Shown here: positions 1 to 64,000 of the stretch, one piece after another
How positions within the stretch are numbered: the stretch's first letter is position 1
How the letters are laid out: each line of letters begins with the position of its first letter
Assembly: GCF_036588685.1 (NCBI RefSeq)
Contig: NC_086377.1
Coordinates: 20,212,001 to 20,276,000, forward strand
DNA: 64,000 bases
Direction of reading: 5' to 3'
Origin: Mytilus trossulus
Taxonomy: Eukaryota
The notes under the pieces: model-generated
Seen by the model: the letters and a program-made list of their open reading frames with translations, nothing else
Database searches by the model: none
What the model was told of the DNA's origin: nothing
Position numbers and translations under genes: made by a program

Positions 1-144
1 TAATTTTCATAAATTTCCAAATTACAAAACTTTGAATTTTTCGAAAAACTAAGGATTTTCTTATCCAAGGTAAAGATTACCTTAGCCGTATTTGGCACAA
101 CATTTTGGAATTTTGGATCCTTGATGCTTTTCATATTTGTACAT

Positions 145-200
145 GTTCACTGATGAGTCTATGAGGACGAAACGCGTGTCTGGCGTACTAAATTATAATC
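145..200 (+). ncRNA. Type I hammerhead ribozyme motif within a dispersed repeat (1-215)
   Basis: CTGATGA(150-156)-GTC-tatgag-GAC-GAAA-CGC-gtgtctg-GCG-TA(187): intact core, stems II and III, GUA cleavage triplet. Stem I not resolved by eye. Confidence 0.75.
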
Positions 201-467
201 CTGGTACCTTTGATAATTACTTTTATAGTGTGTACCATTTTATCTAGCTTTAAAATTGCAGTCAACATTTGAATTATTGGTAAACATATCTGCCTATGTC
301 TAGATTCCTTGAAATGTTCACTTTGGTAATACAAAGGAGCAAAAATGTATATGTAAACGAATTAATCACATTTAAATTTGTCGATACGTTATTTTCAGAC
401 AAAGGGAAAGTACAGTTATAATGAATAATTCCATGTTGAAGGACCCCGGCATTTTAAAAAATTTAGA

Positions 468-637
468 AAAGTAAAATCCCAAAAATACTGAACTCCGAGG
501 AAAACAGAAAGTCCCTAATCAAATAGCAATATCAAAAGCTCTAACACACCAAACCAATAAACAACAACTGTCATATTCCTGACTTGTTGCATGCCTTTTT
601 TGTGAAGAACCTTGTTTTATAGCTAGCTTAACCTCTA
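468..637 (+). repeat. Short dispersed repeat family (AAAATACTGAACTC..CATATTCCTGACTTG)
   Basis: Related copies at about 2870-3017, 19170-19318, 60440-60710 and, inverted, 28960-29105. Confidence 0.65.
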
Positions 638-1435
638 AGGTTTATATTTATTAACGTCATATTATTTTTTTTATAATTATGTTATGACATATAACATTAT
701 GATCTCTCGGTTTAATCCAAATAATGAGTATGAATCGCTCATCTGGATATAAACATAGATACCGAAAATGTAGTACTAGTGTTACGTTTTGCTCACTTGT
801 TCAATCGTAGGTAATTAATGAAATGAAATAAAAACAACTTAGGATCAAATTAATGACCAGTGAATAAATTAACAAAATTTAAAACCAGATATGGCAACAT
901 GTATTCCCAAATTTGATAAATTCTATTGTTTATTGGCTTTGATTTCGATTTTAAATTGTTTAAAGGCCGCCCGACATTATTTGCCTAATTTTACCAATTA
1001 TAATTTTCCTGTGCATATTGTGAAATAAAGTTTCTGGCTGTGTGATTTCTGAGAAAAAGTGTTGAAGGCTGTGCCCTTCCATTTTTAAAGGCTGTTGGGC
1101 TGTGTGTTTTCATTACACAAGGTGTTTGAGCCTTGTGTTTTCAGAGTACAAGGTTTTTACATTGTATTTTTTTCCGGATCATAAGGCTGTGCGCTGTTTG
1201 ATTTCAGAATGATAGGAAATTTGCTTGCATGCTTTCAGTGTAATAGGGTTCTGGGCTGTACGTGTTCTTCATAATATATTTTTGGTCTGTTTTATTTTGG
1301 AATAAATGTAATCTAGGCTGTGCGATACAAAAATTATTGGGTTTTAAAAGGAAACGTTCCAATTTTAAGTTTTTCAGAGAGATTAGAATACCTTTAGAAC
1401 TTAAAACATTGTGCCACTACAAAGCATCTATACAT

Positions 1436-2843
1436 CAATCTAACTCTCTTTCATCTTGTAACAGTATTAAAACATTTGACTTTTCTACTCTTTACACAAG
1501 TATTCCACATTCCAAACTAAAAGACAAATCAAAATAGTTGGTATTACTTTGCTTCATAAAAAAGAATGGCCAACGTACATACAAGTATCTTGTCTTAGGG
1601 AGGGATAAATCCTACTTTGTAAAGAATCACTCTGATTCTAACAAAAAATTCTCTGAAACCGATATTATCAAGATGCTTAATTTCTTGATTGACAACATAT
1701 TTGTTACGTTCGGAGGACGTGTTTTTCAACAGACTGTCGGCATCCCAATGGGAACAAACTGTGCCCCTCTACTTGCTGACCTTTTTCTTTATTATTATGA
1801 GGCTGACTTCATGCAGGAACTTCTTAGGAAGAAAGATAAGAAGTTAGCAATATCCTTTAAATCTACTTTCCGCTATATAGATGACGTTCTTTCACTCAAC
1901 AATTCAACATTTGTGACTATGTGGAACGCATCTATCCCATCGAATTGGAGATAAAGGATACTACAGATACAGTTATGTCGGCTTCATATCTTTACTTACA
2001 TCTAGAAATTGACAATGAGGGTCGGTTGAAGACAAAACTTTACGACAAAAGAGATGATTTGAGCTTTCCAATTGTGAACTTTCCATTTCTAAGTAGCAAC
2101 ATTCCAGCAGCACCTGCATACGAGGTATATATCTCCCAATTGATACGATATTCCCGTGCTTGCATTTCCTATCATGATTTTCTTGATAGAGGGTTACTGC
2201 TCACAAGGAAGCTATTAAACCAAGAGTTCCAAATGGTGAAGTTGAAATCATCCCTTCGTAAATTTTACGGACGCCATCACGAGTTGGTTGGCCGTTATTG
2301 AATAACGTTTTAATACTGTTACAAGATGAAAGAGAGTTAGATTGTATGTTCTCTAAAAGATCTTTGGAATTTTTAAGTATTCACATCTGATTCACGCCAC
2401 CCCTAAAATAGGCAGTTTCACAATAACTTTGAAGCCCGTCTTTGATTGCTGATAAAATAGATGTTAATAATTTAGAAAAGGGGTTTCGTGGAGCACTTGG
2501 AAGACCCAGCAATATACCGTTGTTTGTTATGACATTTATGTAGTTTAGGTATCCAATACAGTGATTGAAGATCCAGTTCTTCATCTTTGGTTGCAATACC
2601 AAAGGAACAAAGAACAGACCTATGATTATCCAGGATTTCCTCTTTGGTAAGTATCGTGAGGGTATATGTTGAGTTTCCAAGTGAATTGTCTATACCTAAT
2701 TCGTTTATCAAGCAATTAATGTAATGACTTTTACAGACAAAAACGATGTTATTTGGGCTTTTGTCTGCGGGGACAACAACATATTTATCATGGAGGTCGG
2801 ATAGGTGTTTAGCAACATTTGGGTCATTGCAGATTGACGACAT
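1436..2843. mobile_element. Penelope-like retroelement RT fragment, rearranged (1436-2301 on +, 2305-2843 on -)
   Basis: PLE RT motifs on +: KTFDFSTLYTSIPH, GIPMGTNCAP, FRYIDD, LYDKRDD..SNIP..YISQLIRYSRAC. Upstream RT motifs on -: VVVPADK, LYWIPKLHK..RYIAGS. Stops and frameshifts are present. Confidence 0.85.
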
Positions 2844-4064
2844 ACATTATGATTACAGTCTCCTGAAGGAAAGAAAGTAAAATAACAAAAATAGTAAACT
2901 CTTTCGAAAATTTGAAATGGCAAAATCAAAAGCTGAAAGGTAGGAAACGAATGTAGAACAGGCATTTAATTTTGTAAAAAAAGTTGCATTAAACGTGATT
3001 TTCTAGCTAGCTAAACATTTGTTGTCATTACCATGGTTAAAAGCAGTTAAGACACTCATAACGATTACAGTCGATCTCCTGCGAGGTAATTAATGGGGTT
3101 CATGACACGTTCCATCACATTAATGTAATGGTTTATTCATGCAATTGATTTAATTTTAAGATCAAACTTTTGTTCTTGAAAAAGTTTATTGACAGTCATT
3201 TCACAGTTTATAAACTAACATCAACATATATGAATAAGCTACTATTAGTTACTGGTTCTTATGTTCTAATGATTACCTTGTTCGATTAATCAATTTATAT
3301 TCACCTTGAAGATGAAATGTATTTATCAAAGTTGTACAAAATCGAACATGTAAACTGTTGTTTGTTTATAGTTAACACGTGTTTGGTTAATTATAGTAAG
3401 GTCGGTTAGATTGGGATATTGAGTTCATGCACGAGTGAACTCAGGTGGTTTAAAGTCATTCGAGCCATTGCAATCAAAGTGTACAGTAGCATTTTGCAAA
3501 ATAAATAATATTATTAATCATATTATTTATTTTCAGATTTGTGGACCACAAGTATGGGGAAACCAGTACAAGCTGCTTAATAGTTATATATTATATGAAC
3601 TTTCAACAATATTATACTCATATTATATTTATAATAAAATGTGCGCTTGTCTCTGCAAGTGGCGTCTCCCATGTAAGAGATTGTGGTTATTTGATACATA
3701 TTTTATATTCGTTTGAGTTTACGAATTAGAATTTAAAATAAGATATTCGCCATTTGATATTGAGCAATCCGTTATGTATAACATATCTTTTCGTCATATT
3801 TATAAAAATCAACAAACCACTTGTGACTTTAATGATTTTGTTTATAATAATTTTATTACCTTATATACTCAAAAAGGATAAGACACAAGTCAATCACACT
3901 TATATTATCTTCTCCCATGATTTTATTTTACCATCGTAACACGTGTTTAACTGTTTGAGTGAACAGACAAAGGCACCAGTATTATACCGCTTTTCGAAAG
4001 ACATAAAGTTGAAACGATGAAGAAAATTTAAACACAGTGTACTAATTGTCATAACATATTTTAC

Positions 4065-4541
4065 CTTGGCTAACATAGAGGAAGTAGGATATTCCATAAC
4101 AGACCACACTCTCGCTTGTACAGACCTCCATCCGTTCCCGCCGGCCATCGTCGCTACTATTTCAAACATAGTATTTCTTTTGCATTCCCCTTCCTCTAAA
4201 ACAGTTAAAACTTGTAGGTTATCAAAGTATGAAATATATTTAGTGAAGCAACACGATTCTAATTCAGTTTCTGGTAATCCCCAAAATTCCAGTTCTTCGT
4301 TAAATTTCTGTGGACATATGTCTTCTGGCATGTGTAGTTTTCCACCATTTAAATAATCAAATATATTGTTTGTAGACGTTGTGTGTCTGTTGATTTGAAA
4401 GTCCATACATTTAGAATCATCCTTAATTGTTGCTAAGATATGATCTGCGGCATCTGAGTTAGTTTCACGAATTCTTTTTAATAGTTGATCTGAAAATTCG
4501 TGTTTTATTCCTCTATTTGAAATACAACGTCCTCCTGCCAT
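4065..4541 (-). CDS. Voltage-gated K+ channel (Kv3/Shaw-like), coding exon 1 (T1 domain), paralog 1; exon 2 not in the window
   Basis: 159 codons ending ..EYPTSSMLAK with a GT donor at 4064. Contains the T1 zinc motif HX5CX20CC (HMPEDIC..EELEFWG..SCC). Closely similar to 47955-48431. Confidence 0.85.
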
Positions 4542-5984
4542 AATTTACTGCAATTTCTTTCGCAATCTATATCTAACTTAATAAATGAACGAACGAATTA
4601 TCTTTTTTTTTTTGAGTTTTTGATCTGAATTGTCATATAATTTCGCAGTTCGGTGAGTTAATGCCATTACATTCAATTTTCGTCTAATTGATGTAAGAAA
4701 CGCTCATCCATTTCCGACAGTGGCAATATTCTAAGACATCAATTTATAAGTTACGAATCAAGTAATTAATCTGTAACAAGTTATTAACCTCCATCTCGAT
4801 AATATAGAACTAAGGTGAAATGGGTTGATTGTCAAAGAAACAATTATAAGACTTTAAACATTTATCAATGTACAGCATACAGCACATTCGAAGTAACAAC
4901 ATTCAGTGTACAAGTATAAATAATGCAGTAACTTAAATGTTGTACATACATGCATGGGCATTTAGAAGTATTGATTCATCTTAAATATTTATATTTCTCA
5001 AGGACTCTCTACTAAAATTTGCTTTAATTGATGATTATTAATATTTGATACATTTGAATATCTTTTCGAGAAGCACGCCAGTTTTAATTATGAGCTATTT
5101 TAATTGAGTAAGAAATTCAGATATTACATAGACGTCATCGATATTGAACATTTTACAATGTATATTGTTGTATCTTATACTTATAAGCATGTTTTCGGAA
5201 TACTTTTTCATAAAAAAACAAATTACCAATTGGCAATTATTTACCTGAACTCAATCGTCACAGTTTGCTGAGTTAGTCATTTTACAGACTGAGACCCCTC
5301 TTATTGATATGAGAATCGTATCTGATGTATATGGAATAATCTAAGATAGCAATATGTTAGTAATTATATAACACTACTTATTAATTTCCATTTATAAGAA
5401 GCAAATACCATACAAACATAAGGAATTGTGATATGTTTGCCTATGGAACAATATACTATACATATGTATAAATGAACAAAGGACAACTTGTTCATCGTAA
5501 CAATGCAATTTAAAAGTTTAAATGATGCAATACCTGAAACAACTTTCTGAGCACTGCGGACAACGAAATCTTTGTGCATGGGGAATTAAGAAGTAATGAT
5601 TTAACTGGGATAGGTTAGGTCTGTAAGGACACCTAATAATGATTGTTGTCATGAATATTTGATACATCCAAATAGCATTTAAAGTAGCATCGACAGCATT
5701 GAAATGGTTGTATTTAAATAATTAAGCCTTTAATCTCAAGTAGACAAATATCATATGGAGATAGCTTTTGTGGAAAAATGAACAACGCGTTTTGTTTTAT
5801 ATTAAATTTATAAACAGCTTTATGGCATGTGTGTTTTTTCTTTAATTTTTTATACATATAATCGGAACGTTTGTAGTTGTATTAAAATGCTATAATTTAG
5901 AGTTTTTTAATTTGAAAAATCTATAAAGTGATAATTATATATCTTAATTGCAATGGATCGATACCGTTGCTTTAGTACTTACTA

Positions 5985-8900
5985 AATAATAATAATTCTT
6001 TATTCCTTAAGCAAATATACAGCTCATAGGATTAAATACATACACAAATTATACAGTTTACATAAACATATACATAAACATATACAGCATTAATATATAG
6101 CGGAGTTTGGCATACAATTTACATTGGTAATAAAGGTAAAAAATAAAAATCAAGTGTTACGAATTTTCTCTGCCTCGTACAGGTGTTTACCCAGATTATT
6201 TAATTTTTTGATATTTCTTACAGATAGTAATTGAACTTATTTGAAGGTAGATGGGTTTTTGTAATAATATATCTTAATATATTTACTTCTGACATTTACA
6301 TATTTATCACACTCTAATATAAAATGATATTCTTTTCGATTATTTTCTTATTACACATATTACAAACACGCTCATTTCTGGAAATATTAAAGTATATTCC
6401 AGTTTCTACATTAAGTGAATGTGAATTGATTCTATATTTAGTTACATATGACTGATATAAACTGTTCTATGGTCGATTCAAATTAAATTGCAAAGTATGT
6501 CCTTCATGTATATATTGATATAAATAACATTTTGAAGTGTTTTCAAAAAATGACAAGGCCTCGGCTATATAATTATCAACAATTCTTTTTTTAAATTCAT
6601 GCAAAAATAATTGACTATTTCCAACACTTTGTGCTAACCATATATTATTAAATCCATACCTGTTTAGTATGTCTCTTATTTTACAACTCCAATTGAGTTT
6701 ATCATTCGGTTTGACAAAACTAGATTCGTACATATCTTCATAAATACTATTCAATATACAATTATTAGATTCTAATAACGTCAACCAATAACGTACTATT
6801 CTTACATATCTATTAACATACAATGGTAAACACCCAAGTTCAAAATACACCATATGGTTCACAGTCGTTTTTCTCACTTTCAAAATTCTTTTTAAATAAT
6901 ACAAATGAAGCGTTTCTATATCAGTTCACTTATGGAAACCCCATATTTCACAACCATATTTCACAATACTTGTTACATATGTATCAAAAAGGGACATCAA
7001 AGTCTCAGTGTTATAACAATCATCATAAATCTTACTCAATAAACAAAATGTAGCCTTTCTACCCTGTTTAGATAGTGTTTTCTGTGTTACAGTAAAAGTA
7101 CCATTATAGTTTAATAAGAAACCAAGATATACAAACTGATCACACATTTCTATCATTTTACCATTCAAATACCATTGTTCGTTCTCTTTCAGTACACCTT
7201 TTTTACGAAAAACAAATATTTTGGTTTTTCTTAAATTAATATCAAGACCATTCTTTAATGAACTATCATATACAGTCACTATCATTTTTTGTAAATCAGA
7301 AATACTTTCGCTGAAGAGAACTGTATCATCAGCATACATAAAAAGATAAAGATTTAACAATTTTACTTCATATGGTTCTATTCCTTGTTTAATTAACTCA
7401 ATTTCTATGTCATTTACATAAATTGCATATAAAAATGGTGATAATGATTCGCCTTGCATTAGGCCAACATTACAATGAATGAAATCTGAAAATTCACCAT
7501 CTAATTTAACACAAGTTTTTAACATAGAATACATTGATTTAATAAGATTCAGTAAATTTCCACTTATACCGCATTTCAACATTTTTTGCCATAAAACATA
7601 ATGTGACACTGTCGAAAGCTTTGACAAAATCAATGAAACAACAATAGAGACGCTTTCCTTTACGTTAACTTTTGATGCAATAGAATGAAGGGAAAAAATC
7701 GCGTCGTGTGTACCATATCCAGGGACAAATCCAAATAGCGCATCAGTCAATATACTGTATTCTTTGCACCACTTCAATAGTCTTGTATTAATGACAAAGG
7801 TAAACAATTTCCCAAAATGAGACACAAGCGAAATTCCTCTGTAATTTCCTGTATCATCAACTTGACCTTTTTTAAATAGCGGAACTAAAACACTCTTGAC
7901 CAATATTTCTGGAAACCAACCGGTAATAAGTATTACGTTAAAAAGTTTACATAACTGTGGCAGTAGGACTAATTTACACTCCTTCAAAAATTCATTTAAT
8001 AGATTGTCATAGCCTGTTGCTTTTTCAGCTTTCAATTTTTTAACGCAAACATCAATTTCTTGCTCCGTAAAAGGTCGGTCCATTTCTTCGTAAATGACTT
8101 CATTGTTGACTTCTACTTCCGGTCCATCGTCAATTTCTTCTTTAGAAACTAAGTTTTTAAAATGAGTCACAAAATCGTTTAATTTTATGTTGCTTTGTTT
8201 GGCCTTTTTTCGTTTCCTGAATTTTCGATAAAAGTACTTTGGATTCGTTTTCTCATAGAACTCAACATGTTTCCTCTCTGTTTTTTATATCGTCTTTTTA
8301 AACTATTCTCACGTCGTTTAAATCTTTGTTTCGCAAGATTTAAAATTAGTCTGTTTTCTTCAACAATCATTTTGGCTAAATTGTTTCAATGAGCGTTTAT
8401 ATTCAATATATACAATTATTTGCAGTCATCAGTTATCCATGGTTTATCTTGTCGTATATTTATAGGTTTATAAGTTCGCTTTAAGCTGTTACAATAATCA
8501 CATTTTAAAACTTTAGTCACTTCTGTTTTTGTATATTTATTGACAATATCTGAGAGACACGAATTAATATTGTTCACAATTTGGTCGATATTCCTTGGCT
8601 CGTCGGATAAACTATTCATCAGTTCATTAACTTTATCGGAATTTGCCGCAAGGTCCCTTTGAACGTCATCTTTAAACCCTTCATTCCATTTATAACAATC
8701 ATATTTAACAGTTTTACAAGTACATATTTCATTTAAAGTTAATCCTTTAAGTTTAAAAACAACTTTTATCGGTGCATGACATGAAAAAGTAGTAAAATCA
8801 CCAATGACAAAATCATTAACAATGGAAAAAGAATCATACGATAAAAGCAAATAATCAATTATGCTACATCCATTCTTATTTTGAAATGTAAAAGTTTCAC

Positions 8901-10940
8901 TTTTTTTTCCAAAACGACCATCACATACTCTTATACCAGAAGATTTACATAAGTTCAAAATTTTACGACCAAACGAATTAGCCGGCATTATGTCCTCTGT
9001 TGTTCTTTTACTTGGTAGATCAGGTTCATAATTAAGTAAATCAGTGTTATTGCAGTCAAATACATTTAAATTGTCTTGCATTATGAAGTCATTTTCTAAA
9101 CCTATTCTTCCGTTGAGATCACCAATCACTGCAATGTTACCCAATACACTATAATGTTCTATTTGTTCCTGCAAAACATCAAGGACATCTAAGTCATACT
9201 TTCGGTAAAACACATTATTATCAGGGGGCATATATATAGCACACAGATACAAATCTTTACTATCAAACATAATAACATTGCTTATTTTTAACCATATCAT
9301 ACTATTAGCACAACAATGCAATACCTCAATATACGGATTTAACCACTTTCTATAGAAAACAATTACTCCTCCTCCGTTGCACTTTTCCCTATAAACAAAC
9401 TTTTTATCATAACCATTTAATTCGAATTCCGTCGGGCATTTGACCCAGCACTCATTAAAGCATACGATATCACAATTTGTTATTTCCATTAAAAATTCTT
9501 TGTCTGTTAGTTTCCGTAACAGACCTTTATATATATTCCATGAGCACACATTTAATGAACATTTATTACACTTATCACTTTCAGCAGTAGTACAGCCATT
9601 CTCGGCAAACTCCTATTCCTGCCACAACTTTCCTTCAACGAACAATTTATCCCCTACTAGATATGCCTCTTTATTTTCTTTACGTTTTTCCTTCATCACT
9701 GGTATCATTTTGTTTCGTTTTAATAACACCTCTGTCGGGTACTGAGGACTAATCCCAAATTTTGTCTGTCTTAAGCGACCCGAAGCTTTTCGTACCGTTT
9801 CTCGATCACCGAATTCAGAAAACTTCGGGTTTCTGGCATTCGTCTTTTTCCTACCAAGTCTATAGGCTTTTTCGAGTTTTATGCACTTTTTAGTGTCTTT
9901 AATGTTCAACCTTTGCTCGAGAAAATCTGTAATAATGTTCATGCTATTTTCTGGTTCTTTTTTTTTGCGCCGCATTCGCCTCCTCGTGATCACCCTGTGC
10001 CCCGTTTATTCCGGTATCCATTTCAGCAACTTCACTTTGTTCATCGATAGCAACGAATAGAAGGTTATTGCTGAAGTTTTGTTTTTCAACGTCGACAAGT
10101 CTATTTTTCACATTTAAGTTAACTGTAACTGGTAACTGTTTTTGAGGTTTCTATGCTTTCAGACACCTTTTCAAGTTTCTTTTTAATAGCTTGGTGTTCA
10201 TCCGTTATATCGGACATGAATTGGACACTATGTTCAAGCGTGCTTATTCTGTCCTTGCAAGCTTTCACATCAACATCAACAGCACTAAATTTCGATTCGT
10301 ATTTGTTTAATCGCTCTTCAATAGAGTCTAAGTTGTTTAGTTTTGTTTCCATCGAATCAACTTTTTTACATAGTTCATTTAGTATCCTCTCAATTCCGTT
10401 TGTTGCTATATGAAACGGCAGGGGTGGGGGTGGCGGTGGTGGACTGGGGTATTGTTGAAACTGATAGGGCTGGCCATGGTACTGGAAATTTGGTGGACTT
10501 GATTGAATGGGTGTGTATTGACTAAATCCCTGATTAATCGAATTGTTCATGTGTGTATTTTGATTGTAATTAATAGTAGGTGAGTTGTTGTAAAGACACA
10601 AGAAGGCCTCGCTTAGTGTATCTGTTAATAATACCTTGTTTTCGTCACCCTTTATGTCATCTGAACACTTTTTCTTCTTTCCTTTTGTTAACAAAGAACT
10701 GTCACTTGTCGAGCCTTCAGATGAATTATTTCCTTTAGCCTTTTCCCTCTTTCGTTTTTTGTCCTTTTTATCCTTTTTGTCCTTTTTATTTTTTTTGTCA
10801 GTCTTTTTGGGCATTACTAATCACACATTTAAATCCAATACAGATTTACTAATGCTGCATATTCACAAGTTTTACGCATTTTAATATCATAATTTAAGAA
10901 CGAAAATTTTCACTACCATTCAAACTGGCGCATGCGTATA
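5985..10940 (-). mobile_element. Near-full-length decayed LINE (CR1/L2-group-like): ORF1, APE endonuclease, RT
   Basis: ORF1 pieces 10814-10119 and 9993-9613. APE 9549-8416 (SWNI, NECW, GDLNGR, IDYLL, SCHAP). RT 8170-6926 (NYRGISL, QGESLSP, YADD). C-terminal pieces down to about 6150. 3' AATAAA followed by an (ATT)n tail near 5985-6003. Several frameshifts; clade assignment is tentative. Confidence 0.9.
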
Positions 10941-13900
10941 TAATACTACCCACTACTTATACGACATAAAATACTTTCTTATATTGCCCGTTGATTTTGA
11001 ACTTTAAAAATAAGGCAAGATATATATTATAAGACCAAACAGTAAACACACTTGAAAACTAAGGTTGAGATTAAGATTGCGAACGGGAGTGTGTAAATCG
11101 GATAAAACCCGCGTTTTGCATCGGTGTATAATATAATATAGTATTTGGAACGGAGATTTTAATATGTATCTAGAAAATAAATGTTTTTAATTTCCGATGC
11201 ATTTTTTAGACATCATTTTAATATAATAAATCTTGAAAGAAACATCTTTTTTTTTAGCATTTCCCCCATATCAGGGTGATAGTGTTAAGGTTCGATTTAA
11301 GTGAAAAAATGTGACCACTGAAGTCGATGTAAGATTCATGAAACATACGTTTTTTTTCGAGCATCTTCACGAGTTGGTTGACTAATTTCACTGTTTATTT
11401 ATGTATCCACAGCAGGAGACACATACCCTGTTTAGTGATCCTTAATCTTTCCTTGTTGGGGTTCATGCCTTCCCGTTCGATTTTTAATACTTCAATGATA
11501 TGTCTATCTTAATTATTGATTTATTTGATTTGAACATGGATAATCTAGCTTAATGATCGTCTAAGTTTCTCAGTTGAGATGTTAAGATTGGTATGGGTCG
11601 AGGGATGATACCAGGAACAATATAGAAAAGGGCTATTTATAATCTTTTTATCACATATTTAAGTTCTGCAGAAAAGAGAAAAAATGTTAATTATAACAAT
11701 TTAATAAAACATGAAAGGTAAAATCTTAAACATTTTATCACAAACGTGTCGTTAGGATGCAATGCCGTCACGTCATTTTGAACCAGGGCACAATATCATA
11801 GTACTTTGTTTTGCCCCTGGCGATTTTGAGGTTATAACATGTGCAAAACCTAAGGTATTCATAACAAATATGTGATAATTAATCTTCTTAACCATTTCGA
11901 TAGAAGTGGATAGAACTGGACTATTAATTTAGTATTATGTTGTAATGTCAGATTTATGTACTCTGTTTAAATGCAAAAGTTCAAACTAATATAGCGATAA
12001 TGCATTTCTGAATAGTATAAATTGAAAGACAGTAACTCTATTGTAATTATTTAATGAAATATATTAAGTATAACAAAAAAACGAAAATGATAAAATAAGT
12101 AATTATGGTATCAATAATCAACAAAAAAAGATTTCAAACTTTAACTTATTTGAAAATAAGAATACAATGTTTAAATGCATTGATCCAAAGATATCGATGA
12201 AAGCATATCTTTTGTATTGAGATGGTTTTTAAACCCTAATAAATATACACAGATATTTTTAAAAATACCTTTATCAAATAATAGACTGAAGATTGGTATT
12301 GATTGGTATACAATGAATAATATTTTATAAAAAGAAAGTACGATACAAGTTAATGTAAATGGAGGATAACGAACATGAGGTATTGTAAATACAAAAGTTG
12401 TCGTAAGGTTAAAAATGTTAAAATCTCGTAATTTTTTTTCAAAATTTGATGTCATATGAATTACTAGTAACAAATATCCGAAAAATAATATCTGTTGAAG
12501 GATACTATTGCGTTTGGTTTTCAACTTAATGAAAAACATCAATCCTACAAATACACGAAACTGATCATTGATTTTTGTTTTACTGTCTGTGAAAAAAAGT
12601 CAGGTTTTGTCTTTACTAAAGACGATTGTTAGAGCATGTAAATCTTAATATAAGATATGATATGGCAAATGATTTGTAATTGGATGGCAAAATGTCTTTC
12701 TGGTTTTGTTTATATTCTTGTTGTTGTTTTAGTTGTTGAAGTTCATACAAGTCTCGTTTATTCTATAATTATTCTAAATATCTAGTTAAACAAGATTTAT
12801 CAAACAGTATTATTACTTCCTTGTTTATTTATATCACAAACAACGTAGATATGGAAACTAATCTAGTCCCAACTCATCAGCGGGAAGAACATTTTTGCGT
12901 CTGCACGTCCTTAGCGAAATTTGGCACATCTCGGCGTATTTTTGTAATTTGGAGAATTTGAAGCCTTTTATTCATGTATTTCATCAAGTCTGTTCAATCT
13001 TAAAAGTATTAAATTAATATATGGACGAATACGCTACGGATTAAGCGAGAAGCTATATAAACTGATATCACAAAGAGGAACTTAGAAAGAATAGCAAAAC
13101 TTTTATACTTTTAATAAAATATGGTAAACTACAAGCCACGGCAGTATACAGCTATAACTAGCTACCTTATAGTACATATCATTTCACCGGCAGTAAGAGA
13201 AATAATAAAAAAAAAAATATTTTGAAGATTTCAATAAGCCATGTTTAGCATGCATAATATTGGTATAGTAACAATAGAATTAAACACATTTTGTAGAGAG
13301 GCGATTGGTGTGTTAAATGGGCCGTTAATCACACCAACTTAGTAAAAAGTCCGTTAATACGCCAAGTTCAATCATGGAATTTTCCAACTTTATCTTATAT
13401 TAATATAAAAAAAATTCATTCACTAATATATTATTAATATTCTTTTGCATCTGAAACAGAAATAAAAAGAGTTTTTGAAGCCTGAATTTGTTTGGAACCA
13501 CGGGATCTCACATTTGTTTGTCTGTGTGTCGTGCATGAATAGATAACGGTGAATTTGACCTTAATGAAAAATATGTGAATAATATTTTAACGGAACAATT
13601 TGATTGAACTAAAAGTAGGAATGCATTAAATTAGATATATAAATTTAATTTGCAAAAATATTTTAACTCCCTAGAACAGGATATATGAATTGACGTCAAT
13701 AAAACTTATAATACGCTATCTTCAGTATAATTGTTAATTACATTTGTTTTTCTTTTAAAGAATGGCGATGTTGACAACACATTCTGAAATACGTTTTTTT
13801 AGATTTAGTATCGATAGGAAAGACCGTACGTCGTTTTTGGTTTTCCATTATTCTTTTTTATTCTCGGTGATGTACTGTATAACCAACAACTCATTCCATT

Positions 13901-14062
13901 CCTTGTCTCATTGCAATGTGATGAGCGAAAGTAAAATCTTCAATATTATGAATTTGGTTTTTTCTTTTCAATATATGAATGCATGTATTCACACTATTAT
14001 AAACATATGTTTTTCGAAATGTTTATTCGACGAGAGATAATTTTTGTTTTTACCTTCAATAG

Positions 14063-17000
14063 ATAACAAGACTACAAGAGCTGTTCAGAGGACGATTTAC
14101 GTTTCAGGAAACACAGTCACTTTTCAACCATTTCCATGGAGATTGTCTGGCAGCTGCTAATTTTGTCATCGATGGTAAATAAATTTATTTTTATTGAAAA
14201 CAAAATCTATATCATGATTGTGAAAAACATTTATATATGGTATAGAAATAACGTACATGAAGTTAAGATTATTCTGGTTTTGATTCATATTAGATTCATT
14301 ACCAGAAAAGGTAGTTATATTTTACTGATTTATTAGGACAGACTAAATGTTTATGGGTGAAATAGATCCATGTATCTATTATTTTTATTTTTTTCCTCCT
14401 GTTTAAATTAACCACATTCAATAGTTTACCCCTCCCCCTTTTTCAATGAAATCTACCCAAGTGGGCCTCTTGTTTAAGTCAAAATTGAAAAACTACCCAA
14501 AACTTTTTTATATTGAAGAATTTGCTACAATACAACTATCTCGACACTAGAAAGACCACACCTTTCTTTTGTTTGGCTATACTGGTCTTTATACATGCCT
14601 ACTTTATCATGGTTTTTAGACTGTAGTTGACCCACCAGTGCATATAAAATTTGAAATAAAATTCAAGAAAAAACAAAATGAATAATCAAGTTAGTGTTTT
14701 GGTAAGAATATGTATTACTTGTCACACCTAATCACAAAAATCCATGTCATGATGGATAGTTTTTAGAAAAATTCTACTTTTTAAACAAATTTTTAACCCA
14801 AATATGGAAGTTTCAATTAACCATGCAGTGCCGCAGACAGAAAAAGAAGTATTCTAAAAACAGATGTTGGCATGACACGGGTTATGTTCTTCTCATATAT
14901 GTTATGATGGTATGATACTAAACCCCTAACGAGAAGGATTGTGCCTGATGTTCATATGATGAAATCATAATCTTTCAGTCAGTTTAATTGAAGTCTGGAG
15001 CTGGCATGTCAGTTAACTGCTAGTAGTCTGTTGTTATTTATGTATTATTGTCTTTTGTTTATTTTCTTTGGTTACATCTTCTTACATCAGACTCGGACTT
15101 CTCTTGACTTGAATTTTAATGTGCGTATTGTTATGCGTTTACTTTTCTACATTGGTTAGAGGTATAGGGGCAGGGTTGAGATCTCACAAACATGTTTAAC
15201 CCCGCCGAATTTTTGCGTCTGTCCCAAGTCAGGAGCCTCTGGCCTTTATTAGTCTTGTATTATTTTAATTTTAGTTTCTTGTGTACAATTTGGAAATTAG
15301 TATGGCGTTCATTATCACTGAACTAGTATATACTTGTTTAGGGGCCAGCTGAAGGACGCCTCCGGGTGCGGGAATTTCTCGCTACATTGAAGACCTGTTG
15401 GTGACCTTCTGCTGTTGTTTTTTTTATTTGGTCGGGTTGTTGTCTCTTTGACACATTCCCCATTTCCATTCTCAATTTTATTTACTGATAAAGTCATGTG
15501 TCTGCTGAAAATGTTTAAAGATTCGTCTTCATTTTCGTCGAACACACACAACAAATGACGCAAACTATCGTCGCCTTATGGAAGCTGGCGTGTCATGTTT
15601 AGGATTTTTTGTCACATTTTCGGAATCCTCTGGTTTTATCCATTTGAATGCCTTGAAAACAATTGCCTGGTGACCCGCACTTTTCTTTTTGTAAATCTTT
15701 TACATGTATAAAGATAAGCCATCTGTAAAAGTGTTATACATTTTTATTTATTCTTTAACAGTTTTTAAAAACTTCAACTCGTCAAGGATAATATTTTCCC
15801 GTCAAAATTTCAATGGCTAATACCTCGAAAACAAGCATAGTGACCTATATATATATTGCGCTTTTAATTTTTTTTTTATTAATACCCTATCAATATAAAC
15901 TGGTGTTTTGAAAAAAAGTATTTTTTTTGAAACTGATAAGCTAACTCCCTTAAATGGATTACAATTGTAATCAACGTAATAATTGTAAGTGTGTTGCTTA
16001 TTTTATGTTCAGTGGCAAATATTTATTAATCATGAACTTTTGACGAAGTCCATACGTTATATATACCTGCAAGATTTTTGTTAATGACCCATCAAAGTAC
16101 TTAAAAAAACAAGGCTTCGGATACGTACAATAACATTAGAACACATGATTTTCATATACAATTCAAATAATAAAATGCTACACTATTTACAATATTGCAT
16201 CATATCTAGATAAATTACATAATTACAATTAACAGTTTGATAAGGCTACGAGAGCTGTTAAAGTGGATGGAAGTTGGCACGTTCTACTGTGGTGAGACGA
16301 TGAAATGTTATTTTCTTTCTGCATTGTGTTACTACACTAAAGGTTGACGAATGTGTCTTATATTATATTATGCCCTTTGATTATGCAATCAATATACACG
16401 TTTTCTTTGCAGAAGAACCACAAAGAGTCAGAGATGTTATTGGCACCGAAAATGAAACGGTAGGATTATTTTTGTGCATGTTTACAATTTTCTAAATAAA
16501 TAAATTTATATTCAGGAATCCTGAAGTTAAATGGTCTATGCTGACGTGCGATGTCCCCTCGATGGTCCCATCGCTGATGTGCAATGGTCCATTTGACCCT
16601 AACTACAGTTTGATACTAAATGAGAGATTGATCTCAGTAATTTAGCTGTGTGTGAAAATAATTCTGCTGTGAAAGTTTGTCCTTGTTTACTTCTTCTCTT
16701 GGAATTCCTGTGTACGGGATACAATTATTATATTATGTAGATATAAACAAAAAGATGTGGTATGATTGCCAATGAGACAACTCTCCACAAAATACCAAAT
16801 CAACATAGACATTTACAACTATAGGTAACCGTACGGCCTTCAACAATGAGCAAATCCCATACCACATAGTCAGCTATAAAAGGCCCGGTAAGGCAATGTA
16901 AAACAATTCAAACGAGAAAACTAAGGGCCTCATTTATTTTTAAAAAATGAACGAAAAACAAATATGTAACACATAAACGAACGACAACCACTAAATTATA

Positions 17001-20000
17001 GACTCCTGACTTTGGACAGGCACATACATAAATAATGTGTCGGGGTTAAACATGTTAGCGAGATCCCAACCCTCCCCTAATCTGGAACAGTGGTATAACA
17101 GTATACATAAGAACGAACTAAAAAAATAGTTGAAAAAGGCTTAACTCACCAGATTAATGCATGTTTGCAATTTTTTAAATAAATAAATTTATATTCAGGA
17201 ACGCTGAAGTAAAATGGTCTAAGCTGACGTGCGATATCCGCTTGATTGTCCCATCGCTGATGTGCATGGACCATATGATCTTAATTACAGTTTGACATGA
17301 AACGAGAGATTGCTCTCAATAATTTTGCTGCGTGTGAAAACAATTCTGCATAGATGTTTGTCTTTGTTTACTTCTTCTTTTGGAATCAATGTTTACAGGG
17401 TGCAAGTATTATATAACGAAGATACTAAAAAGATGTGGTATGATTGCCAATGAGAAAACTCTCCACAAAAGTTCAAAATAACACAGATATTCACAACTAT
17501 AAGTCACCGTAAGGCCTTTAACAATGAACAATGCCCATACTGGATAGTCAGCTATAATGGCCCCGCATGGCAATGTAAAACAATTCAAACGAGAAAACTG
17601 AAGGCCCAATTTATGTTTACAAAATGAACGAAAAACAAATATGTAACACATAAACAAACGACAACCACTGAATTATCATGATTATAGACTCCTGACTTTG
17701 AACAGCCACATACATACATAATGTGGCGGGGTTAAACATATTAGCGGGATACCAACCCTCCCCTAACATCGGACAGCGGTATAACAGTACAACATAAGAA
17801 CGAACTTTAAAAATCAGTTGAAAAATGATTACTCCATCAGATGGACAAAAATACAAGTAAACGTGACCGGGTACTTGTACATCCCAACAACAAAAATACA
17901 CTAGGAACAGATCTGGGAGTATGTGGATCTTTATGTATCTGTTAAGAGAATACCACGATCCTTGTAAGTAATAAAGAAATGGCATTCTGTAGAAAATAAA
18001 AGGATCATCAGTATAAAAGATTCCCCTCGATTTAGAAATCCCCTTTCTAGCAAAGCCCATACCGCAACCCATAAGAGGTTCCGAAATGATTTGTCTCGTT
18101 TTATAGTTTGCTATCTGAAAACCTACCATGCTTTTAAGTTATGGTAATAACATGTAGTTTTTGATTTAATGAAACAACAACTTTTGCATGCACGTCTGTG
18201 GTTGTCAATTTCAGGACGATTGTACGAACAATAGCCTTATTCATGAAACACAATCTAAAGTAACAACTGGCACTTCTCTTTTAGATTTCCTTTCTCTTCC
18301 TTTTTCTTTTTCTTGTAAGTATTATACCATTCTCTGTTAACAAATAAATCCATCTGTGATTGATCGAACACTAACTCTAGAGGACCTGTCAAGTTCATGG
18401 TAAATGGAGATTTCTCTGTACAACTTATCACATGCATGATTATAAAAGATTCTTATATAACAACGTCATTGGTCAAACGTCGTAGTACACAAGATCAGTC
18501 AAATATGACATAATTTTGTTTTGATATAGGAGGCGGCTACTCACAAGTAAATTTTAATAAACGTAAAATTTATTATTATGAAAGTTTAACAGATGACATT
18601 AACATCGTAAGATCGGTGTCGTTATAGTCAATTTGTATCTTCTGTGCGGATTTTTACTTGTCGTTCCTTCTTTTTTTTCTGTTGTCATGGTCATATGCGA
18701 TTACTACTTGGACATTTGGTTTGTAGTTGATACCTTTTATTGTTGTCCTTTGTTTGGTCTAATAAAATGTAATCGGTTACTATTGTAAAACGAAACATTC
18801 GCCTGTAGTTAATGACATTTATCACTTATTTTTTCTTCCAATTTGGACAGTTTCTCTTATTTTGTTTTTTATTTCTAGTGGCAAATTGTTGCAAATAACC
18901 ACAATTGGAACAACCTTGTGCGACAAGGAATTATCCCAAAACAGGAGAGACAGTTTGCATGCGGACCATGTGATAACGTTTGGTGGAGAAAAGTTCCAAG
19001 TCGAAAGCTGGTATGTTTAATTTAGTTGAAAGTGTTTTGCAAGAAGCAAATGTTTATTTATTTTAATCTGTGTCTACACTATGTAATTAAAGGACCTATA
19101 ATTTTGTCGTGATATTGTTGTATTTGTGCCATAACATGTCTGAAATGGACTATTGCTATAGCATTAAAAACTTAAATCACAAAAATACTAAACTCTAGGA
19201 AAATCTAATTGGAAACTCCATAGTCACATGCGAGAAATGTCATATTCCTGACTTATTACAGGCATTTTCAAATGTAGAAAATGGTGGATTAAACCTGGTT
19301 TTATTGCGCCTAACCTCTTCTTTAAATTTTGTGTTCGTCTAGGACCAAGGAATTGCAGATTGGTAGGATGTAACATTTTTTTACAAATGATGTATGCTTG
19401 TTCGAAGGACGATATGGTCCAAATAGTATATAAATTGCGAACAAATTTAAATTTTTGAAGTATTAATGATGGTTAACCCAGGATAAATAACTACCAAAGT
19501 TAAATCTGACAATCTCTTTCGGAACAAGAACATATCAACAATAAACCAATAGGTAGGTGAATTGACAGACCTTTCTTTCTTCAGTTCGAAATTTGATCAG
19601 ATATTCTGCATTGAAGAATCGTTATGATAAAGTATACATTTAGTTTTCCGTCTTACATAGTCGTTTTAGTAGCATTTACTGTAAAGTTCACGGTCAAATT
19701 GAATTACATGTGTGATATCGTGTTTTATTTGCACTGCTTTTCGCATAAGTGAAATGCAACCCTATATTAAAACGTTGATCTTATTCATTGTGAAAGATGA
19801 ACTGTACACTAAACTCATTATATTATCCAAATTGCTAGCTCTACTATACTTTAAACCAGGTATCAACATGTATGCTGTGTAATACAAGATATGAAGCTGT
19901 ACCAAAAGAATATGAATGGGGAAGAGCAAAATATCGTTGCCAATTTTGTGGAAATGTCTTTATGTATGTATAAAAAATCAACAATATAAATTTTAGATTT

Positions 20001-21500
20001 TCATTAGATTTCGTGGGATTGAAAAAGTATAACAGTAGTAGCTCGCTTCAAGGGTAATTCAAAAGAATATTGAAGGTCATACAAACTGACATTATCAAAC
20101 ATTAAACTTGATCCAAACACAGAGAAGTGTATGCGTTATTAACTAGCAATATTCATAATTAAAGAATAACAATTTCTGAACATTGTTAAGTTCGACTACT
20201 TTACGTCTGTACAGTTAATTTACTTTATACAATATAACATGCTCAGTGGTATGCTGCGCATACTCTTTTTATTTTGAACATCTAAATAACATACCTTTTG
20301 GAAAGTTTGTATAATCGAAACTAATGTCCAAATAGATCTATAATATTTCCTTGTTATTCATGTTGTTGTAATACAGAAAATTCTGAGTTAATAAAGGGGA
20401 GAAATTAATGAAATTTTACAATGAAGAATGGGTAGAACCTTAACGTATAATGTTTCATCCATCATTTCAGAGGATTTGGACAAATGGGAATCGCTTCTAG
20501 TTTGTGTTACAGATGTCAAACTGCTTGTGCTCCATTGGAAATCCTACCAGGACGACAAAGAACTGAAGGAACCCCATCGAGAAATGTCCATTCATGTCTT
20601 TGTCATAGTTGTTTTAATCGTGCAGGTATGTTTTCAATAAGAAGCAACTTCTTGTTCATTTAGATATTTTGTTTTCAACATCTTTCCAAATGGCATTCAA
20701 AACAGTAACATTTACATAATATTACAAATATGAACATACTCTAAGCAAACATAAATAAACATTATAAAGGTATAAATTGCATATGAAATATAAATGAAAA
20801 CAACACATTATATATTTCATGCATCCGAAGCTTTTTTACGGATTTACCATCAACAAAAAATACGATCAGATCCGAATCTTAGAATGCTTAATAGCATAAC
20901 TAACAGTTGGTTAATTACCCGTTATAACTGTCATGCTTTAGAAAAACTTCCTCAACATCGCATTCATAAAAACTGCAAGAGCCTAAACTTTCATACGCTA
21001 GAAATATGATTTTGATTCAAGACTGTCATATATGACAATCCTTTTCATTGTTTTTATCCATTCATTTAATGAGTTTGACCTTTTTTTTTGCACTTTAATC
21101 AGGGACTTTCAGTTTTGAATTCAGTATTTTTTTTTATTTTACTTTATTTTACCAGCAAATTCCAAGAATTTAGAACTTTTTAGTAATTTGTTAATTCGTT
21201 TTTTTTTGTTAAATATAATACAAATCAAATTATATTTTAGATATTAATTTAGACACATATGCAGGTTTGCCAAATCGTGATTGACCTCGTCTTATTTTTT
21301 GAGTGTATAAAATCTATATTTCAGATGGACATATTATAGAAGCATCCTGTGTGCATCCTCGATCATTGGAAAGGCAGGTAGTTTATGCTAGCCTTCAACA
21401 CTTCAGTAGTGGATCCACAGTTGATACTTTCTTAACACAAGATGACCTGGCGTCCCTGGCTTCAGATTTTGAACCAACTTTATCAGATATTGATGAATAA
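14063..21500 (+). CDS. SHFL: Shiftless antiviral inhibitor of ribosomal frameshifting homolog, copy A (multi-exon)
   Basis: Six GT-AG exons with matching phases: 14063-14174, 16413-16459, 18879-19010, 19860-19963, 20471-20625, 21325-21500 (TAA). They give an uninterrupted 241-aa frame: [109 protein letters not shown]. These motifs match human SHFL/C19orf66 as recalled (RQFACSSCDHVWWRRVP, GWAQMG, CAHPKS, HISSGSTV). The first coding exon is uncertain (candidate ATG at 13762). Confidence 0.9.
14860..15482. repeat. Dispersed non-coding interspersed repeat
   Basis: Its 3' part (GCTGAAGGACGCCTCCGGGTGCGGGAATTT..TTGACACATTCCCCATT) recurs at about 62277-62410. Small ORFs here are spurious. Confidence 0.6.
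16476..17920 (+). repeat. Diverged tandem duplication of about 680 bp in a SHFL-A intron, each unit containing a SINE-like repeat
   Basis: GCATGTTT.CAATTTT.TAAATAAATAAATTTATATTCAGGAA near 16476 and 17159. Each is followed by AAGATGTGGTATGATTGCCAATGAGA (about 16752 and 17430). The same family occurs at about 57820-58190 and, inverted, at 42840-43030. Confidence 0.8.
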
Positions 21501-24159
21501 TCGAGCACCAGATGAAAGATAGAAAATAAATGTTAAAAGCATCTTTTTTCATTTTTTATACTTGTGAAAGTAACACCGTACAACATATGATTTATTAAAC
21601 AGCAGCTGAACAGCATATCATTTAGGGACTTGATGCCCATGAGCTACATTGCATCTGAAAATGTCACCCAGGTGTCTACCAAACCCGATTAAAATATTAC
21701 AACGTTTTGTTTATTCTTGAGACTCTAAAATCAACCAAAAATAATGTCTCTTATTATAGTGACTATCATATCAGTTGATTTTTCATGGTCATAAGATGCT
21801 TAACACAAGGACATTTTACCCATATCCTCTCCAAACAGAACAACACATTGCAGCTTTTTGGTTTATTCTTGTAGTTAATGCGTATTATACTACTACTTTT
21901 TATAACAACTGCTGCACCTAGTAACTCTAACGAAAAAAAAACATGCTGTCATGGCCGTTTTATACTTCCGCAAAAGTTATACCCAACAAAATCATTAAAC
22001 TAACAAACAAACGAACAGATACAGTTAATTATCGCGTACATTTATTATTGCGATTGTGTCATTTAAGACTATGCGATTTAAATATTTGCTAAATTGAAAA
22101 CAATCATATTAAAATTATCAAAGTTGCGAGTTAAAATTATTGTGATTATAACAATTTTTCGCAATAACAGAAACATCGCATCAGTTTCTGGATTTACAGT
22201 AAATCAACAGACAAAACCTTAGGTTCAACAAACAACAATAACAAAACCAACATCAACAGTAAAATAACTATAAAAACAAACAAACAAACAAAAAAAACAT
22301 TGTGCGCATTTGCTGAATAAACGCGGTATTAAATTTTGTATCACAGTTTTTCATTTTGGTGCGATAAACCGATAAAATACCGTGTTATTGAACATAGGGT
22401 CAAATACATTTTGCGGAAAATGATGACAAAGTCGGCTCTTGATTACTAAGGTGTGAATTAAGTACTCAAATACCTGCAAAGGTATTTAACATTTTAAGTA
22501 GACCATGTTTAAGTTTAATCTTTACGATTTAATACCGATATTTTAATTATAGAGTGAGATAACTAAGAATCAAATGTTTTGATTAAAAGAAAACAAGTAT
22601 ATAAATATCAGACCGATTGGGCAATTATTAATCTCGGTACTGTGTATTCAATTTCATTATATGGAAAGTACATTGCCTTGTACTTTTGTTGACTAGTGTA
22701 TATGAACAGTTTGTCAAATAGTCTTACAAAATTTGCATTAACAAGATGTTTTGTTACACTCATCATATTCAAAATACATTCTGATGTATTGGATCAAATG
22801 TTTGCAATTCTACTATTATGAATTATAGTCGTGCACTTACTATTGTCGTGATGTTTTCTCAAGAACTTTAAAAAGCACAAAGCACATGTGTAAGGTACAC
22901 ACATTGTTGAAAGAAAAGATAGAAAGGATAACTTCGATAGTGCTAATTGATTCTTACAGAAAAATGAAGTTACACAAAATCCTTTTACAAATGGAAAGAC
23001 AAAGATTTTCACGTGCCTCGTAATACTTTTGTGAATGTTTATCAAGTTACGACAGGTTAACTTAGAAAATATACAACAAAAGTTCATTTCAAAATACCAT
23101 AAACGCTTTGTTCGTCATAAAAATACTTCGTTTTTTTGTTATCTTTTTTTATAATTTCGAACTAAAACTATAAAGGAACGGAAAATCAACGACAACCCCT
23201 AGATGAATTTCAAAAACCCAAAAAATTAACACGATTTGTGACATGTTGATAAGTTGAAATATTATCTTTGACCTAAATATGAATAATTTGTAAATACCAA
23301 AAACTGTGATAAAATAGTGATATGATATTATCTAGATTACAGATGTGAACTTGGCCATGTCGCGAGGATTTAAAGTGTGAAAACGGAAGAAGACAACTAC
23401 AAGGTAATATATAATTTGTTAATATGCAGTGAACCTTTCTGTTTTATCTAATTAATTTGAGCCATTTCTGTTTTACGGAAGTCGTGCCTGAAGTCAAAGA
23501 TATTGGTAGATAGTTGAGAAGAAAAAGCATATAATATATACAAATATGGTCTTTGTCTGGTGTTTGTAGGTACATATTTTCGTGGATTGAGTAAAATTTG
23601 TGGACAGTTGATTTTAAAATTGGTATTCCAGGAATCAAATGAAGCCACAGTAACTCATGTTTTAAATGATATTATTTGTGTCATTTTACTGTTTTTTTTT
23701 GTTCAATCATAAATGAACGTGACATAGTGAAATGATATATAGCTTTAGCAAGTAGTATGTTTTAATTTTGTCAAATTAAGCTGAGAGACATTGATGATGA
23801 ATTATACACTTGGAAGTGATTAATTCGACTGCATTAAATCCGTAGTCATGCGAACTTAATTTTAACCCCTATGATGGATACCGCATGCATGGTTCAAAGA
23901 AAAAGAATGCCAACATTTAAAGGGAACCAAAGGTTAATCATTTGATTGATTGATTCAATCCACAAAAAGTAATTTTAATACAGATAAAACAGATTATTTA
24001 GATACATTCAAAATCTTAAATAGGAATTTGAACTGACATAAAATAATCCAAAATGCACGAGTCAGATATCTTTTCATTTCTATATTTAGGTTTATATCGA
24101 TCATAACAACTTGAGGTATTCGGGGTTCAACTTGTCAGTTTGTTCGATGCCGTCTAGAC

Positions 24160-24790
24160 TTAAGAAATAATTCATGGGGGCTTGAATATATCGTGATTTT
24201 ACCACGGGTTGGCCCTTTATGACAAGTATTTTACCCTGAGCGATAGCGAGGGTTAAAATATCGGCATAAAGGGACAACCCGTGGTAAAATTTAGATATAT
24301 TCAAGCCCACATGAAATATTTCGATTCTAATAGGACAAATACGGCAATTATTTTGGATCGAAGCGCTCTAGGTGATGGCATTTTTTGCCGTTCCAATAAA
24401 TAAACGCACTTTTAAATTGACGTAAAATAACAGAGCAAACTAAATAAATGATGATGCTCAAACTATTTATAATAACATATTTAGATAATTTTAGACGAAT
24501 CTAATTATTAGTGTACTTATATGTTTCATATGTATACAAACATGGCTTATATAACTCATTTTAGCATCATCTGTTTACGTTTCCATGTTGTGATGATTTT
24601 CCGTTTCACAAGCGTGTATTTTCCCGTAAATTGCATATATATGCTGACGTCATTGTTCTATGACGTCGAGTAGCTTATTCATAAAAAAAAACATATGACG
24701 TGGGAGAATAATCGGAACAGCCCTTACAATATATTCATATTTTACCACGGGTATGTACTCAAAGCGTTTTATGGACGTCATGTTAGAATA
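24160..24790. mobile_element. Crypton-like non-autonomous hairpin element
   Basis: Inverted arms of about 68 bp (24169-24317) around the loop GAGCGATAGCG, followed by a domain bounded by TTCTAA..TTAGAA. Family assignment is from recalled Crypton-like architecture. Confidence 0.55.
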
Positions 24791-25025
24791 AAATACTTAC
24801 AAAACACAGTTACATATTATCACGCCAATGCCAAGTCTATGAATTTTTTTTCACTTTTTACAACCTAAATAAATGTTTTAAATCAAATATGATGATTTGA
24901 TTCAAATCGGTGAACATGAACTTGACAGCTAGTACCCCTTCAAAATAATTTTACAAATACAATATTTAAAACAATATTGATGTTGATACAGCAATGTGTT
25001 TTTTTATTTCCTATCATAGGCAATC

Positions 25026-26733
25026 ATGGCTTCATCATCGGAAGAGTTTTGTACGCTCTGTGGACAGCTCCATATAACAAAAGTAGCTGAAATATGGTGT
25101 TATGACTGTCAAGATTATCTTTGTTCTGATTGCCGAAGACCTCATAGTGTTTCAAAATTGTCTAAACGACACACTTCAGTTGCAATTGACGAGTACAGGG
25201 CATTTCCAGCCTACATCCGATCAATTAAACACGTCTGTATGGAACACGACGAGCAGTTTGATTCTTTCTGTCGAACACACAACGTTACTTGTTGTAGAAA
25301 GTGCATATTTTTAGAGCACAAATCTTGCACAGACGTATCACTCTTTGAAGAAACGACGCTAAACACCTTACACGCAACAAAATTATCGAACACAGAACAG
25401 GGCGTACACGATGTCAGAGAATATATACAAAAAGTAAAGAAAGACCGGGTTAATAACAAGCGAAAAATTTCAAAACAAGAACAATCAGTAAAAGAAGATA
25501 TAAATAAAGTTCGTAAAATAATAAATGACCGCCTTGATGATATTGAAAAGACGACTTTGAGCGAACTTTCTAAAGTGGTGCAGACTGAAATCAAAAGCAA
25601 TGATCGATCTATAAATACATTAGATACGATCGAAACTGATGTTACAAATTTATCACACAACGTTCAACTTTTGAGAGAAAATGCAACCAATATGCAAATT
25701 CTTGTAGGGATTCAGGCAATAGATACATCATTGGTGTCTGCTGAACGAAATCTAGAGACTTTCCGAAAAGAAGGAAATACAGATATTAGATCAATCATAT
25801 TTAAGGCTGAAAATGTTGACACCATTCTTAAAGATGTTAATACCCTTGGTACTTTAGAAATTTCAAAAACATCAAGTGGTATTGATATAACTGAGACCAA
25901 TTCGGCACAAGCGCAGATTGTCCCAATACCTTCAAATACGCATTCTACAGTTTCTCTGCAATTAAATAAAATTATTGAAATCTACCACACGGATTCGAAT
26001 TATTTGATATGCGGTTGTACATTCTTGACCAATCACGACGTGTTAATAGGTGAATTTACACGTGATGGTTACTCTAATCAATTGTTTTGGGTCAATAAAC
26101 GAGGGTATGTCAAACGATTACAAGTTGAGAAAGGCACTCCAATATTTGATATAGAAAATGTGTCGAAAGATGGATATACAATTGCAATCTCTACCCGAAG
26201 TAATAAAGTTTTTCTTTTAAATTTGACAAATTCGAAAATTACAGAAATACCAGTTAATGGCAAAACAAATGGCATTTCATATCACAATGGTACACTTTAC
26301 TGTTGTGTATCACCCAAAAGGAATTATTAGCCTGAACATTGATGATGAATCAACCAATGCGTTTGATCTCCTTCCGTATAGTTGCAAATTATACTCGTAC
26401 ATAGCAATTTATAATGACCATCTTTACTATACGAAAACCGAGACAAGTATTGAGTGTTGTGATACAAAAGGAAACGTTATATGGACTTTCGAAGACACAC
26501 ATATCTTAAAGCAACCACGTGGTATAGTCGTCGATAAAAATGAAAATATCTTTGTAGTCGGTCGGCGTTCTGCAAATGTGGTAGTTATATCAGCAGATGG
26601 TAAAACATGCAGAGAAGTTTTAAATAGGGATTCTGGACTGAGTTGCCCTAGAGCTATTGCATACGACAGGCAATACAATAGATTGCTCGTTTGCAACAAT
26701 AAATCGAAGGCTTTTATTTATGATATTGTGTGA
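25026..26733 (+). pseudogene. RING-less TRIM-like protein (two B-boxes, coiled coil, NHL/beta-propeller repeats) with one frameshift (pseudogene or assembly indel)
   Basis: ORF 25026-26330 has B-box1 (CTLC..CYDCQDYLCSDCRRPH..H), B-box2 (CMEH..FCRTHNVTCCRKC..H) and a coiled coil. ORF 26257-26733 continues in the +1 frame with NHL-like blades (LKQPRGIVVDKNENIFVVG, LSCPRAIAYD..RLLVCN). The frame switch is near 26310-26320. A splice acceptor (catag) lies just before the ATG. Confidence 0.8.
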
Positions 26734-29707
26734 ATAAACTGACCTGTAACAGGAAGTTGAAAGAACAGTGTTATGGATCAATGACATAAAGCTTGACAAA
26801 CAAAGACTCTTAAAAAAAAAACAATAATTTTCTCAACTATCTGACCTTCCTCACATACTTTTAATGTGCAATCAATTTGAGATGCTCTATGAATAAGTTT
26901 TTTCAGTTATAATTAAACTCATAATAGATACCAGGATTGAAATTTTATATCTACGTCGGACGCGCGTTTTGTCTACAAGAGACTTATAAGTGACGCTCGA
27001 ATAAAAAAATGTTTAAAATGACCCAAAATAACGAATCAATATAAAATAATTCAAACGAGATCATGAAAGACATGATTAAGTATAATACAATGAACAAAAA
27101 AACAATTATGATACAGCAACATACCACAACCACATTGTACATTAAATTGTATGCTTCTGTTCAAATATGGACTTCCACATAATTGCGGATACGGGTTAAA
27201 ATTGATTTATGTCGCCATACCCATTTCTAAAACCTGGGACAGTGATGAAACATACATCACAAGAATGAACAAACGAATCAATTGAAAAGGGAATTTGAGG
27301 ATTTTCACCACTTTCTAACATTGCTAATAATTCATTATACACAGTTAACTTTCATTTTACTAATAAGAATGGAATTTGAAAATGTATCAAGACCATTTAC
27401 CTTTTTTGCTATTTTTAAAAACCTATGGTCACAAGTGCTTTTATGTCTTTTATCATGCAGTTTATGAAAAAATAAAAAAATATTTTTTTTTTCACCTGTA
27501 TGTAAAATTTACTTGACATTTTTCTAGAACGGATTCTTCCCTCAGTTTGGGAAAGTATGTTCAGTTTTTGTCCAATTACACTGTTCAGGTACATTAACTA
27601 GGAAGGGCACATACAAGAGCAACCTATTTTTCAGAATTAAAATACTACCATGCTACCTATAAACGACGTCTTTAAATAGTTACTTATCACATATATATTC
27701 TGATTGGTTGCTTTATGATGTAGCTGAGATACAACGACAGCTATAAAGTAAAATGAAGTACAGAATTACAGACTTACAGACTTCTCTCATTTTTAAAACA
27801 CAAAAAGACTAAACAATATAAAAGCCTTCAGCATCATTTAAGTTCACAACAGAATACGTTTTGAAGATTGATGTTTTGTTGGTTGATTGACGTGCAGTAG
27901 AAAATGTTGCATATAAGTTCTAGACGAGAAAAAAATAAATACTAACTATAAAAGGTAGGTCTTATGATAATTTGCGTCCAGAATACAGACAATGACATAG
28001 ATATTTGGACTGTCTTTCGAAAAGTAGAGTTTATACGATACGGTAAAAATTTAGCTTTGAAACAGGCCGAAATAATACATATCTTAAAGAGGGACAACAG
28101 ATACCAAAGAGACAGTCAAACACATAAATCTAAAACAAACTGACAACGCCATGGCTAAAAATGAAAAATACAAACAGACAAATAATAGTACACATGACAC
28201 AACATGGAAAACTAAAGAATAAACAACACATAAGATATGTTCCAAATGTTTTAACGTGCAGGGATCCTGGCATTCTCTAGTTTAAACAATATTTATTAAT
28301 GAAAAATTACAAGACATATACTAGTATTACAATGTTATACAACGTTCAAATATGGGATTCGGATACAAGTTTGGAAAAACTATTATAAATCCGTCTGGCA
28401 TTCTTTTAGTAGAGGTATCGGATTTAACTATCTTATTCTAAAGGCGTGGCTGCGTCCTAAAGAATCCTGACCAGCAATACAGCCGCACCACTTTGGCGAG
28501 GGTTAATCTGCCATTCACAAGAATACAAAACTGACCAAAACAAACACTACATAAAATCAGGACTGAACTCACCCGTGTTGACAATAATTTCTTTGGTGTG
28601 GTCATGATTTTTAATCAACTAATTACAAAACTTTGTTTCAAAATACTGCAGTGGTCTACCCCTGGCAGAGATAACGTTATATTCTCCGTATTTGCAAAAC
28701 GTGCGTATGGCGTACAACATAACGTTTGGTATCAATGCCGAGCTTATCATTACGTGAAACTCGTCGTATTATTCCTTTTAAACGACGCAGAAGAGTTACC
28801 TTTTAAACAAAATATCAAATGTCGATCATCTCTTTTAAGGCAAAAAGTTACTCCAAACGGGAGATTTCAAGAATAGTTTTTTGAGCAGCTGCATTCACGT
28901 CTAGCTTCTCAGTAACTTCTAAATGTACGTTGACAATTTCTGTTCAGAACTGTCATTTTGTAAAACAAGTCATGTACCAAGTAAGGAATATGGCAGTTAT
29001 TATCCTTTCGTTTGATACGTTTGAACTTTTGATTTTGAAATTGAATAAGGGACTTTCCGTTTTGAATTGTCCTCGGAAATGAGTATCTTTGTGATTTTAC
29101 TTTCTAGAGTGTTTATTGCTCTGTGTTTATTTATTCTTCATTCGCTAAAGACTTGGGTAAACGATGGCGATTTAACTAACCATTTGTGTGCCTGTGACAA
29201 GACGGGTACCCGCAGCTGTTGATATAATTTTGGATCTTATGTGTTTCTCAGTTACAAATGTTACAAATATTAAAGAAGGCAATTCAATAAACTAGTATAC
29301 AATAGTGTTTTGAACCGTCTAAACATGCCTGCACTGTGAAGCGAGATATTCTCACTTCGTTACAGGCCGAATTGAGGCTTTTGAATGTGGTATTTTCTTT
29401 GGTTTTTGTCTTTATTACAAATTCTCTGTATTATCAAGTTTATGTGCTCTTAGTAAGGTATTATCTTCTTGAATCTTACAGGTAACATAACGATTATCAA
29501 CGTCGGCTCTGTAAAGGTAGGCAGATCCAATTGTCAACCAAAGAAAGCCATTAGAAGTAAATATTAATAAATATTCAGGGATGTCAAAAAATGTTTCATG
29601 ATGTAACGCATGTGTTACTTGTAAAATAGGGTGACGCTATAATGTTAGACAAAGTGATTTGTTTGTTTTGTTTTACTTGATTGAGAGATTAATGAACAAT
29701 CTAGATA

Positions 29708-29985
29708 AACTCATCATAGATACCAGGACTAAATTTTGTATAAACGCCAGGCGTGCGTTTCGTCTACAAAAGACTCATCAGTGACGCTCAAATCCTAAAA
29801 GGTTAAAAAGGCTATATAAAGTACGAAGTTGAAGAGCATTGAGGAAAAAAAATCCTAAAAGTTTTGCCAAATACAGCTAAAGTATCTATGCCTAAGGTAA
29901 AAAAGCCTTAGTATTTCAAAAATTCTAAATTTTGTGAACAGTAAATTTATAAATATACCCTTATTAATGATAATTCATGTCAGCA
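29708..29985 (-). ncRNA. Retrozyme-like repeat with hammerhead ribozyme (same family as 1-215)
   Basis: Minus strand reads CTGATGA-GTCT-tttgt-AGAC-GAAA-CGC-acgcctg-GCG-TT (29781 to 29743). Decayed relatives at about 26915-27030 and 44610-44760. Confidence 0.75.
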
Positions 29986-32690
29986 TACTGGGAAATGTTT
30001 TGTTTCAAACATTGTAAACCAACACAAAGGAAGAACTAAACGACATTTGATTGAAAGGACAAATTACAAAAACAAAATGAAAAGAGAGAGACCAAAAACA
30101 AAAAGATAATATAAAGTACTGCTAATGTTTTGTGACATGTCGTCAGACGGAGTAAAATTGATATATACTGCAGCTGTGCTATTTGAGCAGTCAAATTGCA
30201 TTGACTGTATATTTATATGTGATATACAGTCACTATAGCCGTGTATCACCTTGTTTATGACGTTAACAATGCTTTTCCGTACAGTGTTATTTATGACGTC
30301 AATAAAACATACAGGTTCGCGGCAATTTTACGTTGTCCGCTCACAATTAAAGAGTGACCTTTTTGTCCCTAAATACCTCATTTTGAACAGTTATAAGAGT
30401 TGCAGTATATATAGAATAACCATACAATCTCTAAATATCAATCTGTTATTTGTACTCGGCTCAAAACAGGTAGAAATGCTCGGCAGAGCCTCGCTTTCTA
30501 CCTGTATTTAAGCCTTGTACAAATAACATTGATATTTCGAGAAAATGTATAGTTATTCTATATGTACAATGATATATATGTATTCTTGTTTTTCCTTTTG
30601 GTATTATACAACCGAAAACAAAAGATCATCGTTTCAAGAAAGTTTAACAGACATACAGACAACAGTCAGTGTACAGATACGATCGTTCCTATTTTTGACA
30701 CGATCTCATACATGTGACATACTTTTAGTTGTTGGTGTCATGCTTTTTCTATAGAGTGTCAACATGCCATTTTTGTTTTTCTTTGTTTACATAATTTCAT
30801 AGTGATTAAGGTTAAAACACAAAGTTGACTGTTGTACTTCAATTTTGACAATAGTACCAATTATGTAAATTTTGTGGCAACTTATTATTGTCAGTAATAT
30901 AATTAAAAGTGACTTTCATACATGTACACATGAGACGTTTAGCTAGTAATAAAATATCATCATTTACATTTTATCTATTTTACAATTCGATGGTGTTGTC
31001 AACTATTGTTGGAAGAGTATAGCATGAACTATAAGTACATTTAATTTTGGACAGCAATATTTAACTGATAAACTATACGAGCATCAGTTAGAAGGTAGAA
31101 GTTAGATACGATATTTAAACAAGAACCTTGAAATGAGAACAAAATGTTAAATGTATTGATTTGAAATGATCAAATGTCATCGTGCCTATTTAGTAAAATT
31201 TATTCTTAAACAATTCTTAAATGTGTTTTGTATGAAATTCAAAACAATTGGTAATATTTAATCGATGATAAACTGCAGACAAGTATTTTATTTATATGTA
31301 AACACAAAACAGGAAATAATGTTATCTGAACAGATATGATTTTATGGTCAACATAAATGGAGGACAACGAACTTGAGGTATTGTTAATTTGTTTTCGTAG
31401 TGCAATTTTCGTTCATATTATATATTATTTTTATCCTCCAATAGGATATTAGATAAAGTATATTTAATTCGCGCATGTTTATCCATACTAGATAAAAGAA
31501 AAAGATAAATGATTCAACATTGCTATTAATACCAACTACGTTCTTTTGCACAGGTAACACCTGTTCTATTTTACATGTACATGTACATTTATGTAACTAT
31601 AAAGATAACAATATGTTAGGCTGAGATATCATACATAACGTGTATAGATGTTATATGATTTGCATGTCGATAGATGTAGAAATACTTTCCCTGTTGACGA
31701 ATCAGTCTCGAACGTTTGCTTTGTTCACTCTATTTCCTTGGGTGTTGAAGATCGAAAACCAGGACAACGTTTACCTTATTTCATTTAAATTTTCAAAGAC
31801 TTGTTACTTTAACTTGAGTCGTATCATTATTTCCATTACAAGTAATATCAAAATCAATTAACGTGGTACACATAGTTTGCTCAATCTCAATGATGACGTC
31901 CAATTTCAGTTTGTTTTTCTCTGTGTAATGACAAAAACGACACAAGTAGAGGGGTCGAATTTAAGTTTTTTTGTGTACTGGCCAGCCGGATCAGTGAACT
32001 GAAACTCTACTGGTCCGGCTCCAAATCTACTGGTTCTGCAAAAATGACATTAATTTTACAAACACTTATATTAACGACAGTTGTTTAATTTTGATGCTTT
32101 CGTTTCCATAAGTTAGACAGTAACAAAGGAATAGTCTTTATTCTGATTTTGATAAAGGCTTTGGTAATCTCAATGATTTTCTTTATCAAAATTAGGATCA
32201 AGGACAGAAAAAATATCAACATTGTCTTCTATGTCATCGCAATCCTCACGACGACCATAGGGTGCCTGACTAGGTCTTCTGGAGCGCTGTCCAGAAATAT
32301 TTCACATTCCAATAGCCGGGACTGGATCAAATGATGCTATATCTTCACTTTGAAACATAATGAACAAACGATCTGATAGAACAGTTGGACGCAATTTTGA
32401 TTGCCAATCTTTCTTTACAAGTTTCATCTCAGAAAACCCCCATTCTGCATCACCAGAATGAGCAGGAAGCAAATGCACTTGTCTCAGAATTTTTTTTTCT
32501 ATATACCTTAATATATTTTTTCTTCTTAGACAAGTGCCTGTGGCAGGAAGGGACAGGATTAAATTATCTTATTTTTTGTCCGGCGGTTTAACTCCTTCTA
32601 AAAATTTCCACATTTTATATTGTTGTGAAGGACGCATACCCGAGATATTAATTAACTTGATCAATTGTAATATCCCCCAATACCGTGTAA

Positions 32691-35600
32691 GTAAGTAAAA
32701 GTAAGTAAGTAAATTATTTATTATAGTGACATGTGTAAATATGTACAGATTAGAATTATACAATATATGATAAATATCAATACACCCGCCCCAATGGACC
32801 TATAAGTCACCTCAAATGAAATTAAGTAATTTTAAAACAATATATCACGTTCTTCAAAATAACAAATTATTCATGAAATTATCTTTTTGTTGACGAAATT
32901 TAACCTTTAATTAATTTTAAAATAAAAATACATAAATATTAAGCTATTTGTAAACAAAATTTCGTCTTTTAGAATATGCCTGTACAATGTATTTGGCTAG
33001 TTTTCGAGTATGGCTAATATTTAAAAGAAAAAGTTTTTCATTAATGTTCATAGAAATAAAGGAAGTAGTTAACAAAAGTTCACCAAAAACATGTTCTCGT
33101 ATATCAGAATAGAATGTACAGTCTAGTAAAAAATGAGTTTCAGTTTCTGACACGTCTGAAGTGCAAAATTTGCAAAGTCTTTCTTCTGGTCTTTCAACTA
33201 TATATCGTCCTGTTTCTATCCTCAGAGGTAATATTCCACACCTGAATTGTGCTAAATGTGAGCGTTCGACTTTGGTTAAATTAAATTTTACATACTGTTC
33301 CTGATTAAAGACAGCTTTGAAAGTTACATAGGTACGAAGTTTTGGTACTTGTTGTATATTGTCATTCCATATGTTTGAATAAAGTCGCTGAATGTTCATT
33401 TCTACAGTTTTCAAATTAACAGCTGTTTTTGAATCAAAATAATGTTCTAGATGAAGTTTACAGAAAATGTCCTTCAATTCGCTACACCAATTGTCGGTAC
33501 GAAGTTTTGGTACTTGTTGTATATTGTCATTCCATATGTTTGAATAAAGTCGCTGAATGTTCATTTCTACAGTTTTCAAATTAACAGCTGTTTTTGAATC
33601 AAAATAATGTTCTAGATGAAGTTTACAGAAAATGTCCTTCAATTCGCTACACCAATTGTCGGTGCATCGGTTATAGTCTGCATTAAAAGCGATCTTCGTT
33701 ATGCGATCATCTTCAAACTTGACTAGTCTGTTCCAATACCTCACCATGTTTGTCCATCTTCGAAACTGGCTAGGGACCCATCCAACATCACCATGTAAGG
33801 CGAGAGTAGGCGCAAAACGGTGAACACCAAGAAAATATCGTATTGTACGGTTTTGAATATTGTCTATTGTTTGAAATTTTCGGTATCCCCAGACACTTGA
33901 GGCGTAATCTAAGATTGGAACTACACACGAGTAATACAGTTTTTCGTAGGCATTGAATCCGAAGTCTTTATTGTTGTGAATTTTAGATATGATTGTTCCT
34001 AGTGCTCTTCCACCGCCATTTGACTGTTTATCATTGACTTGTCCATGCCGAGGGTACTGAATTTGAAACAGAAGCCTACTTTCAAAGTATCACTAGTCTG
34101 ATCCAGCAAGATCGGTATTATTAAAGGTTGCTGGTTTAATAAAAGAACATTCTTATTCTTTTCATTCTAGGATTATGCTGAAAATACTATGAATGAACTT
34201 CTTGGCTTGTATGGTTATGACAAATTTTCGACATTGGTTTTGAAATTTCCGTTATGACTGAATGTAATCCCTAAATATTTGTAATTTTCAACCTTCTCCA
34301 ATTTGTTTTTACCAATTGTAAATTCGAAATTAGTTTCTTTGGTTTTTGGTTTTCTGAAATGAATACACTTGGATTTATCTGTTGTTTACACCATTGGTGA
34401 AGTGTATTCAGCATACACTGAAGATCCTCAGCCGACTTTGCAACTAACGCTATATCATCCGCATACAATAATAATGATAACTTCGTTTCAAGTAAGTCAA
34501 CCCCAAGATTAAGGTCATTAATTTCTTGTACAAGATCGTTTATAAATATGGAGAACAATGTCGGGGATAAATTATCTCCCTGTTTCACACCAGTTTAACA
34601 GCAGCACCACGATGTTAGTTTACCGTTTATACGAACACAGGACTCAGAACTTTGGTATATACTTTTGACAGAGTTGTATAACTTCCCATCAATTTTGTTC
34701 AGCAAAAGTTTGTATAACATCATATCCCTGTCAATAAAATCAAAACATTTCTTCAGATCGATGAATGCAACAAATACTGATTTATTATTTCTTATAACAC
34801 TATTCAAAGTAAATATATGGTCTTCACACGATCTGTTTTTTCTAAACCCATTTTGTTCGTCGGCAAGAATATCATCGTTATCAAGATTACTGACGAGCCG
34901 TTGATTAATAAAAGAACTATACAATTTGCTAGTGCACGACAATAGACTTATACCTCTGTAGTTCATTGGTACTCGGAGATCTGATGACGGGTCCTTCAAG
35001 ATTGGACATATGATGGCTTTTCACCATATGGTTGGAATTATACTGGTGTCAAATATTAGTTGGAAGAGCTGTTGTAATGTTTGAATGATTATTGGGTACT
35101 TTAAAACGCCGTATGGAATTTGGTCGGGTCCACCTGCTGACTTTGATTTTGCATGCATTACAATTTTAGTTATTTCGTCAATCGTAATATTAGAGTTTAA
35201 ATTTTCATTCGGCATAAATAACGGATCTTCCATTTCAGATTCCAATAACTGTTTGTGAACTTTTGACTGATTATAATGGTCGTTTTAAAATTCTATGTTG
35301 TTTTTCCCGTTGTAAAGATTTTCAAAATCAATACGCCATTTGTTAAGTACGTCCTCCTCGTTTGTTAAGATTTCCCCAGATTCATCAACGACTTCCATCG
35401 GAATATCCTTTACTTTTCGAGGACCAAGCTTTCTGATCTTTTCCCAGAATTCATTAGGATTCGTTGTTACCATTGTTTCAATATCGACTGCCATAGCTTT
35501 CTTGTATGTCCGTTCTGTTCGTCTAAGATTTTTATCAAAAACATCTCTCGCTTGACTGTACTCGCGTCTGATAGCTGATTTAACACTTCGATTTCCGTTA

Positions 35601-38017
35601 CACTGTATAAATTCATTTTCTTTATGTCGCATATCATTCCATAAATTCGTTAGGTTATCATTCCAATATGGTTTCCGGTTTTAAAGTCTTTTGTTAGCTC
35701 TATCATATCCAGTTTTAGGTATTTTTTCGTTCATTTCGGTTAAAATTACAGTGCACAAATTGTCATAAATTTTGTCTACATTACCTTGGGTTTCCCTACA
35801 TCGCTCAATTGTTTCAATTACCTCAAATAGTGCGGACCTTCTTATATCACTTGACATGAAATCTAACGGAATGCGATCAAGCATGAAACGCAGTTGACAG
35901 TTAGTTTGGTCTTTAATCCTATACGATAGTCCATGCTGCGTAACATTAAATTCACACATAATAACCGAATGGTCAGGTAATTTTGATTTGTCACCAATTA
36001 GATCTAGCAACATATTGTCGTTAATAATTGACTGAATAGTTAACACCTTGAAGTAATTCAAATAATCGTAAATATCCTGCGGGACGCATATATAATCTAC
36101 TACGGCTTTCCCTTTTTTCGATATTGAGGTAAAATTGTCGTTAGGGAATCTTCCGTTGAGTACACAAAATTTGGCTTCATTCAGAAAATCTAATACTTCG
36201 TGTCCGTGCTGGTTAATACTTTTGTCTATCGGGTGTCTTTTTGGTAGATTATCGATATAATACAATGTTTCCGAAAGACTTCCAATTCGTGAATTAAAGT
36301 CTCCTATCAAATATATTCCATCATTCTCGTTATTCATGTATATTTGCGATAATAGATGTGCATAAAAACTTTGAGCATCACGGCCTCTACTTGAGTTCTC
36401 GGGAGGCAAAACACACGCAAATACAAGAAATTCAAATTCTGTTGAACGGCCGGTAAACTTAATTCCAAGAATTCCATCAAATGACTTATCAACCACGGAG
36501 ACATTAAAAAGTTCAAGTAGCCAGTTTTTTACAAGTACCCCGACTCCACCAGATGCTTTAGGTGCCTTTTTGTGTATTTTCAATCTGTTAAAGCCAAACC
36601 ATGTATACCCAGGGACACAAATATTATCTTCGTTAGTAAGATGAGTTTCACATACGGACATTATATCACAATTAGTTGCTTTAATAATTTCAATTCTCAA
36701 TGTACTGTTTTCATTAGTCCATCCACAAACATTTAAATGACAGAGTTTAATGGAGTCAATAGGCCGGGTGGGCTGCTACCGGTGATCAGTTTCTTGGGTT
36801 TCAGGTTGTGTAGTTGGTTGAAGATTTCTCGATTTAATGTGTCCGTTTGCATCAACACGTAGACTTCTTGCTTGAGCATTAGGTAGATTACGCAACACTG
36901 CATGGGCATTCATTTCGATCAAGCGTTCTATTCGAGATTTACTGCTTTTTATGTAGACTTTATTGTATATGGCATTGTCTTTTAGTTTCATTTTGTTTCT
37001 CAGAACTTGTACCTTTTCATGCGTGCTTCGAAAGCTTATTTTCACGATTCCTGGTCTGTTGGTGGATCTTGTTGGTAAGCGTACCGCACCAGTTACTCGA
37101 ACGTTCTGGGTAACCTCATCTCCAAGAGCGGAAATTAAGCTCTCGGCTTTTTGTATCAAATTTTCACCTTCAGTAACCGGAATACCACTGGCTGTTATTG
37201 TTATTTCATTGTTATCTAACGGGTTTCAGGGTTGAACTGTAGATAATATACCGTTATCATTACTGTTTAATAAGTGAGAGTTGATCTGTTTTCCTTGTTC
37301 TTCAACATTGTCTATACGTGATTGAATTGACTGAATGGTATTAATTATTTGATCGGTTCGGTTAGTTTCTCTAGCAAGATCTAGTGATATTTCATCACGA
37401 AGTGTTCTAATTTTGTTGTCAACACTAGCAATGAGATCAGTTTTCAGTTTGTCAAGTTTAGACTCAAACATGCGTTTCATACCCTCTTGACCAACTTTCA
37501 AATCTTGAACAACTTTTATTAATGTATCTAGTTTATCGGAAACGGGGGAATCGACGTCTGCTTGTTTTTGTGGGTTGCTGCTTGATGCCATTTTTGTTTC
37601 TTTCGTGTTCGACTTTGGTGTCTTTGTTTTCTTTGGTGGTTTGGGTGTTGATGGATTTAATTTATCAGAATATAAATCAGCGAATACACTGTTATCAAGT
37701 TCATCAAATTTCCCACTCGAGTCGTATAATATAGAGTTAGTTTGATTCAACAATTCACTCACCGATATACTGGTATCGTGATTACTACTCGTAGGGTCCT
37801 CGGGTTTGAAATGTTTTGGTTTACAGTCTTGTTGTGAATCACTACCACTACTGCCCCTGTTCCCTTTTTTTTCATTTATTCTGTTTCTCTTTATCCTTTG
37901 TCATTTATGAGTATTTGACCGTGTTTTTGTTCACAATAAAAGGTCCATATAATCACATTTTAGAATTTCAGGAGAGTGAAAAATTTACACGTCCATTTTA
38001 CATAAGTCACGTGATAA
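32691..38017 (-). mobile_element. Full-length decayed LINE with 9-bp TSD
   Basis: ORF1 37762-36776 (frameshifted). APE 36700-35681 (CETHL, GGVG, GDFNSR, VDYI, PDH). RT 35632-34271 (NYRGISL, QNGFR, QGDNLSP, YADD). C-terminus to 32944 (LRIETGRY..CKFC..HFLLDC). (TTAC)n tail at about 32691-32710. TSD ACCGTGTAA at 32682-32690 and 38018-38026. Confidence 0.92.
34025..34217. mobile_element. 193-bp insertion in the LINE ORF2, solo-LTR-like
   Basis: Splits the peptide ..VENLS|NGGGRALG.. and is flanked by a TGAC duplication (34021-34024, 34218-34221). Starts with TGT and contains AATAAA, but ends TA rather than CA. Confidence 0.5.
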
Positions 38018-40365
38018 ACCGTGTAATTAATTTCACAGGTAAATTTTTTTTTTAAACAAACGGATATTGCGATGCAATCAGTGATTTTTATCGTCAAATT
38101 TCTAATGGTCCGCCGGACCACCAGCTGACAAAATATACTGGTCCGGCGCAAATTTTACTTGTCCCGGACTACCGGACTAGCGCTAATTTCGACCCATGTC
38201 GCCTATTGACACCATGCAGTAAAATACACATCAGAAAGGAGAATGACATTTGCCTTCTTTTTTGTCTGAACAATTCGATAGAAAAACAGATTTCTCGAAC
38301 ACATTTCGTAATGTAATCCTCCACTCTCAACTCTTGGTTTTAAATATTCAAAACAATCATCAAGATTCATGTTGTAGTTTTGAAAAATTAAAGTCTCCAA
38401 TGAAGAAATGTCGTATCATATTCGATACATAAGGAGAACAGTTCCAGCAAAACATTTCAGAAGTAATTTGATCCGTTTCGTATTTACTTATTTCCATTTT
38501 ATATTTAATTTTGCTTTTTGTAGATAGTTAAATTATTGTTATCAGAATTGTAAATGTATTGTGTTCGTACCATTCTATTTTAATAAACAAATTTTACTCC
38601 CAGTGTCACAAAGATGATGTATACTGCCAAAAACTTTAAACAATACACGGAATTAGTCATTATTGCTGGAATATTAGAGTACACAGAATTTGTCACCTAC
38701 CCAGTATATCGTTAGCACGTGTTTTTGATACTGGCATATTCAAAGTTTGTATCTAAGTATTTTATTTAGCAATTTTCAGTCAATAAATTATTTGATATAT
38801 TTGACGAAAAGAAGAGTTACATCTGCTTTTTTGCAGAATTTAATAATATTTTCTTTGTACATCCAGGGTAACATATTTGTAAACGCTTATTTTTGAAACC
38901 TTTTTAGACCATTAACTTAGTAACCTTCGCTATCATATAACTTCGATATGTGTGATTACACCTTGTAGTCAAAGATAGATGAACACTATTTGTTAATCTC
39001 TGTTTATAAATACCCTAAATGTTTTAAAAGTTCAACAACAACACAATCCGGATTATTGGGTGTTTAAAACCATAATGACACTTATCAAGTCTATTACTTA
39101 CAATGGTGACATTTTGGCTAGTGATTATCGCATTCAGACTTAAATTCAACCAATCAAATTACGAAATTATGTCAGTTTGAGCACAACATTTTCCTTAGGA
39201 GTACAGTGTAATGTTCAAAAGGCTCGGTAATAAAGATCATTACACACAATTAGTTTTTAATTTCAAACACTGATAACCATGTTTCGAGCTAAGACATTTG
39301 ATTAGTCATGTCGAGATTTTGATATTTATCCATATGAGATCGTTGGTTATATAGTTACTATAAATTCTATAAATAAATTTACCTTATTGTATAGGCATTT
39401 GAAATCCTTCATGGAAAAAAGATACTAGTGCATCGAATGCATGTCAACTAAAAAGATTCATCTTAATCGTTTACCTTAAATATAATTACTTTAATGGTAA
39501 ATTTTTAATTAATTAAAAATACTTAATTCCATCTCGGATGTTTTCGACATCACTCGTTACCTTTCGACATTACCCGTTACCTGTTTGTACAAAAATTTAT
39601 CGTTCGTAATTTATACGCATTTGATTGGTTAACAGAAATACCTGTTCACTTCAGGTAAATTTTCATAAATATGTCCTAGTCATTTCGAAAAGTTTACTGG
39701 TCAGTTCAACACGTTAAATTTACCCACCCTCCCGCCCATTTTATTTTTTGTATTATTTGATATTTTTGTACATGTGTTATACCTTATTAAATAGAAGAAG
39801 TTAGTCTTTTTCAGATAATGCAGATTGATGAATTTGATGTCTGTTTGGGAAGTGACTGGTGCATTTATATATTTTGGAAATTAATATTTATCAAGAATAT
39901 GGACTTTAAATGAAAAATTTATTTATGACATATGTATGATTGTGAATTGTTATTTATGCCAAAATATGATTATCATTACTTATGTGTTGAGTTTTTGTTT
40001 TATTACATCGAAATGGGAGCGGAGGGAATTGATTCTCGATTAACATAAGGAATAGACAATTGTTATTTGGATGGAGAGTTGTCTCATTGGCACTCACATC
40101 ACATCTTCCTATATCTACTTTTGCTTCTCAAAACGTTAAAATATATTATAAATTTGATTAATGACGTTGTCGTTGTTTTTCCCCAAACGTATACACATTG
40201 TCAACTTCATTATTTTTTTTATACTTTACAAGATTTAACCAATTCTGTGATTTACAACAATTTTTGAATTTAACCGTTTTGATAATTCTTTTAAGAAACT
40301 TGAGCATGTTGTAAAATGAGTATTGTATTTTCAAAAATAAACGGTTCATGTTTCAACCCTTATAG

Positions 40366-43300
40366 ATCAAAAAGCTAAGAGAGTTGTTCAGAGGACGATT
40401 TACGTTTGAGGAAGCACGGTCGCTAATTGATCATCACCATGGAGACTGCCAGGCAGCTGCTAATTTTGTACTTGATGGTAAATACTTGTGTTTCTGCTTT
40501 TTGATTATACTTAATATGAAATAAGCTAACAAGGCACTTAAAGTTGCACGGACAGGCTTTATTGTTAATAAATTCTAATTATTAAAGGACATGTTTGGCA
40601 GAGTTTGCATAGCGAGCGCTAGTCATCTGATTGAGACTAGAAATATATCTCCTACCTTAATTATTCACTAAAGAATGATAGCAACAAAAACATTGTTAAC
40701 AGAAAAGTGCGGTTTAAAATTTTTCTTTTTATTACAGTAATGTTTTTCTTATGGTTAATGTTTAACAATATAATCTTAAAAAGGAACTTATTGTAAGGTA
40801 ATACAATAATTGAATTTCAGAGGAGCCAGTAACAGTTAGATATGTAATTGGGACGGATAATGATCTGGTGAGTGTAGCTGGATATAAATGTTTTCGAAAA
40901 TTCCAAACTATTTATGGTAATTCAAAGAACTGTAATATATTATATTTTTTTTGTAATTTTAATCAATGAAACCAAAAGTCGTATATAAGAAAGTTGCATA
41001 TTATGACACAGAGGGATATAAGTAAAGTAAGAAAGAAGGAAAAGATAAATACACTGATACTATTTTGTCCTTTTTTGGTAGGATTTCGAGTTTTGAGAGT
41101 CGAGACTCATATCTACAATATCAGGATATTATGACAAAATATCAAAGTTCAGTTCACCAAATGTATGTATCAAGTCAGCAATATGGCAGTTGTTTGCCCT
41201 TATTCCGTTGATGTGTTTACTTTTTTGAATTTGCTTTTGAATCTTAGAATAAATATGTAAAATCTAAAAGATATTACAAAAATGTAAATGCTCACAAGTG
41301 ACAAATTCTGACTATCATGATTTTCTGTTTATGTATTATCAAGCTTTCTTACATCGAAAAATTTTAATATAACAGTATTTTATTGTAGTGGCAAGTTGTT
41401 ACAAATAATCAAATATGGAAAGACTTAGTACGACAAGGAACTATTCTAAAACAAGAAAGACAGTTTGCATGCAGCGCGTGTGATAACGTCTGGTGGAGAA
41501 AAGTTCCAAACCGGAAGCTGGTAAAGTTTTTAGAGCACTGGGTCCTGAGATGGATTTGGCTACTTCAAGGGTTGTGTTTAGTCAGATAACTCAACTGTTC
41601 TTATTTAAACATTGATTTTCTTTTTAACAGTTGTATACTACTGTTGCCTTTATTCATACATCATAGTCATTCAAATATTCGACTTTGAGCGTTCATCATG
41701 AAAGTAAATCCAGAAAATCGATTTGGATTCATAAAATACATAACGTATTGTTTCCATTTTATACATTCTTTACATAATTCGCTCAGTACTGTACATTGTG
41801 AAATGTCATTATTTCACGATCGCGTACTGTTTGCGTCCTAGCAGTGATAAACGTTGAACACTCTTAGTATACCCTTCTTAACACTACGTGCAGGTACAAT
41901 ACAGTGAATTCGATCCATTATCGTAAAAACCAGAAAGAATCATAACATTGTATTAATATATTTGTGTTACGCGCGGCACGTAGATGCAAAATATTCAGGT
42001 TTCAATTTTTACAAAACAGGTTTCTAAGTGTGTGCGATGTAAGATACGATATGATGCTGTACCGACAGAATACGAATGGGGAAGAGCTGAATTGAATTGC
42101 CAGTTTTGTGGAAATGTCTTCAGGTATGTCAATTATTTCTGTAACATTATAACAAGTTGTTAATAAGCATGATAAGCTTGATGTAGAGCTAGTTTTCTTA
42201 TTTTATCAAATTCAAATTGATAACTCAAAAAACAGAAACTGTTTAACGAACTGCACATGTTTCCTTAATTTTTCTCTCGAGTTCTTTACCTTTGAACTAA
42301 GTTATAAAAAAAACTATTGTAACAGTGAGATTATTGTCGTTGATCGGTTCTGTTATGGAACGATGGTGATATTGCCGAAAATCAAGCATACGTTTGTAAA
42401 TATTTTTCTTCGATTTTCACGGTCAATACTTTAACACTGTTCCAAGCATCTTTTCACTTAAAGGTCTGTTTATACTTGCAGTAAACAAGAGTCACCACAT
42501 AGCTGCTCATCATAAGAACTTAACATAGATATCTTTAAACATTACATGTTTAAATTAAAGACCCATTGTTCTTCAATAAATTACAGAGGGTTTGGACAAA
42601 TGGGAGTCGCTTCAAGTCCTTGTTACAGATGTGGCACGGTATGTTCGCCGAAAGCAATCATACCAAGACGGAGGTTACAAGGAAAAAGATCCAGAAATGT
42701 TCATTCATGTTTCTGCCGGAACTGCTTTAATCGAGCAGGTTTGTTAATTGACACTTTATCGTTACAATGACCTACTAACGTTCATTCACGTCCAAAATTA
42801 GGCAATACATCATTTAGTTGATACAATTGGTGTTTTTAGCAGGTAATATAGACGTATGTTGGTTTTCCCGTTGGAATGATTTAACACTTGTGATTTTTGG
42901 GACCCTTTATATCTTGATGTTGTGAGCCTAGGCTCCGTGTTGCAGGCCGTACCTTAAACTATAATGATTTACTTTTATAAATTGTTTCTTGGATGGAAAG
43001 TTGTCTCATTGGCACTCATACCACATCTTTATCAATCTATTTTTGATAATTATTTAAGTGTGACATTAGTTGTTACAATTGATAATTCAATTAATATTAC
43101 GTAATGTAAACTTGGGTGATCATTTGAGTGCGCATAACACTAGTTGTTACAAGTTAATTTACTTTCTTATTTCTCATTATGCAGACATTTTGAAAATTTG
43201 GATACGTCAATAAAAAAATCGAACGTGTTGGTATAAGTATCAAATATTAACTGTGTGGTTGGTTTTATTACAAAAACATGATTAACCATTTGTGTAACAA

Positions 43301-43863
43301 AACTCAATGCAAACAGTAGTGTCAACTGTTTCATTATATAATTACTGAACAGATTTCCTTTAAATAAATCATTGCTTACTTTACTCTTTAAATACAACTT
43401 TGACATGCAATAAACATGTGATAAATAAGATTTGTTTAACAAAAGAATCGTATAATAAGTTGTATTCGTTACATGACCTTTGATTATTTATACAACATAT
43501 TAAATGTTGTTTTCTAAACGGTCATATAAAGAAACACTTTATTTTCTACATTTTGTCAAATATTTTATTAATGATATTTCTTTAATGCCTCTTTCAGTTT
43601 TCGAAATGTATTTTTTGTTATCAAATCTGAGGTCATAGTTGTTAATCTCAGTTTCAATTGATCCGTACTTTATTTCATATGTTTTAGATGGGCCTATTTT
43701 TGAAGAAACCTGCGTCCATCCACGTTCATTGCACCGGCGTGTAGTGCATGCTAGCCAACAACACTACAGCTCCGGATCTACAGTTGATACGTTCTTAACA
43801 CAAGATGACTTAGCTTCACAGGTTTCTGATTTTGAACCAATATTATCAGATATTGATGAATGA
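40366..43863 (+). CDS. SHFL: Shiftless homolog, copy B (multi-exon)
   Basis: Exons 40366-40477, 40821-40867, 41389-41520, 42020-42123, 42587-42738, 43688-43863 (TGA). Same phases and sizes as copy A except exon 42587-42738 is one codon shorter; 240 aa: [74 protein letters not shown]. Candidate first coding exon 39818-39838 (MQIDEFD followed by GT). Confidence 0.92.
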
Positions 43864-46821
43864 TGCTGTCATGGAGTATGATGTTTTTTCATAGTTAATA
43901 AATATACATCCCTTTCTGTTGTCAATTTGGAATACTATAGTACATGAATTACGAAAACAAATATAACTGAAGCATAAGGTAAATATTATACCATTTAACA
44001 TGTGTTGGTAATAATATACTCTGAATAAGGACTAAATTATTGCCATCTTAAACTCTGAACCCAGAAAAAAAAAACAGAAAAAAACAAAACTAAATAAAAA
44101 ACGATCAAATAAAACAAACCATGGTCCTACATCTTGTCGATAAATTATTTGACATTGAACAAGGCCCTGATTTTGTGATTTAACCCGCCTTTTTCAGCCT
44201 GCCTGTTCGTATAAATGGCTGAGTGTCTTTCGATGCTGCCAGTCATACATGTTTGTTTTCTGTTTCGTTATGTCATGAATCAAGTTGTTTGTTTGTAATG
44301 TTAAAATTCCAAAAGAACCATGCAAATACAATAAATGTTCCAAGAATTTTCTACGTTTTATAATGTTGATGATGAATTAACTTTGATAAATGACAATTTT
44401 AATCTTGTTAAATATCAAGTGATATTTATACAACTTCAAAATCAAAGTTACAGACATCACTTAGTGAAGTTACCAAAGTTGTTGATCAATTGATGAAGGA
44501 CATTCTGAGCAAAATCAGAAATACAAAACATAGGACAATGTTCAGAGCTAGTCTGACGTTATATCCATTATCCTGTCCGGTTAAAAACATTAAAAAAAAT
44601 ATTTCGAAACCAGGATAAACTTTTTGTACATCAGACATCTATAAAAACACTCATCAGTGAAACTTAAATTAATTAAGTTTAAAAGGCCAAAAAAGTATAA
44701 AGTGAGAATTATTGACCAAAAATTCAAACGATTTGCCGAATACATCTAAGGTAATCATAGTTTAATGGAAACAAGTTGCAAATTCTTTGATGATTTTATG
44801 TGGTCTGAAGACTTTACTGAGATTTCCCGAGTTAACTTGCTGCACTGAACAAAATTAGACAATCTAGATTTCGTTACTTTTAGAATTAATCATTTATTTT
44901 TTACTTAAACTAGTAGTTTTAAAAACCGTGCTTTGGACTATGACGTCAACAGTCGTCTACACAGACAAATGATCATGCAGACAAATGAATGTAGAATATT
45001 TGATAAACAACCAAATGTCGACGACTAACTTAATTTAAACCTAATCGTGCTTTTGTTGTTGTTATCCCCTGTGCTGAAGAAGTACTTGTGTCCTGCATTC
45101 GATCATTGTACTATACAGATACATAAGTAAACGCATAATTATCTTTTATCTGGTTTCTATTACAAACTAACGGATACATTGAAATCATTGTTTATGTTGC
45201 GGTTTACCTTACGCTATCCATCAAAATATTGTCGATTTTATTGAAAATTAAAATTGGTAAAACAAAGGTACATGTGTTCATGCGAAAATCATAAATTGTC
45301 CGCTAAAACAGTATTTTGTACATTTTACGTAAATACAACCTGTACTTGTACTCGTTGCGAACAAGGAGAAAGCTCGGCGAACATTACATTTAAATTTAGA
45401 TTTAAACAAATAAATGTTATACAATGAACGAATTTTGTATTTTATGATGACGACTTTAAGAACAGATCCTCACATAAGAGATAGACTATATGTGAACTGC
45501 AAGCTACGCTAATTATCCAAAAATTTGATACGACCGAATGAAGAAAAACAAATCACACACAGGATATGTGCTAAAATGAAAAAGACAAAACAGACAGACA
45601 ATAGTATACATGACACAACATAGAACTAAAGAATAAATAACACAAACCCCACCAAAAACTAGGGGTGATCTCAGGTGCTCCGGAAGGGTAAGCAGATCCT
45701 GCTTCACATGTGGCACCCGTATGCTAAGCAAACTATAGCTTTTGCCAAAAAACTATTTATCAACATTCGGGTTCTTTACCGTTTTAAGTCCTTTAACATT
45801 ACCCTTTTGCTCCATCGTTCTTTAGCAAGCAAACAATTTAGCGTTAACACCATGATCGTACTTTAGCGTAGAACATCGCACTTTAGAGACCGCCATATAT
45901 TCAATGTTGTTTGTGCTGTTTTTAGACCCTTCTACAACGAAATTTGTTTTTACATGCACACGTATAAAAATTGCGTTTTTTTTTCAACGCAATCATAGGT
46001 TGAACGTAGTTTTCAATTTAGACTCGTTTATATATATATATATACAGGTAGTAATGTACTTTTAAAAAAGTACCACAAAAGCTTAATATGGAACTATTTG
46101 AATTTCAACAGATGGTTATGCTGATATTGATGTTACATCGAACTAAATGATTTTTGATTTATAGTCGCATTGGGAATCGTACAGATCATTATGATCATTA
46201 AATGAATTTTTAAAATTTATATAATCATAATGATGAATTTAATTACTAGTTTATTTAGGTGATGATCATGGTCCTAGATAATACTCCTAATAATTATGTA
46301 AAATTAGCTTGTAAACATATAAAACGTAGTGTTTTTGTTGTTGTAAAATCAACAAAACGGACGATTAATTTCTGATGGAGAAAATAAGTTTTGATTATTG
46401 TTGATATTGCGACAAGTTCAATTAATATGATGTTTGAAATTAAAGATTGTGAAGTGTTATGTTTATTTAGATATTTACGTTCATTATGTCTTGAGTTCAA
46501 TAGTGAAAATTAGATAAGTACATGTAAATGGGATCATAGACACATCTAAGTGTTTGAAAGTGATTGAACTGTATGGGGAGTAAATACTTTATTTTCACGT
46601 TTTTTACGAAATAATATACTCCCATTGTAATAGTAGATTATACAAAATATAAAATAACAAATAAATACAAATCACGAGGAAAATGCAAAATGGAAAGGTC
46701 GTTTTCCAATGGCTAAATCAAATAAACGAATCGATAACAACAGTAATATAATATGTAACAAATATTTTTGTAAAACCTTGTATGATCATTAAAAATAATA
46801 ATAATGATATTATCATTATAA

Positions 46822-46877
<56 letters not shown>

Positions 46878-46878
<1 letters not shown>

Positions 46879-47167
46879 TAGGGTTATTGCATGAATATTG
46901 GGGAATATTGTCCCAGGTATAATTCAATAATGAATTAGCTTGCGGGTGCAATATATGTTCTACGAGGGACAATATACCCTAGTATTCATGCAATAACCCT
47001 TTTATTGTATAGCAATATAATATTTAAAAGTAAAAATTGGTTTACACTAAGATTTTGTCGTTGATGACGTCATTGATTTTGAAGATTTATTGCACTAGTG
47101 CAATATTGGAATTTGTTGCACGCTAACTTTTGGGTTACTTTCTGTGGGAAATATTATATTGCTATGC

Positions 47168-47172
<5 letters not shown>
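46878..47172. mobile_element. Hairpin/inverted-repeat element inserted in an (AAT)n microsatellite
   Basis: First inverted pair GGGTTATTGCATGAATA..TATTCATGCAATAACCC; second pair TTATTGTATAGCAATATAATATTT..AAATATTATATTGCTATGCAATAA. (AAT)n lies on both sides (46824-46878 and 47168-47221). Confidence 0.65.
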
Positions 47173-47222
<50 letters not shown>

Positions 47223-47954
47223 TATTAATTTCTAAAAAGCTTGACCATGAAATGATGCTCGCCTTCCTACTCACGGTACAACAGTTATTTATTCATATTT
47301 GAACTGATGACTATATAATTCATTTTAAGGATAAAATAATACATATAATGTATTGAATACAGTTCAAGGTATGCGAACATATGTCAACCTTAATTGTATT
47401 TTCATAATTATTTAAATCGTTTCAGTCTATATAAGATAACTTGTCCTTTCAGTTGAAATCTGAATTCGCCTGGGATATTTGAATGTCCATGCATTAATAA
47501 TTCATCAAACAAAATGTTTAGTGGTCTGAAAGAACATAATCATTTCAGATTTATCAATATTACAGATCATATACATCATTGTTTTCAGTCGGTGATATAA
47601 TTAATAATTTAAACAATATAAACTGACGATTTTTACAGTACATTCAATTTGTTCATTGTACATGTGATACTATTAGTATACTTATGTTTGCTATATGGAG
47701 ATGGACGTTTACAAGTTATAATAGTCTTATTACTTGCTAACTGATGACTAATAATATTGTAATGACAGTAATTGATGAAAATTATTGTATATTAATTATA
47801 TATAGGACTCCAGTTTTTGTTACTTAATACGCTTTCTCAGTAAAGTGTGATATTATTACTACAATTAATTAGATAAGGTCAAAAACTTTTAGATGGTTAA
47901 TTTATTGTTTCAATGTGTATGCGTGATATCGTTGCATAGGAAATTGTAGAAGAA

Positions 47955-48431
47955 ATGGAGAAAATACGCTACATTTCAAATAGAGGTGTAAGACACGAGT
48001 TGTCGGATCAAATTTTTGGGAGAATTTGTGAAAGTAACTCCAACGCTGCTGACCATATCATCACAACAATTAAGGATGAATCTAATTGTATGGACTTTCA
48101 ATTCAATAGACATACAACGTCTACCAATAATATATTAGATTACTATAGTGGAGGGAAACTACACATGCCTGCAGACATATGTCCACAGAAATTCTCTGAA
48201 GAACTTGATTGTTGGGGTTTACCAGAAACTGCATTAGACACGTGTTGTTTCACAAAGTATGTTTCCTATTTTGATAACTTAAACATTTTGAAAGTGTTAG
48301 AAGAAGGTGAATGTAAAAGAAATACTATGTTTGAAATAGTAGCAACGTTGGCCGGCGGGAACGGATGGAGGTCTGTACAAGCGAGAGTGTGGTCTGTTAT
48401 GGAATATCCTACTTCCTCTGTTTTAGCCAAG
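47955..48431 (+). CDS. Kv3/Shaw-like K+ channel paralog 2, coding exon 1 (T1 domain)
   Basis: 159 codons with HX5CX20CC (HMPADIC..DTCC) and a phase-0 donor AAG|GTAATA at 48432. Splices in frame to 53506. Confidence 0.9.
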
Positions 48432-51400
48432 GTAATAATGATTTATGTCAGTGAGTATTGAAGTAATTTTTATATTTAGGAGGTTTGTTACTCAGTTTCA
48501 AAATAACAAGTTTTTCATAACACTATTATATATTCATAGGAATTTAATAAAAGAACCAAAAAAGCAAAACAACATATATACATGTAGATCAATGTGTCCG
48601 TTTTCGATATAATAACCATTGAAATTTTGGCGGGAAATTGTTATCTCTTAATTTTTCATAGCTTCATCATTGACAAGTTTAAGTTCTCAAAAACTATTTA
48701 AAAATAACAAAGAATTTAAAAGACTTTAACAGATGGCTTATAATTATACAAGTAAAATACTTATAATATGAAAAATAGGGGTCAAAGGTCAAAACTGTTA
48801 AGTTTTCATATGGATAAACCCAGATGATTCTGAAAATCTGGCAAAAGTCTCAAAATCTGACAAGCGAACATCCGTAATGTACATTTGAGACAAGATGGAA
48901 TGTACAATTGATTCATGCTTGATGAACGTCCATTGCCGAGTATTTCATAGAAATTCAGGATTAGACAGATGAAAAACATTTAGGATTAAAATATAGCTAA
49001 GCAGAACAGTATAAACGGCGGACTTTTTTTCTCACAATGCAAATTTACGGTATGTTGATAGAGTCATATATTTGCCTTAAGTTTAAGACGTGCAACCTGT
49101 GGACTGATGTTGTTTGTCTTCCTTTACATTTGCAGATCATGGCGATCTATTCATAGATGTAAGAAAATGTTAATAAAGTGTAAAATATGACAACTATCCA
49201 TCGAAGTCATAATTTGTAAAAGTAAACCATGCAAGGTCAAAGTATATACTTCAACACGGAGCAGATCTACATGAATAATGCTTTTATGAGTAAAGCGAGT
49301 TTTTCCCAATTTTCCGCAATCGACAAACTTTTGTTAAAAAGGTAATCAAATACAAATTCGTGAGCCACTCCGTGGTCAACAATTAAATTATGTTAAAATC
49401 TATGCTTTGAAGCTGCTACGAATAATGTAACGATATGTATCATATTTTACAAATTAAATTTCAGATGAATAGTATGCTCAATTTGTAACCTATAATTACA
49501 AATCACATAATCAAGGTATTCGATTATATAAATTTATATTTCTTAGTAAATACAAAGTTTATATATATCGACACCCCTATGATCTACTATAGAAGGTTTT
49601 ATTTTAATAGTTTTAGAGTTTATACAACGTCTTCATTTTTTAATAATTTAATTTAGGATGTAACGCGTCTTCTGATTGGCTGGAGTTATCTTGTTATCAG
49701 CCCATAGGCATAATTTAGTCATGTGACCGTGACGTCATCAACGTTTTTCATGGTTTTCTCCGGTCTTATTTAGTGTGCACCAATTTTTTATGTTATTTTT
49801 TCATAGACAGAAAAAAATATTAGTCATTCCTTAAATTTTTTTTTTGTTCAATCAGAAGTCCAAAACTGGCGAATTTAAAAACGGATCTTACCAAAATATC
49901 AATAAACTCTCATAGTGCTAATATAACAAAAAATGAATAAAAAAAATATAGTGATCAATTTTTTTATGTTTAATTGCTGCGAAAATGCAAAAGATAAGTA
50001 TTACTGACGGACAAATGAAGGCAATACATGACAGAGTATTTCAATCTTTTGACTATCACATTTCATTGGATATTGAAAAGCATGTTGATTTTGTTAGAGA
50101 GAAGGCTCCTACTTTAGCTTTTGAATAAAATGAGTTATTCGGAAGTTGTTCGTACCAAATGAATTACATCGTATTAATGTTGATTCATTTATTTTCGTGG
50201 ATATCAATTTTCGTGGATTGCTGAAAACTTGCATATTCGTGGATATCTAATTTCGGAGTTTTGCCAATCTCTGTATATACAAATCCTTTTGCAAATATCT
50301 TATTCGTTGAATATTTGATTTCGTGGTTCACCTGTACTCCGTTAACCATTTACTAGTCTTCTGTTAATTCAAATCATTACAGAAACAAAATAGAATAAAT
50401 TGATTTGAAAAAACAGTATAACAAAAAAAGTAAGATAATTGTCAGTGTAAACTTTTCATTAGAACAAAATGACATGAATTGACATAAACAATGTCTGATT
50501 ATATGAATTATTATTAATATGATATATTGATTTTGGTCTTTTGGATAATTGCATTTCAATGAATTATTTATCATATTTATATACTAGTGTAATCTGACTG
50601 TTTAAAAAATAACTATAACGATATTTTATTGTGTAATATAAAACAATTAATGGTATATCAATTCCCTATTGGGTATCTGAAATCAATATGAAAATCTTAC
50701 ATGTTTGTGGTCAATCTTTTTCAACCAGCAGTAAACAAAAGACCAATTTAGTATAAAAAAAAAAAAAAAAATAATTTGCTTCTATTTTTGAGTAAATTTG
50801 AGTAGAAGTTAGTTGTTTTTTCAAAGTATTGTTATCTTTTTACGTTTGGTTTTTTCTATAGAGCATACATTACAAGAGAGATGAACACTTTAAAGAAATA
50901 ATTAAACTAATTTTTCGAACACAAATGGATTGTTGCTAAAACAAAAAAAACACACCCAACACAATATACAAAACTACAGACTATACAGAGCTATACGAAC
51001 TTCATCCAACAGGGGTTAGTAGCAGGTGCACCGGAAGAATAAGCAAATTCTACTAAATATAAGGCACCTGTCGTGTTGGTTAGTTACAAAAATGTACGTT
51101 GAAAAGGGCGGCATTTTGGCAACTAAATTTGGAATATATCAATCCTCATCTTTGGTGACATCCCATTAGTCCGACAACCATTATTCCGACAGCCCATTAC
51201 TCCGACAGCCCATTATTCCGACAATGCATTTTCTTGTGTATGGGTAAATTTTCTCTAAAAAGACCAACTCCATTCTCTGTTATACTTGCGGTTGTCCGTT
51301 TTGATCCCAATGTATACATTATTCTTTCCATGCGGGACATAAGTCTCAGTATATTCGAGTTGATACGCATGCTTATTGCAACTGCTCATTCCTTACCCTC

Positions 51401-52037
51401 GTGTCTGGGTATTTTATTTTAAAAAATAAAAGGTGTCAATGTTAAATGTATGAAAAATCTAGAGATATTTATTTCCCGACAAATTTTCAATGGCCTATAT
51501 CTCGAAAACAAGCACACGGACTCTCTATTTTTTTTTTTTAACTTTTTTAGTTTCGTTATTTATATGCTATCCCTTTATAACAGTCATTCAAAAAGCTTGT
51601 AATTTTTAAACAGAGTACCGACCATCCTTAACTTAACCACTTGAAACTTTTAGTTTTAACATCTCCTTGTTAACAAGAAGGCTGTCTAAAGTACATTAAG
51701 ATCAGAAATGCAAGCATTGCAATATCTAGAAAACATATTTTCCAAATGCAGGAGCTGCTTGATATGTGATGTGTACAGATTTATTAAAATAAGGGTGTGA
51801 TCTAGAATATCTCATTAATTCTGCTTCTGCTAGGTAATGGCCATAATCAACGGACTGATCATACTGCCATGAATTGACGGCATCGAGACCTTTGTATACA
51901 CAGAAAAGTTTACGATTTTTTTTATGCCCTCTTCTTTTTTTCCAATGCGAACCAGTATGTAGAAGAAGATTTGCAAAATTCTATATGATAGCTGTAAATG
52001 TGTATTAATTCTTAAAAGTGATCTCCAAACGCAATTT

Positions 52038-53267
52038 CAGTGGCGTAGCTAGGCTATTTTGAAGTGTACGTCCCCACCACGGCGAAAGGTTTGAGAGCCC
52101 AATCGGACCAAGCTAATAACACCTTCTAGCAGTGGGTTTCGAAAAGGGGACATTTCTTTCATAAAAAATAATCAAAAGCAAGTTGAACATACCTTATAGA
52201 CTACCCTTTTTTTTATCTTTTATATTTAATGTATTCATTATGTTGATTTGAAATCTAATGGTCATTGGTGTTAGAGTAAATATCCAAACCGGTTACTTTA
52301 AATATGTTTAAAGGAACCGTGGGATAAGACCCTTTATTGTGCAAATGTCGTTAATGGATATGAAATGATTAATTTGCAAAGATGTTTAGATGTATGATGA
52401 AAATTCGTAAAGGGTTCCGTGAAACCGTGGTTCTCGCTAGATTGAAAAAAAAAGTGAATCTATAATAGGATTTTAAATAATGAAACATTTTCTTTAGATT
52501 GTTTTTTCTTGATCCGGTATCTTAACTTCTACCCTAGTCTGATGACAACATCTGATGGTTTCCAAAATCATCATGTAAAATACAATATTCACAGAGCGTC
52601 TGTTAACTGCTTAAAGATAAGTCCGTATGTCAGTTGAAAAATGAAAACAAATATAAATTTTTGCTACAAACATTAATCACAAACATTCTGCAAAAGTGTC
52701 ATTAAATTCAATAAAGGGTTCACAGACTGTATATGCAAACAGAAATAATACGGGAAAATTAAAACTAAAAATTCAGCATTTATATGGTGTGGATAATCTT
52801 TTGAGAATAAAAAGCTTCTGCCCAACTTCCGTAAAATTTCATAAAGGTTTGACAAAATCATTTATATTAAAATAAAACGTTTACACCATATTAAACCTTT
52901 ATATTGTCGCCTCAAATGAAATCTAGGTTCATATTTCTTGTTTTCGCGTCATAAATGTAGGCTCGACTGAAATTCAAAGAATATATCGAATCCCAGCTTA
53001 TTTTGAATTACTTTAAACGAAAGGAAATGTTCCCAAAAGATTCAGACTTCGACAGACAGAAAAAAGAACAATTATATGATATATGGTATCATTTGATCGA
53101 TAGAAAAAAAATTCGCTTTTATTCGCAATTACAAGGAATTGAGGGAAGTTTTAAAAGACTGATGTGCTTTAAACCAGATCTTTTTGATTTATTGAGATTA
53201 AAATATTTTTTTTACTCAAATTTAAGTGTACGCCCGGGCGTTTTGACGTAACGTAGCTACGCGCCTA
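52038..53267. mobile_element. Non-autonomous hAT-like element in the Kv intron
   Basis: Ends CAGTGGCGTAGCTAGG ... CGTAGCTACGCGCCTA. 8-bp TSD CGCAATTT/CGCAAATT (7/8 match). AAGTGTACG occurs near both ends. Confidence 0.7.
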
Positions 53268-53505
53268 CGCAAATTCTACAGTGATTGCAGAAAATCATAA
53301 TAAATTTGTCTTTTCAATAAATTGTTCAAGAATCATACAAAGTGCTGTAAGGTATTTCAAATATTATTGTTGTGTAAAAGTACATTGTAAATAAAGTAAA
53401 AATCAAAACGAAAAAAAAAATACTGTAAAAAAAGCTCAAAAGACATTCTGTGATATAATGTTATAATTAACAGAATTAACAGATTTTCTATTTTTTTACA
53501 TTTAG

Positions 53506-54363
53506 GTATACCTATACGCCAGCAATGCTATTGTCCTGCTGTCTTTGTTCCTACTGGTCAGCAGTACACATCCGTTATTTAGAAGGAAATTAACAAAGGA
53601 TGAATGGTTTGATTACTTTACAACAGAGGAAGAGGAAATGTACGACGATTACTGGAACGAAACATTGAACGACACAGGAATAAAACTGCCAAGTCATGTC
53701 TACGTTGAGATTGGTGCTCTGTGGTATCTCAAAATGATAACTTTGGCTTACTTTACGACTGAACTTATCTGTAAACTTATAGTGTTCCCTTTGCCATGGA
53801 GGGAGTTTATTACGATTTTAAACTTCATAGACGTTTTAGCCCTGGTTGTAATGTATACCACGCTCATTGTTAATCAAGTGAATCCTAAAGAACAATATAA
53901 GGATTCTGTACACGATGCCGTGCATTCACTGCAGATATTCAGAGTCTTTCGATTGTTTAGGTTGGTACGGCACATTACTGGTTTTCGAATATTGATGTAC
54001 GCGCTACGGGCTAGTATTGGAGATCTATTAGTTATGTTGCTAGGTTTGTGTACAGCTGTTTTACTGTTTTCGTCTCTCGCCTACCACTCGCAAGATTCTG
54101 CCTTTTCAAATATCCCTGATGCAGCTTGGTGGGCTATCATCACTCTAACGACAGTTGGTTATGGAGATATCTACCCGACAACTATCCAAGGCAGGCTGAT
54201 TGCTTCAATGTGTGCACTAGTTGGGGTGTGTCTTTTTGCTCTTCTGATACCAGTACTTGTTAATAATTATCACTTATTTTCCTCTCATTATGCTGGAATT
54301 GAAAGACGACAGAATTTAAAGATACAACTGTTGACTAGAAAAACAGCAGTGTCACCAAAATGA
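53506..54363 (+). CDS. Kv3/Shaw-like K+ channel paralog 2, coding exon 2 (S1-S6 and pore); full protein about 444 aa
   Basis: Acceptor tttag at 53501-53505, in frame with the ORF 53545-54363. S4 FRVFRLFRLVRH, pore AAWWAIITLTTVGYGDIYP, S6 ..LLIPVLVNNY. Confidence 0.92.
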   Translation, partial: VYLYASNAIVLLSLFLLVSSTHPLFRRKLTKDEWFDYFTTEEEEMYDDYWNETLNDTGIKLPSHVYVEIGALWYLKMITLAYFTTELICKLIVFPLPWREFITILNFIDVLALVVMYTTLIVNQVNPKEQYKDSVHDAVHSLQIFRVFRLFRLVRHITGFRILMYALRASIGDLLVMLLGLCTAVLLFSSLAYHSQDSAFSNIPDAAWWAIITLTTVGYGDIYPTTIQGRLIASMCALVGVCLFALLIPVLVNNYHLFSSHYAGIERRQNLKIQLLTRKTAVSPK

Positions 54364-54884
54364 AGTGAAAAAAAGAAAGAAAGTTGTGTGATTATATTTG
54401 GTGTCTTAATTTTCGTGGATTGAGGAACCCCTGCATTCAATCTCCGTACAGCGCTCGTTTCCTTTACTTAGTACACTACACTACAATGATATTTAAGGTA
54501 GTGATACGAAGTAAGTCCGGAACGGATGTGAGCTCTGCGTCGGATATTGCCCTGCATTATTGTGAAGGCTAGATGTCGTCTTTATGATCAAGTCTGCAAA
54601 CAAACATTTAGTACTTAATTGAATACTCAAATTTGAATTTAGGTTTTATTCCTCAATCCATTAAAAAACAGTAACAAATGAATAACAACGAAACCACAGT
54701 AGTTGGAAGTTAATATGTAGATGTATTGATAGGTGTTGTATTGAAAATTGTTTTATTCTTCTACATTAAATATGGAATATATAATATGAAGATTACTGTC
54801 ACATGTCATTTGAATCTATAACTGGTGATTTCAGACATGTTACGTTAACAGCTCATTTCACCTGTATGTTGGTACTAAGCTATA

Positions 54885-55565
54885 CAAAAATGTGGTATAA
54901 GTGCCAATTAGACAACACTGCATCCGAGTCACAATTTATAAAAAGATGTGGTATAAGTGCCAATTAGACAACACTGCATCCGAGTCACAATTTATAAAAG
55001 ATATAGTATCAGTGCTAATTAGACAACACTGTATAACAAGATTTGGTATAAGTGCCAATTAGACAACACTGCATCCGAGTCACAATTTATAAAAAGATGT
55101 GGTATAAGTGCCAATTAGACAACACTGCATCCGAGTCACAATTTATAAAAAGGTGTGGTATAAGTGCCAATTAGACAACACTGCATCCGAGTCACAATTT
55201 ATAAAAGATATAGTATCAGTGCTAATTAGACAACACTGTATAACAAGATTTGGTATAAGTGCCAATTAGACAACACTGCATCCGAGTCACAATTTATAAA
55301 AAGATGTGGTATAAGTGCCAATTAGACAACACTGCATCCGAGTCACAATTTATAAAAAGGTGTGGTATAAGTGCCAATTAGACAACACTGCATCCGAGTC
55401 ACAATTTATAAAAGATATAGTATCAGTGCTAATTAGACAACACTGTATAACGAGATTTGGTATAAGTGCCAATTAGACAACACTGCATCCGAGTCACAAT
55501 TTATAAAAAGATGTGGTATAAGTACCAATTAGATTAAACTGCATCCGAGTCACAATTAATAAAAA
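54885..55565 (+). repeat. Higher-order minisatellite (55-56 bp and 40 bp monomers; 207-bp higher-order period)
   Basis: Monomer GATGTGGTATAAGTGCCAATTAGACAACACTGCATCCGAGTCACAATTTATAAAAA. A short variant starting ATATAGTATCAGTGCT recurs at 55001, 55208 and 55415. Confidence 0.93.
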
Positions 55566-56329
55566 AAAGGCATTGTAGGTCAAAGCCAATCAAAATCAGA
55601 CAATTCTCCATCAGAAACTTAAATACTTAGAAGTAAACAACTACAGATCAGTGTGCTGCCTTCAACAATACGCGAAGTCCATACTGCATGGTCAGCAATA
55701 AAAGGCTCCGATAAAAAAAATGTTTAACATTTCGAAACAAGCAATAATGATCTGATTTATGTAGATAAAAACAACGCAGGAAGTACAAATGTGATACATA
55801 GCTACAGACCAGACGTGGCAAGGTATATTTGCATCCGTACAACACAACATAAATATACTATATATCAAAGGTATCAAGGTACTGACAAGATCCACATGTA
55901 TTTGCACCTACTTTAATCTTCTGTTTGTAAATTGTTTCTAATCTAAGAGTTTCATAATATCATCATGTACAAGCTAAATTAAAGTATAAACACTAATAAA
56001 AGATACCAAAATAAAAATCGAAATCGTGCTCCCACATTAAATTAAACACTTATAGAAACACATGCAAGCAATTCATATATACCAACTTAATAAATACTTT
56101 CCGTTAGTTTTAATCGATACACATTTGTCATATGGGGTTCTTTTACAGCAGTCTATAAGATATGGATTTTGATCATTGTTGAATGCAATACTTTGACCGA
56201 TCCCACCACACCATGCCAGATATAACCATTAATATCAATGGCATAATTTCACTTCTAGAAAAAAAAACATATACCCCCATAAAGCTAATGGGTCTGGTTA
56301 TATCCCTGCTATTTTCCTTAATAAACTCT

Positions 56330-58860
56330 CTGAAGAAATATCCTCTTCCTTGAAATTTTTTCTCAAAAATCCATAAATGATGGAAAAATCCCAGAAGAAT
56401 GGAAACAGGCAAATGTTATCCCAATTTTTAAAATGGGAGATAAGCATAACGAAATAAATTACAGGCCGGTTTATCCAACAGATATTTGCTGTAAGTGTAA
56501 AAAACACGGCATAACAAGCAATATTAGAAAACATTTAGATTCATATAATATTTTAAATGATTGCCAACATGGCTTTAGGAGAAAACGTTCCTGTGAGGCA
56601 CAAATTGTTATCAACATACCGGACCTATCCAAATATTTGGCAGATGGTTATCAGATCGATTATATTTTTCTAAAGTTTTCGATAAGGTTCCCCAACAAAA
56701 CTTAATTACTATGGTATACGTAAAAAATAATTTTCTTTGAATAAAAGGTTTTTAGTCAAACTGGCAACAGGAAGTTCTACTTAACGGTGTGCAATCTTCC
56801 AAATAAATGTCGAAATACGCATCTGGTGCAAGAAAATTGGTAACGTTAATTTTATTACTACCATTGGGTCGATGCCTCTGCTGGTGGACTATTAGTCCCC
56901 GAGGGTATAACTACCTCAGTAGCCAGTACTTCGGTACTGGCATGCAAATACGTATTTTTTGCGTTATTAAAATTAGCTGTTACAAAATGATAGAAATTAT
57001 TATAAATTAAGGAATGTATCTCCCTCATGCAAAGCTCTGATTCCTTTCACGGATTTGGCTATACTTTTTAGACCTTTTGGATTAAAGCTCTTCATCTTTT
57101 ATATAAACTTTGGATTTCAAATAGTTTGGCCACGAGCATCACTAAAGAGACATGTATTGTCGAAATGCGCATCTGGTACAAGAAAATTGGTATCGTTAAT
57201 TTTATTCCAAATTAGATGTTGACTCATGGCGCAGTATTAGGACAAACTTTATTTTTGTTATTCATAAACGACCTACATGTACAAGTATCGGAGCATGTCT
57301 CCTGTAATGATCGTCTTTTTGCTTGCTGACGTCTGTATTACATTATAAAACATCTAAAAATATTAATGAGTCTGGCGCACTCCAAAAAGATCTATCAACC
57401 TCACAAAATAGGAATCTGCAGATCAAATTAAATTTAATCCTGAAAAATAGGATGTCATAACTATTTCTAAAAAATCAAAACCTAACTTATTGCAATATAA
57501 ATAACATAATCATGTACTTGAATCTGTCAAAGACAGCAAGTACAAATGTATCTGAGATTTACAATAAGCAATGATCTTGACTGGGGGCATTTGTATAATA
57601 TAACTTCTAAGGCTAATAAAACACTAGGCTTTCTACACAGAAACATGAACAACTTAACACGTAAGGTTAAAAACCATACGTACACATCACTTGTTCGTCA
57701 TATCGTCGAGTACTCCTCCATTCCATTTTATATTTTCCTGCTAAGAATGTGATATTTTACTTATCATTGTTAACTACATAAGTGAAATGTATAATGAGAG
57801 AAACAATTATAATAGATATAGGAAGATGTGGTTTGAGTGCCAACGAGACAACTCTCCATCCAAATAACAATTTAAAAAGTAAACCATTATAGGTTAAAGT
57901 ACGGCCTTCAACACGGAGCCTTGGCTCACACCGAACAACAAGCTATAAATGGCCCCAAAATTACTAGTTTAAAACTATTCAAACGGGAAAACCAACGGTC
58001 TAATCTATATAAACAAAACGAGAAACGAGAAACACGTATATATTACATAAACAAACGACAACTACTGTACATCAGATTCCTGACTTAGGACAGGTGCAAA
58101 CATTTGCAGCGGGATTAAACGTTTTAATGGATCCAAACCTTCTCCCTTTTTCTTAAACAATAGCATAACATCACAACATAGAAAACATACGATAAAATAA
58201 TGTCAATATATGAACTGTGTAGTTGATGGCTCAACATATTTTTTGTAACATAAGCATAATATTTTAATTGATAATTTTAGAGAGGAGACATGCTGCCAAA
58301 AATAGTATTATAATCAATACTAATAATCTATGTTTTTGTTTTTCTTTCAATGCTACATGTTTGTAGTGTTTAATGACTATCGTTTTGTAATTAATATGCC
58401 TGTCTGCTTGTTTGTTTTTGTTGTGTATTTTAGTAACAATCCTATTGTTTGGATTTTATACTAATAAAACTCTTATTCTTATTCTTATTCTTATACACAA
58501 AACCAATTAACCAAATTGAGCAGAAACAATGAAAGGCAGCAAAATATGGTTTAATGACTATAATGGTAGATCACCAGGAGCTGTCACTGGTACATGTACT
58601 AGTATGTTTAAAAAACTTAAATGGGAAAACTTACAATCCTGCTGAATTAAAGCTTAACTTATTTTTATTTATAAGATTAATGTGGGGGGGGGGGGGGGGG
58701 GGGTCGTTAATATAAGTCACTTATAACGTCCTGGCTCAAGCTGACAGGCGTACTAGAGGACAACATAATTTAAACAAAATATATACAAATAAAGACTTTT
58801 TTAGGTCATCTTTTTTTCCCAAGCACTATTGCTGTCTGGAAGCAATCTGCATGTCACCCT
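56330..58860 (+). mobile_element. Highly decayed non-LTR retrotransposon RT fragment interrupted by younger repeats
   Basis: Peptides GDKHNEINYRPV, QHGFRRKRSCE, ISNDLDW..SKANKTLGFLHRN..YTSLVRHIVEYSS, with many stops. Confidence 0.7.
56809..57205 (+). mobile_element. Retrozyme-like repeat, 350-nt unit bounded by direct hammerhead-motif repeats
   Basis: GTCGAAAT[A/G]CGCATCTGGT[G/A]CAAGAAAATTGGT at 56809 and 57159 (period 350). The second copy is preceded by CTAAAGA-GAC-atgtatt (mutated CTGANGA core). Confidence 0.72.
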
Positions 58861-59657
58861 CCCTTAAATCTTTCAAATGTGGTATATCCGCCTTTACATT
58901 TGAAGGATCCTGTCTGGCTAATTAGTTATTGTATTTAAGCCACTGTACATAATGTGAATATGTTTAGCATTACGCTCCAACTAATGTTATTTTAAATTGT
59001 AATTTAACTGTGGCAAATGTATCATTTTTTTGACATAACACAATTTTCGACCTTCATTTGCATGTACAAGGCGCCACAGCTCTGGAATATTCCACACTCC
59101 GGCACCGGAGTCTTTCCAGCATCAGAAAGAAGAAAGAAGATTTGTTAACTTCTTTGTTATTTGGTTTCTAGTGGGAGTTGTCTCATTTTGCAATCGTACA
59201 ATATCTTGTAAATTTTATATTGAACGTATCTTTTTATTGTATGAATATGAAATGCGTTTGGGCTTCGTGTGACCCAAAAGCCACTTTTTTTCGTTCAAAT
59301 AATTAAGACAGGTTAATGTTTTTCCCTCGCGTCACGGTGCGGAGCTATAACTATACAATGTAAGTTTCAGAAGACATACACGCCATCTAGAAATAATAAC
59401 TAACCACTGATTGGTTACTTTATGATGAGGCTGAGAATTAGCAAGAACCATTGGTTAAAACATGTAAAATGAGATAAAGAATTACAGATTTTTTTCTCGT
59501 TCAGGATAAGTCATTAAAAGACGGCAAATTAAATATATGTATATCAGTTCTGATCAACTGGCATTAATTCATGTTCGTTTTATTATGTATATATTGCACT
59601 CTGAAATTCAATATTGAAAGAATTATCAATACACGTTTACTTGCTTTGTCAATCTGC

Positions 59658-60077
59658 AATAACAATAACGGTACCAATTTTCCTGCACCAGATGCGCATT
59701 TCGACAATACATGTCTCTTCAGTGATGCTAGTGGCCAAAATATTTGAAATCCAAAGCTTATATAAAAGATGAGGAGCTACATGTATAATCCAAAAGGTCC
59801 AAAAGGTCCAAAAAGTATAGCAAAATCCGTGAAAGGAATCAGAGATTTGCTTGAGGGAGATACATTCCTTAATTTATAATAATTTCTGTGATTTTGCAAC
59901 AGCAAATTTAAAAAACAAAAACAATCCGTATATTCATGCCAGTACCGAAATACTGGCTACTGGGCTGGTGATAGGCTAGGGGACAAACAGTCCACCAGCA
60001 GAGGCACCGACCCATTGGTAATAATAACAATAACGGTACCAATTTTCCTGCACCAGATGCGCATTTCGACAATACAT
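59658..60077 (-). mobile_element. Retrozyme-like repeat, 365-nt unit with two hammerhead motifs (the second is split by a transposon; remainder at 61739-61760)
   Basis: Minus strand reads CTGAAGA-GAC-atgtatt-GTC-GAAA-TGC-gcatctg-GTG-CA at about 59725-59685, repeated 365 nt away. Reverse complement of the 56809-57205 family. Confidence 0.75.
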
Positions 60078-61738
60078 CACTGTGCTTAAACGGCTGTAGT
60101 TACCCACAGCCCAATATGGATCCGCCTGGCTTCGGTTAGAAAGTTTGCTCCTATATAATTACAATACCATGAATACAAAAGAAATGTTCAGTAATAAAAA
60201 AGTTAGATAAATCCTTTAGGGAAACTATGCAGTGTAAAACGAGGTTTGTTACTACAAAATAAACGATTACAGCACGATTTGCCAAAACACTTATGATGTC
60301 CGTAACTTCAAAACAACTTGTCCGTAACTGTTTTCCTTATACCAATAGGGATGTCCGTAACTTTAGCATGATGTCAGTAACTTTCAAAGAATCTTAATTT
60401 ATTCATGGATGTAATTATTTTAAAAAAGAAATGATAAATAACAAAAATACTGAGCAATATTCAAACGGGAAGTCCTTTATGGAATGGCAAAGCCAAAAGC
60501 TCAATTTAACACACCAAACGAATGGGAAACAACAGTCACATTCCTGCCTTGGTACAGGCATTAAAAAGTAAAATTACAAAAATACTGAACTCTGAAGAAA
60601 ATTCAAAAAGGAAAGTCCCTTATCAAATGAAAAAATCCCAAGCTCAACCGAATGGATAATAACTGCCATTTTTCTGACTTGGTACAGGCATTTTCTTATG
60701 TGGAAAATTGTACGGCAAAATTAATGTATCTTACATTCTACTGGCTTTATAGATTGTTTACTGCTTAATTTTTAGATGATAAATCATGACATGCAGGTTA
60801 TAAATCTCACAATTTCCATTTGTAGAAATTACATTAATAGTGAATATGTGAAAATCACCTTAGGAGAACAAGTTAGGAGGTCAATCCTTACCAAATACAT
60901 AGATGAATCAGTAGAAACCTCTATAGAACATATGTATGATTTGATACCGTGCCGATCTTATTGAATCCCTCGGTCAATGAAACTTTTAAAAGATTTTTAA
61001 TCTACCTTTATTGCTATAATAAACTGACACCTGTTCAACAATATAGCCTTCCATCTTCTCCTAGATATTTGCATCTTTTTCACACAATCAACAACACATC
61101 ACACTAGATATAGTGAAAAGACCTTACTTTTTTGGCCAACACTTCAAGAATTATTTAAAGGAAAGGAATTTTTTTCCGTGGCTACACAGGCCAAGAACTT
61201 ATCAGTGAAAAATCTATAAAGCTAGAAGAATGTTAGATAACTTCGCCGTACCGTCAGATCTCGTTTTATCCCGGGAATAATTTTTAAAAATTTAACGGAA
61301 AATCCGTGACACTCTAGTTTGCTTTTTCTCTTGTTTAGTTTGAAGCATATCGTTATTGTATAAATCTATGTAATACTGACTTAAGGGGTTTGATAGTGTT
61401 TATTGTCCTTTAAGTGTTGAAATTGTTAATCTTCCAATTTTGAAAAAAAAGTTACCCACATCCGAAAATAAAGTTACGGACAGTCTGATTATTTTTTACT
61501 TATAAGTTACGGACATCTTTTTTTAAAAGTCGGCCTTGCGCTAAAGTGAAGTCAAAATTAACAAATTTGTAGTGAAGGTAAGTGATTTCTTTTTTCAGAC
61601 ATCCTATCAATATTTACATGGATCATGAAAAACGTTGCAAAAAGTAGATTTCGTATCAACTATCATCTCAAAGATTTAAGTGTCCGCCATCTTGGGCTGT
61701 GGGTAACTTAAGTTACCCACGGCCGTTTAAGCACAGTG
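60078..61738. mobile_element. Non-autonomous TIR transposon with CACTGTG..CACAGTG ends and 6-bp TSD
   Basis: TIR CACTGTGCTTAAACGG, extended by AGTTACCCACAGCCCAA. TSD ATACAT at 60072-60077 and 61739-61744. Subterminal GTCCGTAACT/AGTTACGGAC repeats. The host repeat resumes exactly after the element. Confidence 0.88.
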
Positions 61739-63240
61739 ATACATGTCTCTTCAGTGATGCACGATTTGTTCTGCTAAACAATGTTCCTATACAACGTTTA
61801 GAAAAAAAACATTAATTTAACTGTATTCTAAAACTTCGCCTAATCTAGACACACCTTATGAGAGGCACACCCGTAACGCACACTCTTAAATTAAATCCAT
61901 TTTATATCAATCACCTATCTAAAAAATACCACATGCACACATATTACATTATATTAGGATAGAGCGAAGCAGTCCACAGCTTTAAGGAAATCTAAAATAT
62001 GTAATTGAGTATTATACTTCAATAAGTGCTGTTGATATTTTTATAAATTGTACAACAATTCTACATGAAGTAAGAGGAATTCCATACATAATTATAAAAG
62101 AACAAGAAAATAAATATACTACATCGGCACACTAAGTATCATACTTAAAAGAATAAACACATGCACACATAGTCGTTTGTTTGTAATGAGTGGGTACTAG
62201 GACATCCGACATGTAAACTTAGAACATGTTAAATAGTATTTAAATTGGTTTAGTTAAACGTTTTTTTTTATTGTAAGCTGAGGCCCACCTCCGGGTGCGA
62301 GATTTTCCAGCTGCATTTAAGACCCATTGGTGACCTACGACCGTTCTCTGCTCCTTGTTGGAAATGTTGTCCCTTTGACATACTATAGTATTTCTCATTC
62401 CCATTGTCAATATCATGCTATTTATTAACGCTTTATGCTATATACAAAGAAATGTTTGAAACATTTTTGTTTGCTTGCAATCATTGAATTCAATTTGATG
62501 GCTATATTATACCACAACTCATGCACACACAGAGATACAGAACACACGAACATTCAAAGTATCCGTGTAACACTTTGTCAGTTAAATGCACAGTAAAGGG
62601 GGCTCGCGGGTCTAAATCAATTTTTTTTTATTTACTATAAGATTTCTCTATATTTTTCTATAATTGAACTTTATCTTATACTTTATAGCAAAATGAAATA
62701 AAAAAGATTAGGCCACCGTTCATTCATACGCTCACAATCAGCTTTTCGAAAGAAGCATACATTTTTGTTAATGGTCTTTTTTTTTGTTGACGTTGTGATT
62801 ATGTATTTTATATGAATTTGTAATACGAAAGTTTCTGTAAACTAAAGGCAATTAGTGATAATCCCTCTGATTAATAATTTACATTTTAAAACAGCGCTTC
62901 ATCGGTTCTATAATTATATATAATAATACATCACATTAACATACTAAACAAATCAATTTCCTGATGGTTTTTTTAACTTTTTTAAAGTATGTTGGTATGA
63001 AATGGAATGACATCTGAAACGTTGCTGTTAAAAAATAAATTCGGGATTATTAGACGATAACCATCACATTTGAAAATTCAATTATCAAAGCTCACCAGTA
63101 ATTATAGGTCGTACATGCAAATACATTATATATCAATAAAAGCGAGTCGATTTGTACGTGATAAAAACATATGTTACATAAAATTTATTGAACTTGGAAT
63201 ATAGCATTTGTGGTATTCAGACATCCAACAAATATACACC

Positions 63241-63720
63241 ATGGCAAATGTTATTTACACGATAAATAACAAGGGTGACAAATTTGAAATTTCGACAATA
63301 ATTTTGGATAAAATTACGTGTAATGGGTCAAGTGCTGGTAAACAGATAATATCTGATCTAACTGAGGACAAAACAGCAATTGAATTTAATTTCCATCGAC
63401 ACCAAACTTGTACATCCAGTATATTGGACTTCGTAAGAGGAGATTTATTACATATCCCAGCAGACGTCTGTCCAAAGAAATTCCGACAGGAAATGGAATT
63501 TTGGGGAATACCTGAAAATGAAATAGCAACTTGTTGTTTCACAAAATATCAAAGTTTTTTGGATGATGAGAAAACATTAAGAGTTTTACAACGAGATGAA
63601 AATACGCGACATGAGAGAAAGGAAAGAGTACATGTACTTAGCAAATACAAGGGATGGAAGGCAATACAGGCAAAAATGTGGCAAGTTATGGAATATCCAA
63701 GCACTTCAATCATGGCAAAG
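63241..63720 (+). CDS. Kv3/Shaw-like K+ channel paralog 3, coding exon 1 (T1 domain); remainder beyond the window
   Basis: 160 codons with HIPADVC..EMEFWG..TCC, ending EYPSTSIMAK|GTGAGT at the same intron position as the other two paralogs. Confidence 0.88.
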
Positions 63721-64000
63721 GTGAGTAACATACATATATTATATTTTTCATGTCGGGCCATTTTATTCGACTTGACCGCAAGGTTTTTTTTACTGTTGTG
63801 GGCTGTATAGTTGCCTATCATTGCTTGTATAAACTTTATAAGAACTTTGGTGGACAAATTATCTCGTTTTCATACCACATATCCTTATCTTTATATAACA
63901 TAAAGACTTCAACTTTTATTTTTTTATGATAAAGTTGTGTTCGAAAATATTTGGTGAATTGCTATTTAATTTGTTTTTAAATAATTTCTTTTGAAATTGA

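What the first reader, a model, noticed from the sequence alone, without database searches (positions are those of the whole stretch)
14063..43863. Candidate invertebrate antiviral locus: two intact Shiftless (SHFL) paralogs flanking a RING-less TRIM gene
Seen: two co-oriented SHFL-like genes with identical exon phases and no internal stops, 19 kb apart, with a B-box/coiled-coil/NHL-like gene between them. Established: human SHFL is an interferon-induced RNA-binding protein that suppresses viral -1 ribosomal frameshifting and is single-copy, and many TRIM proteins act in antiviral immunity. Inference: this is a duplicated, possibly co-regulated translational-surveillance module in an invertebrate. 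The small exons hide it from ORF-based annotation.
Basis: partly seen in the sequence, partly recalled or inferred. Interest (0 to 1): 0.85.

Follow-up and report, generated by a model that had tools for sequence, protein, structure and literature searches.

The report
Two annotated Shiftless genes in mussel
A mussel chromosome carries two intact copies of the antiviral gene Shiftless with a B-box/NHL gene between them, but public databases already list both copies under that name and nothing shows that the three genes work together.

Summary
Two same-strand SHFL (Pfam UPF0515) genes lie in the window, with a RING-less B-box/NHL gene between them.

- Gene A therefore spans 12359-21500 (248 aa) and gene B spans 31357-43863 (247 aa).
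- The gap from A's stop to B's start codon is about 9.9 kb, not 19 kb.
- A decayed LINE-like retrotransposon sits in B's first intron.
- The B-box gene has one frame break as assembled.

All 14 exons are exact pieces of two RefSeq proteins on the same 88-Mb Mytilus contig. Both are named [quoted passage not shown], so the genes are not hidden from annotation.

The copies are old duplicates: 177 of 244 residues are identical, dS is 0.79 and dN/dS is 0.21. Both keep all 12 zinc ligands and the phospho-loop of human SHFL.

The order SHFL, B-box, SHFL recurs in M. edulis, and SHFL and B-box genes are numbered consecutively in M. galloprovincialis. These are close relatives, so this shows inherited gene order, not a functional module.

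Several other molluscs also carry multiple SHFL copies. Antiviral function, induction and co-regulation remain untested. Interest is low to moderate.

The parts
12359..12379 (+). SHFL gene A, first coding exon E0 (start codon plus 6 codons; the 5' edge of the exon and the UTR are unknown)
   Evidence: The ATG-to-GT mini-frame is paired with an almost identical one upstream of gene B. It is the conserved block in alignment A2. It is an exact match to residues 1-7 of RefSeq record P0171.
14063..14174 (+). SHFL gene A exon E1 (N-terminal helical, UBA-like part)
   Evidence: AG/GT sites and phase. Exact piece of P0171 from residue 8. No Pfam hit on its own.
16413..16459 (+). SHFL gene A exon E2
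   Evidence: No Pfam hit on its own.
18879..19010 (+). SHFL gene A exon E3 (first knuckle of zinc finger 1; phase 0-0 exon)
   Evidence: PF15135 at 35.2 bits, profile positions 90-130..
19860..19963 (+). SHFL gene A exon E4 (second knuckle of ZF1, first knuckle of ZF2)
   Evidence: PF15135 at 36.9 bits, profile positions 128-163..
20471..20625 (+). SHFL gene A exon E5 (second knuckle of ZF2, three ligands of ZF3)
   Evidence: PF15135 at 52.1 bits, profile positions 161-216..
21325..21500 (+). SHFL gene A exon E6 (last ZF3 ligand, phospho-loop motif, acidic tail, stop codon)
   Evidence: PF15135 at 26.1 bits, profile positions 215-260..
25026..26733 (+). Single-exon B-box / coiled-coil / NHL-like propeller gene without a RING. 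One frame break as assembled: a 434-aa frame and a 158-aa frame that overlap.
   Evidence: ORFs. B-box Pfam hit at 35.5 bits with 2 stretches, and weak NHL/propeller hits. 5 of 5 homologues are collinear across the frame change, as is P0168. The closest relatives are Mytilus 'B box-type domain-containing' proteins of 546-567 aa.
31357..31377 (+). SHFL gene B, first coding exon E0
   Evidence: exact match to residues 1-7 of P0180.
32944..37762 (-). Decayed LINE-like non-LTR retrotransposon inside intron 1 of gene B, antisense to the gene. It is a neighbour, not part of the gene's coding sequence.
   Evidence: Endonuclease (PF03372) and reverse transcriptase (PF00078) pieces. 5 in-frame stops in the 810-codon endonuclease-to-RT stretch, and at least one frame change before the C-terminal piece.
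40366..40477 (+). SHFL gene B exon E1
   Evidence: Weak UBA_4 hit, E 0.054.
40821..40867 (+). SHFL gene B exon E2
41389..41520 (+). SHFL gene B exon E3
   Evidence: PF15135 at 35.0 bits..
42020..42123 (+). SHFL gene B exon E4
   Evidence: PF15135 at 41.1 bits..
42587..42738 (+). SHFL gene B exon E5
   Evidence: PF15135 at 64.1 bits. It was the query of the representative search..
43688..43863 (+). SHFL gene B exon E6 with stop codon
   Evidence: PF15135 at 27.1 bits..

Best explanation
The locus holds two old, intact, same-strand paralogues of the Shiftless (SHFL / C19orf66 / RyDEN; Pfam UPF0515) gene in a Mytilus mussel. Each has seven coding exons.

Each protein has an N-terminal helical bundle, three zinc fingers that are each split across exons, a Ser/Thr phospho-loop and an acidic tail. 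This is the architecture of human SHFL.

Inferred, not shown: both proteins are zinc-dependent RNA-binding proteins that act on translating mRNA and ribosomes, as human SHFL does. That activity may be tuned by phosphorylation of the conserved loop.

The two copies have been kept by purifying selection since before the split of M. californianus from the M. edulis group. Copy A has lost the basic residues of the ZF1 knuckle, which hints at some division of labour.

The B-box/NHL gene between them belongs to a RING-less TRIM-like family. It carries one frame break here. I read its position as inherited gene order, not a demonstrated functional partnership.

The genes are already annotated in RefSeq under the Shiftless name.
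For: Identity as SHFL:
- PF15135 hits exon by exon.
- For the matching database records, PF15135 at 179 and 191 bits against a 29.8-bit cut-off.
- The only PDB sequence match is human Shiftless 9kbo, at E 1.6e-39 and 4.6e-42.
- An AlphaFold model of the gene-A record has pLDDT 83.2 and pTM 0.71. It gave 4 Foldseek matches at E <= 0.001, and all 4 are chains of 9kbo, with TM 0.61.

Intactness:
- Canonical splice sites and CDS lengths of 747 and 744 nt.
- All 14 exons are exact, ordered pieces of RefSeq proteins P0171 and P0180. They cover 245 of 248 and 244 of 247 residues; the rest are split codons.

Conserved functional residues:
- All 12 zinc ligands are kept in both copies. The ligands are named in passages of PMC12716391: C112, C115, C132, C135 for ZF1, the four ZF2 cysteines, and H203, C205, C210, C223 for ZF3.
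- The phospho-sites S249, T250 and T253 are identical, and S256 is Thr.

Age and constraint:
- Nucleotide similarity between A and B is confined to exons, at 72-82%.
- 177 of 244 residues are identical, dS is 0.79, dN is 0.17 and dN/dS is 0.21.
- A groups with M. californianus XP_052059159 and B with XP_052059161, in 499 and 500 of 500 column bootstraps.

Already annotated.

ZF1 divergence: at the positions of human R131, R133 and R136, copy A has no basic residue and copy B has 2 of 3. Across 32 family members, 29, 15 and 24 have K or R at those positions.
Against: - No expression, induction, RNA-binding or frameshifting data exist for any mollusc SHFL in what I could search.
- E1 and E2 gave no family hit on their own.
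- dN/dS is an average over both lineages, so it cannot show that each copy is constrained today.
- In the paper on the human structure, RNA-binding affinity and frameshift inhibition did not correlate across the charge mutants (discussion passage). The loss of basic residues in copy A may therefore mean little.
- Mussels lack a known interferon, so vertebrate-style regulation cannot simply be transferred (recalled knowledge, not from a call).
Confidence: 0.85

Rival explanations
1. One reading: the two SHFL copies and the B-box/NHL gene form a co-regulated antiviral module in which an E3-like TRIM protein and two frameshift suppressors act together.
For: - The order SHFL, B-box, SHFL recurs in M. 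edulis in two independent annotations, and SHFL and B-box genes are numbered consecutively in M. galloprovincialis.
- All three genes are on the same strand within 32 kb.
- Many vertebrate TRIM proteins are antiviral (recalled).
Against: - The recurring order is seen only among very close relatives, where it is expected without any selection.
- In M. californianus and in the window's own genome the two SHFL accessions are separated by at most one number and show no B-box protein between them. This is weak evidence, because accession order is only a proxy for position.
- The B-box gene has a frame break here.
- The B-box gene has no RING, so no E3 ligase activity is expected from it alone.
- There is no shared upstream sequence beyond the start-codon exon of the two SHFL copies.
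- No ISRE-like site lies upstream of any of the three genes.
Confidence: 0.1
2. The mussel SHFL copies are housekeeping ribosome or mRNA quality-control factors, not immune genes. The antiviral, interferon-linked role would then be a vertebrate addition.
For: - The family predates interferon. Homologues are named in bivalves, gastropods and cephalopods.
- The core zinc fingers and the phospho-loop are conserved from mussel to human.
[quoted passage not shown]' (title seen only).
- No ISRE-like motif was found upstream.
Against: - Repeated lineage-specific duplication is more typical of defence genes than of housekeeping genes. Examples: Mytilus has 3 types, Argopecten has 4 names on one contig, Gigantopelta has 3.
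- An Octopus maya transcriptome table lists the homologue among immune-type annotations (one passage seen). This is annotation only.
Confidence: 0.3
3. The frame break in the B-box/NHL gene is an assembly error, and the gene is intact in the animal.
For: - The two frames meet at a short run of identical bases.
- Both halves remain open and 75-86% identical to intact relatives.
Against: - The run is only 3-4 bases long, which is short for a typical homopolymer error.
- No B-box protein accession lies between the two consecutive SHFL accessions of this genome (weak).
- The RefSeq M. edulis relative is also shortened, at 491 aa against 546-567 aa.
Confidence: 0.35

Closest known systems
RefSeq XP_063438555.1 (248 aa) and XP_063438556.1 (247 aa), 'shiftless antiviral inhibitor of ribosomal frameshifting protein homolog [Mytilus ...]'
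   Same: Every exon of gene A and gene B is an exact piece of these two records. They lie on a contig of 88,129,055 nt, the same length as the contig of the window's own ORF.
   Different: Nothing in sequence. They are the same genes, already catalogued. The species name was cut off in the tool output.
Human Shiftless (SHFL/C19orf66/RyDEN), crystal structure 9kbo
   Same: - Same Pfam family.
- Same order of helical bundle, ZF1-ZF3, phospho-loop and acidic tail.
- 12 of 12 zinc ligands are kept.
- 3 of 4 phospho-sites are identical and the fourth is Ser to Thr.
- Foldseek TM 0.61, probability 1.00.
   Different: - About 32% identity.
- Shorter (247-248 aa against 291 aa), with a shorter linker between the helical bundle and ZF1.
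- Two linked copies plus a third divergent one in Mytilus, against a single human gene (the single human copy is recalled).
- Copy A lacks the basic ZF1 residues.
- Interferon regulation cannot be assumed.
Mollusc SHFL homologues: Ostrea edulis, Saccostrea, Mizuhopecten, Argopecten irradians, Ylistrum, Gigantopelta aegis, Argonauta hians
   Same: Same family and the same collinear exon content. They are 45-55% identical to the window genes. Several species have more than one copy on one chromosome-sized contig.
   Different: The window pair belongs to a Mytilus-specific duplication. A third Mytilus paralogue (P0166 and P0167) is as distant from the pair (48-57%) as the oyster genes are.
TRIM-NHL proteins (for example vertebrate TRIM2/3/32/71; names recalled)
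   Same: B-box, a coiled-coil-like middle and a C-terminal NHL-like beta-propeller.
   Different: - No RING in the window gene or in intact relatives.
- Single exon.
- One frame break here.
- The closest named relatives are uncharacterised Mytilus 'B box-type domain-containing' proteins.

Membership tests
SHFL / UPF0515 (PF15135) | Significant match to the family profile above the curated cut-off | tested here: met
   - Exon by exon: 6 of 12 exon frames scored above 29.8 bits, 2 more scored 26-27 bits, and 4 gave no hit.
- Matching database records: 179.4 and 191.2 bits.
SHFL / UPF0515 (PF15135) | Three zinc fingers with their 12 ligands (ZF1 CCCC, ZF2 CCCC, ZF3 HCCC in human SHFL) | tested here: met
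   All 12 ligands align to identical residues in both copies. The ligand list comes from passages of PMC12716391.
SHFL / UPF0515 (PF15135) | Phospho-loop Ser/Thr motif (human S249, T250, T253, S256) | tested here: met
   Both copies have S, T, T and T at these positions. The motif columns are invariant or nearly so in 32 sequences.
SHFL / UPF0515 (PF15135) | Fold like the solved human protein | tested here: met
   The model of the gene-A record has pLDDT 83.2. It gave 4 Foldseek matches at E <= 0.001, all chains of 9kbo, best E 1.1e-18, TM 0.61. Copy B was not modelled.
SHFL / UPF0515 (PF15135) | Basic residues in the ZF1 knuckle, reported as important for RNA binding (human R131, R133, R136; review PMC9230503, passage seen) | tested here: inconclusive
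   Copy A has 0 of 3 basic and copy B has 2 of 3. K or R is present in 29, 15 and 24 of 32 family members at these positions. This is not a family-defining feature.
SHFL / UPF0515 (PF15135) | RNA binding, ribosome association and suppression of -1 frameshifting | not testable with these tools
SHFL / UPF0515 (PF15135) | Induction by antiviral signalling | not testable with these tools
   No expression data are held. The ISRE-like motif gave 2 matches in 64 kb against 0.96 expected, and neither lies upstream of a gene start.
TRIM (RING, B-box, coiled-coil) | N-terminal RING finger | tested here: not met
   No RING hit in the 434-aa frame or in the intact relatives P0168 and P0005. 5 of 5 homologues start at the same Met.
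TRIM (RING, B-box, coiled-coil) | B-box zinc finger(s) | tested here: met
   PF00643 at 35.5 bits against a 24.1-bit cut-off, with 2 stretches.
TRIM (RING, B-box, coiled-coil) | Coiled coil after the B-boxes | tested here: inconclusive
   Only weak helical or coiled-coil profile hits below their cut-offs (CdvA at E 0.01). No dedicated coiled-coil predictor was run.
TRIM-NHL subgroup | C-terminal NHL-repeat beta-propeller | tested here: inconclusive
   In the window piece, NHL scored 19.4 bits against a 20-bit cut-off and SBBP scored 20.7 against 20.5. The relative P0005 scored 26.6 bits for NHL.
TRIM-NHL subgroup | Uninterrupted reading frame | tested here: not met
   There is one frame change relative to 6 homologues. 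Whether it is real or an assembly error is open.
Non-LTR (LINE-like) retrotransposon, in the intron of gene B | Apurinic-type endonuclease plus reverse transcriptase on one strand | tested here: met
   PF03372 and PF00078 pieces. The element is decayed, with 5 in-frame stops and at least 1 frame change.

The most novel reading that the evidence does not exclude
In an animal without interferon, a lineage-specific pair of Shiftless paralogues has split its work, one keeping and one losing the basic ZF1 RNA-binding patch. Together with the linked RING-less B-box/NHL gene, the pair forms a conserved, jointly induced defence island against RNA viruses that rely on ribosomal frameshifting.
Probability: 0.07. 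Interest if true: 0.6.

Novelty: already known. Interest (0 to 1): 0.25.

Why it matters
SHFL is studied almost only in mammals. The structure paper describes it as conserved "from zebrafish to humans" (PMC12716391, passage).

This locus shows that the full architecture is kept in a mussel: the helical bundle, three zinc fingers and the phospho-loop. It also shows that molluscs repeatedly duplicate the gene. That makes bivalves a reasonable place to ask what SHFL did before interferon existed.

The genes themselves are not a discovery. They are in RefSeq under the Shiftless name. The module idea rests only on gene order shared by close relatives.

Tried and rejected
First coding exon:
- I first ranked mini-frames upstream of each gene by likeness to oyster and scallop N-termini. 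This gave nothing convincing.
- Pairing candidates between the two genes found the true exon. Mytilus proteins then confirmed it.

Recent duplication: rejected. The introns do not align and dS is 0.79.

Third SHFL copy or second B-box gene in the window: none was found by tblastn.

Regulatory motif: an ISRE-like pattern gave 2 matches against 0.96 expected, and 30 of 100 shuffles reached 2. One match lies inside exon E2 of gene A and one inside the retrotransposon, so the scan is uninformative.

Rfam: 0 matches in the window.

Literature:
- Searches were badly designed. With min_terms set to 2, the bivalve words matched each other, so these calls say nothing about SHFL.
- The informative searches were:
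  - C19orf66 + oyster, 2 papers held and 1 listed, a herpesvirus host-shutoff review that I did not open.
  - shiftless + mollus, 2 papers. I opened one of them, and there the two terms are unrelated.
  - SHFL + Mytilus, 0 papers.
  - 'repressor of yield of', 10 papers. One is an octopus transcriptome table entry.
- No study of a mollusc SHFL was found in the held library.

Open because of limits:
- No eukaryotic genome collection is on hand. Synteny outside Mytilus, and the true gene order in M. californianus and M. coruscus, could only be guessed from accession numbering.
- One search listed 120 of 228 hits.
- All 3 word-index protein searches and the single representative search were used.
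- Supplements are closed, so fig. S1 of PMC12716391 (species alignment) was not seen.
- I did not use the viral and prokaryotic contig scans. They cannot inform on a mussel locus, and the viral scan could have fetched animal viruses.
- The species name of the window's RefSeq records was cut off in the output. By recall the accession range may belong to M. trossulus, but no call shows this.

Full report
WHAT IS THERE

The window is 64 kb of AT-rich DNA, about 32% G+C, with no N. On the + strand I read two sets of six short open frames. They have canonical AG acceptors and GT donors, and matching phases.

I searched them one exon at a time in Pfam. Exons E3 to E6 of both genes hit PF15135/UPF0515, the Shiftless family. 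That is 8 of the 12 frames searched.
- The hits fall at collinear profile positions 90-130, 128-164, 160-216 and 215-264.
- 6 of the 8 are above the 29.8-bit cut-off. The two E6 frames scored 26.1 and 27.1 bits.
- E1 and E2 of both genes gave no family hit on their own.

THE MISSING FIRST EXON

The same holds at 40366. Oyster homologues align from their residue 14 to these points, so a short first coding exon had to exist.

Ranking candidates by likeness to oyster N-termini failed. Pairing ATG-to-GT mini-frames between the two upstream regions gave a 7-codon pair at 12359-12379 and 31357-31377. The two differ at one residue and have the same donor hexamer. They form the only well-conserved block in an otherwise poorly alignable stretch. 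Mytilus SHFL proteins of 247-248 aa start with exactly these residues.

The resulting models:
- Gene A spans 12359-21500. Its CDS is 747 nt, giving 248 aa.
- Gene B spans 31357-43863. Its CDS is 744 nt, giving 247 aa.
- B's first intron is 8,988 nt and contains a LINE-like element.
- The true distance from A's stop to B's start codon is 9.9 kb.

ALREADY ANNOTATED

A phmmer search with one exon (B-E5, 50 aa) against 1.84 billion representatives gave 28 hits at E <= 0.001. [quoted passage not shown] The named species were Ostrea, Argopecten, Gigantopelta and Argonauta.

A profile search listed 228 family members, of which the best 120 were shown. A search with a Mytilus fragment listed 16.

The second look-up returned P0171 (XP_063438555.1, 248 aa) and P0180 (XP_063438556.1, 247 aa). 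They lie on a contig of 88,129,055 nt, which is the contig length reported for the window's own B-box ORF.

Every one of the 14 exons is an exact, ordered piece of these two records. They cover 245 of 248 and 244 of 247 residues, and the rest are the three codons split by introns.

So the genes are intact, and they are already catalogued under the Shiftless name. Two older gene models of relatives are faulty:
- One M. galloprovincialis record (VDI51849.1, P0010) has an N-terminus matching an off-frame reading of E3.
- One M. coruscus record (CAC5381432.1, P0008) fuses the last two exons to a transposase-like protein.

Whole-protein comparisons used the database records.

FAMILY MEMBERSHIP AND STRUCTURE

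The two records score 179 and 191 bits on PF15135. Their only PDB sequence match is 9kbo, human Shiftless, at E 1.6e-39 and 4.6e-42.

An AlphaFold model of the gene-A record was built from a 32-sequence alignment. It has mean pLDDT 83.2 and pTM 0.71. Foldseek against the PDB gave 4 matches at E <= 0.001, all chains of 9kbo. The best had E 1.1e-18 and TM 0.61. The next hit was at E 0.33.

Passages of the structure paper (PMC12716391) describe human SHFL as follows:
- a helical bundle at residues 1-101;
- ZF1, with ligands C112, C115, C132 and C135;
- ZF2, a CCCC zinc ribbon at residues 147-182;
- ZF3, with ligands H203, C205, C210 and C223;
- a phospho-loop with S249, T250, T253 and S256.

In the HMMER alignments both mussel copies keep all 12 ligands. 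At the four phospho-sites they have S, T, T and T. Each zinc finger is split across two exons: ZF1 over E3 and E4, ZF2 over E4 and E5, ZF3 over E5 and E6.

At the positions of human R131, R133 and R136, copy A has three non-basic residues and copy B has two basic ones. A review passage calls these residues critical for RNA binding (PMC9230503). K or R is present at these positions in 29, 15 and 24 of 32 family members. This hints at divergence between the copies. However, the structure paper found no simple link between RNA affinity and frameshift inhibition among its charge mutants.

AGE AND CONSTRAINT

- Nucleotide similarity between the two genes is confined to exons E1 and E3-E6, at 72-82%. 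The other 4 of 9 blastn hits are short dispersed repeats.
- Summed over exon-wise codon alignments, 177 of 244 residues are identical. pS is 0.49, pN is 0.15, dS is 0.79, dN is 0.17 and dN/dS is 0.21.
- Copy A is 96% identical to M. edulis CAG2197232 and 83% to M. californianus XP_052059159.
- Copy B is 89% identical to M. edulis CAG2197229 and 85% to M. californianus XP_052059161.
- This orthology assignment held in 499 and 500 of 500 column bootstraps.
- The duplication therefore predates the split of these species, and both copies have been kept.
- A third Mytilus paralogue (P0166, on a different M. edulis contig of 97,338,103 nt) is only 48-57% identical to the pair.

THE GENE IN BETWEEN

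A single-exon gene at 25026-26733 encodes B-boxes (35.5 bits, 2 stretches), a helical middle part and a weak NHL/propeller signal. It has no RING. Intact relatives show the same make-up: P0168 has B-box and propeller hits, and P0005 has NHL at 26.6 bits. Neither has a RING.

As assembled, the gene is split into a 434-aa frame and a 158-aa frame that overlap. 5 of 5 homologues, and P0168, run straight across the change of frame. The change falls at a short run of identical bases. I cannot tell whether this is a real lesion or an assembly error.

Because a defining feature of TRIM proteins (the RING) was tested and not met, I describe the gene as TRIM-like, not as a TRIM.

LINKAGE

In M. edulis, four consecutive accessions on one 724,953-nt contig are SHFL-B orthologue, B-box, B-box, SHFL-A orthologue. 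RefSeq M. edulis has SHFL, B-box, SHFL as three consecutive accessions. M. galloprovincialis has B-box, B-box, SHFL, SHFL on one 64-kb contig.

But these species are so close that shared gene order is expected anyway.

In M. californianus, and in the window's own genome, the two SHFL accessions are one apart or consecutive, with no B-box protein seen between them. For the window this fits the frame break. Accession order is only a proxy for position.

No tool here holds eukaryotic genomes, so linkage outside Mytilus is open.

SURROUNDINGS

- A decayed LINE-like element lies antisense in B's first intron, at 32944-37762. It carries endonuclease and reverse-transcriptase domains. The endonuclease-to-RT stretch has 5 in-frame stops in 810 codons, and there is at least one frame change before the C-terminal piece.
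- A second LINE-like element lies upstream of gene A at 6467-10814.
- Potassium-channel-like ORFs flank the locus.
- Rfam found nothing.

HOW IT LIKELY WORKS

Shown: two intact SHFL-family genes with all structural determinants of the human protein, kept under purifying selection.

Inferred: they bind RNA through the zinc fingers and act on translating ribosomes or mRNA fate, with the conserved phospho-loop as a regulatory switch.

Whether that activity is antiviral, housekeeping or both in a mussel is unknown. Repeated duplication in molluscs leans towards defence.

A joint module with the B-box gene is possible but unsupported. I put it at about 0.1.

LITERATURE

In the held library I found no study of a mollusc SHFL. 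The only mention is one table row in an octopus transcriptome paper (PMC6522055). Three searches were badly designed and are uninformative.

VERDICT

The identity claim is right, and the module claim is untested. The genes are already known to public annotation. Interest is 0.25.

Noticed in passing
window 32944-37762 (- strand): A LINE-like retrotransposon (endonuclease plus reverse transcriptase) lies antisense in intron 1 of SHFL gene B. It is decayed: 5 in-frame stops in the endonuclease-to-RT stretch and at least one frame change. Its C-terminal open frame contains a tandemly repeated segment of roughly 55 residues, seen in the translation.
   Followed up: partly
window 6467-10814 (- strand): A second LINE-like element lies upstream of gene A. 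It has a 377-aa endonuclease frame and a 414-aa reverse-transcriptase frame, and its five listed pieces fall in three different frames. A further weak RT fragment lies at about 1262-2301 on the + strand.
   Followed up: partly
window 3900-4541 (-), 47955-48461 (+), 53545-54363 (+), 63208-63810 (+): Three ORFs have the potassium-channel tetramerisation-type BTB_2 domain, and one has the Ion_trans and Ion_trans_2 domains. A small cluster of voltage-gated K+ channel-like genes therefore flanks the SHFL locus on both sides.
   Followed up: partly
window 16751-16798, 17420-17465 (introns of gene A); 40060-40116, 42994-43030 (gene B region, inverted): A short dispersed repeat of 37-48 nt, 85-95% identical between copies, occurs in introns of both genes in opposite orientations. 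It may be a miniature transposon. Adjacent longer repeated open frames lie at about 16496-16780 and 17179-17450.
   Followed up: no
window 18879-19010 and 41389-41520 (exon E3 of both genes): E3 is a 132-nt exon in phase 0-0 that encodes the first knuckle of ZF1. An annotated isoform of the M. galloprovincialis orthologue (P0160, 203 aa) and an Ostrea edulis isoform (P0013, 201 aa) lack exactly this part. In-frame skipping of E3 may therefore give a natural short isoform.
   Followed up: partly
window 19860-19963 (gene A exon E4) versus 42020-42123 (gene B exon E4): At the three ZF1-knuckle positions that are Arg in human SHFL, copy A has no basic residue. It is the only one of 32 aligned family members with none. 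Copy B has two.
   Followed up: yes
related records, not in the window: Older gene models of the orthologues are faulty. In M. galloprovincialis VDI51849.1 (P0010), the first 46 residues match an off-frame reading of the E3 region. In M. coruscus CAC5381432.1 (P0008), a Mutator-like transposase domain protein is fused to the last two SHFL exons.
   Followed up: partly
window 40366-40477 (gene B exon E1): There is a weak UBA_4 (UBA-like) hit, E 0.054, below the cut-off. Scallop SHFL homologues carry a precomputed PF14555 UBA_4 domain at the N-terminus. The N-terminal helical bundle of invertebrate SHFL may be UBA-like.
   Followed up: no

Follow-up and report, generated by a model that had tools for sequence, protein, structure and literature searches.

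In Drosophila Shaw, the S4 positions R1 and R2 are occupied by Glu and Ser (PMC2217114, PMC2217113), and transfer of these residues into Shaker was described to shift activation by only about +10 mV (PMC2217114). The canonical Shaw of the mussel genome analysed here (L014) carries Asp, Glu and Ser at R0, R1 and R2, so that the absence of R1 and R2 is an ordinary condition in invertebrate Kv3. The flatworm channel N.at-Kv3.2 of Notoplana, for which a natural omega current has been reported, carries His (R1) and Gly (R3) in S4 together with an Asp in S2 (PMC2443804). Regulatory Kv subunits have been related to the S6 gate by a rule derived from mouse and sea anemone only. As described in PMC6279357, gate Pro1 and Ile5 both have a frequency of 1.0 in 27 homotetramer-forming subunits (Table S2), the gate is atypical in 42 of 43 regulatory subunits, and Ile/Leu takes the place of Pro1 in NvShakR2,3, which are verified regulatory subunits (Table S2); 88% of regulatory subunits retain Pro1, and that study detected no signature for them in the T1 sequence. 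A silent Kv3 subunit, Kv3.5, is reported for vertebrates in a preprint that also notes lophotrochozoan Kv3 duplications (bioRxiv 10.1101/2025.09.21.677649), and 13 Shaw genes are reported from Lottia as part of a lophotrochozoan Kv3 expansion (PMC3519636).

The gene described here lies on the forward strand of a 64,000-nucleotide stretch of Mytilus trossulus DNA (the window) and is already annotated as KCNC-like: its two coding exons give 444 aa with no difference from record P0268, named 'subfamily C member 2-like [Mytilus trossulus]'. The coding part of exon 1 (47955..48431, +) encodes a divergent T1 (BTB) domain, matched by Pfam BTB_2, in which the HX5CX20CC zinc motif, a hallmark of Kv2/3/4 T1, is present. 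Its donor (AAG/GT) joins exon 2 in phase 0. Exon 2 follows a canonical AG acceptor as one open frame of 285 codons (53506..54363, +) that encodes S1-S6, the pore and a short C-terminus up to the stop codon, and matches Ion_trans (Pfam) with an E value of 1.6e-34. The initial annotation had assigned the channel to 53506..53990; the residues named there lie within this range, but it stops after S4 and the exon reaches 54363. With its T1 domain, S1-S6 and a GYG filter (TTVGYGD, 54148..54168, +), the protein has the make-up of a Shaker-family Kv subunit. Compared with its sister paralog (L002; Nei-Gojobori, one pair), exon 2 has a dN/dS of 0.19 (bootstrap 0.12-0.27) and S2-S4 a value of 0.13, while the comparisons with L003, L004 and L005 are unusable because dS is saturated. 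The same gene is recorded in five Mytilus species, mostly at full length. The gene is under purifying selection and is not decaying. Contigs from 4 of 21 listed runs, presumed by a guess to be RNA, all cover exon 2; among the matches listed, two contigs start at 53504 by the acceptor and one stops at 48434 by the donor. None of the matches listed from these four runs spans the exon-exon joint and no listed sequence-run holder of the gene is on record as RNA; the contigs thus give a weak hint of expression. An AlphaFold model of exon 2 (mean pLDDT 76, pTM 0.53), silent on the resting state, was closest to Kv3.1 in a VIA comparison (Z 13.7, rmsd 7.9, 224 aligned), in a tie with Nav and Kv1.3.

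For the voltage sensor we use Shaker position names (E283, R1, R2 etc.). S4 (53914..53970, +) carries Asp at R0, His at R1, Gln at R2 and Arg at each of R3-R6, the codons of Asp137, His140 (CAT) and Gln143 (CAG) starting at 53914, 53923 and 53932. The outer counter-charge site of S2, in the Shaker E283 column, is Lys76 (AAA, 53731..53733, +), and the charge-transfer centre, formed by Phe83 and Glu86 of S2 and Asp109 of S3, is intact (53752..53832, +). The acidic site at the end of S1 is Ser (AGT, 53563..53565, +); in the same genome it is Lys in canonical Shaw L014 and Asn in Shab L006. The extracellular S1-S2 loop (53578-53712, +) is strongly acidic: its 45 residues include 12 Asp/Glu but only 5 Lys/Arg. 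The S4 register was upheld against Kv2.1 structures and against the Shaker orthologue of the genome, L012. HMMER aligned the His to the Gln of Kv2.1 'VQIFR' and the Gln to the next Arg, with a gap-free S4, and MAFFT and HMM alignments with L012 placed the Lys in the E283 column, the His at R1 and the Gln at R2. The earlier reading of R1 as His and R2 as Gln, of an outer S2 acid changed to Lys with the Phe and the inner Glu kept, and of a Ser at the S1 end with the S3 Asp and TVGYGD intact is borne out by these data at every site. A different register, in which a Kv2-like S4 one turn shorter would keep R2, was rejected because the C-terminal anchor is gap-free and the tree described below rejects a Kv2 origin. 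Lys occupies the outer S2 site in all 15 Mytilus records spanning S2, and His/Gln occupy R1/R2 in all 10 Mytilus orthologue records, one being P0268 itself, which rules out an assembly error or a private allele. The gene therefore has the outer S4 charge gap, with R1 and R2 neutral or His, that is found in gating-pore channels.

Placement of the protein in Kv3 (Shaw) is supported but not strongly. In a Kv1-rooted tree of 39 T1 plus membrane sequences, with exons paired by proximity, the mollusc clade to which it belongs was recovered (100/99) and fell on the Kv3 side with Shaw L014, L019 and P0089, a group that includes an amphibian Kv3-like protein (95/82); this tree has moderate support and long branches. 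Grouping of the clade with Kv2 was rejected (p-AU 0.0115). The earlier assignment to a Kv3-like channel is thus maintained by the tree, the rejection of Kv2 and the T1 zinc motif. It is only moderately firm, because phmmer with the membrane part ranks Kv2.1 first and the tree of that part leaves canonical Shaw outside. The T1 scores are nearly tied (55.7 bits for Kv3.1 and 54.5 for Kv2.1), and the T1 is strongly diverged from that of canonical Shaw.

The locus shares with invertebrate Shaw (Drosophila Shaw, L014) the T1 zinc motif, the Kv3-side placement, the GYG filter, non-basic residues at R1 and R2, Asp at R0 and a non-acidic S1-end site. It departs from Shaw by His/Gln instead of Glu/Ser at R1/R2, Lys instead of Glu at the outer S2 site, Arg at R5, the gate LIPVLV in place of PVPVIV and a much diverged T1. 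With N.at-Kv3.2, going by its published description, it has in common the Kv3 family, the R1 His and a conserved central pore; the sensors differ in that the mussel gene has Gln at R2, Arg at R3 and Lys in S2, against Gly (R3) and Asp (S2) in the flatworm. The set of residues that marks the flatworm channel (R1 His, R3 Gly, a short acid in S2) is therefore absent. The initial annotation had invoked the proton pore opened by R1-to-His and the flatworm Kv3 as precedents: both are published, but the sensor does not match that of the flatworm, and since the flatworm S2 residue is Asp, the Lys points away from its mechanism. The altered S6 gate and the lineage-specific expansion recall the regulatory subunits NvShakR2,3, NvShawR, Kv5/6/8/9 and Kv3.5, and the change of Pro1 to Ile/Leu recalls NvShakR2,3 as described; in contrast to these subunits, the origin is independent and gate position 6 is still Val. 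Two partial Lottia proteins in Table S1 of PMC3519636 have the same Asp-x-Gln S4 and the same loss of Pro1. From the totals given we infer that they were counted as Shaw; the accessible text of that source neither describes the S4 signature nor assays these genes. Canonical Shaw L014 itself (G000:C11:24919640-24920212), with Lys at the S1 end and Asp/Glu at R0/R1, is a possible natural charge swap, and its Lottia orthologue has the same residues at these sites (PMC3519636 Table S1).

Homologue searches gave 311 domains at >=85% cover, of which 293 lacked a prokaryote-type S6 and 289 could be read at the trait sites; the 289 still include some domains that are prokaryotic or not Kv. With the trait columns left out, FastTree recovered a clade of 78 domains (support 97); those of its members that carry a name come from bivalves and gastropods (Mytilus, Saccostrea, Pinctada, Mya, Mercenaria, Ylistrum, Solemya, Haliotis, Patella, Plakobranchus, Physella). 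Throughout this clade R2 is nearly always Gln (72/78) and R0, one turn above R1, mostly Asp (61/78), R3, R4 and R5 are basic in 78, 77 and 76 domains, and GYG is present in 77. Gate Pro1 is missing in all 77 domains with a letter there. R1 varies (His 18, Glu 18, Asn 9, Asp 7, Gln 7, others), and the outer S2 site is acidic in 62 domains, Lys in 6 and Arg in 2. Gln143, R3-R5, Phe83 and Asp109 belong to the slowest rate class; His140 and Lys76 lie at the 65th-66th percentile, ordinary overall and fast relative to other sensor sites. A subclade of 30 domains, drawn from mussels, oysters, pearl oysters and clams, keeps His at R1 in 18 of them and Asp at R0 in 28. Given the existing annotation and the published mollusc Kv3 expansion, the gene is not new in itself. 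What appears to be new, from these alignments, is the clade signature, in which R0 is Asp, R1 varies, R2 is almost always Gln and gate Pro1 is missing; neither a description of this sensor nor a functional test was found in the open-access literature. Outside the mollusc clade, P0153 (Lingula anatina) and P0157 combine an S4 of the Asp-His-Gln type with an S2 Asn, either by convergence or as an early branch. P0140 (Solemya), P0179 (Patella) and P0148 (Batillaria) show separate outer-S2 Arg/Lys with R1 and R2 both lost.

The gene is the middle one of three linked paralogs. Exon 1 of an inverted sister lies at 4065..4541 (-), with its exon 2 (L002) just left of the window; L002 is 85% identical, with Tyr at R1, a residue found in 6/6 Mytilus records of the sister, and Lys (AAA) in S2. 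Exon 1 of the third, tandem paralog lies at 63241..63720 (+), with its exon 2 (L003) just right of the window; L003 is 57% identical, with Asn at R1 and Glu (GAA) in S2. Inspection of orthologues and paralogs, which the initial annotation had proposed as a check, thus confirmed His/Gln in the orthologues but not the R1 residue in the linked paralogs. A further paralog, L004, has His at R1 and Glu (GAA) in S2, so that the linked His+Lys, Tyr+Lys and Asn+Glu genes together with L004 (His+Glu) form a natural mutant series. The genome holds 55 Kv matches, of which 50 were fetched and 48, including some duplicate copies, passed the coverage filter; among these, 28 are non-basic at R1 and R2 alike, the outer S2 acid is missing from 12, R1 is His in 3 and S2 carries Lys in 2. 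Sensor charge is reduced still further in other Kv paralogs: L037, L038 and L046 (G000:C8) have Gln at R3, and L044, in which Asn replaces the S3 Asp, retains just three basic S4 positions; GYG is kept in all four and the alignment is less certain. These four would be stronger candidates for gating-pore or voltage-independent channels. Two T1 exons, L073 and L074 (G000:C12:5843848-5852575), lie upstream of the lone membrane exon L004, with ambiguous pairing.

The losses of charge in S4 and of counter-charge in S2 had been taken as a pair, selected for altered gating rather than due to decay. Selection is supported by the dN/dS values, but a coordinated loss is not, the loss of R1/R2 predating the Lys. 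Thirteen of the 20 His/Gln domains, including oyster, pearl-oyster and clam relatives and L004, still have an acidic S2 residue, and within the clade S2 Lys is limited to the six-domain Mytilus group L001/L002, a single base separating its codon from the Glu codon used in L003 and L004. On this distribution the S4 change came first: the loss of R1/R2 is old and the S2 Lys late, in two Mytilus paralogs. The paired-loss reading is further weakened by the retention of the S2 acid in most of the clade and by the variable R1 His. In favour of the earlier reading, among the 289 domains the S2 site is non-acidic in 36 of 119 domains without R1 and R2 versus 2 of 170 others (pooled Fisher p about 1e-13, relatives being not independent); independent pairs, 8 only, gave a median p of 0.5, and S2 Lys/Arg requires 4 changes on the tree. 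The association fits permission, in which an acid without a partner is dispensable, equally as well as co-selection. Relaxation at the Lys and His sites is plausible because both are fast compared with other sensor sites.

The S6 gate reads LIPVLV (54244..54261, +) where the consensus is PVPVIV: the hinge Pro1 is lost and position 5 is Leu, an atypical gate of the regulatory kind when set against the Table S2 frequencies and a feature that the initial annotation had passed over. Since Pro3, Val4 and Val6 are retained and Pro3 evolves slowly, this gate is altered but conserved, not degenerate. Pro1 is also lost in other mollusc Kv3-like clades, which may simply gate differently. Maturation of Shaker relies on pairing of E283 with R3/R4 (review PMC7059764), so that Lys at this site would be expected to be costly in a homomer. 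Taking the gate and this expected cost together, we favour a K+-selective, low-charge regulatory subunit with a predicted sealed sensor that modifies the gating of a Shaw-type partner, and give this reading about an even chance. Co-assembly with a canonical Shaw-type partner, as a candidate mechanism, would shift the gating of the partner while the sensor stays sealed at rest. With gating charge on R3-R5 only, hyperpolarisation would park Gln143, and not His140, at the Phe83 plug, leaving His140 one turn outside, near Lys76. This late substitute for the outer acid may pair with Asp137 at rest, much as in Shaw the S4 acids may be partners of its own S1 Lys; in the outer crevice, Lys76 would also keep cations away. 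Loss of the outer acid would make the up-state less stable, giving high-threshold gating or a need for partner subunits, and the loss of gate Pro1 would mark a relaxed need for homotetramer function. Against the regulatory reading, it leaves the near-invariant R2 Gln unexplained; against a sealed sensor, R1H and R2Q are reported to leak in Shaker and Nav channels (PMC3982104, PMC10651576). If the regulatory reading is right, the locus would add a further independent origin of silent Kv subunits and offer a direct test of the S6-gate rule.

That the subunit forms a self-sufficient homotetramer, high-threshold and weakly voltage-dependent like Shaw and with no regulatory role, would agree with the function of Shaw at a net S4 charge of +3 (PMC2217113) and with the conserved pore, Pro3 and T1 zinc motif. 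We hold it to be rather unlikely, the gate differing at Pro1 and Ile5 from all 27 known homotetramer formers, the S2 charge being reversed and the T1 being far diverged from canonical Shaw. An ordinary central-pore K+ subunit whose gating would respond to external pH or divalent metals by way of two outer-crevice residues, His140 and Asp137, a reading compatible with the regulatory one and with the other rivals, is possible but somewhat doubtful. The subclade frequencies of His and Asp, the His in all ten orthologue records, the Asp-His-Gln of the brachiopod P0153 outside the clade and the acidic S1-S2 loop speak for such tuning, but the R1 rate is unremarkable (65th percentile) with many residues among the 78, and the adjacent Lys would be expected to depress the pKa of the His and to cost the site one ligand for metals. 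A decaying duplicate, whose substitutions would be neutral damage, could be imagined among 55 Kv matches with at least one internal stop (L023) and from the fast Lys and His sites; the open frame, the canonical splice sites, the dN/dS of 0.19 and the records from five Mytilus species largely refute it for the gene as a whole and make it highly improbable. The Kv paralog L023 (G000:C4:44719356-44719901) has an in-frame TGA right after S4 and sits in a cluster of related genes.

A gating-pore channel, in which the His/Gln double gap at R1/R2 passes protons or cations at rest, was the proposal of the initial annotation. The register is confirmed and the gap is real. Reviews report that Shaker R362H conducts protons, that R2Q in Nav1.2 and Nav1.5 gives inward current and that double gaps are enough in Shaker (PMC3982104, PMC10651576); R1H is described to leak in Hv1 too (PMC5065317), and the flatworm Kv3 is a natural example (PMC2443804). 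The R2 Gln is among the slowest sites, and R1 His is kept in 18/30 subclade domains. However, the flatworm sensor differs at R3 (Gly) and in S2 (Asp), and the shorter acid E283D is reported to enlarge the omega current, a change opposite to Lys. R1 is Tyr in the sister paralog and Asn in the third, the central pore is conserved, and Shaw has a natural R1/R2 gap; for the ESS mutant, normal outward gating is described in text that is not concerned with leak (PMC2217114). For this gene we regard the gating pore as quite improbable. Ci-VSP, for which anion omega currents are described, lends no support to an anion pore here, since neutralisation of its S2 acid D151 gave no leak (PMC10686229). It is unlikely, though slightly less so, that the clade as a whole fixed the R2 Gln for resting conduction, with paralogs tuning passage via R1 and the outer S2 site, in which case the orthologues of the L004 type, with His plus acid and retained from mussels to clams, would conduct a natural proton leak. 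If so, natural gating-pore channels would form a widespread mollusc family and not a single flatworm case. Because the regulatory model does not account for the conserved Gln, leak is the property best motivated for testing; it is this Gln-R2 clade, rather than the Lys of the gene, that merits it, and the His+Glu paralog L004 is the best choice.

The window holds several other features. Just downstream of the gene lies a minisatellite (54881-55565) with a 207-bp period, 3.3 copies and 98% matches, composed of 56-bp and 40-bp units. At 25020-26733 (+), two overlapping ORFs of 436 and 168 aa in different frames, with an apparent frameshift, resemble what we take to be a B-box/TRIM-like protein. 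Fragmented ORFs at 6467-10820 (-), 32944-37900 (-), 1538-2846 and 56334-56705 are presumably pieces of non-LTR retrotransposon endonuclease/reverse transcriptase.
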